A stretch of 48,576 nucleotides of DNA from Bdellovibrionota bacterium (lineage in GTDB: Bacteria; Bdellovibrionota_C; UBA2361). This document shows, piece by piece, positions 1 to 48,576 of this stretch (its first letter is position 1; each line of letters opens with the position of its first letter). The position numbers and the translations under genes were made by a program. The notes beneath the pieces were generated by a model that was not told the DNA's origin, searched no databases, and saw nothing but the letters and a program-made list of their open reading frames with translations. Location of the stretch: NCBI GenBank assembly GCA_044352465.1, contig JBILDU010000009.1, forward strand, positions 1 to 48,576, in the 5' to 3' direction.

Positions 1-1
1 T

Positions 2-1102
2 TCCGAGCGTACCCGGCGGATGTGGGAGCGTGTCGGCCCCGCTGACCAGATGCTGACCCTCGACATCGCGGACTATGTCGACCTTCAAGGCGCCCTTCCT
101 GACGGCTCCGGTCCCCGCTCAAGCCTCTTTAGAACTCCCCAGCGCTACGCAGGGAAGCGTGGCTCAACGACCGACACAGCGCTCGAGGTCCAGATCCCCG
201 CATGCGATCTGGGGGCACTCGCGCTCCGCAGATGGAGCGACTTCACGGAACCGGGCGATGCGCGTGTCATCGGGGGCGAGATCCTCCGCTCACTGGTTGA
301 CACCGGTCGCAGCTTTTGGGAGATCCCCACGATCCTCCGCAGCAGTCACCTGTTTCCTGCAAACGAGCCGGTGGTGGAGGGATTTCTCGCCGTGACCACG
401 ACGGGGGGGCGTCCGTTCGAAGATGCAAAGCTCTCTTTCGTTTTCTACTACGACTCCGCGAAAGCGCTCTTCGCCCACACCCAGATCGATTCGTGGCTCG
501 CCGATGTCTCGCGCTATGTAATCCGACGCGGGCTCACGGAGTCGCTCATCGCCATGGTCGGGGAGGGGTGCACACTCAAGGAACTCCTCGCCGCAGGCGA
601 TCGTCCCTTACCCCTCCCGCGTAACACGACCCACGTCGAATCGTTCGAGGAGCTCATCCCGGAATCGCTCCTCCAAAAAGGATCTTTTCACGGTCGACAT
701 CCGCAGATCCAATTCGATCGCTTTATCTTACAGGTGCGGGTGCCGATTCACCCCGATGTTGACCCCGACTTCACCGTCATCCTGAATCAGTCGAGGCTAG
801 TGAGAGATCTGACGCACCGAGGCTTCGCGGTGTCCTGGTGTGATGGGATTATCGACGGGATGCCGCGCCATACCTCGTCTGAACCTCAATCGCTCGCCGA
901 TTGCCTGCCTGCGTCACTCGACCTCGCGAATACCAGCTTTGGCGCACCTCCCCGCAACCACGACTCTTACTGGGGTCCGTATCTCCATATTGTGGCGGAT
1001 AATCTCGACACTCCGGAGGATCGATTTGACGCCGCCAGCGGGACACTGCTCCTCCTCTACCGGTTTAAGGATTACATCACGGGACTTGAACCGATGGCAT
1101 AG
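2..1102 (+). CDS. Hypothetical protein, probably 5'-truncated by the window edge
   Basis: Open frame of at least 360 aa. The frame is open from base 2 to the ATG at 20, so the true start may lie upstream. No recognisable motif. Confidence 0.6.
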   Translation, partial: SERTRRMWERVGPADQMLTLDIADYVDLQGALPDGSGPRSSLFRTPQRYAGKRGSTTDTALEVQIPACDLGALALRRWSDFTEPGDARVIGGEILRSLVDTGRSFWEIPTILRSSHLFPANEPVVEGFLAVTTTGGRPFEDAKLSFVFYYDSAKALFAHTQIDSWLADVSRYVIRRGLTESLIAMVGEGCTLKELLAAGDRPLPLPRNTTHVESFEELIPESLLQKGSFHGRHPQIQFDRFILQVRVPIHPDVDPDFTVILNQSRLVRDLTHRGFAVSWCDGIIDGMPRHTSSEPQSLADCLPASLDLANTSFGAPPRNHDSYWGPYLHIVADNLDTPEDRFDAASGTLLLLYRFKDYITGLEPMA

Positions 1103-1177
1103 TCCGCCGATTCGCCGCATGGGCCACGCTCGCCCGCACCGATCATGGGCCCCCATCACGGCTATGAAAAATTCCGC

Positions 1178-2647
1178 TCACGAACCCGCTGGAACACCGC
1201 CCTCAAGCGTGGGCACGAGGCCGAGCGCCTTATAGATCGCAACGGTCGCCACGATGAGCGCTTGTTCACTTTGCGCCAGCTCATCAGCGCGTTGAAAATT
1301 CGTTCGCTCTGCATCGATGACCCGCAAGAAGTCAACGACCCCCTGGGCGTATAGATCTTGCGCCAGAACCAAAGCTCGCTCACTCGCTCCCAACGCCGCC
1401 CGAAGCGCCTCTCCCCGCACTGTCTCCTCACGGTACGCCACGAACGCCCCCTCGCAATCAGCCAGGGCCCGCAGCACCGCCTCCTCGTACACCGCCAGCG
1501 CTTGGCGCTCACGTTCCGTCGCCACATCCACGGCGGCGAGCAGCTTACCGCCACTAAAGATCGGCCACCGGATACCGGGGATAAAGCTCCACGAACGGCT
1601 CTCACGCTCAAAAAGATTTGCGGTTGAGCCACTCACATATCCAAACGCTCCCGCCAGATCGAAACGGGGAAATAGCTCAGCCACCGCGACACCGATCCGC
1701 GCATTTGCCGCAGCAAGCTCCCGCTCGGCAAGCTGAATATCGGGACGTCGGCGGAGGACCGTACTCGGCGTATCGACCGCGTCGATACGGGGATAATGCG
1801 GCACCAGAGGAGCGTTGACCGAGATCGCGCCAGGCACTGGCGAGATTCCAAGGCGAGCATCGATCTGTGCCGTCGTTTCGCCGACGAGAATCCCCAAACG
1901 GAATCGGGCGGCCACCAGCTCGCTTCGAAGCGCCGGTACCCGCGCCCGGGTCGTCTCGAGCTCGGTGCGCGCTTGGGTCAGATCAAGTTCGCTGGACACC
2001 CCCGCTTTAAAGCGCGCAGCGATAATCTCGAAGCTTTCCTGCTGAATCGTGATACTCTGCTCAGCGATAGCGATGCGCCGCTCAAGCGCCCGCATCGTCG
2101 CATACTCACGCACGACCTCGCTCACGAGCGCTAGACGCACCCCATCACGGAACGCTGCAGCGCTCTCGATTTCAGCCGTCGCCGCTTCGTAATCACGACG
2201 GAGACCGCCGAAGATATCGATCTCCCAAGTCGCATCAAAGCCCGCCTCGTAATTTGAGCGGAGATCGGTTCCGGCAGGACCGAAAGGAGATTCACTCGCG
2301 GTGTCGCTTGGATCGCGCCGAACGTATTCCCCAAAGGCACTCACCGCCGGCAGAAGATCCGCCGCCGCGATACGGCGTGCGGCGCGGGCCTCACGGAGCC
2401 GTGCGTCCGCACGCTGCAGCTCGAAGCTGCCCTTGAGGGCTGCGCTGATAAGTTCGGTGAGCTTTGCATCTCCAAAGCCTTCCCACCAAACAGCGGACCC
2501 GACACCGGGAACGGCGCTGTCGGCGGCCACATGAGACCAGGCGGCAACGGGGCTTCCCTGCGGGGCCACATAATCAGGCCCCACCGCGGGAAGCCGTGAG
2601 CATCCGACGAGAAGGAGAGCCGCGCTCAGAATAGGTGCAACCCTCAC
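1178..2647 (-). CDS. Outer membrane efflux lipoprotein, TolC/NodT family
   Basis: Lipobox LLVGC, VGPDY after the Cys, WWEGFGD, WEIDIFG, RRPDIQLAERELAAANARIGVA, and C-terminal YKALG. Last gene of a coupled operon. Confidence 0.93.
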   Translation of the reverse strand: MRVAPILSAALLLVGCSRLPAVGPDYVAPQGSPVAAWSHVAADSAVPGVGSAVWWEGFGDAKLTELISAALKGSFELQRADARLREARAARRIAAADLLPAVSAFGEYVRRDPSDTASESPFGPAGTDLRSNYEAGFDATWEIDIFGGLRRDYEAATAEIESAAAFRDGVRLALVSEVVREYATMRALERRIAIAEQSITIQQESFEIIAARFKAGVSSELDLTQARTELETTRARVPALRSELVAARFRLGILVGETTAQIDARLGISPVPGAISVNAPLVPHYPRIDAVDTPSTVLRRRPDIQLAERELAAANARIGVAVAELFPRFDLAGAFGYVSGSTANLFERESRSWSFIPGIRWPIFSGGKLLAAVDVATERERQALAVYEEAVLRALADCEGAFVAYREETVRGEALRAALGASERALVLAQDLYAQGVVDFLRVIDAERTNFQRADELAQSEQALIVATVAIYKALGLVPTLEGGVPAGS

Positions 2648-3582
2648 GTGGCCTCCTCTCCGCTGGCGACATGGAAACCCGCGGACGGCGCTGCCTCAAT
2701 AAAAACGTCCATCAGCTGACCGACGTACACCGGGATAGCGCGGCGATCGAGCGCATAGATGATCTGGAGGACGCGGGTATCTACCCGTTCGGTACTCTGG
2801 CCGGTGAGTGAGCGCTTCGGCACCACGTAGGGCTCGAAACGGACGAAGGTCAGGGGCGCGGAGAGGCTCATATTACCCCGGATATATCCGGTTGCTGCGG
2901 CCCCTGATTTGACTCGCCACGCATCGTTTTCATCGATATCGACCCGGACGTGCAACTTCGAGAGATCTCCGAGGAGTATCAACGGGGTGACGGTCGATTG
3001 CGCCGGCGCGAACTCCCCTACCCGGACCCGCACCTGCATCACCTCACCATCGATCGGTGAGCGTACGGTGTGGCGCTCAAGCTCGGTCTCAGCTGCCGTG
3101 ACCTCCGCTTCCGCCGCCTTCACATCCGCAGCCGCGGTTTCAGCGGCGTACCTCCGTTTGTTGAATTCCTCGGCGCTCACCGCCCGCTTATCGGTGATAC
3201 TCTGGTAGAGCGCGAATTGGCTCTGTGCTTCGTTCAGGCGGGCCCGCGCGACCGCCGCACCGCTCCGCCGCACCTCAAGTCGCGCTTTGATCTCGCGCTC
3301 GTCGAGGGTAAAGAGAGGATCGCCGGCTTTGACTACCGCACCGACCATCACATGAACCCGATCGACGATCCCACCGATCGGACTGGCGATGGCGATATTC
3401 TCACTGCGCGCCTCGAGGAGTCCCGCGCCCGCAACGTACGATTCGTACGGCGAGCGCGCTGGCTCAACTAGCGGCACCTGCACCGGCGGGGGCTGGGCCC
3501 CGGAAAATACGGTTTTAAGCCCCAAAATGAATCCGACCGCCGCAAAGAACGGGAGGATGTAACCTTTAATCTTATGAATCAT
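2644..3582 (-). CDS. HlyD/DevB-like periplasmic adaptor (membrane fusion protein)
   Basis: N-terminal TM segment, lipoyl-like half motifs (GGIVDRVHV..G..VKAGDPLF; RSPIDGEV), coiled hairpin, ERVDTRVLQI. 4-nt overlaps with both neighbours. Confidence 0.9.
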   Translation of the reverse strand: MIHKIKGYILPFFAAVGFILGLKTVFSGAQPPPVQVPLVEPARSPYESYVAGAGLLEARSENIAIASPIGGIVDRVHVMVGAVVKAGDPLFTLDEREIKARLEVRRSGAAVARARLNEAQSQFALYQSITDKRAVSAEEFNKRRYAAETAAADVKAAEAEVTAAETELERHTVRSPIDGEVMQVRVRVGEFAPAQSTVTPLILLGDLSKLHVRVDIDENDAWRVKSGAAATGYIRGNMSLSAPLTFVRFEPYVVPKRSLTGQSTERVDTRVLQIIYALDRRAIPVYVGQLMDVFIEAAPSAGFHVASGEEAT

Positions 3583-4307
3583 GCCGACGTCGCCTCTCCA
3601 TTTGAAACCGATTCGATGACGCCGTCGTTCATCCGAGCGATTCGATCGGCGAAAGAAAAGATCCGCGAATCGTGAGTCACCACGATGAGCGCGCGGTCGT
3701 TTGCGCGGGCGACCGAGCGGAAAAGCCCCATGATCTTGTGGCCAGTATCTTGATCGAGTGCACTCGTCGGCTCATCGCATACGATCAGCCGCGGCTGATG
3801 GACGAGCGAACGCGCTACCGCCACGCGCTGTTGTTGACCACCGGAGAGCTGTGTCGGCAAAGACTCCACTTTATCGGTGAGTCCCACGAAATCCAAGAAG
3901 TCACCCGCCTGCTTGAGAGCTTCACGCCGCCCCATCCCGCCGATGAGCAGGGGAACCGCCACATTCTCCCGCGCCGAGAGGGTCGGGATCAGGTTATACG
4001 CCTGAAAGACGAAGCCGATATTACGCCCCCGATAGATGGTGCGCTGCCGATCGGTCATATGGTGCAAATCGTGTCCGAAAACGGTGCACTGCCCCGCATC
4101 TTGATTGAGGATTCCGGCGATCACGGAAATGAGGGTCGTTTTACCACAACCGGAAGGACCGACGAGCATCAAGAGCTCCCCCGCGGCAACATCGAGATCG
4201 ACCCCCCGGAGCGCGCGTGTCACGGTATCTCCCGCAACGTAGCTTTTCGTCACCGCGCGACACCGCACCGCCGCATCTGTTTGGAGAGAATCGCCCACGT
4301 GGTTCAA
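3579..4307 (-). CDS. ABC transporter ATP-binding protein (DevA/LolD/MacB-like)
   Basis: Walker A GPSGCGKTT, signature LSGGQQQR, Walker B IVCDEPT, H-loop VTHD. Confidence 0.95.
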   Translation of the reverse strand: MNHVGDSLQTDAAVRCRAVTKSYVAGDTVTRALRGVDLDVAAGELLMLVGPSGCGKTTLISVIAGILNQDAGQCTVFGHDLHHMTDRQRTIYRGRNIGFVFQAYNLIPTLSARENVAVPLLIGGMGRREALKQAGDFLDFVGLTDKVESLPTQLSGGQQQRVAVARSLVHQPRLIVCDEPTSALDQDTGHKIMGLFRSVARANDRALIVVTHDSRIFSFADRIARMNDGVIESVSNGEATSA

Positions 4308-5461
4308 CCTTTAAATACTATCGCCGGTTCGAGCCGCATCACTTTCAAAACCGAGAAGACGGCCGAGACGATACAAATGAGCGTTACCGCAGTTCCGCTA
4401 ATCGCAAGGAGTTGCCACGGCATCCGAAAAGCGAGCTCAGAATTTTTCGAGATGATACTGGTGAACGACGCTACGCCAACGCCGAGGCCATAGCCGATGA
4501 GCCCAACCACCCCCGCCTGCAAGACGATCATTCGGAGGAGTAACCAATTACTCGCCCCCATCGCTTTGAGGGTTCCGAAGTAACGAATGTTGTCGGCCGT
4601 GAAACTATAGAAGGTCTGCCCGGCGATCGCACACCCCACGATGAAGCCTAAGATTACCGCGATCCCGAAATTAATCGGGATACCGGTATTTTTGAGGAAG
4701 TATCCGATGGTGACTTTCTGAAACTCCTCCCGGGTCATCGCCCTTAACCCTGTGGCAGCGGCGATGCGTTGCTTCAGAACCTCGAGGTCGGTCCCCGGTT
4801 TCGCCTTGACCATGACGTAGGTGAGAAGTTTGCGCTCACGCGGAGCAAAGGTCGTTGCTCGCGAATACGTCGTGTAAATGACCGGCTGCGACTGGAACGT
4901 TCGGGTCACCCGCGTTATCCCTACCACGACGGCGTGATTATCGTTCAGCTCTAACACGTCACCAACCTGGAGCGGTACTGATCGGGGGCCGTTGGGACCC
5001 GGACGAGCGAGTTTTCCCCGCGCTCCGACTTCATCGACGATCACTCCATCCGCGCGGCGGAGGTCCTCGAGCTTTCCGACGACCATCCGCACAGGGCCAC
5101 CGATGAGGGTAGCATCATCGATTCCGATCACGTTACACGTCTGAAAACTGCCATCAGGTTGGCGTGCTCGAAGTTGCCCCTTGTAGAGCGGAACCGCCCA
5201 TTCAACCCCTTCCACCCCCCGTGTGCGCAGAAGCTGGGTGTCCTGTAGGGGCTTTGAATCATCGATGAATTGTACCTTTGGATCCATCACCCAGATGTCG
5301 GGCAGAGCGGTGTCCACCAAGAATCCGAAGGTCCGCGACATCAAACCGACGAAGATCGAAAGCTGTTGGGTAATGATAAGGGCAGCGAAGAAAACCCCAA
5401 CCACCATGCCAAAGTACTTGCCACGGTTCCCAATAAGCATTTTAAGGGCGATACCGAACAT
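4304..5461 (-). CDS. ABC transporter permease (DevC/FtsX/MacB-like)
   Basis: One N-terminal TM, a large periplasmic domain, three C-terminal TMs, FGTLKAMGA motif, and C-terminal LEPAIVF. Confidence 0.9.
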   Translation of the reverse strand: MFGIALKMLIGNRGKYFGMVVGVFFAALIITQQLSIFVGLMSRTFGFLVDTALPDIWVMDPKVQFIDDSKPLQDTQLLRTRGVEGVEWAVPLYKGQLRARQPDGSFQTCNVIGIDDATLIGGPVRMVVGKLEDLRRADGVIVDEVGARGKLARPGPNGPRSVPLQVGDVLELNDNHAVVVGITRVTRTFQSQPVIYTTYSRATTFAPRERKLLTYVMVKAKPGTDLEVLKQRIAAATGLRAMTREEFQKVTIGYFLKNTGIPINFGIAVILGFIVGCAIAGQTFYSFTADNIRYFGTLKAMGASNWLLLRMIVLQAGVVGLIGYGLGVGVASFTSIISKNSELAFRMPWQLLAISGTAVTLICIVSAVFSVLKVMRLEPAIVFKG

Positions 5462-5585
5462 AGATTGGGAGGGATAACCAACTTAATTTTGCAGTCGTAG
5501 AGTAGTACCAGCTTTTAGAAAAAGACAAGCAAACGAAGTATCTACACCTGAGGGACTCGGTGGATAGGTTAAGCGTTACCCTTGG

Positions 5586-5599
5586 CACGGTGCACCGTG
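5586..5599. promoter_or_regulatory. Perfect 14-bp palindrome CACGGTGCACCGTG, possible operator
   Basis: Self-complementary sequence in the divergent spacer between the exporter operon and valS. Function is inferred only. Confidence 0.25.
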
Positions 5600-5709
5600 A
5601 TGGGGCTGTGACGAACCACGTTCACTCGAAAAATCGGCGCCGTTCAGCGCGCCAACCACCGTAGTAAACAGAACCGTTCTGTGATATCGAATTCACAGGA
5701 GAATTCCCT

Positions 5710-8436
5710 ATGACCGATGACACCGGAGCCCCACCGTCCAGCGTTCCCGCGACCCCTGAGTTCGTTTCAGCGCTCGAGAAGCATTTCAACTTCCAGACCC
5801 GCGAGCGGGAGCTCTCGGCACTGTGGGAGGCGCATGGAATTTCTAAGCCCGCCGCCTCCGAAGCTCCGGTTTTCAACATTGCGATGCCCCCCCCGAACGC
5901 GAACGGCGAACTCCACTTGGGCCACGCATTCGGCTACACCGTCATGGATATCCTCGGGCGTTTTCACCGGCTGCAAGGGGAGCGGGTACTTCTTCTGCCC
6001 GGCAAGGACCACGCCGGTATTCAGACCCAGGTAGTTTACGAGAAGAAGCTTAAAGCAGAGAAAGTCGACGTAGCGGCCCTCTCGCGCGAGGAGCTGTACC
6101 AACGGTGCTATGATTTCTGCATCGACCGGGCCCAGTACATGCGCGCCCAAGAAAAAACCCTCGGTCTCTCCGCCGATTGGTCACGCGAACTCTTCACCCT
6201 CGACCCGCGCCTCTCCGACATCGTCTTCGAGACCTTTGAAAAGATGTGGAAGGACGGGCTTATTTATCGGGGCAAACGGATCATCAATTGGTCGGTCTTT
6301 TCCCAAACCGCGATTAGTGACGTTGAGGTCGAATACAAGGAGCAAGACGGCGGGCTCTGGTACATCGCCTATCCATTCGTAGCCCCACCACGCACCCTTC
6401 CGGGTGAGGAACTCACCCTTCCCGGCGGCACGAAAATTCAGGTAGGCGCCCGCGGTATGGTCACCGCCACCACCCGCCCCGAGACGATGCTCGGAGACAC
6501 CGCGCTCGCCGTGCACCCCGACGACCCCCGTTACCAGGGGCTGATCGGCCTGACCGTGCGAGTGCCCCTCTGTGGGCGGGAAATCCCGATCATCGCGGAC
6601 AAGCGGATCGATCCAGCGTACGGCACCGGCGTCGTCAAGGTCACCCCAGCGCACGACTTTCTCGACTACGACATCGGTCAGGACCATGCCCTCCCAGCGG
6701 TCCAAGTGATCGGCAAAGATGGCAAGATGACCACCGAAGCGGGTGCGGACTTCGCCGGACTCACCATCACTGCCGCGCGCGAGGCCGTTATTGCCAAACT
6801 AACCGAAAGTGGTGAGCTCCTCGACACCGCGACGATGAAACACAAAGTTCCGATCGGTGAGCGGGGCAAGGACATCATTGAACCCCTCATCTCGGAACAA
6901 TGGTTTGTGGCGGTGGACAAGCCGGGGAATAGCCTTAAAGCTCGCGCCCTCGAGCTGATACGCTCGGGGAAAATCAAGGTCTATCCGAGCCGCTTCCAGC
7001 CACTTTTTGAGCAATGGCTCGAAAATCTGCGCGACTGGAATATCTCGCGGCAGATTTGGTGGGGCCAGCGGCTGCCGGTTTGGTATCGCCGGACGAGTGG
7101 ACAAGAGGAGATCCATGTCGGCCGAACCTCTCCCGGTCCGGAGTGGGAACAGGACACCGATACCTTTGACACCTGGTTCTCGTCGGGACAGTGGGCTTTT
7201 TCGACGATGGCAGCCCACGGGCTTGTCGACCTCGATCGTTCGCCACCACAAAGTCCGTTCTTCCCGACCCACACGATGGTCATGGGTCGAGACATCCTCT
7301 TTTTCTGGGCGTGTCGGATGTTGTTGCTGACCACCTATCGGGTTGGTGATGTGCCGTGGAAGAATATCTTCTTCACCGGGCTTATCCGTGATGAGCACGG
7401 CCAAAAGATGTCCAAGTCTAAAGGCAACGGCATCGAGCCCAATGAGATGATCGAAAAGTTCGGCGCTGACGCTTTGCGCGTGGCGCTCGTGATGGGGGCA
7501 TCGCCGGGGAACGACATCAATCTGGGGCCGAAGAAGATCGAGGGATACAGTAAGTTTATCAACAAGATCTGGAACGCTGCCAAACTCATCGAGATGAAGG
7601 TCGGAGACTTCCCTCCCCTTCTCGGCGAAGTGCCGGAGGTTACCCTGCAATCGAATCGGTGGATCTTGGCGGAGCTCGCGCGGGTAAATCGGGTCGTCAC
7701 CCAGAAGTTTGCAGAGTACGAGATCTCGATCGCGGCAGACGAACTATACAACTTCGTCTGGTCAAGCGTGTGCGACTGGTACCTTGAGGTCATGAAGGTT
7801 CTCGTTGACGTCGGATCGTTGTGGCAAGCCCGCGAGACCCACTACACCGCGATCACCGTGTTGCGCTCGGTCTTAACGATGCTCCACCCCGTCCTGCCGT
7901 TTGTAACCGAGGAGATCTACCAAAAGCTTCACTTCCTCCAAACAACGCCGACCTTGGCCGGGAGTGTATGGCCATCCGACCTTGAAGCGTTGGAGAGCGA
8001 TAGCACGATGCACGACGTCATGGAGGTCGTGACGGCGATCCGCTCGGTAAAAGCCGCCCTCGCGATCCCCCACAAGGAGATCCGGGTGGGACTCTCCGTG
8101 ACCTTCGGGAAGGAGACCACCCTCCTGGTCCGCAAGCTCGCGCGGGTCTCCCTGTGCAACCCCGAGGACATCCCCGCGGAGCTTGCGCTCCGGCGCCCCT
8201 TCTCCCGTGGAGTTATCGTGTGTGAGGTCGAGGGCAAGGAGAACTACCGGAAGCGGCTCGAAAAAGACCTCGAGACCAATCGCGGCGTCATTGAAAATCT
8301 TGACCGGAAACTGAGCGGTGATTTCGCCAAGAATGCCAAGCCCGAGATCGTCGAGAAGGAGCGCGAGCGGCTCACCCAAGCTCAAAATGCAGCGCGGGAA
8401 CTGCAGCAAGAACTCGAGGTACTTGCCGGCGTCTGA
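5710..8436 (+). CDS. valS: Valine--tRNA ligase
   Basis: PPPNANGELHLGH (HIGH motif), DHAGIQTQ, ATTRPETMLGDTA, GTGVVKVTPAHD, DWNISRQIWWG, DTFDTWFSS, KMSKS, and a C-terminal coiled coil. Confidence 0.96.
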   Translation: MTDDTGAPPSSVPATPEFVSALEKHFNFQTRERELSALWEAHGISKPAASEAPVFNIAMPPPNANGELHLGHAFGYTVMDILGRFHRLQGERVLLLPGKDHAGIQTQVVYEKKLKAEKVDVAALSREELYQRCYDFCIDRAQYMRAQEKTLGLSADWSRELFTLDPRLSDIVFETFEKMWKDGLIYRGKRIINWSVFSQTAISDVEVEYKEQDGGLWYIAYPFVAPPRTLPGEELTLPGGTKIQVGARGMVTATTRPETMLGDTALAVHPDDPRYQGLIGLTVRVPLCGREIPIIADKRIDPAYGTGVVKVTPAHDFLDYDIGQDHALPAVQVIGKDGKMTTEAGADFAGLTITAAREAVIAKLTESGELLDTATMKHKVPIGERGKDIIEPLISEQWFVAVDKPGNSLKARALELIRSGKIKVYPSRFQPLFEQWLENLRDWNISRQIWWGQRLPVWYRRTSGQEEIHVGRTSPGPEWEQDTDTFDTWFSSGQWAFSTMAAHGLVDLDRSPPQSPFFPTHTMVMGRDILFFWACRMLLLTTYRVGDVPWKNIFFTGLIRDEHGQKMSKSKGNGIEPNEMIEKFGADALRVALVMGASPGNDINLGPKKIEGYSKFINKIWNAAKLIEMKVGDFPPLLGEVPEVTLQSNRWILAELARVNRVVTQKFAEYEISIAADELYNFVWSSVCDWYLEVMKVLVDVGSLWQARETHYTAITVLRSVLTMLHPVLPFVTEEIYQKLHFLQTTPTLAGSVWPSDLEALESDSTMHDVMEVVTAIRSVKAALAIPHKEIRVGLSVTFGKETTLLVRKLARVSLCNPEDIPAELALRRPFSRGVIVCEVEGKENYRKRLEKDLETNRGVIENLDRKLSGDFAKNAKPEIVEKERERLTQAQNAARELQQELEVLAGV

Positions 8437-8459
8437 AGAACGGGCTGGCCGGATTTTGA

Positions 8460-8502
8460 AACGCCAGGCAACGGGCGCGGCCCCGACTGTTGCCTGAGCG
8501 TT
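8460..8502 (+). terminator. Stem-loop downstream of valS (terminator or mRNA stabiliser)
   Basis: AACGC-CAGGCAAC pairs with GTTGCCTG-A-GCGTT (13 bp, one bulge), starting 24 nt after the valS stop. No clear U-tract. Confidence 0.4.
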
Positions 8503-8695
8503 ACCTCCGGAAACATCGACTGAATCTGGGGCTGTTTTCGAAATCGACTAGCCCGCCGGGTTGTGCCATAGTGCGCTCGTGTCGTGCCGGGGGCGTTGTT
8601 CTCAGCGGAAAGCGATCGAAGCATGGGCAGACGAGCCCATGATACAAGAAAATAGGGACACTTCCGCCCCGCGACTCGTGGTAAGAAATTGGCGG

Positions 8696-8711
8696 ACCGA
8701 ACGCTCGTTTG
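8696..8711. promoter_or_regulatory. Putative PaaR (TetR-family) operator
   Basis: CGAACGCTCGTTTG (8698-8711) fits CNAACGNNCGTTNG. ACCGAACGCTCGTT (8696-8709) is a 9/10 match to ACCGA-N4-TCGGT. Both consensuses are recalled from memory. The site lies just 5' of the GGAGG RBS at 8717-8721. Confidence 0.5.
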
Positions 8712-8727
8712 TCCGCGGAGGTAAGGT

Positions 8728-9933
8728 ATGCTCGCTGAAAATATCTTTGGTGCACCTATGAACGACGTCGAGTTTAGTGTTCTCGAACCGAAAGACACCC
8801 GCCAACTTGAGCCAACATGCCCGATCGATGTGTGGGTATATAAGTACACTGACCAGACGACCGGCTGGACCTTCAGCATCGGCACCCACGGCGAACCCCA
8901 TTCGAATAAACTCTCCCTCGGAGGTTTCCGTATCGCACCGGCGAATCGGGTGAGTATGCCCGGATACAGCAACGATCGCGAGGCGATCGGTCTCGCCATC
9001 GGCATGGAGGAAAAGGTCTACTGGTCGCGCCTCATCACCGTTGGCGGTCCGATCGGCATTAAAAACCTGAACCGCGTCGTAGGCGGCAAGTGTGTATTAA
9101 TGCCAACCCCAGGGGCGCGGGTGGGCGAACCACAAGACTTCGCGTTGCTCGATTTTGCGATCGCTTGTTTCCGCCATTTCGAAGAGACCTCAGGGGTCCT
9201 CATCACCACCGGCCAAGACCTCGGTCACGGCATGATGTCGGATGGAAAGACCCCCTCGCTCGGATATCTGAACGCGCACTTCCACGGTAGCATTCTTTCC
9301 GATACCTCTCAGCCCACCGCCGAGGGGAATTTCTACATGGTTCGCGGTGCGTTAAGGGGCCTCGGCCTCGCACTCAAGGACTCGCGCCTCGGCCTTATCG
9401 GATGCGGCAACATTGGGCGCCACTTACTGAGCCGCTTTATGGCAGACGGGGCTGAATGTGTGGTCGTTGAGGGCAACCCAAGCCGTGTCGCCGAACTGAA
9501 AGCGCTCGGGGTAAAAGTCTACTCCCCCGAGGAGAAGGCGCAGTTTCTCGCCGAGCCGATCGATGCGCTCAGCCTGAACGCTAACGGCGGCTCACTCGAT
9601 ATGACTTCGATCGACCTCATTTGTAAAAACCCCCGACTCAAATTCGTCGGCGGGTGTGAAAATTTGGTCATGCCCGACCCCCACGGAGCGACCGTTCTTA
9701 AAGAAGCGCGGAAAATATACTGCCACACCGAGCTGTGCGGCATGATGGGATACCTCACCGCGGTCGAGGAGTATCTCTCAAAGAGAGAGGGCGTGACCTA
9801 CGACATGAAGAGCATGTTTAAGGCGGCCGAAAAACTCGAGGAGGCAGGATTCAAAGCGACCCAGCACCTCATCGAGAAGAGCTATACCCTCAGTTTCGAG
9901 GATGCGATGCGGGCCGTTTATAAGGCGTCGTAG
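8728..9933 (+). CDS. Glu/Leu/Phe/Val dehydrogenase family protein (divergent; candidate phenylalanine dehydrogenase)
   Basis: Motif equivalents LGGFR, GMEEK, VGGKCV (catalytic Lys), TTGQDLG, PTAEG, Rossmann GCGNIG and GGCEN. GGAGG RBS 6 nt before the ATG. Confidence 0.75.
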   Translation: MLAENIFGAPMNDVEFSVLEPKDTRQLEPTCPIDVWVYKYTDQTTGWTFSIGTHGEPHSNKLSLGGFRIAPANRVSMPGYSNDREAIGLAIGMEEKVYWSRLITVGGPIGIKNLNRVVGGKCVLMPTPGARVGEPQDFALLDFAIACFRHFEETSGVLITTGQDLGHGMMSDGKTPSLGYLNAHFHGSILSDTSQPTAEGNFYMVRGALRGLGLALKDSRLGLIGCGNIGRHLLSRFMADGAECVVVEGNPSRVAELKALGVKVYSPEEKAQFLAEPIDALSLNANGGSLDMTSIDLICKNPRLKFVGGCENLVMPDPHGATVLKEARKIYCHTELCGMMGYLTAVEEYLSKREGVTYDMKSMFKAAEKLEEAGFKATQHLIEKSYTLSFEDAMRAVYKAS

Positions 9934-10197
9934 CCGTCTTTGGTATCCCGACCACGCAGTTTTTCTACCTGAGAGTCGGCCGGGGGGCCGCCTGCCCGTT
10001 TTTTGTCTGCTTTGCCTTTGGACCCCATTCGACTGGCTTCGACCGGCGCTCGGTGTCCTTACCCACGGCGGAAGAGGCACGATGATTGATGAAAATACTC
10101 AACTACTTACCTTTGGGCAGGCTGCGAGGGGCCATTGAGGTGTGGCGTGAAAACGTGATTAAATAGAGGAAGATTCAGTTCATTAAGGAATCGACCT

Positions 10198-11136
10198 ATG
10201 GACGACGCGGTCAAAGTGCAGGAATTCGAGGCGCGCATTGCGCAGGGTGAATCGATCGAACCAAAAGATTGGATGCCCGAGCGATTCCGCAAACAACTCA
10301 TCCGCATGATCTCGCAACACGCACACTCCGAGATCGTTGGGATGTTACCGGAAGGGAACTGGATCACCCGCGCCCCCTCGCTTCGCCGGAAAATGGTGTT
10401 GCTGGCCAAGGTTCAAGACGAGGCCGGACACGGGCTGTATCTTTATTGTGCGGCCGAGACGCTCGGTGCTGATAGAAGCGAGCTCATCGATGACCTCCTC
10501 TCGGGCAAGGCGAAGTACTCCAGCATATTCAATTACCCCACCCTCTCGTGGGCTGATATGGGGGTAATCGGATGGTTTGTTGACGGTGCGGCGATCGTCA
10601 ACCAAACAACGCTCGCGAAAACCTCGTACGGACCGTATGCCCGCGCCATGCTGCGGATCTGCAAAGAAGAGAACTTCCACAAGCGGCAAGGATTCGAAAG
10701 CGTCGCCACTCTCGCCCGTGGGACCCCCGCTCAAAAGGCGATGGTACAGGATGCGGTGAATCGTTGGTGGTGGCCTTCGCTCATGATGTTCGGGCCAAAC
10801 GATAAGGACTCACCGAACTCTCAAGAGCTTCTGAAATGGAAGGTTAAACGTCGCTCGAACGATGAACTGAGACAACGGTTCATCGATCTCACGGTCCCCC
10901 AGGTTCGCGCCGTCGGGCTAACCATCCCTGACCCCGATCTGAAATTCAATGCGGAGACGGGACACTGGGAATTCGGTCAGATTAATTGGGATGAGTTCAA
11001 CGCGGTTATTAACGGCAACGGGCCGTGCAACCGCGAACGTCTGCGGGCACGCCGCAAAGCACACGAGGACGGGGCGTGGGTCCGCGCAGCAGCCGCGGCG
11101 TATGCGGAGAGGTCTTCCGCCCGCTCAGCCGCTTAA
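10198..11136 (+). CDS. paaA: Phenylacetyl-CoA 1,2-epoxidase subunit A
   Basis: [52 protein letters not shown] and CKEENFH (di-iron ligands). Confidence 0.97.
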
Positions 11137-11160
11137 GTTCGTACTCCGCAAAGGTACACG

Positions 11161-11463
11161 ATGAGCCAAAAGACAAACGATGTGAGCCAAGGTCCACTCT
11201 GGGAGGTTTTTGTCCAGAACGACCCGCCGAAACCCCACGAGCATGCGGGAAGTCTCCACGCCCCCGATGCCGAAATGGCGCTCCAAGCCGCGCGTGATGT
11301 TTACTCACGTCGAGGCGAGGTCAAAAGCCTCTGGGTGGTACCGGCAAGTGCGATTACCGCTTCGACGCCGAGCGAAAATGGTTCTTTCTTTGATCCGTCG
11401 AACGACAAGGTGTATCGCCATCCCCTCTTTTACAAAGTCCCTCGCGGGATGAAGGGTTTTTAG
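11161..11463 (+). CDS. paaB: Phenylacetyl-CoA epoxidase subunit B
   Basis: PLWEVFV, HAGSLHAPDAEMAL..ARDVYSRRGE, SLWVV and KVYRHP. Confidence 0.96.
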   Translation: MSQKTNDVSQGPLWEVFVQNDPPKPHEHAGSLHAPDAEMALQAARDVYSRRGEVKSLWVVPASAITASTPSENGSFFDPSNDKVYRHPLFYKVPRGMKGF

Positions 11464-11537
11464 CTTTGCAGTAACCTCTGGCGTGCGCCGGTTGCCCTGC
11501 GCCCCTGATAACGGCTGATTTTGAGAGCGTCTCACCG

Positions 11538-12383
11538 ATGGACACCGAAAATGAACTCGAGGTAAATCTCGACCCGATTGAGAGCGACGCGAAGCCGAAA
11601 ACAAACCCAGCGGCGCACCTCTCCCCCGAGATTCAACGCGCCCTATTTGAATACATCGTGAGACTCGGCGACGATCGCCTCATCCTCGGGCACCGACTCT
11701 CCGAGTGGTGTGGCCACGCTCCGATCCTCGAAGAGGATATCGCCCTGGCCAACATGGCACTCGACCTCATCGGGCAAGCCAGCGCGTTCTTAGAACTGGC
11801 CGGTCGAATCGAGGGAGCCGGCCGCTCCGAGGACGACCTCGCCTACTTTAGGGAAGCGGTGGAGTTTCGAAACCTTCTTCTGCTGGAGCAGCCCCGCGGC
11901 GACTTCGCCTACACAATCTTACGCCAGTTTTTCTTCGCCGCGTTGAGCCTCCCCATGCTCGAGACCCTCGGAAAGAGCGCGCTTCCTGAGCTTGCGGCGC
12001 TCGCGGCCAAATCTCTGAAAGAAAGTCGCTATCATCTCCGCCACAGCGCCGAATGGGTGCGTCGACTCGGCCTCGGCACAGAGGAGAGCCGCGCCCGACT
12101 CCAAACCGCCCTCGAGGAACTGTGGATCTTCACCGCGGAGATGTTCGACACCGATCAGGTTGAGACCACCCTGGCTGCCGAGAGATTTATCGGAACAAGC
12201 GCGGACTGTCGGACCCCCTGGGAAGCAATGGTGCTCCCTCTCCTCAAAGAAGCTGGCCTCACTATCCCCACCGACGCCCCTGCCGCGCGGGGAGGTCGCA
12301 CCGGAAAGCACAGCGAATTCTTGGGATTCCTACTCGCTGAGATGCAGATCGTGGCGCGTTCTCACCCCGGAGCCACATGGTAA
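11538..12383 (+). CDS. paaC: Phenylacetyl-CoA epoxidase subunit C
   Basis: LGDDRLILGHRLSEWCGHAPILEEDIALAN, KESRYH, RLGLGTEES and C-terminal HPGATW. Confidence 0.96.
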   Translation: MDTENELEVNLDPIESDAKPKTNPAAHLSPEIQRALFEYIVRLGDDRLILGHRLSEWCGHAPILEEDIALANMALDLIGQASAFLELAGRIEGAGRSEDDLAYFREAVEFRNLLLLEQPRGDFAYTILRQFFFAALSLPMLETLGKSALPELAALAAKSLKESRYHLRHSAEWVRRLGLGTEESRARLQTALEELWIFTAEMFDTDQVETTLAAERFIGTSADCRTPWEAMVLPLLKEAGLTIPTDAPAARGGRTGKHSEFLGFLLAEMQIVARSHPGATW

Positions 12384-12868
12384 CAGCATCGATCGACCCG
12401 AAATTGCTCCCTTTTCTCCTTGAGGTAAAGGACCCCGAGATCCCTGTCTTGAACGTGATCGAGATGGGCATCGTCCGGAGCGCCGAGCTCACCGGTGACA
12501 CGGCTCGGGTGACCATAACTCCGACCTACTCGGGGTGTCCGGCGATGCACGAAATCGAGACCGATATCAGACGGGGCCTTGAGAAGCACGGTATCAAAGC
12601 GGTGACGGTCGAGCTTGTGCACTCTCCGGCCTGGACGACCGACTGGCTCTCCATCGAAGCAAAAGAAAAACTGCGTGCCTACGGGATAGCTCCCCCAGGT
12701 GCCCCTGCCGATGCGCTGGTGTCGATCGGGACCCGCGAGTCCACCCCGTGCCCTTATTGCGGCTCGAAAAACACCTCGCTCCGCAGCGAATTCGGCTCTA
12801 CCGCGTGCAAAAGCCTCCACTTTTGTAACGGCTGTCGACAACCTTTTGAACAGTTCAAGGCGTTTTGA
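12377..12868 (+). CDS. paaD: Phenylacetyl-CoA epoxidase subunit D
   Basis: VKDPEIP, TPTYSGCPAM, WTTDW, YGIAPP, CPYCGS, FGSTACK and C..CRQPFEQFK. Overlaps the end of paaC. Confidence 0.96.
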   Translation: MVTASIDPKLLPFLLEVKDPEIPVLNVIEMGIVRSAELTGDTARVTITPTYSGCPAMHEIETDIRRGLEKHGIKAVTVELVHSPAWTTDWLSIEAKEKLRAYGIAPPGAPADALVSIGTRESTPCPYCGSKNTSLRSEFGSTACKSLHFCNGCRQPFEQFKAF

Positions 12869-13095
12869 TTCCCTTACGGGCCTAAGCTTGCACCTGCCAG
12901 CTCCCCCCGAACCCGTTGAATTCATTCAGAGGCCCTCAGAAAATCCCCAGCAGAGCGCATTTTTATGCATCAGACCTGGGCCAAACTTACATAACCATTT
13001 CTTAGAGATTATACTCCTCTTCGGAAGTGTGTTTGAAACGCGCCGCAGCGCGACAAAGTGACCTACCGAGAGTACCGTCGTTTACGGAGTAAGTT

Positions 13096-13605
13096 ATGGG
13101 TTCGAATGTGCGTCGATCGATAGTATTAGCAACCATCTTGTCTTTCGTGTGTGTCGAGGCAGCTCTCGCTCAATCATCCCCCACCTGTCCAAGCCTCCCG
13201 TCATTGCAGAAGCGGATCGATCGACAGCAGGGAAAGGTCGACAAAGCGGAGCAAAAGCTCGCGAAGTACGACACGGCGACTGACAACCGGAAACTCAGCT
13301 ATGAAAATCGCGCCGCTAATTTTCAGGCCCGGCGACAGGAGTACATCGAGAACTACCAAGAGAATTGCTACCTCGGTGGATTTTTAGGTGGTGGCAACGT
13401 TGGAAAGTGTATCTCCAAGAATAAGGCGCTCGCGGACAAGATGAAGTTTCAAAGAGACAGAGTTCTCACTTTACTACAAAGCTTCACAACGAAACGAGCA
13501 GCTGGTCGAGCGCCGCTCGTAACGCGGGTGAATCAAGAGACGCAACGGCTCAACGATCTGCAGCAGCAATATAACACCTGCTCAGGAAGTGGTAACGCTC
13601 CGTAA
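13096..13605 (+). CDS. Secreted basic helical hypothetical protein
   Basis: Signal peptide ending ALA-Q, K/R/Q-rich coiled-coil character, four Cys in the mature part, GGAG RBS. Confidence 0.75.
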   Translation: MGSNVRRSIVLATILSFVCVEAALAQSSPTCPSLPSLQKRIDRQQGKVDKAEQKLAKYDTATDNRKLSYENRAANFQARRQEYIENYQENCYLGGFLGGGNVGKCISKNKALADKMKFQRDRVLTLLQSFTTKRAAGRAPLVTRVNQETQRLNDLQQQYNTCSGSGNAP

Positions 13606-13623
13606 GGACCGGGCTCTTGTAGT

Positions 13624-13665
13624 CCCGCGCGAGACTTGGCGATGCGATCGTCGAGCTCTCGCGGG
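13624..13665. other. Intergenic GC-rich stem-loop (~18 bp, with G-U pairs)
   Basis: CCCGCGCGAGACTTGGCGAT-GCG-ATCGTCGAGCTCTCGCGGG, with outer pairing CTCTTG/CAAGAG. Confidence 0.4.
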
Positions 13666-13746
13666 GAGGTCACCGCTTCGAGCAAGAGGGATTTCGAGAT
13701 TAGAGGTGACTGTACTCAAGAGACTCTACGGATGGAGTAAGGTTGT

Positions 13747-16020
13747 ATGAATATTCGAGCCCTCCTAAGCCTCCTCCTTATCGGATTTTTCAGTGTTCTG
13801 CCGTTCTCAGTCTCAGCCCAGACGATTCCCGTCCTAGAAACGTATCGGCTCCTAAAAATCAGCGGCTCGCTCCGACTTGCCTGCTATGTGCAGGGCACAA
13901 ACCTCCTTATCGGCCGTACGATCCCGTCGACGAACTCCGGAACCGGACTTCCGATGGACATCTTTGAGGTGCGCGGAGCCGATTGGGTTCGCAATTTACG
14001 GGCAGTAGAGGCGCGGGAGTTGCGCGAGCTCCGCACGGCACTCAATCGGGCAACCGGTTCGCGGCGAGCGCGTCTCCAACAAGAGCTTCGGGTCGCCACC
14101 CGCAATTATCAGAAGGTCAACAACCAGACGAACGCCGTACTCGGGCCACCGTGCCTCAACCACCATGCCTGGGTCGTGGGGATGACCGCTCCGGCACCAA
14201 CCCCCACCCTGACCCCAACGCCCACCGACGACCCCGACCAGGACCTCCTCGATCTCGATGAGAATATATTCCGGCCAACGATCCGCGACCCGCACGGGCT
14301 GGCTCTTATCTCCCCTCGGCAAGATACCACGCTCTTATTCGTCGATTCCTTTAGCGGCAACGACACAAGCAATAACGGGTTTACCGATGATGCCCCGTTT
14401 CGAACCGTTGCCCGAGCACTTCAGTATCTCAACACGATCGCGGTGAGCGGTCGGGTGAACGCACAAGTTTTCCTCAAAAGGGGCGGTACCTACGCCATCG
14501 GTGAACTCATCCTGAGCGGTAAAGACCATGAGAACCCGCTCCTGTTCGGAGCGTACGGAGATTTGACCGCCCCGCGTCCCCGGATGTCTCCAGTTAATAT
14601 CACCGGAAACGTCTCCAACTTGGCTTTCTCCGACCTCCTCTTCGAGGCACCGATCCCTGGTTCCGGCACGGCCTTTAACGTGAGCGGCATGGTCGTCAAC
14701 CTCCTTATCCAAAACTCACGGATCGTAGGATTCCGCAACGGAATCGTCGTTGAGGGCAGCAACCAGTCACGTGACATTTCTATCTATCGCAATATCATCA
14801 CCGAGCTCTCGAGCTTGGAGGGCCCTTCCTACGGGGTAAGACTCGACAATATCTTTCGGGCGATCGTCTCGAGCAACGTGCTTGACCGGATCGGCGAAAG
14901 CACCACTCCCGGGTTCGTTCCGGCTGAGGAAAGCACGGCGATTTCGGTGACGAACTCACTCATCGGGGGTGTCGTTCGAGGCAACCAAATATTCCGGTCC
15001 CCAACCGCGATCACCTTAGTGAGCAACTCCGAGGCGGCGATGGCACACGTCCACGCCAACGCGATAGTCCGAAGTGGCGTCGCTGGCACGATCGAGAGCC
15101 GTGGGGTGTATCTCGGAGAAAACGTGGTTATCGAGGGGACCGATGTTGGACCGCTCAATCGAGGCCGCGGATTCCACATTCGAAACGGCATGGCCGTGCA
15201 GGTCTACCGCAACATCGTGGCCAACACGGTGAGTTCGACCGTTCCCGAAGATTATGCACTGAAGTTTAGCGGTGCGGCCCACTTCGGCTTCTACGACGTG
15301 GCCGGTCTCGATATCTATAACGCCGCAGATCTTCACGTCGGCGGTTTTAGCTGGGATTCGGACAAGACACCGAACACCCTCGCCTTTAAAGATTCGGCGA
15401 TTCAAAACAATCGGAGCGACGGGGCAAATGAGCCGCTCGTGACCTTGCAGGGGCGTCCCCAATCCGTTGTCAAAAGCGCCTTTCGTCGCCTGCGCCTCAA
15501 CAACTCAACCGATCCCAGCGAGCGGTTCTATCGCATCGTCGAGGAGGGCTCGATCACCCGAGTCAACCGGCTACAACGACGGACGCTCTGGCGGTGGTAT
15601 TGTTACGGACTCGAGCTCGTGGTCTCTCCGAATCTCCGGAAGCAAACGAACAACTGGTACTCTGGATTTGAGATACATCAAGGCGTCGTCAACACTGCCA
15701 GCCGCTCGATTAGACCCAATCGCTTCCGCTTTAATCGCTGTTTGAATGGTTACCGCACCGGCCCGTACACCGCTCAGCAACGGGTCAATCGAACGAAGTG
15801 GGTAGAGTACGCGGATGACCAAGGTACGGTTCATGCACCGACAACCTACCAAGATCCAAGCCGCACCCCCGGTCAAATGCTCGCAGCGAATTCGTTGCCG
15901 GGAGCCTCGCTCGATCAGTTCATCGCTTATGTGACCACGCGCGATCGAGGCAACTTTGATTACCGGTTTATTGGCCAACGGCTCTCGCAGTGGATCCGCG
16001 TCGGTTTCAATAGGCAGTAG
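13747..16020 (+). CDS. Secreted right-handed parallel beta-helix protein, paralog 1
   Basis: Signal peptide (VSA-Q), Pro/Thr linker, FVDS.SGND.NNG...APFRT, LKRGGTY, GAYG..PRP, and repeated I.I.N/YRN.I beta-helix rungs. Confidence 0.75.
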   Translation: MNIRALLSLLLIGFFSVLPFSVSAQTIPVLETYRLLKISGSLRLACYVQGTNLLIGRTIPSTNSGTGLPMDIFEVRGADWVRNLRAVEARELRELRTALNRATGSRRARLQQELRVATRNYQKVNNQTNAVLGPPCLNHHAWVVGMTAPAPTPTLTPTPTDDPDQDLLDLDENIFRPTIRDPHGLALISPRQDTTLLFVDSFSGNDTSNNGFTDDAPFRTVARALQYLNTIAVSGRVNAQVFLKRGGTYAIGELILSGKDHENPLLFGAYGDLTAPRPRMSPVNITGNVSNLAFSDLLFEAPIPGSGTAFNVSGMVVNLLIQNSRIVGFRNGIVVEGSNQSRDISIYRNIITELSSLEGPSYGVRLDNIFRAIVSSNVLDRIGESTTPGFVPAEESTAISVTNSLIGGVVRGNQIFRSPTAITLVSNSEAAMAHVHANAIVRSGVAGTIESRGVYLGENVVIEGTDVGPLNRGRGFHIRNGMAVQVYRNIVANTVSSTVPEDYALKFSGAAHFGFYDVAGLDIYNAADLHVGGFSWDSDKTPNTLAFKDSAIQNNRSDGANEPLVTLQGRPQSVVKSAFRRLRLNNSTDPSERFYRIVEEGSITRVNRLQRRTLWRWYCYGLELVVSPNLRKQTNNWYSGFEIHQGVVNTASRSIRPNRFRFNRCLNGYRTGPYTAQQRVNRTKWVEYADDQGTVHAPTTYQDPSRTPGQMLAANSLPGASLDQFIAYVTTRDRGNFDYRFIGQRLSQWIRVGFNRQ
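14185..14226 (+). repeat. Pro/Thr-rich low-complexity linker (TAPAPTPTLTPTPT)
   Basis: Degenerate ACC/CC repeats seen in the sequence and translation. Confidence 0.7.
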
Positions 16021-16255
16021 CTACGGCGGAACTACATCTTCGGTGACACTGGGGAGGTGCCTTCGCCCTTTCTCCTGGCACAGCACTTGCAGCTACCCTG
16101 ATGGGATAGTTTGACGTTCTTTTCAGCGCTACCGTTACCGATACGGGTGAGGGCTTTCTAGGCTCGGGGAACCACCTGTTGCTACGCTACATCTTTTGAT
16201 GAGGGAGGGTGTTGCGCTCCGGGTTGCGCAGCGTTTCTCTCGAGAGGCCGCGGGA

Positions 16256-16318
16256 ACTAGTCCTTCGACCAATAAGTTTTTTCACTCCCGCGGAGTGAAA
16301 AACTAACTCAGGACTAGT
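16256..16318. other. Long intergenic stem-loop
   Basis: Outer stem ACTAGTCCT/AGGACTAGT (9 bp, perfect). Inner stem TTTTTCACTCC-CGC-GGAGTGAAAAA (11 bp, perfect). Confidence 0.55.
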
Positions 16319-16505
16319 GGTGAGCATAAATTCTATTACCTTGCAGGTGAAAGAATTTAATGGTCGAACCACTAGCCGGAAAGCTATTGCGGTAGTCGCG
16401 CTTTCCTCCAGCAAACAAAACGCAGTCAAGCTTATCCAGCTGCTCCTCGCTGCTCCGGAGGCGATGGGCGGCCACGGGGAAGGGTTTGGGTGACTTTGGG
16501 TTTGT

Positions 16506-19181
16506 ATGAAATTTGGTCTACTTTTCGTTCGATCGTTACTCATCGCGACTCTCGCTGTCGTGACCCAGGCCGTCCTCATGCAACCGGCCCACGCCCAGTC
16601 GATCGAGGTAAATATCCTCAACCGCCATACCTTTCTCATCATCAAAGGGTCACTCGGCCTGGCGTGCCACCGTCCCACCGGCTCAACTGAGACGCTCTAC
16701 GGAGAGATCGATACCGTTCTGGGAGCGAGCGGGGTCAGCCAACAGGTCTTCACCAGTCGTGGACGAAACTGGGTGCGGCAGCTCCAACGCAAATACAACG
16801 ATCAAATTCGCACCCTGCGCCGCCGTCTCGAGCGTGAGCGGGATCGAGATGCGAGTCGCGCTCTGATCAATCAGATTAAAGCAAAGCTGAAGCAACGATT
16901 GAGCGCGCTCAAACAGGCCCGATCCGCGCTTAACGGCTGCCAGAAATTCACCCCGGGTGCTCCCGCTATTCCCCAAGTCCCCCCTCCGGTTGAAGAGGAG
17001 GATTTAGAGGAGGAGCTGACGTTCGAGGACTCCCCATTTCCGCAGCTCCCACGGAACCTCGACGGTACGGTCAAGCTCGACCCAAGTGAATTAAGCATCG
17101 TGTTCTATGTTTCGTACCGGGGCAACGATGCCGATAACGGTCTTTCGCCGGAGGGTGCCGTGCGCACGTTTGCGCGGGCGTGGCAGCTCCTCACTCAAGC
17201 GAGTAGCCACGGCGTTACCGCACATCAGATCCGCTTTGAGCGGGGTGGAATCTATAACGACCAGCTTGCCTTCATGAGTGGATGGAGTTCGAGGGTTCCC
17301 TTTGTGATTGGGGACTACGGGCCAACCAACCTTCCTCGGCCCATCATGACTCAACCGGTGCAGATAAGTGGCACCCTTAAAAATATCGCCCTCACCGGCC
17401 TCGATTTTTATAATCCCGCGCGCGATCCATTTGCACCGACTTTCAATCCAGGCTCACCCGACCTGGTGGCGATTCGAATCAACGGCGGCGTAAGTCGGAT
17501 CCTCATTCAACTTTCGAATATCCGCTCCTATACGAATGGGATATTTATCACCGGTGCCGGCGACTCAGGCGCTCAACTGGCTCGTCGGGTGGCCTCAATC
17601 CGAAATAATTTTCTCGACCTCTACAACCTTCAGGAAGAGGTATCAGGGAACCGTGGACTGACATCGATGTTTTGGCTCAACGACACAGTCCCGGGAGGTA
17701 TGAACCGTTTTACACTGGGGATCTACGCTAAGAATGTGAACGGGCTGAATATCACCGGCTCCATGTTTGCTCGAATCGGGACGCCGTTAGGACTCTCCTC
17801 GGAGCAGGGGAACAGCGGTCAAAGTGGACTCCCGGTTATTACGCCCGATACGAAGGCCTACAGCGTTTTCGTTGACCGTAAAGCAGACAGTTACGTCGTT
17901 GTTCGGGATAGCCAATTTATTGATGGTATCCACGCCATTGGCGTGAAGGGTTTTACCTATGATCAGTTCAATCAGCTTGAGGCCCAACTCGGCACGGTCG
18001 AGATCTATTCCAACGTTTTTTATCGGATGAATCACGCTGTCCTTACGTGGAGTCCGTCGGTCACTCTATTCGACAACGCTGTCGTTCAACCCGTGCGTCG
18101 CCAACTAAACCCCTACGTCTCAGCGTTCCAATTAGTTGACGCATCAGCCCTCGATGTTTATCGAAACGTCTTCATGAACTCGTTGAGCGACAACCACGGG
18201 AAGGACCGTGGAATCTCTATCTGGGGGCACGCCGACTTTGCCTACCATAAGGTTTTCCAAAACAAGTTCTTCAATTTCGTCGGTGAGATTATCTACGGCA
18301 AACTAGAGTGGTACGACACCCTCTGGGTCGACGGCCCATTCGGTCCTCGCCAGATCCCCTTCAGCCAGGGCCCCGAGTCGATTACCATCCGTGATAACAT
18401 CATCATGAGTTCGAATACCCACCAGGCTCTCGTCGAAGTGAACGAGAGAGACCGCGGGATCGATCACATGGTATTTCGAAACAATACGCTGTGGAATCCG
18501 TATGCACCGCAAGGGCGCTTATGGGCTACTGAGGAGCACGGTACCATCACGGCTCTGCAAAATGTCTATGAAGACCCCCCCGCGGTATGCGAGGACCCCC
18601 TCCACCAGCTTCTCTGCGATGTTAATCCGTTCCACCCGAATTGTGAGCCATGCTTGAATCCGGTGTGCCTCTACAAGGAGGTCACCCGCTCTCCAAACAT
18701 GCGAATGACCCAGGCGAACTGGTATCCGGGTGTCGGTGCTGGATTAATCGTATCTGGGGGCGCCGGTTACAACATTGTTGGATCGTGGGGACCCAGTCGA
18801 ATCGGCATTCCGTGTGACAGCCCGGTAACTGTTGGTATGACTCATTACCTCAACACGCTCCTCACGTTGCCTCAGTGGCTTCAGTTTATAAATCGTAACG
18901 GACCGAATGAGCTACCGCCTGGAACCGCCAACGGTCTGCGCATCGCGCCGACGAGCTTCAGCGACCCGGAGCGGACTATCGCCACCTTCTTGGCCACCAA
19001 CAACATCCAGGTCCGGGATGAAAATGGCCTCCGGCCAGCCACCACCTTGGACGACTACGTCGACTACGTCGCTAATTTCTGGCGACACACCCCGAACGAA
19101 GAGGTCAGCCTTGACCCCCGCACCTGGGGCAAAAACGTAGAGATCTACTTCGCGGGTGGACTCAACATCCTCGCACCGTAG
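16506..19181 (+). CDS. Secreted right-handed parallel beta-helix protein, paralog 2
   Basis: Signal peptide (AHA-Q), FYVSYRGNDADNGLSPEGAVRT, FERGGIY, GDYG..PRP and beta-helix rungs. Colinear with 13747..16020. Confidence 0.75.
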   Translation: MKFGLLFVRSLLIATLAVVTQAVLMQPAHAQSIEVNILNRHTFLIIKGSLGLACHRPTGSTETLYGEIDTVLGASGVSQQVFTSRGRNWVRQLQRKYNDQIRTLRRRLERERDRDASRALINQIKAKLKQRLSALKQARSALNGCQKFTPGAPAIPQVPPPVEEEDLEEELTFEDSPFPQLPRNLDGTVKLDPSELSIVFYVSYRGNDADNGLSPEGAVRTFARAWQLLTQASSHGVTAHQIRFERGGIYNDQLAFMSGWSSRVPFVIGDYGPTNLPRPIMTQPVQISGTLKNIALTGLDFYNPARDPFAPTFNPGSPDLVAIRINGGVSRILIQLSNIRSYTNGIFITGAGDSGAQLARRVASIRNNFLDLYNLQEEVSGNRGLTSMFWLNDTVPGGMNRFTLGIYAKNVNGLNITGSMFARIGTPLGLSSEQGNSGQSGLPVITPDTKAYSVFVDRKADSYVVVRDSQFIDGIHAIGVKGFTYDQFNQLEAQLGTVEIYSNVFYRMNHAVLTWSPSVTLFDNAVVQPVRRQLNPYVSAFQLVDASALDVYRNVFMNSLSDNHGKDRGISIWGHADFAYHKVFQNKFFNFVGEIIYGKLEWYDTLWVDGPFGPRQIPFSQGPESITIRDNIIMSSNTHQALVEVNERDRGIDHMVFRNNTLWNPYAPQGRLWATEEHGTITALQNVYEDPPAVCEDPLHQLLCDVNPFHPNCEPCLNPVCLYKEVTRSPNMRMTQANWYPGVGAGLIVSGGAGYNIVGSWGPSRIGIPCDSPVTVGMTHYLNTLLTLPQWLQFINRNGPNELPPGTANGLRIAPTSFSDPERTIATFLATNNIQVRDENGLRPATTLDDYVDYVANFWRHTPNEEVSLDPRTWGKNVEIYFAGGLNILAP

Positions 19182-19187
19182 GTACTT

Positions 19188-19252
19188 GGGGTGGACTCAC
19201 ACCGATCCTCGAAAGCGCAGGGGAATCCGGCTCTTCGAATTGGTGCCACCCC
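19188..19252. terminator. Long imperfect hairpin between convergent genes
   Basis: Nested stems GGGGTGG/CCACCCC, CACCGAT/ATTGGTG and TCGAA/TTCGA fill most of the 81-bp gap. Confidence 0.4.
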
Positions 19253-19262
19253 GCCCGGCCCA

Positions 19263-20468
19263 TCACTCCGGTCGCTGCAGCGCTGCGACGAAGGTGGTGA
19301 GGAAACGGTTCGCGGAGAATCCATCAAGGACGCGGTGATCGATCGTGAGGGTAACGTAGCAACGTGAGCGCACCTCAACTTTCTCGCTCGCCCGATCACC
19401 TACCGAGACCACCCGACGCTCAAGTTTGCCGATCCCCAAAATCGCCGATTGAGGCTGATTGATAATAATCGGAGTAGCCACGATGCTGCCGCTCACCCCG
19501 TGATTCGATATCGTAAAGGTACCCCCCTGCACCTCGTGCGATTCGGTCTTTCCCTCCCGCGCCCGAGCGATCATCCCCTCCAGCGCCTGCGCGGTCTGAA
19601 AGAGATCGAGTTTCTGCGCTGATTTCAACACCGGGACGATCAGTCCACCACTACCGAGGGCGGTGGCGACACCGATATTGGCATCTTCGAAAAGCTCAAG
19701 TGCATCGTCGTGCCATCGACTATTCACTTCAGGGACCGCGACAAGCGCTTGCGCCGCAGCGTGGACAAAATACGGAGTAAAGGTCAGCTTTACTCCTCGC
19801 TGGGCGAACTCAGCCGTATGTCTCTCACGGTGGGCGATAAGCGCCTCAAGATCCGCCTCGAAAACACTCGTCACATGGGGCGCTTGGGTAACGCTCTCCA
19901 CCATATGGCTCGCGATCATCCGCCGCATCGGGGTATGCGCCACCCGGCGGGACGGTCCACACGCGGCGCTGCACGGCGTACGCCCCGAGGTCGCGGCAGC
20001 ACCTCCTCCGGCCACAAATCTCAGAACATCAGCGTGGGTAATTCGCCCCCCCGCTCCCGTGCCCGAAATCTGCTCAGCTTTGAGATTATGCTCCTTTAAA
20101 AGCCGCTTCACCGCCGGACTAATCTCGAGAGCCTGGGAATGATCGCCTGTAGACGACGGGGTTGGCCGAACAACGGCACGTTCGGAGGTCTCAACGGTTA
20201 GAGCTGAACTACCCACTATCTTTGCGGCACCCACCTTAATCCGCCCCAAAATCTCTCCCGGCTTGACCTCCGCATTGACGAGGGCTGCGATCTCGACGAG
20301 CTCACCCGCCGCCGGTGCCGCGATCTCCATCATCACCTTATCGGTGCTAATTTCTATCAGGGGCTCATTCACTTCTACCGAATCCCCCACCGCCTTGAAC
20401 CACTGGGCCACGATCGATTGTGTGCCCTCTTGAGCTTGAGGTAAGACGATATCAATAAGCTCAGCCAT
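19263..20468 (-). CDS. 2-oxoacid dehydrogenase E2 (dihydrolipoamide acyltransferase)
   Basis: Single lipoyl domain EISTDKVMME, E3-binding domain SPAVKRL..GTGAGGRIT, GGTFTISN, and catalytic DHRVLDG. Confidence 0.93.
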   Translation of the reverse strand: MAELIDIVLPQAQEGTQSIVAQWFKAVGDSVEVNEPLIEISTDKVMMEIAAPAAGELVEIAALVNAEVKPGEILGRIKVGAAKIVGSSALTVETSERAVVRPTPSSTGDHSQALEISPAVKRLLKEHNLKAEQISGTGAGGRITHADVLRFVAGGGAAATSGRTPCSAACGPSRRVAHTPMRRMIASHMVESVTQAPHVTSVFEADLEALIAHRERHTAEFAQRGVKLTFTPYFVHAAAQALVAVPEVNSRWHDDALELFEDANIGVATALGSGGLIVPVLKSAQKLDLFQTAQALEGMIARAREGKTESHEVQGGTFTISNHGVSGSIVATPIIINQPQSAILGIGKLERRVVSVGDRASEKVEVRSRCYVTLTIDHRVLDGFSANRFLTTFVAALQRPE

Positions 20469-20470
20469 CG

Positions 20471-22567
20471 TTACATCTCCATTAACTGATTCATCCGCGC
20501 CGCAATCTCTTCAACGTCGGGCACCACCGCGGCCATAAGATTCACGTTGTGCGGGATCGGCAGATCGGGCACCGCGATACGATCCACCGGCGCGTCGAGA
20601 GAGAAGAAGGCTTCCTTCGCAACGACTGCGGCGACCTCAGCACCAAACCCCGCCGTCATCCCGTCCTCGTGGACGATCAGGCACCGGCGGGTCTTTCGCA
20701 CCGACTCAAGAACAGCGGCGCGATCCCACGGAGCGATGGTGCGCAGATCGAGCACCTCGATACCATCCCCGAGCGTATCACACGCCTCCTCCACCCGCTC
20801 CACCATTGCCCCCCACGTGACCACGGTGAGGCGATCTCCAGCCCGAACTATCCGGGCTTGGCCGAACGGCACGACGTAATCATCCCCCGGATAGGGCCGA
20901 CGGGCCCAGGGGGTGTCGAGCATGTGCCGGTGTTCAAAAAATATGGTGGGATCGTTACTCCGCAGCGCCGATCGCAGGAGTCCCACCGCATCTTCCGCGT
21001 TCGACGGCATCGCGACGCGCCATCCGATCGCGTGAGCGAAGACAACCTCACCACTCACCGAGTGCCAGGGGTCGCCGCACTTAAAGAATCCTCCAGGAAT
21101 ACGCACGACGATCGGTGCGGCGAAGCGGTTTGCGGTACGCCACCGAATCGTCCCACAGTTATTAAGCTGCTCGGTCGCGGGGTCAGCGTATTTGCGGAAC
21201 TGAATCTCCGCCACCGGTAAGAGCCCGGCGAGCGCCATCCCGACCGACCGTCCGATGATGCCCTCCTCTGAGAGGCTCGTATCGAACACCCGTGCTTCGC
21301 CAAACATCTCCTGTAGACCAAGAGTCGCCGCATGCACTCCCCCTTTCGGCCCGACATCCTCCCCGAAGACCAGCACTCGCGGATTCGCCCTCAGCTCAAC
21401 CTCAAGGGTTCGCCGAATCGCCGTAATCATGTTGATGCGGGTCGGCTCAGGACTCGGCGTCGTTGTACTCTTGGGGAAAGCAAATCCGTGCGCGAGCACG
21501 CCGCCCGTCTGCTGAAGATCGACCGCGCCATTTCCATCGAGCTCTGAGTACACGTACCGACCTATTTCGGCTGGATCCGGCTCGGGGCGATTTGTTGCAC
21601 CGAGGAGCGCCGCTTCGATATCGCGCGCCACGACTGCATTCACACCGTCCCATTCATCTTGGGAGAGGAGCTGCGGGACCAGAAATTTTTGAAGCTTTGG
21701 CAGCGGATCGCGCGATTCCTCCCCTTTGATAACCTCAGGAGACTTATATGCTTGGGTATCTTGACCGGAGTGACCGGAAAGACGGGGGACAGTCAAGCGA
21801 ATCAAGGCTGGGCCGTTGCCACTCCGGACATGCGCCACCGTCTCCGCAAAAAGGGCCGCCGCTCCCGCTGGGTCGGTACCGTCACCATCTCTAATAAAGA
21901 GATTCTTAAACGCGGCGAGATTCTGCGCGATATTACATCCCGGGGTCTGAAACTCGCCCGGGACCGAGATGCCGTACCCATTGTCCTCGACGTAAAAAAG
22001 GAGGGGCAACTTTAACGTCGTCGCCATAGTCAGCGCCGACCAAAAGCCGTTGGTTGCTACGGCTGCATCACCACTCAGCACGCATGCGATCGCCCCTTCG
22101 TACGACCGATCTTTGAGCACATCGCGGTGGTAGGTAATCGCTTGGGCCCACCCGGCGCACGGGGTGAACTGGGAGCCGACATCGCCTGACATCGGGAAAA
22201 CGGTGGGACTGCCGTTCCCCGGCAAGTTACACACCACTCCGATATCGCGCCCATCACTAAAACCACCGGAGCGCGCCATCGGACTTGCAAACGCATCCTC
22301 AAGCGACAAGCCGAGGCTGAGCAGCATCGGACGGGAGCGGTAGTAGGCACCCACACCGTCGTGGGGATGATTGAGGAACGAACCGAGGATTATCTGGGCG
22401 ACGTCGTGCCCCCGCGCCGAGAACTGGTAGAGCACCTTTTTCTCAGGGACGAGCTTTGTCTCCTCGATGTGATCGAGCGCGCGCGAGGCGAGGGTCAGAT
22501 AGGCAACTCGCCGCCAATCGATTCCCCGAGTTGCCTCCTCCTCCTGCCCTATCTTCGTGGTGCCCAT
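20471..22567 (-). CDS. Fused E1 alpha/beta 2-oxoacid dehydrogenase (branched-chain-like, TPP-dependent)
   Basis: TPP motif GDAA..EDNGYGIS, RLSGHS, FGEDVG..GGV, RVFDTSLSE, AEIQF and EVLDLRTI.PWD. Start moved to the ATG at 22567, which follows AAGAAGG. Confidence 0.9.
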   Translation of the reverse strand: MGTTKIGQEEEATRGIDWRRVAYLTLASRALDHIEETKLVPEKKVLYQFSARGHDVAQIILGSFLNHPHDGVGAYYRSRPMLLSLGLSLEDAFASPMARSGGFSDGRDIGVVCNLPGNGSPTVFPMSGDVGSQFTPCAGWAQAITYHRDVLKDRSYEGAIACVLSGDAAVATNGFWSALTMATTLKLPLLFYVEDNGYGISVPGEFQTPGCNIAQNLAAFKNLFIRDGDGTDPAGAAALFAETVAHVRSGNGPALIRLTVPRLSGHSGQDTQAYKSPEVIKGEESRDPLPKLQKFLVPQLLSQDEWDGVNAVVARDIEAALLGATNRPEPDPAEIGRYVYSELDGNGAVDLQQTGGVLAHGFAFPKSTTTPSPEPTRINMITAIRRTLEVELRANPRVLVFGEDVGPKGGVHAATLGLQEMFGEARVFDTSLSEEGIIGRSVGMALAGLLPVAEIQFRKYADPATEQLNNCGTIRWRTANRFAAPIVVRIPGGFFKCGDPWHSVSGEVVFAHAIGWRVAMPSNAEDAVGLLRSALRSNDPTIFFEHRHMLDTPWARRPYPGDDYVVPFGQARIVRAGDRLTVVTWGAMVERVEEACDTLGDGIEVLDLRTIAPWDRAAVLESVRKTRRCLIVHEDGMTAGFGAEVAAVVAKEAFFSLDAPVDRIAVPDLPIPHNVNLMAAVVPDVEEIAARMNQLMEM

Positions 22568-22833
22568 GGCTCTGTACCTTCTTTGTTGGCGCTCCGTTCG
22601 TCCATGCCGCGCCCTCGCGGGGGAGTATGCTCCGCCTCTCGCTGGGCTGCAAGAGCTCCCCACGGCAGTTTGTCTGTAGAATCGGGAGCTTGGGTGATCT
22701 TCGAACACCCCTCACACCAAAGCCCGGGTCGGTCACGGCGCACTCTCAGAGCAGGCTCCCCTAGTGGCGGATTTCTTTCATTTTTTTCGGAGTTTCGCTA
22801 AAGTAGCGCCGCTTTTGTTCCAAGGGCCGGTCT

Positions 22834-23625
22834 ATGTCAGCGAAAACGATCGTTTTTGAAGTCGAGCGGGGCGTTGGTCGGGTCACCCTGAACCGCCCTG
22901 AGGTTTTGAATAGCTTCGACCGAGCGATGGCACTGGAGCTTCAAGCCGCGCTCCATGAGGCGGCCAGGAGCGATTCGGTGCGAGCGATTCTTCTTACCGG
23001 CAACGGGCGGGCGTTCTGCGCTGGGCAGGATCTCGCTGAGGTGGCACCCCGACCGGACGGCTCGCTTCCCCCACTCGATCCGATCGTCCGTGAGTGTTAC
23101 AACCCGATCATCGAGTCTATCCGCACCACGGAGAAGCCGTTTATCGCCGCCGTCAACGGCGTTGCCGCCGGAGCTGGGGCCAACCTTGCCCTCGCCTGCG
23201 ATATCGTCATCGCTGCCAAAGATGCCGCGTTTATCCAGTCTTTTTCAAAGGTCGGGCTCATCCCCGATAGTGGTGGAACCTTCATGTTGCCGCGGCTGAT
23301 CGGGCTCGCCCGAGCGACCGCGCTCATGTTTCTAGGGGAAAAGATTTCGGCCGAAAAGGCGGTCGAGATGGGGATGATTTACAAAGCGGTGGAGAGCGCG
23401 GAGCTCCTCCCCACAGCTCTTGCCCTCGCCGAAGTGCTCGCGACCCAACCGACGCTTGGCCTCGGGCTCACGAAACGCGCACTCAACGCCTCGGCGCATT
23501 TGGACCTCAAAGCCCAACTGACTCTCGAGGAGGAGCTGCAAGGGGTAGCGGGACGTTCGGCCGATTATCGTGCCGGAGTCGTGGCGTTCCTTGAAAAAAA
23601 GAAGCCTGTATTCGTAGGGAAGTAA
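22834..23625 (+). CDS. paaG: 2-(1,2-epoxy-1,2-dihydrophenyl)acetyl-CoA isomerase
   Basis: Crotonase fold: LNRPEVLNSF, RAFCAGQDL, YNPII, NGVAAGAGANLALACD and GLIPDSGGT (PaaG-type Asp). Confidence 0.92.
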   Translation: MSAKTIVFEVERGVGRVTLNRPEVLNSFDRAMALELQAALHEAARSDSVRAILLTGNGRAFCAGQDLAEVAPRPDGSLPPLDPIVRECYNPIIESIRTTEKPFIAAVNGVAAGAGANLALACDIVIAAKDAAFIQSFSKVGLIPDSGGTFMLPRLIGLARATALMFLGEKISAEKAVEMGMIYKAVESAELLPTALALAEVLATQPTLGLGLTKRALNASAHLDLKAQLTLEEELQGVAGRSADYRAGVVAFLEKKKPVFVGK

Positions 23626-23627
23626 GT

Positions 23628-24827
23628 ATGTCAGGTCGCGCTTCACTCGGAGTTATCGGTGTCCTCGGTGCGGGAGCGATGGGCTCCGGTATCGCTCAAG
23701 TGGCGGCAACGAGCGGGCACAAAGTCATTCTGTTCGACACCAACGGCGACGCGCTTCTACGCGCCCAAGCGGGTATCACCAAGAATCTCCGCCGTGAAAT
23801 CGAAAAAGGCCGCCTCGACGAGAAGCAAGCTCAAACGATTCAGGAGCGTATCGTGTTTCTCGATGGAAACCGCGCCGATCCACTCAAACCCCTCGAATCA
23901 GCCCATCTCATCATCGAAGCGGTGATTGAAAATCTGGATATCAAACAAGAGCTCTTTCGGCGGCTCGAGGCGGTCGTCTCCGCCGATTGTCTGCTCGCGA
24001 CCAACACCTCCTCGCTTTCGGTTGCTTCGATCGCTTCCGCATGTAAGATGCCGGAGCGAGTTCTCGGCATTCACTTCTTTAATCCCGTTCCGGCGATGCC
24101 GCTGGTTGAAATTATCCCGGGCGTTGCGACGAAGCCGCAGACGCTCGACACCGCCACGGCGCTCATGAAGAGCTGGGGGAAGCTCACCGTCCAAGCGAAA
24201 GATACCCCCGGTTTTATCGTGAATCGAATCGCCCGACCGTTTTATGGGGAGTCGATCCGACTTCTCGAAGAGGGTCTCGCCGATGTAGCCACGATCGACT
24301 GGGCGCTCAAAGAGATCGGTGGCTTTCGGATGGGACCGTTCGAGCTGATGGATTTCATCGGCAACGACATTAACTACACCGTCACTCAGACGGTGTATGA
24401 GGCGTTTTTTTTCGACCCACGTTTCAAGCCCTCGCTCACTCAGAAGCGCCTCGTGGAGGCCCGTTTTCTCGGAAGAAAAACGGGGCGGGGCTACTACGAT
24501 TATCGCCCCGGGGCGGAAACCCCTGTCCCGGTCAAGGACACCGCTCTGGGAGAAACGATCGTTCGGCGGGTCGTCGCGATGCTCATCAACGAAGCGATCG
24601 ACGCAGTGTTCATGCGCATCGCCTCGGTCGAAGATATTGAGATAGCGATGACGAAGGGGGTGAACTATCCGCGCGGACTGCTCGCCTGGGGGGAGGAGAT
24701 CGGACTCGCCAACATTTTAGAGACCCTCGCAGGTCTACAGGCGGAGTACGGCGAAGATCGGTATCGGCCGAATCCCCTCCTCCGGCGGATGGTGCGCTCA
24801 AACGAATCGTTTCACTTCAAAAAGTAA
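23628..24827 (+). CDS. paaH: 3-hydroxyadipyl-CoA dehydrogenase
   Basis: GAGAMGSGIA, IEAVIE, TNTSSLS, GIHFFNP, PGFIVNR, GPFELMD, and a second C-terminal dimerisation half-domain. paa context. Confidence 0.9.
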   Translation: MSGRASLGVIGVLGAGAMGSGIAQVAATSGHKVILFDTNGDALLRAQAGITKNLRREIEKGRLDEKQAQTIQERIVFLDGNRADPLKPLESAHLIIEAVIENLDIKQELFRRLEAVVSADCLLATNTSSLSVASIASACKMPERVLGIHFFNPVPAMPLVEIIPGVATKPQTLDTATALMKSWGKLTVQAKDTPGFIVNRIARPFYGESIRLLEEGLADVATIDWALKEIGGFRMGPFELMDFIGNDINYTVTQTVYEAFFFDPRFKPSLTQKRLVEARFLGRKTGRGYYDYRPGAETPVPVKDTALGETIVRRVVAMLINEAIDAVFMRIASVEDIEIAMTKGVNYPRGLLAWGEEIGLANILETLAGLQAEYGEDRYRPNPLLRRMVRSNESFHFKK

Positions 24828-24839
24828 GGATTCAGCGAG

Positions 24840-26051
24840 ATGAACGAAGCTTTTATCGTCGATGGAGTGCGGACCCCGATAGGCAATCATTGCGGTGCGC
24901 TCGCTCAGGTGCGCCCCGATGACCTTGCGGCCCACGCGATCCGAGCGCTGATGGAGCGCCATCCGGCCGTCCCCAGGGAAGCCATTGAGGAGGTCGTCTT
25001 CGGCTCCGCGAATCAAGCGGGGGAAGACAACCGCAACGTCGCGCGGATGGCGGCGCTGCTGGCAGGGCTGCCCCTCACGGTACCAGGAATTACGGTCAAC
25101 CGCCTCTGTGCTTCGGGATTGAGCGCGATCCTCGACGCGGGACGGCTGGTCAGTTCCGGCGATGCCGAGCTCGCTATCGCTGGTGGCGTTGAGAGCATGA
25201 CTCGCGCCCCGTTCGTCCTTGCAAAAGCAGCGACCCCATTTTCCCGCACTGCGGATATCTTCGATACAAGCATCGGCTGGCGTTTCGTCAATCCCCACAT
25301 GAAAGAGCTCTACGGCATCGACTCAATGGGCCAAACCGCTGAGAACGTGGCGGAGAAGTTCTCGATAAACCGGACTGATCAAGATGCCTTCGCCCTCCGC
25401 TCTCAACAAAAAGCAGCCGCGGCGCGCGAACGGGGGCGTTTTGCACGCGAGATAGTGCCGGTCGTTATCCCCGGCGCAAAGGGCACGACGACCTCCATTG
25501 AGCACGACGAGTTTATCCGGCCAAACACAACCCTCGAAACGCTCCAGAAATTGAAGCCTGCTTTCCGCACCGATGGAAAGGGCTCGGTTACCGCAGGTAA
25601 CGCTTCAGGGATTAACGACGGGGCGTGTGCGGTGCTGGTTGCGTCAACCACCGGCATGAAGCGACACAATCTCCGCCCACTTGCCCGTATCGTCGCTTCC
25701 GCCGCAATCGGGGTGGAACCTCGGTATATGGGAATCGGTCCAGTGCAAGCAACCGAGCGGGCGCTGGCCCGCGCCAAGCTCCGCCTGACCGATATGAATA
25801 TCATCGAACTCAACGAGGCCTTCGCGGCCCAGAGTCTTGCGTGTACTCGGGCCCTGGGGATCGCAGATGATGACACCCGGGTGAATCCAAACGGGGGGGC
25901 TATCGCGCTCGGCCATCCTCTCGGGATGAGCGGTGCCCGTCTGGCTCTCACCGCGGCGCTGGAGCTCCACGAGCGGAGCGAGCGCTACGCACTCTGCACG
26001 ATGTGTGTCGGGGTAGGTCAAGGGGTCGCGGCGATTATTGAACGGGTATAG
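24840..26051 (+). CDS. paaJ: 3-oxoadipyl-CoA/3-oxo-5,6-dehydrosuberyl-CoA thiolase (PaaJ/PcaF)
   Basis: ANQAGEDNRNVARM, NRLCASG, IGWRFVNP, NEAF, GHPLG and CVGVGQG. Confidence 0.92.
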   Translation: MNEAFIVDGVRTPIGNHCGALAQVRPDDLAAHAIRALMERHPAVPREAIEEVVFGSANQAGEDNRNVARMAALLAGLPLTVPGITVNRLCASGLSAILDAGRLVSSGDAELAIAGGVESMTRAPFVLAKAATPFSRTADIFDTSIGWRFVNPHMKELYGIDSMGQTAENVAEKFSINRTDQDAFALRSQQKAAAARERGRFAREIVPVVIPGAKGTTTSIEHDEFIRPNTTLETLQKLKPAFRTDGKGSVTAGNASGINDGACAVLVASTTGMKRHNLRPLARIVASAAIGVEPRYMGIGPVQATERALARAKLRLTDMNIIELNEAFAAQSLACTRALGIADDDTRVNPNGGAIALGHPLGMSGARLALTAALELHERSERYALCTMCVGVGQGVAAIIERV

Positions 26052-26092
26052 AGTAGTAGGACGTTTAAACTGAACGACTCATTCAAATAGCT

Positions 26093-26689
26093 ATGGCGAA
26101 TATCTTCGAATTTCAGGGGTTCCGTCCGGTCGTTCATCCGAGTGCCTTTGTTCACCCAAACGCGACCGTCACCGGCAACGTCATCATCGGCCGGGATGTG
26201 TACGTTGGTCCAGGGGCGGCGATCCGCGGAGACTGGGGTGCCATCGTTATCGAGGACGGATGCAACGTGCAGGAGAACTGCACGATCCACATGTTTCCTG
26301 GAGTAACTGTACGCCTCAAGGAGGCGGCTCATATCGGACACGGGGCGATCATTCATGGCGCTACAATCGGTCGAAACACCCTCATCGGCATGAACGCCGT
26401 TATCATGGATAACGCCGAGGTGGGTGACGAATGTATCGTCGGGGCGCTGTGTTTTATTCCAGCCGAGGAGAAGATCCCGCATCGAAAGATCGTCGTTGGG
26501 AATCCGGCGAAGATCGTCAAGGATGTTACCGATGAGCGACTCGCCTGGAAGACGGAGGGGACGAAGCTCTATCAAGCACTCCCGGCGGAGCTCTCTGCAT
26601 CTCTGAGGCCGTGCGAGCCACTCCGCGAGGTACCAGCCGAACGCCCAACCCCGATAGCGAGCTATAAAACCTGGCAGGAAACCAAATAG
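26093..26689 (+). CDS. paaY: PaaY hexapeptide-repeat (gamma-carbonic anhydrase-like) thioesterase
   Basis: RPVVHPSAFVHP, IRGDWG, NVQENC, GHGAIIHG and WKTEGT..YQ.L. Confidence 0.88.
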   Translation: MANIFEFQGFRPVVHPSAFVHPNATVTGNVIIGRDVYVGPGAAIRGDWGAIVIEDGCNVQENCTIHMFPGVTVRLKEAAHIGHGAIIHGATIGRNTLIGMNAVIMDNAEVGDECIVGALCFIPAEEKIPHRKIVVGNPAKIVKDVTDERLAWKTEGTKLYQALPAELSASLRPCEPLREVPAERPTPIASYKTWQETK

Positions 26690-26745
26690 TGTCGCGTACC
26701 GCTCAAACCTGTTTGGCCCAACTATCTTTTCATCAAGGGTGAACT

Positions 26746-28785
26746 ATGCGTCTGCAAAGCTTTTCAAATGGCGAATGGGTGAGCGGGATCGGCAAAGGCA
26801 CCGATCTTTTTCATGCGGTCACCGGCGAAAAAATCGCGGAGGCATCGAGCGACGGGCTCGATTTTAAGGCCATGCTCGCCTACGCACGGAACGTCGGGGG
26901 GCCGAATCTTCGACGTCTCACGTTCCATGATCGGGCCCGGATGCTGAAGGCCCTTGCAAAGTATCTGACCGATCGGAAAGAGGAGTTCTACGCCGTCTCA
27001 GCCGCTACCGGTGCTACAAAAACCGACTCGTGGATCGACATCGAGGGCGGCATCGGCACCTTCTACGTCTATTCCAGTAAGGGCCGTCGGGAATTCCCGA
27101 ACGAGACTTTTTACGTCGACGGCGCCGTGGAAAACCTCTCGAAGGGGGGCACCTTTATCGGGCGTCATATCTGTGTCCCGCTCGAGGGGGTCGCGATTCA
27201 TATCAACGCCTTTAACTTCCCGTGTTGGGGGATGCTTGAGAAGCTCGCCACAAACTTTCTCGCCGGCGTTCCGGCGATCGTCAAACCGGCAACCGTGACC
27301 GCATACCTCACCGAGAAAATGGTGCGGGCGATTATCGAATCGCAGATCTTGCCGGCTGGCGCGCTGCAACTTATCTGCGGCAGCGCGGGCGACCTCCTCG
27401 ACCACGTCATCTGTCAGGATGTGGTTACCTTCACCGGCTCAGCGGCAACCGGAAAGAAACTGAAGAATCATCCGGCGATCATCGAAAATGCGGTTCGGTT
27501 CAACATGGAAGCCGATTCGCTTAATTGCTCCATTCTTGGCCCGGATGCCCGCCCCGGGACCGACGAGTTCGACCTTTTCATCAAAGAGGTGGCCCGAGAG
27601 ATGACCGTCAAGTCGGGTCAGAAATGCACCGCGATCCGCCGAACTATCGTCCCTGCTGATATGGCCAGTGATGTTGTCGCAGCGCTGCGGAAGCGGCTTA
27701 CCACCATTACCCTCGGCGATCCTGCGGTGGATGGCGTTCGCATGGGACCCCTCGCCGGGCGAAGCCAGGTGGGCGAAGTACGCGCAGCGCTTGCCGAGCT
27801 CCGCAAAGGTGCGGAGCTCGTGTACGGCGAGCCAGATAATTTCGAGGTCATCGGCGGAGATAAGGATAAGGGCGCCTTTTTTCCGGCCCTCCTACTCCTG
27901 GCGAACAAGCCGCTCCAGAACCGCCAGGTTCACGACATCGAAGTCTTCGGTCCAGTCAGCACGGTGATACCATACCACTCAGTGGAGGAGGCAATGGAAT
28001 TAGCCCGGCTCGGCAGAGGGAGCCTCGTCGGATCGCTCTTCACGAACGACAACAAGGTAGCCCGCGAGGTTGTCCTGGGCGCTGCACCTTGGCATGGCCG
28101 GATGGTCATTCTCAACCGCCATAGTGCCAAGGAATCGACCGGTCACGGCTCGCCGATGCCCCACCTCGTGCACGGTGGTCCCGGTAGAGCTGGCGGTGGG
28201 GAGGAGATGGGCGGCATTCGAGGGGTGCTCCATTACATGCAACGAACCGCGCTCCAAGGCTCACCGGAAACCTTGACCGCGATATGCCACGAGTGGATGA
28301 AAGGGGCCAATCAGCCAAGTGACCGGATCCATCCGTTTCGTAAGTTCTTCGACGAGCTGGAGATCGGGGAAACCCTCGTCACCCATCGGCGCACCATTAC
28401 TGAGGCCGATATTGTCAATTTCGCTGGCATCAGCGGCGATCACTTCTATGCCCACATGGATGAAATCGCGGCGCGCGAATCTATCTTCGAGAAACGGGTG
28501 GCTCACGGTTACTTCGTCATTGCTGCCGCAGCAGGCCTATTCGTCGATCCCGCCCCTGGCCCGGTGCTAGCGAATTACGGACTTGAAAACCTCCGGTTCG
28601 TGAAACCGGTGGGTATAGGCGATACCATCTACGTGAAGCTTACATGCAAGCAAAAGACCGCTAAAGACACCCCCGCCGGCTCGATTCCGCAAGGTGTCGT
28701 TGCCTGGGATGTTGAGGTCTTAAACCAGCTCAATGAGGCGGTGGCTCTCTACACGATTTTGACCTTGGTGCGGCGCCAAAGCTAA
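26746..28785 (+). CDS. paaZ: Bifunctional oxepin-CoA hydrolase/aldehyde dehydrogenase
   Basis: ALDH domain ([27 protein letters not shown]) fused to a MaoC domain ([19 protein letters not shown]). Confidence 0.97.
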
Positions 28786-28844
28786 GCCTCGTCACCCGCG
28801 ATTCGATGCAAATACACCGATTGTGAGTGCCCCCCCCGGGTGCT

Positions 28845-28876
28845 ACCGTGAGTCCATCGACTCACTCCGGTTTTTT
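28845..28876 (+). terminator. Probable intrinsic terminator of the paaG-paaZ operon
   Basis: GTGAGTC-CATC-GACTCAC stem, extendable by ACCG/CGGT with a bulge, followed by T6. About 60 nt after the paaZ stop. Confidence 0.5.
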
Positions 28877-28977
28877 GCGTGCAACGGCAGTTCCAAGAGG
28901 CGATCCGCTGGCTGGATGCCCGAAGGTATTGGGCGAGTTTAGGTCGGGGAGCAGGGGCTTGCCACTAAGGGTCTCAC

Positions 28978-30639
28978 ATGAAGGTCGTTCAACAGATGTG
29001 CTCCGTTCTCTTTTTTACTAACTTTTTCGCTCGTTTTCGTGTCCCCCGTTCTTTGGGATCACGCCTCTCGCTCTCCCTCCGCCGCCCCTTCCCCCGCGCC
29101 GTCGGTGCTGACGTGGTATCTGTCGCCCTTCTCGGGATGATGCTTTTAGCCCCCGACTGCCTCAGTCGAGCGCACGCAATAACCCTCGATACCTTCGGCG
29201 AGGCGCCGGCGGATGGGGTCCAGCTTTCATCGAATGTTCCGGGCGTGACGCGGAGTCAGCATTTCCCCTCTGTAAATGGGATCGGTGGGGGGCGGTCGCT
29301 GTCGGTAATTAAAATCGGCTCTACCTTCGGGTCGACCGAGATCGGCATCTACTCCTCTTTCCTCGGATACACTCAGGGTGCGCACGCCGGTATCGGTACC
29401 GTCACCTGGGATGGCGATACGAACCACCAAACGCTTAACCCCGTTGGACTCGGCGAGATAGATCTCCGCGAAGACGGGGGCTCAGCGTTCGTCATGAATC
29501 TTCTCTTCTTCGACTCGCCCCTTGCGAATCAACCGATCGAACTCGCCCTACGGGTCTACGACGGTCGTTTTGGAGGGGGTTCACGATTCGCTGAGGTCAC
29601 GATTACAATCAATCAGGGATGGGCAGGCCCTGATAGCTTTCCCCTCGTTATTCCCTTCACCCTGTTTGAGACCCCCGGGGCCGGCTCAATCGGCGCGCCG
29701 AACGGTCTGACCTTTCCCACAACCACCGTCTTCGGGGATGCTGAACCCCCTAGCCTGCGCCACGTAGGTGCGGTGCGACTCGCTTTCAATCCCCGGATTC
29801 TCTCGACCCCCGCGCTCGATGTAACGCTCGGCTCTCTGACCACAAACGGCCGGTGCACCGCAATCCCCAGTATTGGCGGCACCGTTGTCGATGAGTGTGG
29901 AGTGTGCCTCGATGACCCGGCGGCGAATCAGGGCAAAGACCGCTGCAACGTCTGTCTTGCCGGGCCCCCGGGGTACTCGTACGCAGCGAACAAGGCCTTC
30001 GATGGCTGCGATCTGTGCCCAGGAGAGACCGGCTACTCCTTCCCTGCGGGAGTGAAAGACGAGTGTGGCACATGCCTTAATGGACCAGCTCCGTTCAATT
30101 ACGAGGATCTTCGCGACGTGTGCGGTGTCTGCAACGGAACGGCCACCGACCCCGCCACATGCCAAGATAACTCAACGTGCGTGACCGCCCAGCCAACGAC
30201 CCAGATCCGATCTTTTGAACGGCGCTTGTTGGAAAAGGCCACGACGTTGCGGGCCCGTTTTCTGGGCGATCTGAATCGATGGAAGCGGAAGAAATGTGGG
30301 GTCGGTTTTGGCCCCCTGGAACGACGAGTGCAGCGTTCCTTCGATAAAATTGTGCGCCAAGGCCGATCTATATTCACCCAAGGGATACGGGTGTGTGGTG
30401 GTTCGTGTGTCACCGTGTCGTACGCCAACGAGGTGGCAGCGCTGACACCAGAGTTTAAGATGCTCGAGGAGATGACGAGCCGGGGCGCACGCATGGTACA
30501 ACGGTGCTATCAGCGTCGCGGGATTACCTCGGCCGGAAGCTCCTCCGGTCAGACGACCCGCCAAACTATCGCCGAGGTACGCAAAGGGCTTAGCGTCCTT
30601 ATCAACGAGTGTAAGTCGAGTCGGGTATGTCGGCCCTAA
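28978..30639 (+). CDS. Secreted Cys-rich repeat protein (start uncertain; GTG 29113 or ATG 29137 possible)
   Basis: Hydrophobic stretch ending AHA, a beta-rich N domain, five D-x-C-x-x-C repeats, and a basic helical C domain with further Cys. Confidence 0.75.
   Translation: MKVVQQMCSVLFFTNFFARFRVPRSLGSRLSLSLRRPFPRAVGADVVSVALLGMMLLAPDCLSRAHAITLDTFGEAPADGVQLSSNVPGVTRSQHFPSVNGIGGGRSLSVIKIGSTFGSTEIGIYSSFLGYTQGAHAGIGTVTWDGDTNHQTLNPVGLGEIDLREDGGSAFVMNLLFFDSPLANQPIELALRVYDGRFGGGSRFAEVTITINQGWAGPDSFPLVIPFTLFETPGAGSIGAPNGLTFPTTTVFGDAEPPSLRHVGAVRLAFNPRILSTPALDVTLGSLTTNGRCTAIPSIGGTVVDECGVCLDDPAANQGKDRCNVCLAGPPGYSYAANKAFDGCDLCPGETGYSFPAGVKDECGTCLNGPAPFNYEDLRDVCGVCNGTATDPATCQDNSTCVTAQPTTQIRSFERRLLEKATTLRARFLGDLNRWKRKKCGVGFGPLERRVQRSFDKIVRQGRSIFTQGIRVCGGSCVTVSYANEVAALTPEFKMLEEMTSRGARMVQRCYQRRGITSAGSSSGQTTRQTIAEVRKGLSVLINECKSSRVCRP
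29890..30132 (+). repeat. Five D-x-C-x-x-C protein repeats
   Basis: DECGVC, DRCNVC, DGCDLC, DECGTC and DVCGVC at 16-21 aa spacing. Confidence 0.85.
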
Positions 30640-30653
30640 CAGTGGTCTCAAAA

Positions 30654-31139
30654 ATGGGCTCCGGCCTATTTTTGAATTTGCTCGTCGTCCTGGCGTTGGG
30701 GAGCACCCTCGTTCCAGCGGCACACGGCCAGCTATACGAATGTGATGGCCGCTGGACCAATAAACCGTGCGCTGGGAAAGTGGCTCGAGAGATCGCCGCG
30801 ACCTCCCGCCCTGAGAAGCCCGTTGAAAAGTCTACGTCAGCCATAGGGAAAGCACCGGAGCCCCTCGCCCCCCGTTACAGCCTTATCCGTAAGTTAAAAA
30901 AGCTCAACGACGAGTACGTGGAACGCGGGATCCCGAGCCTCAACGAAGCGGAACTCGATGGGTTCGAGTCGCTCTGCCTGGACCGGAGCAAACCCTTTGT
31001 TGACTGCCAGAGCTCATTCAATGAAATCTCGAATCGGTTACGCGAGTTAGAACTAACCCGCGAAGCTAACGATCTCGCGGCGGAACGCAACGAGATCGAG
31101 CAGCAAAAACTGGATCGAAGAACTGGGATCCAACGCTAG
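30654..31139 (+). CDS. Secreted hypothetical protein with DUF4124-like N-terminus
   Basis: Signal peptide ending AHG-Q, then LYECDGRWTNKPC. Start moved to the ATG at 30654 to avoid overlap with the upstream gene. Confidence 0.65.
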   Translation: MGSGLFLNLLVVLALGSTLVPAAHGQLYECDGRWTNKPCAGKVAREIAATSRPEKPVEKSTSAIGKAPEPLAPRYSLIRKLKKLNDEYVERGIPSLNEAELDGFESLCLDRSKPFVDCQSSFNEISNRLRELELTREANDLAAERNEIEQQKLDRRTGIQR

Positions 31140-31523
31140 GGCTCCACGGAGGAGCCCGTGGGGTAAGCGTCCGGAGCGACGGTAGATTCGCGCGCTCCTC
31201 CCCTCAACGCCACCAGCCCGAAAAAAACACCTCGACCCATTTTTTTTTGCCCTCGAATCTCAAGGCCGAAGCAGAAGAGTTCGATGCCAATACTGGCCGT
31301 CGGAAGGCCTCGTACCTTCCGCTTTCGACCGTTAATTGAGCCGCTTAGAAACGGCTCAGAGGGAGCTGTGCCCGCGATCCTCGCGCATCGCCGAGATGGC
31401 GTCGGTCCGGGCCCTCCCTGCCCTTTTCTCCGCGTCTCTCACGCGCGCCGGCTGTGGTGACCCCTCCTCGGGGCCTGACCCGATAAATACAGACAATCAG
31501 GCGACACCGGTGTATCGTCAGCT

Positions 31524-31958
31524 ATGCGGCCTCAATCAAACCAAGAGCGGAGTTACGAGTTCTTCCGCGTCAGTTATCCGGTTGTTTTCTTGTGCTGCCT
31601 TGTCGGCGGAGCATTCCTCATCTTTACCGTCTTTCAGCCCCAAAGATTTCTCGGCTGGATCGGTGTCCTCAGCGCCCTTACTATCGCACTCAATTTCTAC
31701 GCCATTCGAATCTCCGTCGACCGAGAAACCCTCCTCGTTCTCTACGGAATCGGGCTCATCGCGCGGGAATTCGATCGACATGAGATTACCGGATTCTCAA
31801 TGGTTGAGAATCACTCCTTTCATGCGATCTACTCCGCGGGGGCCGATCAGGTGCCACAGCTTTCGTTACGAGATGGTCGAACTATCGTCCTTCCAGTGAC
31901 CGACACCCAACGGCTCGCCCAGGTGCTCAGGGTGCGAAACAGGACAAGTCACCGCTAG
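31524..31958 (+). CDS. Small membrane protein (two TM segments plus a PH-like soluble domain)
   Basis: Two adjacent hydrophobic helices, followed by a beta-rich segment ending LRDGRTIVLPV. Confidence 0.65.
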   Translation: MRPQSNQERSYEFFRVSYPVVFLCCLVGGAFLIFTVFQPQRFLGWIGVLSALTIALNFYAIRISVDRETLLVLYGIGLIAREFDRHEITGFSMVENHSFHAIYSAGADQVPQLSLRDGRTIVLPVTDTQRLAQVLRVRNRTSHR

Positions 31959-31964
31959 GTAGCG

Positions 31965-31987
31965 TTCCCCATACTCAAATGGGTAGT
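31965..31987 (+). repeat. 23-bp imperfect repeat, copy 1
   Basis: TTCCCCATACTCAAATGGGTAGT is 18/23 identical to the reverse complement of 32747-32769. Confidence 0.7.
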
Positions 31988-32040
31988 GCGGTTCATAAGC
32001 GAGGCGCGGCCAACCCCATGGCGGTGGCGGTCGAGCTTCG

Positions 32041-32598
32041 AGCGCGTTAAATAAAAGCCAAGAAGCGCTGTTTTTCAAACAAGCATAAGGCAGCCTAAAA
32101 AGTCTTCTCACCGCAGAGCCGGTCTGTCGGTCCGGAGCACTATAAGAGCCGAATATCAAAGCGTTACGAGCATGTTCCCGATGCTCGCACGTCCTCCCTC
32201 TAAAAGACCGTTTTTATGCAATACACCCCAGCTCCGATCTATTAACATTTTTTAGCCGCACGAACTTCGGGGCTTAAAGGACCTCAAGCGGCAGTCGTGA
32301 AGCGATTTTTACCTAAAAAGTTTCGGTAAACGAAGGGATTGCGAACGGGGCTCTTGAACTCTCTTTTCTGAAGGGCTCGGCGCAGACCGGATTCGTAAGC
32401 ACGACCTTTAACGATATTCTGCTCGATCGTGCCACTATACCGGAGGACTACAACACGTTGACGTCTGCACAATCGACGATCGTGACCGACGCGGCGGCAG
32501 CGGTTCTGAAAAACCCCGGTCAAGCGCCGAGGCGGAAAGCTTACAAGGTTGAGTGCAACGTTTCAGCGTATGAGGGATTAAATACCCCGCTGGAATAG
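32041..32598 (+). pseudogene. Possible degraded gene of unknown function
   Basis: Start-less 93-codon open frame at 32317-32598 reads protein-like. The same frame continues upstream but has TAA stops at 32086, 32143, 32275 and 32314. A perfect hairpin follows. Confidence 0.3.
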
Positions 32599-32621
32599 TC
32601 GTCGCACCGTGAACGCATAGC

Positions 32622-32654
32622 CCCGACAAGCCATCGTCTCAATGGCTTGTCGGG
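32622..32654. terminator. Perfect 13-bp stem hairpin
   Basis: CCCGACAAGCCAT-CGTCTCA-ATGGCTTGTCGGG, between the remnant frame and the convergent flagellar operon. No U-tract. Confidence 0.55.
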
Positions 32655-32746
32655 TTGCTGAGGACTCAATATGCTCCAAGCTGCGCAGAGCTGGATTTTT
32701 GAACCTGTCCGTCATTTGGAGCGTGTGTGTCGGAGGCCTGGCCTCG

Positions 32747-32769
32747 ATTCCCCAACTGAGTATGGGCAA
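32747..32769 (-). repeat. 23-bp imperfect repeat, copy 2 (inverted)
   Basis: Minus strand reads TTGCCCATACTCAGTTGGGGAAT, sharing the core CCCATACTCA..TGGG with copy 1. Confidence 0.7.
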
Positions 32770-32775
32770 TTCAGG

Positions 32776-33390
32776 CTACGCGGCTCCGCGTTTAAGAGTG
32801 TACGCCGCTTTCAATTTAAGGACTTTCGCAACGTACTCCCGAGTCTCCCGATACGGAGGAATACCGTTGTAACGCCGCACCGCCCCCTCCCCGGCGTTAT
32901 AAGCGGCGAGCGCTAGACGGTCATCGCCATTAAATTTCCTACGTAGCTGGGCGAGCAGGCTTGTCCCCCCACGGATATTTTCACGGGGCGCAAACGGATC
33001 TTTCACGCCGAGACTTTTCGCTGGAAGGGGCATCAGCTGCATCAGCCCTTTTGCTCCCTTCGGCGATACAGCCAGGGGATTAAACGACGATTCGGCGTGA
33101 ATGACCGCGGTGACGAGGTCGCTGTCGACGTCGTGTTCCCGAGCTGCCGCGACGATCTCGTCACGATAATGATGCAAAAACAGCTTGGTCGAGCGGGGGG
33201 AACGGCGCACCTTGAAGAAGGACCCCCGCGCTGTACCAAAGAGAGCGCCTCCGCGGCTTGCGGCGTCGCTTTTATTGGTGAAAAGGGGAGAACGATCAGT
33301 TCGGGCGATGACGTAGATCTGCTCACCCTCAACGGTCGAAGCAGCGCCGAGCGCGAAAGGAAGGATCCAGCGTAATATCGCCTGATTCAT
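32776..33390 (-). CDS. Lytic transglycosylase (Slt family)
   Basis: AVIHAESSFNP (catalytic Glu), GAKGLMQLMP, ENIRGG, LAAYNAG and IPPYRETREYV. N-terminal signal peptide. Confidence 0.93.
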   Translation of the reverse strand: MNQAILRWILPFALGAASTVEGEQIYVIARTDRSPLFTNKSDAASRGGALFGTARGSFFKVRRSPRSTKLFLHHYRDEIVAAAREHDVDSDLVTAVIHAESSFNPLAVSPKGAKGLMQLMPLPAKSLGVKDPFAPRENIRGGTSLLAQLRRKFNGDDRLALAAYNAGEGAVRRYNGIPPYRETREYVAKVLKLKAAYTLKRGAA

Positions 33391-33424
33391 GGTAATTCCT
33401 CGTTACTTGATTCGCGTGGTGCGC

Positions 33425-34270
33425 CTAAGGATTGGCTTTACCGCTGAGCAGTTTCGTCAAAGCAAGCGCCTTCTCAGGCTTCATCGTGGCTAAAATCTGG
33501 CCGATACGTTTCTCCGGCATTTTTTCAATCAGTCCCAGTGCGATGGTAACATCCAGCTGCTCGATCAATTGAGCCGCTTCTTGGGGATTCATTGAGCCGT
33601 AGACGTTCGCGAGCTGTTCAAGTTGCCCGCTCCGTTTGCGTTGATCGCGATCCCGCTCAGTACCAAGCTTCGCCGTCAGATCCCGGAGCTCAGCCAGCCG
33701 CGTTACAAATTCCCGATCGCGTCGGTCGAGATCTTCAGAACGTGCTTCGATCTTCTTGCTCCGCTCCTCGAGCTCAGCACGGCGTGTATCAAGGGAGGTG
33801 AGTATCTTTATCTCCTCGCGGGAGAATCCATCGGCCGGGAGGCGTGGGGCCGCCGGTGCCACCGCGATACTGGCTTCCGCCGGGGTGACCGTGGCGAATC
33901 CGACCGCTTCCATCGCCGAAAGTGCGACCTTAAAAGAAGCCACACAGAGAACAAACGCGATTGCGGAATTACGCCCCCATCCCGGGGTCGGAGAGATGTC
34001 TCCGGCGAAGTGAGTCATCGGTGGATTATCATCAACAGGCGGAGAATCGACTAACCCTCGACCGCCCTTAGCCGCGGCGAGATCATCTTTCTTCATCGCT
34101 TTCGAGATCTCACGCGCGATCATCTCACCAACGCTGGCGGATTGAGCCCCTTTGCCCTTGGCTTTAGCAGCACCGCCTCCTGAGCGCACCGATGCCATCG
34201 CTTTTTGAAGGTCGCGGTATAGCTCCGCCGCCTCTTCACGCGACATGCTCTTGCCGTTCTTGGCCGTCAT
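33425..34270 (-). CDS. MotE/FlbB-like flagellar protein with MgtE N-terminal domain
   Basis: TM segment, coiled coil, and LANVYGSMNPQEAAQLI..MPEKRIGQILATMKPEKA. Lies directly after fliJ. Confidence 0.78.
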   Translation of the reverse strand: MTAKNGKSMSREEAAELYRDLQKAMASVRSGGGAAKAKGKGAQSASVGEMIAREISKAMKKDDLAAAKGGRGLVDSPPVDDNPPMTHFAGDISPTPGWGRNSAIAFVLCVASFKVALSAMEAVGFATVTPAEASIAVAPAAPRLPADGFSREEIKILTSLDTRRAELEERSKKIEARSEDLDRRDREFVTRLAELRDLTAKLGTERDRDQRKRSGQLEQLANVYGSMNPQEAAQLIEQLDVTIALGLIEKMPEKRIGQILATMKPEKALALTKLLSGKANP

Positions 34271-34758
34271 ATCCGATCTCCTTTGCTTGGACCCGCGCCC
34301 GTCCCTGGGCTCTCCCCGCTCTCCTTTTGACGCTCCGGCGAGCCCTTCTGGATCGTAAACTCGTCGAGAAACTTCTCGTCTTCTTTGAGGACGTACTCGG
34401 CGTACTCCGCCCTTCGCTTTTCCTTCAATACTTCCAGAGACTTACAATCTTTGGACGCCTCAACATACCTCGTCCGAGCTTCAAAAACGGCGTTCTCGGC
34501 CGTCTTAATAACCTCGTGTTGGGCGGCGATCTCGCCTTTAAGACGGGCGCCATAAAGACCCTGGATCTGGATCTCGGCAACGCTCATAACCGCCCCTTCC
34601 CTCAATCCCAGAGCTCGCTGAGCGCTCTCCAGCTCGGCCAGGTGAGCCTCAGCGGTCTGAAGGGCGTAGTTCGCCTCAAGTAATTCGCGCCGACGCTCAC
34701 CTCTCACCGTCTCGCGGTAGTGGAGAACTCTTTCTAGTCGGAAGCGAAATTTCTTCAC
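34267..34758 (-). CDS. fliJ: Flagellar export protein FliJ
   Basis: MKKFRFRLERVL, coiled coil, and LEVLKEK..E.KFLDE. Follows fliI. Confidence 0.88.
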   Translation of the reverse strand: MKKFRFRLERVLHYRETVRGERRRELLEANYALQTAEAHLAELESAQRALGLREGAVMSVAEIQIQGLYGARLKGEIAAQHEVIKTAENAVFEARTRYVEASKDCKSLEVLKEKRRAEYAEYVLKEDEKFLDEFTIQKGSPERQKESGESPGTGAGPSKGDRI

Positions 34759-36095
34759 GCCGTGGCTCCCTTAGCTCCCGGTCCCTCGGCGTGAGTAATC
34801 CTCTCGACCAGCTCCCAACTCTCCGCCACGGTGACTTTGTCGCTCGAGCGTTGCCGCAGGAAGCCATTCAGGGAATCGATAAGCGATACCGCTCGATCGA
34901 CCCGCTTATTCTGGCCCGGTTTGTATGCACCGATAGTAATCAGATCCTCCGCCTCACGATACGTTGCGAGGATATCGCGGGCCTCTCCGGCCACATCAAG
35001 TACCTTCTGCGGCACGATATCGGACATCACCCGGGATACCGACTCCAAGAGCTCGATCGCTGGGAAATGACCCTTGCCGGCGAGGCGGCGACTGAGAACG
35101 ATATGACCATCAAGAATACCCCGCGTTGCGTCCGCGATGGGCTCGTTCATATCGTCACCCTCCACAAGGACGGTGTAGAGACCGGTGATCGATCCGGGTC
35201 CATCGGACGTTCCCGCACGCTCAAGTAGACGCGGAAGCATCGCAAAAACCGACGGCGTATACCCACGGGTGCTCGGGGGTTCGCCGATCGCGAGCCCGAT
35301 TTCCCGCTGCGCCATCGCCAGACGGGTAACCGAGTCGAGCATGAGAACGACTTTCTTGCCCTGATCGCGAAAATGCTCTGCGATCGCGGTAGCTAAGAAC
35401 GCTGCGCGAATCCGCAGGAGCGACGACTCATTACCGGTAGCAACGACAACGATGGAGCGTTTGAGTCCCTCCTCTCCCAGATCACGCTCGATGAACTCAC
35501 GCACCTCACGACCTCGTTCGCCGACGAGACCGATGACGTTGATATCGCTCTGCGAGTGACGCGCGATCATCCCCAAAAGGGTCGACTTGCCGACGCCGGA
35601 GCCCGCCATGATACCTACCCGTTGCCCTGCCCCAACGGTGAGAAGACTATTAATCGCTTTCACGCCGACATCGAAACATTCGTCGATGCGACGACGGGTA
35701 ACGGGATTTGGGGGCTGCCGATAAAGCGGCACCAGATCCCCTACCATCGAGAGCGGGCGTTGATCGATCGGCTCCCCAAGTCCATTAATGACCCGACCCA
35801 AAAGATGCTCTGACACAAGCACTTCAGACTCAGTGCTCGACGCGGTAATCGTCGCACCCGGGGATATTCCATCGAGATCGGAGAACGGCATGAGCAAGAT
35901 TTTATCACGCCGAAAACCAACCACTTGGGCCGGTATCTCGCGGGTATTCGAGTGAACGGTTACGTGCGCACCCATCGGCACAAACGGCCCGCTCCCTTCG
36001 ATGACGAGGCCGGTAACATCGGTCACCACGCCACGCAACTCGAATTTTGAGGCGAGTTTCAGCGCTGCATTAGCCCGGTCAAATGAGGAACTCAT
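34755..36095 (-). CDS. fliI: Flagellar export ATPase FliI
   Basis: AGSGVGKSTLLGM, GERGREVREF, DSVTRLAMAQREIG, LLERAG and VLVEGDD. Confidence 0.94.
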   Translation of the reverse strand: MSSSFDRANAALKLASKFELRGVVTDVTGLVIEGSGPFVPMGAHVTVHSNTREIPAQVVGFRRDKILLMPFSDLDGISPGATITASSTESEVLVSEHLLGRVINGLGEPIDQRPLSMVGDLVPLYRQPPNPVTRRRIDECFDVGVKAINSLLTVGAGQRVGIMAGSGVGKSTLLGMIARHSQSDINVIGLVGERGREVREFIERDLGEEGLKRSIVVVATGNESSLLRIRAAFLATAIAEHFRDQGKKVVLMLDSVTRLAMAQREIGLAIGEPPSTRGYTPSVFAMLPRLLERAGTSDGPGSITGLYTVLVEGDDMNEPIADATRGILDGHIVLSRRLAGKGHFPAIELLESVSRVMSDIVPQKVLDVAGEARDILATYREAEDLITIGAYKPGQNKRVDRAVSLIDSLNGFLRQRSSDKVTVAESWELVERITHAEGPGAKGATA

Positions 36096-36907
36096 CGTGC
36101 CGCCTTCACTACCGCAGCATTAATACGCTCCCACGCTTTGTCGAGCTGAAAATCGATCTCGCCGGCCGATGTCTCCACGACACACCCCGACTTAATCGTG
36201 GGGTCAGACTCGAAGGACCACGTCCCATCGAATCCACGCACAATCTTTGTGACACCAACAACCTCAATAAACTCCATGTCAGCTGGGCTCACCCGCACCT
36301 TCCGCACTGCGGCACCTTTCGCCAGAGTCAAAGCTTCGCTGAGGATCGGCACAATATACTCAGGATTAATCTCAACCGCTGTGCCCACCAGCTTCTCGGC
36401 CACCTTGATCGCAAGGTCCACCGAACTCTGCTCGAGTGCCATGAGTTCGGCATTTAACTGACCCTGTAGATCCTGCAGGACCGTCTCGACCTGCTTCGCC
36501 ATGGCACCTATCTTTTCGGCCTGCTCACTCTCGGCTTGCGCTCGCGCTTCCTGCTTTCCCCTTTCGTACGCCTCCGCGCACATCCGCTCAACCTCGCTCT
36601 CCGGGACCATCGGTACGACCTCAGCCTGCACCTCCTCGGCGATGCGGCGAGCGCGCTCGGGAGAATGGGCGAGCTCGTCCGGCAAATGCCAACGACGGTC
36701 CCGACCAGTTTTATCTACCCCACCGTAGTCCTCAAACATCGGGTCGTTGGCAAGAGCAGCAACCCGGATTGTCGCGAACTCCATCGGCTCGAAATCCTCG
36801 CTATGGAGCCTTTCCCCAACGATCTCCCACGATTGGTCCTCGTACGGCGTCTCGACGAAAGAACTAGCGATCGACTTCCCGGTGCTGGTGCCGTCATTTT
36901 GTTCCAT
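36092..36907 (-). CDS. fliH: Flagellar assembly protein FliH
   Basis: AYERGKQEA, VDLAIKVAEKLV, VRVSPAD and GCVVETSAGEID. Precedes fliI. Confidence 0.85.
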   Translation of the reverse strand: MEQNDGTSTGKSIASSFVETPYEDQSWEIVGERLHSEDFEPMEFATIRVAALANDPMFEDYGGVDKTGRDRRWHLPDELAHSPERARRIAEEVQAEVVPMVPESEVERMCAEAYERGKQEARAQAESEQAEKIGAMAKQVETVLQDLQGQLNAELMALEQSSVDLAIKVAEKLVGTAVEINPEYIVPILSEALTLAKGAAVRKVRVSPADMEFIEVVGVTKIVRGFDGTWSFESDPTIKSGCVVETSAGEIDFQLDKAWERINAAVVKAAR

Positions 36908-37009
36908 GCTGGTCTATCCTCTCAGTCTTTCGTTTTCGAAAACTCAGACGTATCTCCAAAAATGAGCTCCGGCCCGTCACGAAACCCACAGCCATTTCCG
37001 ATATGGCTT

Positions 37010-38674
37010 CTAGAGCCGCCCGTCGTTTAACCAGTACCGGATGAGGAGCGCTGCCTGCTGCGGATTCTCCTTCACGATGCGGGAATTCTCCGCCATGAGC
37101 TCCTCCAGTTGCGCGAGATCCACCGCTGGTTCGTACGACGGAACCGCCGCGCGCGAACGCTCGGTCTCGAGCTCTTGCTCCAGCTCGTTGATACCCGTCG
37201 GCAAGAGCCGGGCCAAGTCGACCTCCGCTTCGGTCGGCGTCGTGAGAAACTTCACGAGCGGCTTGACGATGACGAAGAAGAAGAGAAGCACGAACAGTAC
37301 CGGTCCAGCGCGGAACAGCACGTTGAAGATCATGTCCTGGGTCGCCTTGCTATCCATCTCCGCACGGAACGTCTCCTCGGGGACATGGAAGGGTATGTTC
37401 TCAACCGTGAGCGTGTCACCCCGAACCGCGTCGAAACCGACCGCGCTACGCACGACAGCCTCGATACGCGAGATAACATCGGCCTCAAGCGGCTTGAACA
37501 CCGGCTTCACGGCGGCCCCATCCGCTGCAGCACCGGTGCCTCCGGCCGGTGCGTCGTACGTGCCGTCGACAAGAACCGCGACCGACAGGCGCGTCAGCCG
37601 CCCACGCGGGGATGACGAGCGGGTAATCGCCCGAGAGACCTCATAGTTCTTAAGCTCCTCACGGCGCCGCGATTTATCATCGGAGCCCCCTGGAGCTGAC
37701 AACAAGTTCGGATCGTTCGTCACATTCGACACAACGCCCGGAATGCCACCCCGTTGCGATTGCGCCGAGCCCTCTTCGATATTGCGCTCAGAGCGAATGA
37801 CCTGACCACCGGGATCGTAGCTCTCCTCTTCCCGCTCGTTCGAGGAAAAATCGAGTTCAGCGGTCACCCGAGCGATGACCTTACCGGGGCCGATGACTTT
37901 GGCGAGCATCTGCTCGACCCGTTGAATGTAGCCCTTCTCAATCTCACGCTGGTACTGCAAACGGGTGGCTTCAAGACCAAGAGCCTCCCCCTCTTGCGGC
38001 GTATCCGAGAGAAGCGTGCCAAAAGTATCCAGAACAGTCACGTTCTCCGGCTTCAAGCCCTCGACGCTACCAGCGACGAGGTTTGTGATACCGCGGATCT
38101 GCTTACGATCAAGTTCCGCACCGGGGCGTAGATTCAAAAGCACTGACGCCGTCGGGTCGGACGCTTTCTTTGCAAAAACGGTCTTCTCTGGTTGGGCGAT
38201 GTGCACCCGCGCACTCGTCACCGATTCCAAGGAGGAGATCGTCCGTTCAAGCTCGCCCTGAATTGCCCGTTGAAATTTGATCTTCTCCTGGAACGTCGTG
38301 GTGCCAAGATTCGTATTCTCAAAGATCTCGAGCCCAACGATGCCGCCCTTCGGAACGCCATCGCCCGCGAGGCCCATTCGCACCTCATGGACCATATCGG
38401 GCGGTGAGATCGCTATCGTGCGCCCATCGCCACGAATCTCGTACTTGACCTTCTGCTCTTTTAACCGCTCGACGACCGCTGACGCGTCTTGCGGCTCAAG
38501 ATCGGAGAATAAGACCGCATAATCGGGACGATTTGCCCATTTCGAGACGAAGATGATTCCCGCTATCGAGGCGATGATGAGGAGCGGAAAGAGGATCTTT
38601 TGCGACAGCGGTAACTTTACGAAACCAGCAGTGAGCTGCCCCAGGATCGCACTCGGATCAAGATTGTTTGCCAC
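37010..38674 (-). CDS. fliF: Flagellar MS-ring protein FliF
   Basis: Two TMs, YAVLFSDL, GLEIFE, RAIQGELERTI, ARVHIA.P, ASVLL, NYEVSR and C-terminal ENPQQAALLIRYWL. Confidence 0.95.
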   Translation of the reverse strand: MANNLDPSAILGQLTAGFVKLPLSQKILFPLLIIASIAGIIFVSKWANRPDYAVLFSDLEPQDASAVVERLKEQKVKYEIRGDGRTIAISPPDMVHEVRMGLAGDGVPKGGIVGLEIFENTNLGTTTFQEKIKFQRAIQGELERTISSLESVTSARVHIAQPEKTVFAKKASDPTASVLLNLRPGAELDRKQIRGITNLVAGSVEGLKPENVTVLDTFGTLLSDTPQEGEALGLEATRLQYQREIEKGYIQRVEQMLAKVIGPGKVIARVTAELDFSSNEREEESYDPGGQVIRSERNIEEGSAQSQRGGIPGVVSNVTNDPNLLSAPGGSDDKSRRREELKNYEVSRAITRSSSPRGRLTRLSVAVLVDGTYDAPAGGTGAAADGAAVKPVFKPLEADVISRIEAVVRSAVGFDAVRGDTLTVENIPFHVPEETFRAEMDSKATQDMIFNVLFRAGPVLFVLLFFFVIVKPLVKFLTTPTEAEVDLARLLPTGINELEQELETERSRAAVPSYEPAVDLAQLEELMAENSRIVKENPQQAALLIRYWLNDGRL

Positions 38675-38720
38675 GTCAAATCTCCTCGGCTTAAAATCGG
38701 TGTTCTATCTTCGTTCGTAA

Positions 38721-39038
38721 TTAGACCTGCGTCCGCATCACTTCTTCGTAGGCGCGGATGATCTTGGATTTAATACTGGTCATTAATTGAAAAGCGATAT
38801 CCGCTTTCTCCAAAGCGATCATCGCTTCGTGCGGAGTAACTCCGTCCTTCTTCATCGTGAGGTCCTCGATTTTCTTATCAGCAGAGAGCTGCATCTTATC
38901 GACCTCTTTCACCGCACTCATGAACTCGTCGGCGAAGCTCTTTGAACCGGATGCCGGAGCGGTTTGCCCCACGCCAGGGGTAGCCGGTTTAATCGGGGCG
39001 ATCGAACTTAACTGGGTTTTAATAGCGTCGAGTGCCAT
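38721..39038 (-). CDS. fliE: Flagellar hook-basal body protein FliE
   Basis: SFADEF, HEAMIALEKA and KIIRAYEEVMRTQV. Confidence 0.93.
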   Translation of the reverse strand: MALDAIKTQLSSIAPIKPATPGVGQTAPASGSKSFADEFMSAVKEVDKMQLSADKKIEDLTMKKDGVTPHEAMIALEKADIAFQLMTSIKSKIIRAYEEVMRTQV

Positions 39039-39060
39039 AGTCAGATACTCCCTCTACCGA

Positions 39061-39492
39061 TTAGGCCCTGGTCAAAATTTCGCGCGCGTCGGTGGACATC
39101 TTCCGAGCGGTTTCGATGGCGGTGATATTCGCCTGATACAAGCGACTCGCTGACATCAGGTCGGTCATCGTCGAAACCACATTGATATTCGGATAGGCGA
39201 CGAATCCCTCCTTGTCAGCGTCAGGATGGCCCGGCTCGTACACCTTCTTTGGTGGGCTCTGATCCTCGACAACCGCGGCGATCGATGGTCGGGCGAGGCT
39301 CATCCGATCGAGTACCGAACTAAAGGTACCTGGCGTGCTTTGAGCGATCTGAATGACGTCCTTACGCTTGTACGGGCCACCTTCAGCGGTCCGCGTGGTC
39401 TCAGCGTTGGCAACGTTCGAGGCAAGAACGTTGACCCGCATCCTCGCGGCGCTCAATCCGGCAGAAAGAACCTCAAGTGCGTCGAATCCCAT
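39061..39492 (-). CDS. flgC: Flagellar rod protein FlgC
   Basis: SNVANAETTRT.EGGPYKRK, YEPGHPDAD, PNINVV and ASRLYQAN. Confidence 0.95.
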   Translation of the reverse strand: MGFDALEVLSAGLSAARMRVNVLASNVANAETTRTAEGGPYKRKDVIQIAQSTPGTFSSVLDRMSLARPSIAAVVEDQSPPKKVYEPGHPDADKEGFVAYPNINVVSTMTDLMSASRLYQANITAIETARKMSTDAREILTRA

Positions 39493-39497
39493 ACGTA

Positions 39498-39908
39498 TTA
39501 CCTTCCGGCTTCACGAATTGCGTTACGAATCAACCCTAGCTTCTTCTTCACGAGATTGGCCGCGTTTCCGTACGCGCTACTATTGGAGGCGAGACGCCCC
39601 ATCTGTAGATCAATATCAACGTTGTTGCCGTCGGGTTTGGTGAGTCCGGAGTTGTCAGCGACCGTGAATGACCCCTGCTCCGCCGAGAGATCGAGATGCT
39701 GGCCGTTGGTTTTTGCCATCGGCGAAGCCTGTCGGTCGAAGGCGCGAGCAAGCTCATTGCCAAAGTTCACGTCAACCGCGCGATACTGCGGGGTCTCCGC
39801 GTTGGCGATATTGCTTGTCAGCGCTTGGTTTCGATGCCACGTAAGATCGAGCTGTCGCTGCAGCCCGTTGAGGGTTCGGTCGAAGATATTATCGATAAAT
39901 CGAGCCAT
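39498..39908 (-). CDS. flgB: Flagellar rod protein FlgB
   Basis: SNIANAETPQY, DVNF and PDGNNVDID. Start moved to the ATG at 39908, which follows GGAGAG. Confidence 0.93.
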   Translation of the reverse strand: MARFIDNIFDRTLNGLQRQLDLTWHRNQALTSNIANAETPQYRAVDVNFGNELARAFDRQASPMAKTNGQHLDLSAEQGSFTVADNSGLTKPDGNNVDIDLQMGRLASNSSAYGNAANLVKKKLGLIRNAIREAGR

Positions 39909-40071
39909 CTTTCTCTCCGTACTAACCTTTCCATTCCATGGAGCTCCCTTCGCTACCCATGAAACCGCGTTACGAAATAGCCGTCCGAAGCTAATTCTAT
40001 CCGCGAGCCCGTTTTGGTTGGGTACGTTGGTTCCCACACACAACGTCTCCTCCAAATCCGTCGCCTTCACG

Positions 40072-40087
40072 TTGCACACTCGTGCCA
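40072..40087 (-). promoter_or_regulatory. Sigma54-like -24/-12 motif with a spacer one base short
   Basis: Minus strand TGGCACGAGTGTGCAA is GG-N9-GC (canonical is N10), about 165 bp upstream of flgB. Confidence 0.25.
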
Positions 40088-40302
40088 CATTCCGACTAAC
40101 CCACCGTTCTCAACGTCATCGCTACGACACGGTTGTGGGCTTATGGGGTGCAATGCAAAGGCCGTGCATGGTGACGCCCCAATGAGATTAATAGGTTACC
40201 GCCCCAAAGCCGTTAAAACTTTGGCGGTTGTCAATAAGTTGACGCCGGAGTTCGCCGATTCGATTCATCCTCGGCGACGTATCTCGACCGAGCCGAGCGG
40301 CG

Positions 40303-41229
40303 CTAACGAGACAGATCGAGGGTAAAGAACAGACGCGCCCACTGCAGCGCCTCAATACCATCCCGCGGCTGCGGGGCTGAATGAACGAGGGGATGGGAGG
40401 TTCTCGCGGTTGAACCGTAAAAGACGATGCCGAATCCATCGGGGGCGCGATGAATCAAGCTATCAGTTCCCTCTCCAGCGGCCCTTATCGTCTGCCGGTA
40501 CGCTGCTTGAACTAATGTATCAAAGTCGAACGGACCGGATATCTCCGGGGCGCCGTACCCCGATCGCCGCACTTTCGCCGCGAAGTGGCTTTCAGCCTCA
40601 CGACCGAGCAGAAAAATCGTCTGAGGCCCGAGGAGTGGTGCGACCACACGGGCCGCGGATGCGTCCACATGAAAGGTAGTGGAGCCGGGGCCACGCTCCA
40701 ACTCGAGCCGCCGAGGTCCACGTTCACTCACGATCGTGAGCGCGAGACCGGTCGCGCCGGTGAGCGCTGCAAAACCATCGACAAAACGGTCGATACGACT
40801 GCAGAGGAGACGAATGAAATCACGCGAAGCGACAAGGCTCCGCCGTAAAATCGGGGCTACCCTCTGCTCCGTCGGTTCATCGGCTGAAATCGTCCCGACA
40901 AAGTGCTCGACTCGAAGATGCAGTTGGAGAGCGATCGCCTCACCCACCCGTGCCGCTTCGTGATGGAGGCGGAGCTCTCGTGCAGAGTCGCCAAGACACA
41001 AGACCTGGAAATGGGGAGCCCTCAACAACGGAGCGAAAGAGCCACACTCAGCGAAGGAAGCAACCACAACACCACGTTGAAGATCGGAGCGCTCAACGAG
41101 AGTGACCTGTGGACTCAGATTTTCGAGCGGCGACGCTCCACGGCGAGGCGGGAAAGACGCGTCGGCAAGGGCGCCCTCTTTCTCGGGCGGCGTAACCCCG
41201 AGGGTTTGGTCTGGGTGTTGCGGCTCCAT
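40303..41229 (-). CDS. Hypothetical protein
   Basis: 308-aa ORF with GAGGGGAG RBS that fills the gap. No recognisable motif. Confidence 0.6.
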   Translation of the reverse strand: MEPQHPDQTLGVTPPEKEGALADASFPPRRGASPLENLSPQVTLVERSDLQRGVVVASFAECGSFAPLLRAPHFQVLCLGDSARELRLHHEAARVGEAIALQLHLRVEHFVGTISADEPTEQRVAPILRRSLVASRDFIRLLCSRIDRFVDGFAALTGATGLALTIVSERGPRRLELERGPGSTTFHVDASAARVVAPLLGPQTIFLLGREAESHFAAKVRRSGYGAPEISGPFDFDTLVQAAYRQTIRAAGEGTDSLIHRAPDGFGIVFYGSTARTSHPLVHSAPQPRDGIEALQWARLFFTLDLSR

Positions 41230-41530
41230 CTCGAGCTCCCCTCACCTTGACGATTCGTTCAACGTGTTTGCCATCGGTGTCCTCACACCCCTCTCCATTG
41301 ATGCGGCTTCTCTTTATTCCATCAGAGCATCCCCTTTCTGGGCGGGGACTCTTCATACCGCAGCCGCTACCGTTATATCCGCATAAACCCGGTTTTGTCC
41401 TTCCCTCCCCTTGCCTCGTTGATTACACTGGTCCGGCATTACACGCTCGCCACGTGAAGCGGCGGCGGTCTTGTTTCGTAGCTGGGCTGAATCAAATCAC
41501 CCGATTCCACTTTCAGTTCTCACGGAGTTT

Positions 41531-44206
41531 GTGAACACCCGAGAGCATTCCCGACTGAGCGAAAAGCTGGAGGGCCACTCAACGTGGAAGCGCTGGGGGC
41601 CCTACGTGGCGGAGCGATCGTGGGGAACCGTTCGTGAGGACTATAGCGCTCAGGGAGACGCCTGGGGCCACCTGCCGCACGATCACGCCCGGAGCAAAGC
41701 TTACCGATGGGGCGAAGATGGGCTCGCCGCGATCTGCGACCGTTTCCAACTCCTCGTCTTCTCTTTGGCTTTTTGGAACGAACGCGATCCGATTTTGAAG
41801 GAACGGCTCTTCGGCCTCGTCCCCGCCGAGGGTAACCACGGAGAAGACGTCAAGGAGTACTATTTTTACCTCGATAGTACGCCGACCCACTCGTACATGA
41901 AGTACCTCTATAAGTATCCTCAGCGGGAGTACCCTTATGCCCAACTTATCGCTGAGAATCGCGCCCGCAACGGTCGAGGTTTCGAGTATGAGCTCCTCGA
42001 CACCGGCGTTTTCGATGAGGACCGCTATTTCGATATATTTGTTGAGTATACGAAGAACTCACCTGAGGATATCGGGATTCGGATCCATGTCTGTAACCGC
42101 GGACCTGAGGAAGCCCCCCTTCATCTCATCCCCCAACTTACCTTTCGTAATACCTGGGCATGGACCGAGCCGCGCGGTCCGGAACCAAAGATAGAAGCGG
42201 GGCCGCCATGCCATGGCGGCGTCTCGGTCGTGGCGGACGATTCGGGGGCCCACCTGCTGCCAAATTTACCAACCCCCTACTCCCTTGGCCGGAGGTTTCT
42301 CTACGCCGCCACGACCCACGCAGGCAAGGCACCCCGCACCCTCTTTACCGATAACGAAACCAACACCGTGCGACTCTACGGAGCCGATCCGGCGAAAGCG
42401 CGCCGCTTCCACAAAGATGGGTTCCAGCGCCATATCGTTCAAGGGGAGGAGTGCCTTCATCCAACGAGCGGCACCAAAGCGGGGCTTCATTACCAGGTCT
42501 CCGTCCCACCTCACGGCACGGTAACGGTGGATCTCCGTCTCTCACCGAACGAACTGGCGCGCCCATTTGAGGACCTCGAGCAACTCTTCACTCAACGCCG
42601 CCATGAGGCCGACGAGTTCTACAGCGCCATCCACCCACCCAAAGCGACCCCCGATGAGCGGTTAGTGCAACGCCAGGCGCTCGCGGGGATGTTATGGACC
42701 AAACAGATCTATCTGTACGACGTTGATCGATGGCTCCAGGGAGACCCGAGTAGCCCCCCACCCTCCTCAACGCGACACCACGTACGGAACGGGCATTGGC
42801 GCCATCTCAATTCGATGCGCATCATGTCGATGCCCGATAAGTGGGAGTATCCCTGGTTCGCCTCGTGGGATCTCGCGTTTCATTGCGTTGCGTTAGCCCT
42901 CGTCGATCTTGACTTCGCCAAAGAGCAGCTATGGTTGATGCTCTTCGAACAGTTTCAACACCCTAACGGCCAGATTCCAGCGTACGAATGGGAGTTCTCC
43001 GATCTCAATCCTCCGGTGCAAGCGTGGGCCGCGTGGCGGGTGTACTCGTGGGAAAAACGAAGACACGGGCGGAGTGACCGCGAATTTCTCGAGCGGTGTT
43101 TCCATAAATTACTGCTCAACTTTACGTGGTGGATTAATCGAGTCGACTCGGAGGGAAACAATCTCTTCGAGGGGGGATTTCTGGGGCTCGACAACATCAC
43201 CGTCGTTGACCGGAGCACCAAACTACTCAATGGGGTCAAATTAGAGCAGTCAGATGCGACCGGATGGATGGGATTTTTCTGTCTCACCATGATGCGCATC
43301 GCCCTCGAACTCGGCGTCGAAAACAAGGTGTACGAGGGACTCGCGACGAAGTTCTTCGAGCATTACGTCTACGTGGGCGCCGCGATGAAGCACATGGGAG
43401 GACGCGAATACTCACTCTGGGACGAGACGGACGGCTTCTTCTACGACGTCCTGCGTTACCCCAACGGTGCTTTCGAGAAGTTTCGCGTTCGCTCGCTCGT
43501 AGGCGTCATCCCGATCTATGCCATCGAACGTCTTGTTCCTGACTGGCTTGAACCGTTTCCAGAGTTTCGCCGCAACGTGGAATGGTTCTATCGGAATCGA
43601 CCTGAACTCGTCCAGCGGTGTTGCTACCTCGTGGAGAATCACGGCCAGAGATCGTTAGTCCTCGGGGTGGTCGATGAGACTCAGCTACGTCGAATCATCG
43701 ACCGCATCCTTGACCCCGCCGAGTTCCTATCCGACTGGGGCATTCGTAGTCTTTCGAAGTTTCATGCTGATAATCCGTTTCGCTTCGGCGAGAGCGAAGT
43801 GCGCTACGAACCCGCAGAGTCGGACTGCAAGATCAAGGGGGGAAACTCGAATTGGCGTGGCCCCATTTGGTTCCCTACCTCATTGCTACTGATCGAATCG
43901 CTCCGCAAACTGGGCCAGGCTTTCGGCGATTCATTTACGGTTAAAACCGTCAGCGGAGAAGAGGTCCCGCTCAACGCCATGGCCGAAGACATCGCCAACC
44001 GAATGATCCGCATATTTTGCCGCGACAAGGATGGGCGCCGGGCGGTCTACGGAGGATCGGCTCGTTTTCAAGAAGACCCTTACTGGCGTGACCACATCCT
44101 TTTTTACGAGTATTTCCATGGCGACAACGGCGCAGGACTCGGAGCCTCCCACCAAACCGGGTGGACCGGGCTGGTGGCGGCACTTATCGATGAATGGCGG
44201 CGGTAA
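41531..44206 (+). CDS. GH63/MGH1-like glucosidase
   Basis: [66 protein letters not shown] and [23 protein letters not shown] start at 41531 follows GGAG. Confidence 0.9.
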
Positions 44207-44322
44207 TTTCGAGCTGCATATGCCCCCAAGCCGACCGGAGGCCGAGGGCGAGCCAAACAGACAAAGCTCGCCCTCCGCCCCCGGACTGCTCTGAGGTGTG
44301 AAGGAACTTATCGAAAGGAGCG

Positions 44323-44910
44323 TTAGACCTGCCGCTCGAACTTCCGCAGGAAGTCCTCAAGCTTATCAAGCTTCGGCTCAAGCTCCTTTTCGAGCGTCTC
44401 ACCAAGCGCCCACCACGACTGGTAAAGCTGCTGCTGACAGATTCGCTTACAGATAGTCGAGATCTCGATCACCTGGGTTGAGATATCATAGTTCACCCGT
44501 TTCTCTGGGGTGACTAACTCAAAGATAACTCCGTACCATTCAAAGAAAGCCTGAGCCGTTTTCACTGCGGTCATCAATTGCTGATTACCCCGCTGCATAT
44601 CACCGGCTTGGAAGGACTTCCGGGAGTCGCGAAACTCCATATAGCAGGCTTGGATGACCGCGCTCGCTTTCGAAAGACGGTCCTCGACAAACCTCTCAGG
44701 CGTATCGGTTTCCACCTCAACGATCGCCGTCTCAAAAGCGCCACATGGCGCGCTCCAATCGTTATCGCCAAGCTCTTTCCCATCCAAAAGCAAGTGGGTG
44801 ATCATATGCTCGGGATCGATCGACGCTTTAATCAATTCGACCATATCCGCCATCTTGGGGAGGCCGGTTCCGCTGATTGAAGACTCGCTACCGTTGATGA
44901 TGACTCGCAT
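44323..44910 (-). CDS. Hypothetical protein associated with flagellin-modification loci
   Basis: Third gene of the operon with a GGAG RBS. C-terminal WWALGETLEKELEP resembles the 'D...LAD.LEYEL.P' helix recalled from Maf-associated proteins. Confidence 0.6.
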   Translation of the reverse strand: MRVIINGSESSISGTGLPKMADMVELIKASIDPEHMITHLLLDGKELGDNDWSAPCGAFETAIVEVETDTPERFVEDRLSKASAVIQACYMEFRDSRKSFQAGDMQRGNQQLMTAVKTAQAFFEWYGVIFELVTPEKRVNYDISTQVIEISTICKRICQQQLYQSWWALGETLEKELEPKLDKLEDFLRKFERQV

Positions 44911-44963
44911 CGCTATTCTCTCCTAAAAAACCGCGCCGCTGTTGTTATCGAGCGCTCCGTCGC

Positions 44964-46613
44964 CTAGTTCCCGTAGTACGCGGCCAACTTATTGCCACGT
45001 CGAATCAGATCGCCATAAATCGTTCCCATATTCGATGCCAGTGCCATCGGATCGGATCCTGAAAGATTCTCCTTGGCGAAGATGAACATGCGGGTGAGTG
45101 GACCTAATGGACCGAAATTAAACCCGATCTCCTCGATTCGACGATCAAGCGCCGAAAGCTGTTCATTCACTCCGACGAGCGCCCGACCGGACGATCTGAC
45201 GTCCCGAATGAGTTTCTTGAGCTCCTCAATGAGCACTTCGCCCCGGCTCCCCAGTTCGACAACCTGGCGTAATCCCTCGATCGAATCGGGGAGCACCGTT
45301 AGGCTGCCACGCTCGCGATGCTCGCGGGTGGCGTCCAATTCGAATCCTCCGATATCCTCAAGCCACACCTTGCGGTAAGCATCACGATATCTCGCGAGCG
45401 GATCCATCGCATTGGAACTGAGCGGTCGGAGGTCGCAGAAGCCGTATCTATCGAACTCGGAGCGGTAGACGATAACCTGACGTGGGTCGACGAACCCCTC
45501 CGGCAGCGTTCGAAAATCCTCCTGGAGCCGCATCATCGTCAACTTCGCCACGAGCTCGGGACTAATCGTGTCGTGACAATCGGTTTGGGAGCACGGCTTA
45601 TTCGGGTTACACGGACCACAACCGATCACCGGTTGGAGGACAATATTACCCTCGCTATACGGGCCAGTCTCATACCCGTACGCCGACGCCAGGAACATGG
45701 CGACGACCGGAGTTCCGGTTGCGACACAAACGTGCATCGGCCCGGTATCACCGGTAACTAGTATATCGCTCTGCTCTAATACAGCAGCAAGCTGAGGAAT
45801 TGTTGTCTTCCCCGCAAAAACCGCCACGTTCGGAGAGTCGCATCCGGCCTTAATCGGATCGATGATGGCGAGCTCCTTCTTCGTGCCCACTAATACGACA
45901 CGGGCGTTGTGCTGCTGCACAAGGATGTTCACCAGTTTAATAAAATGTGCCGGTGCCCATTGACGCTTTTCCTGACTCGCGCCCGCCTGAATAGCGATAA
46001 GCGGTCCGGTATTCGTAAATCCCGCCTCCCGAATCAACTGTTCGGCATGCGCCTCGGCATCATCCGGAATCGTCAGCAAGAGCCGGTTCGGATGCTTATC
46101 GACATCGGCCGAGCAACGAAAAACGTCAACAAGGTTCAGAGAATTATACTGGCGATTCTGATGGAACACCGATGTCGCAAACAAGCGGGCCCAATCAGAC
46201 TCAATGACCCGATGCCCCTCATCATCCGCAGTCCATCCCCCGTTCCGTTCGATGCCCACGAGTTTGAGCAGCAGGGCGGTATACCCCGACGACGACATAT
46301 TCAGACAATAGTCGAATTGCCGTCCGCGCAGATCGGTAACGACTTCGGAGACGTACTCATACGCATCGATAATGCCATCTTGCTCACGCGACAGGGACCG
46401 CACCGTCATCCCGAGATCAACGCTGACAACCTCATCGACGTTCGGAATGCTGTGGCAGACCTCTTCGAATTGCTTCTCCACTAAGACCGTCACTCGGCTA
46501 TCCGGATTCTCCGCTTTCATCCCCGCGATCGTCGGAGTTGCCTGAAGCATATCTCCGAGCCGGGTGATATTCACGAGGAGGATATTGGTCTTGTCAGGAT
46601 ATCGTTTCTTCAT
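44964..46613 (-). CDS. Glycosyltransferase family 9 (heptosyltransferase-like) with C-terminal helical extension
   Basis: ILLVNITRLGDMLQATP, AGASQEKRQW, GKTTIPQLAAVL, VTGDTGPMH and CGPC...C...C. Confidence 0.88.
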   Translation of the reverse strand: MKKRYPDKTNILLVNITRLGDMLQATPTIAGMKAENPDSRVTVLVEKQFEEVCHSIPNVDEVVSVDLGMTVRSLSREQDGIIDAYEYVSEVVTDLRGRQFDYCLNMSSSGYTALLLKLVGIERNGGWTADDEGHRVIESDWARLFATSVFHQNRQYNSLNLVDVFRCSADVDKHPNRLLLTIPDDAEAHAEQLIREAGFTNTGPLIAIQAGASQEKRQWAPAHFIKLVNILVQQHNARVVLVGTKKELAIIDPIKAGCDSPNVAVFAGKTTIPQLAAVLEQSDILVTGDTGPMHVCVATGTPVVAMFLASAYGYETGPYSEGNIVLQPVIGCGPCNPNKPCSQTDCHDTISPELVAKLTMMRLQEDFRTLPEGFVDPRQVIVYRSEFDRYGFCDLRPLSSNAMDPLARYRDAYRKVWLEDIGGFELDATREHRERGSLTVLPDSIEGLRQVVELGSRGEVLIEELKKLIRDVRSSGRALVGVNEQLSALDRRIEEIGFNFGPLGPLTRMFIFAKENLSGSDPMALASNMGTIYGDLIRRGNKLAAYYGN

Positions 46614-48576
46614 TTGTTCTGCCCCGTTTCTTCGGCGCGCATGCGGATGATCTGTTTACGTACGTGATAGAGAAAGAGAAGCTTTTGCTCGGTCTCGGTA
46701 AGTTTCCCCTTCCCGGAGACGATGTCGGCGACCAGCCCGTCGAGATTTGGCTCTTCCCCCCGCTCGAACGCCGCTTTACAACGGCCCGCGAGCTCAACGT
46801 GAGGCGTGGCACGGTCCAACATCTTCCGCCAACCACCAGCTTCCTCCCGCCGCCGTAGGTGTTCGAAACGGCTGCTGTAGATTACCGATAACATCTGCCG
46901 AATGCGCTGGTCGTACGTATGGTCGCGCAGAACCCGCGCCCGGGCGCGATCGGCGATCGCCTGCCTTTCGGTGGGACGATCCATGTAGTAGCCGATCTTC
47001 TCCTTAAGCTCACGGGTGTTACGGAACGTCACGACTTCGTGCCCTGCTTCGAAACACTCGCCCAGGAGACTCCGCTCATCAACTAATTGGAATGCTCCAG
47101 CGGCAGCGAGTTCGAAGGTCCGCGGATTCACGAAGTCACCGGTCGGATCGACACCGTCGCGCTCACTCGACGAATGGAGATTGATATTAATCGAGGTTGC
47201 ATTAAAGATCTTATTGTACTCGAGTGGAGTGAGCCGCCGCCCCCCCTCCTGGACAAGGCGATCGAACGGTTTACATTCGGGCCACTCCGTCCCCCAAATC
47301 TTAAACGGCATGTCGGCGAACGAGGCGAAGACCTGCTGGCGATTGTGATAGCCCGCGCCAACAAAGGAGATCGGTGCGCCCCACTGAGCCCGCTCATCCG
47401 CTGAGAGGCCTACCGGCCGGTGAATCCCCGGATCGCATGCCATCGGGAGGTAGTGAACCTCCCCCGCGCCCGCCGCTTTGATGAGCTCCATGCATCGACC
47501 ACGTTGAATGGTGAAGACGAAGTCGTAGTAGCGCGCCAGCTCCTTCCAGTAGCCGAATCGCAGGTAGTCTTCCATGAACCAGAGCACCGTCGTCACCCCC
47601 CGATTACGGAGTTCAGTGAGGACCCGACCAGACACGGGGGCCTGGGCCATACAGATCAGCACATCGATACCCTTCTCGTTCACCGATTCGAGGAGAACCT
47701 GCGAAACGGTCTCGAGATAGGCGTTTTGTGCCCCGTGCGCGCGCATCTTGTCGAAGAAGAATTTATCGATGGCGTGAAAGCTTGGGGCAAAGCCACTGAC
47801 GTCCCATTCACGGACCCGCTGCTTGAGGGACTGGAGCGAACGTAACGTATATCCCATGATCGGCAGCGAGCCACCCTGCAGCGGACCCAGTACGGCTACC
47901 GTTGGGTGCAACGAGGTAAGCCCACGCACGCCGTAGAAGGCCGCCTTGAGTTCCTGGCAGAAATCGGAATAGAGCGCCTGAGTTTGAGGGCGTAAACACA
48001 GTTCGGCGTTATCTCCGAATAAACCGTTGTGGCACTCCGTTCCAACCGTGAGCGACTTCAACCGGTTCAAACAACCCTCAAGGTCACGGCTCTCCAACGC
48101 TGTCGCGATGACCGCGGGATTCGGCTCGATGACCGAGATAGCTCGGTCGGTGAGCCGGCCCAACGCCTCCAGGTGATAGCCACTCCCGAAGCCGAAGACC
48201 ACGATCTCCTGAGCCTCTTTGACGCGCCCCTCTTGGAGTACTCTCTTCGCCCACGCCTCACCGGCAGCAGCCGGCTTCTCAGGGTGGTCAAGACATTGCT
48301 CCCGCTCGAAAATCACCGGTCCATCGGTGGTTGAACTGACCCGCAGCTCCGCGGCTCGTGCAGCCAGAGGCACCTTTTGGAGGGTGTGCTCGAGCCCGGG
48401 AAAACGTGCGAGGAGCGTCGCACGGTTTCGCGCACCGACGCTGCTATCGGCTAGACCGTGCTGCGGCTTCTCCAGTAAAGCGACGATGCGCTCAAGCAGA
48501 TCGCGCACATCGATCGTCGCCGTGCGCTGGAAAGACGTCGCATACTCCAAAGCTGCGCGGGCGCGCTCGATCTCAC
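46610..48576 (-). CDS. CgeB-family glycosyltransferase with Maf-like N-terminal domain (5'-truncated by the window edge)
   Basis: IVVFGFGSGYHLEAL..VIEPN, LWFMED, YLPMACDP..H, ISFVGAGYHNR, ININLH and VNPRTFELAAAGAFQL. The frame is open to the window end. Confidence 0.85.
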   Translation of the reverse strand, partial: EIERARAALEYATSFQRTATIDVRDLLERIVALLEKPQHGLADSSVGARNRATLLARFPGLEHTLQKVPLAARAAELRVSSTTDGPVIFEREQCLDHPEKPAAAGEAWAKRVLQEGRVKEAQEIVVFGFGSGYHLEALGRLTDRAISVIEPNPAVIATALESRDLEGCLNRLKSLTVGTECHNGLFGDNAELCLRPQTQALYSDFCQELKAAFYGVRGLTSLHPTVAVLGPLQGGSLPIMGYTLRSLQSLKQRVREWDVSGFAPSFHAIDKFFFDKMRAHGAQNAYLETVSQVLLESVNEKGIDVLICMAQAPVSGRVLTELRNRGVTTVLWFMEDYLRFGYWKELARYYDFVFTIQRGRCMELIKAAGAGEVHYLPMACDPGIHRPVGLSADERAQWGAPISFVGAGYHNRQQVFASFADMPFKIWGTEWPECKPFDRLVQEGGRRLTPLEYNKIFNATSININLHSSSERDGVDPTGDFVNPRTFELAAAGAFQLVDERSLLGECFEAGHEVVTFRNTRELKEKIGYYMDRPTERQAIADRARARVLRDHTYDQRIRQMLSVIYSSRFEHLRRREEAGGWRKMLDRATPHVELAGRCKAAFERGEEPNLDGLVADIVSGKGKLTETEQKLLFLYHVRKQIIRMRAEETGQNK

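Follow-up and report, generated by a model that had tools for sequence, protein, structure and literature searches.

A paa gene cluster with its own 2-oxoacid dehydrogenase: probable conversion of phenylalanine to phenylacetyl-CoA without PaaK in a lake bacterium

Results

The region analyzed here is, on balance, probably a phenylalanine catabolic module that feeds the paa pathway, bypassing both free phenylacetate and PaaK. It lies in a 48,576-nucleotide stretch of DNA (the window) from a lake bacterium, whose metagenome-assembled genome (MAG) consists of 170 contigs and is 94.9% complete, which makes absences from it provisional. A preliminary description of the window had proposed a route from phenylalanine via phenylpyruvate to phenylacetyl-CoA, and this reading is supported by its three computational tests, all of which were favourable. 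All the genes named in that description were found intact where it had placed them (Table 1). A fused E1 and an E2 of the 2-oxoacid dehydrogenase family are located between paaABCD and paaGHJ(Y)Z, and 264 nt lie between paaA and an amino-acid dehydrogenase gene (DH401).

Table 1. Features of the gene cluster, with their positions in the window and the basis of each assignment
Feature	Position	Strand	Basis
DH401, divergent ELFV-fold amino-acid dehydrogenase, 401 aa	8728..9933	+	Fold, profile, aligned motifs
paaA, 1,2-phenylacetyl-CoA epoxidase subunit A	10198..11136	+	TIGR02156 526 bits, cut-off 280
paaB	11161..11463	+	TIGR02157 117.8 bits, cut-off 85.45
paaC	11538..12383	+	TIGR02158 300.5 bits, cut-off 133.35
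paaD with C-terminal zinc ribbon	12377..12868	+	TIGR02159 186.4 bits, cut-off 108.15; PF23451
Three ORFs, 169, 757 and 891 aa	13096..19181	+	Signal-peptide-like N-termini
E2 dihydrolipoyl acyltransferase	19263..20468	-	PF00364, PF02817, PF00198
Fused E1alpha/beta thiamine-diphosphate 2-oxoacid dehydrogenase, proposed phenylpyruvate-specific	20471..22567	-	PF00676 + PF02779 + PF02780
E1-paaG divergent intergenic region	22568..22833	.	266 nt
paaG-like crotonase (1,2-epoxyphenylacetyl-CoA isomerase)	22834..23625	+	TIGR02280 328.8 bits, below cut-off 345.15
paaH-like 3-hydroxyacyl-CoA dehydrogenase	23628..24827	+	NF006124 535 bits, cut-off 508; TIGR02279 492, below 669
paaJ/pcaF 3-oxoadipyl-CoA thiolase	24840..26051	+	NF006551 643 bits, cut-off 605
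paaY-like hexapeptide-repeat protein	26093..26689	+	TIGR02287 231 bits, below cut-off 319.6
paaZ, bifunctional oxepin-CoA hydrolase/aldehyde dehydrogenase	26746..28785	+	TIGR02278 1023.9 bits, cut-off 562.8

The paa genes were called from NCBIfam scores judged against curated cut-offs; the PaaG, PaaH (TIGR02279) and PaaY families are the best matches of their respective proteins, though below cut-off. The window shares PaaABCD, PaaG, PaaH, PaaJ, PaaZ and a PaaY-like protein with the classical, PaaK-containing pathway of E. coli and Pseudomonas putida, but neither PaaK nor the PaaE reductase was found in the genome, and PaaF, PaaI and a regulator were not found in the window. Family profile searches confirmed that paaK, a TPP decarboxylase and a separate phenylacetaldehyde dehydrogenase are absent from the window, as had been noted. 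E1 and paaG are transcribed divergently; no sigma-70 consensus was found in the intergenic region between them, nor any operator common to it and the other two upstream regions. The cluster is interrupted by three ORFs encoding signal-peptide-like N-termini, which the preliminary description does not mention. These match no Pfam or NCBIfam family, have homologues in 0 of 238 related loci, and probably stand outside the phenylacetyl-CoA pathway.

E1 is encoded by a single frame holding E1_dh, Transket_pyr and Transketolase_C domains, and since its homologues are 682-704 aa long, the likely start is the ATG at 22567 (698 aa). E2, which starts 2 nt past the E1 stop, has lipoyl, E3-binding and catalytic domains and contains the sequences TDKV and DHRVLDG. 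The window E1 is 35 and 29% identical to its two fused paralogues in this genome. Its alpha half, which determines specificity, is strongly divergent (98 bits for E1_dh versus ~240 for the paralogues), and a PDB search with E1 returned only one alpha-subunit match (E 3e-26). With so divergent a half, the E1 pocket is unreadable from known enzymes. The closest solved beta subunits are those of branched-chain 2-oxoacid dehydrogenase (BCKDH) and pyruvate dehydrogenase (PDH) (P. putida 1qs0/2bp7 and Thermus thermophilus 1um9), and E1 homologues are publicly annotated as "2-oxoisovalerate dehydrogenase E1 component" or "pyruvate dehydrogenase".

The window complex is not the only one of its kind in the genome, in which contig C99 carries a separate lpd-lipB-E1fusion-E2 operon, C161 an orphan E1 fusion, and C4 and C9 a split PDH. 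The cluster itself contains no lpd and the only lpd above cut-off in the genome is that of the C99 operon, so E3 for the window E1/E2 would be borrowed, in keeping with the earlier suggestion of a housekeeping E3. The genome-wide search for paaK, which that description had called for, found none, with TIGR02155 unmatched even at E<=0.001. Similarly, no POR/IOR-type ferredoxin oxidoreductase and no phenylpyruvate-decarboxylase-type enzyme was found in the genome, the only TPP_enzyme_N protein being MenD. We thus found no alternative source of phenylacetyl-CoA in this genome. Contig C144 holds HPPD, HmgA and FAH.

The linkage of E1 to paa genes was assessed in 80 fetched loci containing E1 orthologues (59-88% identity), 53 of which are at least 15 kb long. 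PaaA or PaaZ is encoded in 45 of the 80 loci and in 39 of the 53 long ones, and the linkage recurs in Alpha- and Gammaproteobacteria, Gemmatimonadota and Bdellovibrionota. Control loci containing the C99-type E1 fusion (78 loci, 39 long) contain lpd in 41 cases and paaA, paaC, paaG or paaZ in none (0/78; 0/39 long loci). The predicted co-localisation of the E1 fusion with paa genes therefore holds (39/53 long loci versus 0/39 in the control). The phylogeny that had been suggested agrees: a FastTree of E1 fusions (166 rows) is divided by a deep split into a group of 94 rows, which includes every one of the 61 paa-linked rows, and a group of 72 rows (support 100) with the C99 and C161 types. No paa gene is present within 10 kb in 14 of the 53 long loci, e.g. 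in Rhizobium and in a Marinobacter locus (L032).

E2 follows E1 in 75/80 of the orthologous loci, and in 48/80 E1 is preceded by a divergent Lrp/AsnC regulator. In two loci, E1/E2 have as neighbour a gene for an aromatic amino-acid transaminase that scores above the NF006719 cut-off. These are L058, with the order paaABC-paaE-transaminase-E1-E2 on one strand, and L032, in which only the transaminase, a Na-dependent transporter and an Lrp regulator accompany the E1 orthologue. As assessed by tblastn, this transaminase occurs in 23/80 E1 loci versus 0/78 control loci. In Gemmatimonadaceae, E1 is found between paaD and paaG without E2, and five genomes with such an E1 have only three E2 genes each, 33-41% identical to the window E2, indicating that a dedicated E2 is not universal.

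Co-occurrence was examined in a sample of 121 genomes from the phylum to which the window belongs, 27 of which encode PaaA. The paa-type E1 was found in 26/27 PaaA-positive and 0/94 PaaA-negative genomes. TIGR02155 (E<=1e-60) matched in 0/27 PaaA-positive genomes; completeness reaches 90% or more in 18 of them. The expected absence of paaK thus extends to these relatives, and its chance loss from all 27 assemblies is unlikely. Among Sphingomonadales (n=151), all 11 genomes carrying E1 have PaaA. PaaK was not found in 6/11 PaaA-positive Sphingomonadales (n=49) with E1 versus 5/38 without it (Fisher p 0.009, which is overstated since relatives are not independent). E1/E2 and PaaK can occur together: PaaK was above cut-off alongside E1 in 4/10 genomes reached via linked loci and in 5/11 E1-positive Sphingomonadales, and it lies within 7/80 E1 loci.

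The gene at 8728 had been described as a Leu/Phe/Val-type dehydrogenase, an assignment upheld by fold, profile and motifs but not by Pfam. Unlike canonical phenylalanine and leucine dehydrogenases (PheDH and LeuDH), DH401 fails both ELFV models (PF00208, 16.7 bits for a cut-off of 23.4; PF02812, no match). The best Foldseek matches of its AF2 model (pLDDT 91.2) are Rhodococcus PheDH 1bw9/1c1d (E 6.5e-18, TM 0.74), and the fold matches PheDH, LeuDH and TrpDH. hhalign against the genome's canonical ELFV enzyme gave a probability of 95.7% with the catalytic motifs (GGxR, GMxxK, GGK, D and GxGxxG) in register, and the ESM Atlas placed DH401 among ELFV clusters. By predicted fold, profile and aligned catalytic motifs, DH401 is thus a divergent Phe/Leu-dehydrogenase relative. 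It shares with Rhodococcus PheDH and LeuDH the two-domain fold and aligned GGxR, K, GGK, D, GxGxxG and N motifs, but is only 18-23% identical to them, is extended at its N-terminus and carries ~13 additional residues between the two lysines. DH401 belongs to a small separate family of 45 clusters at E<=1e-30 (1.84 billion representatives searched), below which there is a score gap down to ~69 bits for canonical enzymes. paaA is downstream of DH401 homologues in 55/80 loci (31/36 long loci), and directly upstream are HPPD-like (31/80) or HgmA-like (33/80) genes. From fold, motifs and gene neighbourhood, we propose that DH401 acts on Phe, possibly also on Tyr, to give the corresponding arylpyruvate. 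The step before E1 would be filled twice independently, by a transaminase in Proteobacteria and by DH401 in Gemmatimonadota and Bdellovibrionota.

Discussion

In the route that we favour, DH401 would oxidatively deaminate L-phenylalanine to phenylpyruvate with NAD(P)+. The fused E1 would decarboxylate phenylpyruvate on thiamine diphosphate and reductively acylate the lipoyl arm of E2, which would pass the phenylacetyl group to CoA, and the arm would be reoxidised by the lipoamide dehydrogenase of the lpd-lipB-E1-E2 operon. Judging by the annotation of known families, PaaABC(D) would then epoxidise phenylacetyl-CoA, with PaaG, PaaZ, PaaJ and PaaH leading towards acetyl-CoA and succinyl-CoA.

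In the L-phenylglycine operon of Streptomyces pristinaespiralis, PglB/PglC is described as a "pyruvate dehydrogenase-like complex" proposed to convert phenylpyruvate to phenylacetyl-CoA (PMC7089894). By that description, PglB/PglC and the window E1 are both E1alpha/beta proteins of the 2-oxoacid dehydrogenase family, but PglB/PglC is biosynthetic (antibiotic precursor supply), has its alpha and beta parts on separate genes, and comes from an operon whose published description includes no E2 (PMC7089894). The window E1, on the other hand, is fused, has its own E2 and is embedded in paa genes in a catabolic setting. The architecture, E1(alpha/beta)-E2-E3, and chemistry are those of the branched-chain complex. 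The bkd operon carries an Lrp-type BkdR, and many E1 orthologues likewise have an Lrp/AsnC regulator upstream. However, the paa-type E1 forms a deep clade apart from the genome's lpd-linked fusion (35% identity), has no lpd in the cluster, and has as its neighbours, in place of branched-chain genes, paa genes together with a PheDH-like enzyme or an aromatic transaminase. In Phaeobacter inhibens, the phenylpyruvate-converting enzyme is an indolepyruvate:ferredoxin oxidoreductase. As summarized in a review, this species converts phenylalanine via phenylpyruvate directly to phenylacetyl-CoA, thereby, like the route proposed for the window, bypassing free phenylacetate and PaaK (PMC7497051). Its enzyme is of a different, ferredoxin-dependent class, with no counterpart found in the window's genome.

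Of the other explanations, the one we take most seriously, although we consider it unlikely, is that E1/E2 has a different or broader range (4-hydroxyphenylpyruvate, indolepyruvate, or aromatic plus branched-chain 2-oxoacids), phenylacetyl-CoA being just one of several products or not the chief one. The divergent alpha half with its unreadable pocket, the paa-less Marinobacter locus and the linkage of DH401 to HPPD- and HgmA-like tyrosine catabolism genes would fit this, but the co-occurrence of E1 with PaaA in both samples points to a product used by Paa enzymes, and 4-hydroxyphenylpyruvate has its own route on C144. That the complex is an ordinary branched-chain paralogue in a functionally meaningless paa neighbourhood is the least probable explanation, and already disfavoured. 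Public annotations and the nearest solved beta subunits speak for it; against it are the recurrence of the linkage over four lineages and its absence in the control paralogue, the restriction of E1 to PaaA-positive genomes in two samples, and the other E1 fusion in a full lpd-containing operon.

The two remaining explanations lead through free phenylacetate. A ligase or CoA-transferase missed by our searches, in the unassembled 5% or of another family, could supply the main feed and make E1/E2 auxiliary. This is improbable: the MAG is incomplete, PaaK and E1 coexist in several Proteobacteria and a PaaY-like thioesterase is retained in the cluster, but TIGR02155 is unmatched both in this genome (E<=0.001) and in the 27 PaaA-positive genomes of the phylum sample (E<=1e-60). 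It is very unlikely that E1 alone acts as a non-oxidative phenylpyruvate decarboxylase yielding phenylacetaldehyde, which an aldehyde dehydrogenase would turn into phenylacetate. E1 components can indeed carry out the decarboxylation half-reaction alone, and in Gemmatimonadaceae E1 is retained among the paa genes with no E2 next to it. Such a route, however, needs PaaK, found in neither the genome nor the phylum sample, and an intact E2 directly follows E1 in the window and in most orthologous loci.

We therefore retain the dedicated route, with a proposed specificity of E1/E2 for phenylpyruvate. Compared with the route via phenylacetaldehyde, phenylacetate and PaaK, a 2-oxoacid dehydrogenase retains the thioester and spares the cell the conversion of ATP to AMP by the ligase. 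Judging from their inferred functions, DH401 and E1/E2 probably form a direct path from phenylalanine to phenylacetyl-CoA that needs no ATP-consuming ligase.

Layout of the paa cluster and features of E1 and E2

The window is one contig (C60) of a 3.13-Mb metagenome-assembled genome (MAG) that comprises 170 contigs and is 94.9% complete. The genes on which the preliminary description was built, i.e. paa genes for phenylacetyl-CoA degradation, a fused E1alpha/beta (E1), and an E2 acyltransferase (E2), are all present, with E1 in one frame and E2 possessing all three of its domains. PaaA, PaaB, PaaC, PaaD, PaaZ, and the thiolase exceed their NCBIfam cut-offs, and PaaG (just below), PaaH, and PaaY are best matches slightly under theirs. 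The core of the pathway, consisting of the PaaABC(D) epoxidase together with PaaG, PaaZ, and PaaJ, is thereby represented.

Coordinates of the paa cluster and of two flanking gene sets in the window
Feature	Position	Strand	Basis or remark
MacB-type ABC efflux set (MacAB/TolC-like)	1178-5461	-	FtsX/MacB permease, ABC ATPase, HlyD-family adaptor, outer-membrane efflux protein
DH401	8728-9933	+	401-aa long ORF
paaA, paaB, paaC, paaD	10198-12868	+	NCBIfam equivalogs above cut-off
Three ORFs (169, 757, and 891 aa)	13096-19181	+	No family match
E2 acyltransferase	19263-20468	-	PF00364, PF02817, PF00198
Fused E1alpha/beta	20471-22567	-	PF00676, PF02779, PF02780 in one frame
paaG-, paaH-, paaJ-, and paaY-like genes, paaZ	22834-28785	+	Divergent from E1, 266 nt apart
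Flagellar basal-body/export genes	33425-40088	-	FliE, FliF, FliH, FliI-type ATPase, FliJ, rod proteins

The flanks of the window also carry valS and glycosyltransferases. The three ORFs that split the paa cluster have signal-peptide-like N termini, and an N-terminal I(K)GSLxLAC stretch is common to the two larger ones. As neither a Pfam or NCBIfam search nor a comparison with 238 related loci returned any family or homologue for them, respectively, they were treated as an insertion. A simple search detected no inverted repeats common to the upstream regions 8437-8727, 9934-10197, and 22568-22833, the last of these (the divergent region) showed no sigma-70 consensus, and no Rfam family reached its gathering score in the whole window. 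The 20 sequencing runs listed as containing 19263-23625 are all DNA, from lake or freshwater metagenomes, with no RNA among them.

The 698-aa E1 matches PF00676 (98.5 bits), PF02779 (103.9), and PF02780 (111.6), all over cut-offs. Because its homologues are 682-704 aa long, translation probably begins at the ATG at 22567. Enzymes of this kind bind thiamine diphosphate/Mg through a GDG-x(25-30)-NN motif, and the corresponding region of E1 reads GDA-x28-EDNGYGIS; a regular expression for this motif was leaky, matching 64 of 95 paa-type and 10 of 68 control E1 sequences. None of the NCBIfam equivalogs passes its cut-off on E1, which shares 35% identity with the lpd-linked paralogue on contig C99 of the same genome. 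Its alpha half is very divergent (E1_dh at 98 bits, vs about 240 in the paralogues), with only one alpha match in the PDB (E 3e-26). This divergence fits a new specificity, but the substrate pocket cannot be read. E2, which starts 2 nt past the E1 stop, is composed of a lipoyl domain, an E3-binding (peripheral subunit-binding) domain, and a catalytic domain. The hallmarks of such proteins are a DK lysine in the lipoyl domain and DHRxxDG in the catalytic domain; the E2 translation contains TDKV and DHRVLDG. In the two closest Bdellovibrionota loci (L116:13002-13967 and L061:13801-14763), a Ser/Thr protein kinase gene adjoins E2-E1.

Linkage of E1 and E2 to paa genes

Scanning one genome per species identified 585 relatives of E1, of which the best 80 (59-88% identity) were kept. 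They originate from Alpha- and Gammaproteobacteria, Bdellovibrionota, and others. Their loci were scored by tblastn with the window proteins, requiring at least half the query length and E ≤ 1e-10. Among these best 80 of 585, E2 directly follows E1 in 75 loci and PaaA or PaaZ is present in 45; when only loci of at least 15 kb are considered, the latter figure is 39 of 53, with no paa gene in the other 14. Since linkage was scored by PaaA, PaaC, or PaaZ alone, a locus with paaG/H/J/Y and no paaA within reach (L061) counts as unlinked, which makes these numbers conservative. As a control, we used fusions of the C99 type, whose loci have lpd in 41 of 78 cases and paaA, paaC, paaG, or paaZ in none. 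A quick FastTree phylogeny of 166 E1 fusions, relied on for its deep split only, placed the C99 and C161 types on one side (72 rows, support 100) and all 61 paa-linked rows on the opposite side (94 rows). The association between E1 and paa genes anticipated in the preliminary description is thus borne out by both gene neighborhood and phylogeny.

In Gemmatimonadaceae, E1 lies between paaD and paaG without an E2. In five genomes with this arrangement, the E2 complement is limited to three genes apiece, which share 33-41% identity with the window E2. Lacking a dedicated partner, E1 in this family has to rely on a housekeeping E2 or work in another way.

DH401 is predicted to be an ELFV-fold dehydrogenase

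The gene at 8728 had been described as a Leu/Phe/Val-type amino-acid dehydrogenase. Its fold and aligned catalytic motifs support the dehydrogenase part of this description, whereas Pfam does not place it in that family, as the protein (DH401) scores 16.7 bits against PF00208, under the cut-off of 23.4. The same is seen across 30 members of the DH401 family, none of which matches PF02812 and 20 of which match PF00208 at E ≤ 0.01. In public records, its relatives are labelled "hypothetical protein."

Four lines of evidence agree on a predicted two-domain ELFV fold. When searched against the PDB, a 30-member profile retrieved leucine dehydrogenases (E 1.6e-9), the match being confined to the NAD domain. 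As assessed by Foldseek, the AlphaFold2 model (pLDDT 91.2) is closest to Rhodococcus phenylalanine dehydrogenase (1bw9/1c1d; E 6.5e-18, TM 0.74, about 375 columns), followed by leucine and tryptophan dehydrogenases, the PheDH/LeuDH/TrpDH matches ranging from E 6.5e-18 to 1e-14. Alignment by hhalign with the canonical ELFV enzyme of the same genome, encoded on contig C90, gave a probability of 95.7% over 289 columns, pairing (DH401/C90) SLGGFRI/ALGGCRM, GMEEK/GMTYK, VGGKCVL/GGGKSVI, TTGQDLG/ITAEDMG, GCGNIG/GVGHVG, and GGCENL/GAANNIL. Finally, the ESM Atlas places DH401 among ELFV clusters by both features and structure, with structure neighbors at TM 0.70-0.72.

ELFV enzymes such as LeuDH and PheDH rely on catalytic and substrate-carboxylate lysines, an aspartate, an asparagine, and a GxGxxG nucleotide loop. 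In DH401, K96, K121, D164, N312, and the loop G225-x-G227-x-x-G230 are invariant across the 30 members and align with the motifs of the C90 enzyme and of LeuDH 6acf. LeuDH A113 corresponds to a glycine in PheDH (G124), and the residue aligned with it in DH401, G162, is invariant; LeuDH V291 and V294 have Y342 and A345 as their counterparts. This G162/Y342/A345 pattern is at most suggestive of a PheDH-like specificity. The family is small, with 45 clusters at E ≤ 1e-30 (many of them fragments) among 1.84 billion representatives, and well separated, a gap being followed by canonical enzymes at ≤69 bits.

Two unrelated enzymes occupy the position beside E1

In a Sphingomonas locus (L058), paaA-B-C-paaE-transaminase-E1-E2 are on one strand, and in Marinobacter (L032) a Na-dependent transporter and a transaminase precede a divergent Lrp-E1-E2. 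Each of the two transaminases scores above the cut-off of NF006719, a model for aromatic amino-acid transaminases. As determined by tblastn on the best 80 of 585 E1 loci, an aromatic transaminase is found in 23, an Lrp/AsnC regulator in 48, PaaE in 42, and PaaK in 7, whereas the 78 control loci contain none of these four. DH401 replaces the transaminase in Gemmatimonadota and Bdellovibrionota. That two unrelated enzymes, both predicted to form arylpyruvates, sit beside the same E1 points to phenylpyruvate as its substrate more strongly than any other indirect evidence.

Centering the comparison on DH401, we found paaA downstream in 55 of 80 loci (31 of 36 among those of at least 15 kb), a crotonase between DH401 and paaA in 57, and E1 in 19. 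PaaE was detected by tblastn in 0 of these 80. Directly upstream of DH401 and on the same strand, there is an HPPD-like gene in 31 and an HgmA-like gene in 33 of the 80 loci. In many Gemmatimonadota (L098:7359-11167, L107:7658-11173, and 29-31 more), an HPPD-like gene, a gene for a 396-397-aa protein, and DH401 follow each other on one strand upstream of paa. The 396-397-aa protein has a weak match, to HgmA_N only, and might be a divergent homogentisate dioxygenase.

Other sources of phenylacetyl-CoA in the genome

The textbook paa pathway begins with PaaK, an ATP-dependent phenylacetate-CoA ligase. In the 94.9% complete MAG, TIGR02155 gave no match at E ≤ 0.001, two PaaK proteins used as tblastn queries retrieved nothing at E ≤ 1e-5, and no POR/IOR-type oxidoreductase was found. 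The only TPP_enzyme_N protein is MenD (C7:96624-98192, equivalent to L264:1486-3054), so that neither an IpdC/PPDC-type decarboxylase nor an acetolactate synthase was found. Two absences that had been noted in the window, those of paaK and of a phenylpyruvate decarboxylase (of the IpdC/PPDC type), therefore hold across the MAG. Within the limits of its 94.9% completeness, E1/E2 are the only recognizable source of phenylacetyl-CoA. The missing acetolactate synthase suggests a branched-chain amino-acid auxotrophy, fitting a protein- or prey-dependent lifestyle.

One lpd scores above cut-off (561.6 bits) and is part of an lpd-lipB-E1-E2 operon on C99; a second match (361.7 bits) falls below. E1 of the window is thus not the only such E1 in the genome, which also harbors a split PDH on C4 and C9 and an orphan E1 fusion on C161. 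It has at least three E2 genes, this count being a lower bound because an 843-aa ORF on C69 reaches the contig end. There being no lpd in the paa cluster, we infer that the C99 lpd serves as a shared E3 for the window E1/E2, in line with the borrowed E3 proposed earlier. A weak E1_dh match on C56 was rejected as a further E1, since it is Dxs. The C161 fusion (C161:19848-22028, 726 aa), the third fused E1alpha/beta, has neither an E2 nor an lpd in its vicinity and adjoins dapC/dapE and a phosphatidylserine decarboxylase gene. A homogentisate route (HPPD, HmgA, and FAH) is encoded on C144. For PaaE, the best TIGR02160 match in the genome reached 43.7 bits (cut-off 420.8) and contains an in-frame stop (C104), and tblastn found none. 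The C-terminal zinc ribbon of PaaD is matched by NF041869, the model of a small haloarchaeal "PaaE."

Phyletic pattern of E1, DH401, PaaA, and PaaK

Among 121 genomes of the window's phylum, PaaA (TIGR02156) is present in 27. The paa-type E1 (at least 60% identity) is found in 26 and DH401 (at least 45% identity) in 17, every one PaaA-positive, and all 94 PaaA-negative genomes lack E1. No genome of the 121 has a TIGR02155 (PaaK) match above cut-off, and the four sub-threshold matches are all in PaaA-negative genomes. Similarly, 49 of 151 Sphingomonadales are PaaA-positive, including all 11 with E1. Within the PaaA-positive genomes of this order, no PaaK was detected in 6 of the 11 carrying E1 vs 5 of the 38 without, with a Fisher p of 0.009 that is overstated because relatives are not independent; E1 is 4-5.5 kb from paaA in 5 of the 6. 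Of the ten genomes to which linked loci led, four have a PaaK above cut-off; none was found in the other six, three of them isolates. As counter-evidence, PaaK and E1 coexist in several Proteobacteria, including PaaK inside the 7 E1 loci (of the best 80 of 585) counted by tblastn. These samples show that E1 is confined to paa-bearing genomes and that lack of PaaK coincides with it often, not always.

Discussion

A ferredoxin oxidoreductase reportedly performs the conversion of phenylpyruvate to phenylacetyl-CoA in Phaeobacter. Here, comparative genomics makes it reasonably probable that Phe would be converted to phenylacetyl-CoA independently of PaaK by DH401 and E1/E2. A wider reading is possible and more tentative, i.e. 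that in the paa-bearing families of this Bdellovibrionota-like phylum and in many Gemmatimonadota the paa pathway may be fed only from amino acids. The feeder would be NAD-linked and comprise three enzymes, with a hitherto unrecognized clade of aromatic amino-acid dehydrogenases, beside HPPD/HgmA and perhaps serving both Phe and Tyr routes, and a dedicated arylpyruvate dehydrogenase complex. PaaK would then be dispensable and free phenylacetate no intermediate.

In the open-access literature, we found no catabolic paa-linked phenylpyruvate dehydrogenase complex and no DH401 family, the sole precedents being PglB/C and the Phaeobacter bypass. The same reaction has been put forward for PglB/PglC in phenylglycine biosynthesis (PMC7089894), whose likeness to the window E1 lies in the reaction proposed for both. 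A PaaK-independent conversion of Phe to phenylacetyl-CoA via phenylpyruvate has been reported in Phaeobacter (PMC7497051).

If our reading is true, a widespread ligase-free entry of Phe would alter genome-based prediction of its catabolism, many paa-positive, PaaK-negative genomes being currently scored as incomplete. Arylpyruvates would become a fourth substrate class of classical 2-oxoacid dehydrogenase complexes. Phenylglycine, tropones, and penicillin G side chains can be derived from phenylacetyl-CoA, and metabolic engineers would gain an ATP-saving, NADH-yielding route to this precursor. A family of "hypothetical proteins" of about 400 aa would acquire a function, and a Phe feeder would suit the protein diet of bacteria that depend on amino acids, among them this one with its lack of an acetolactate synthase.
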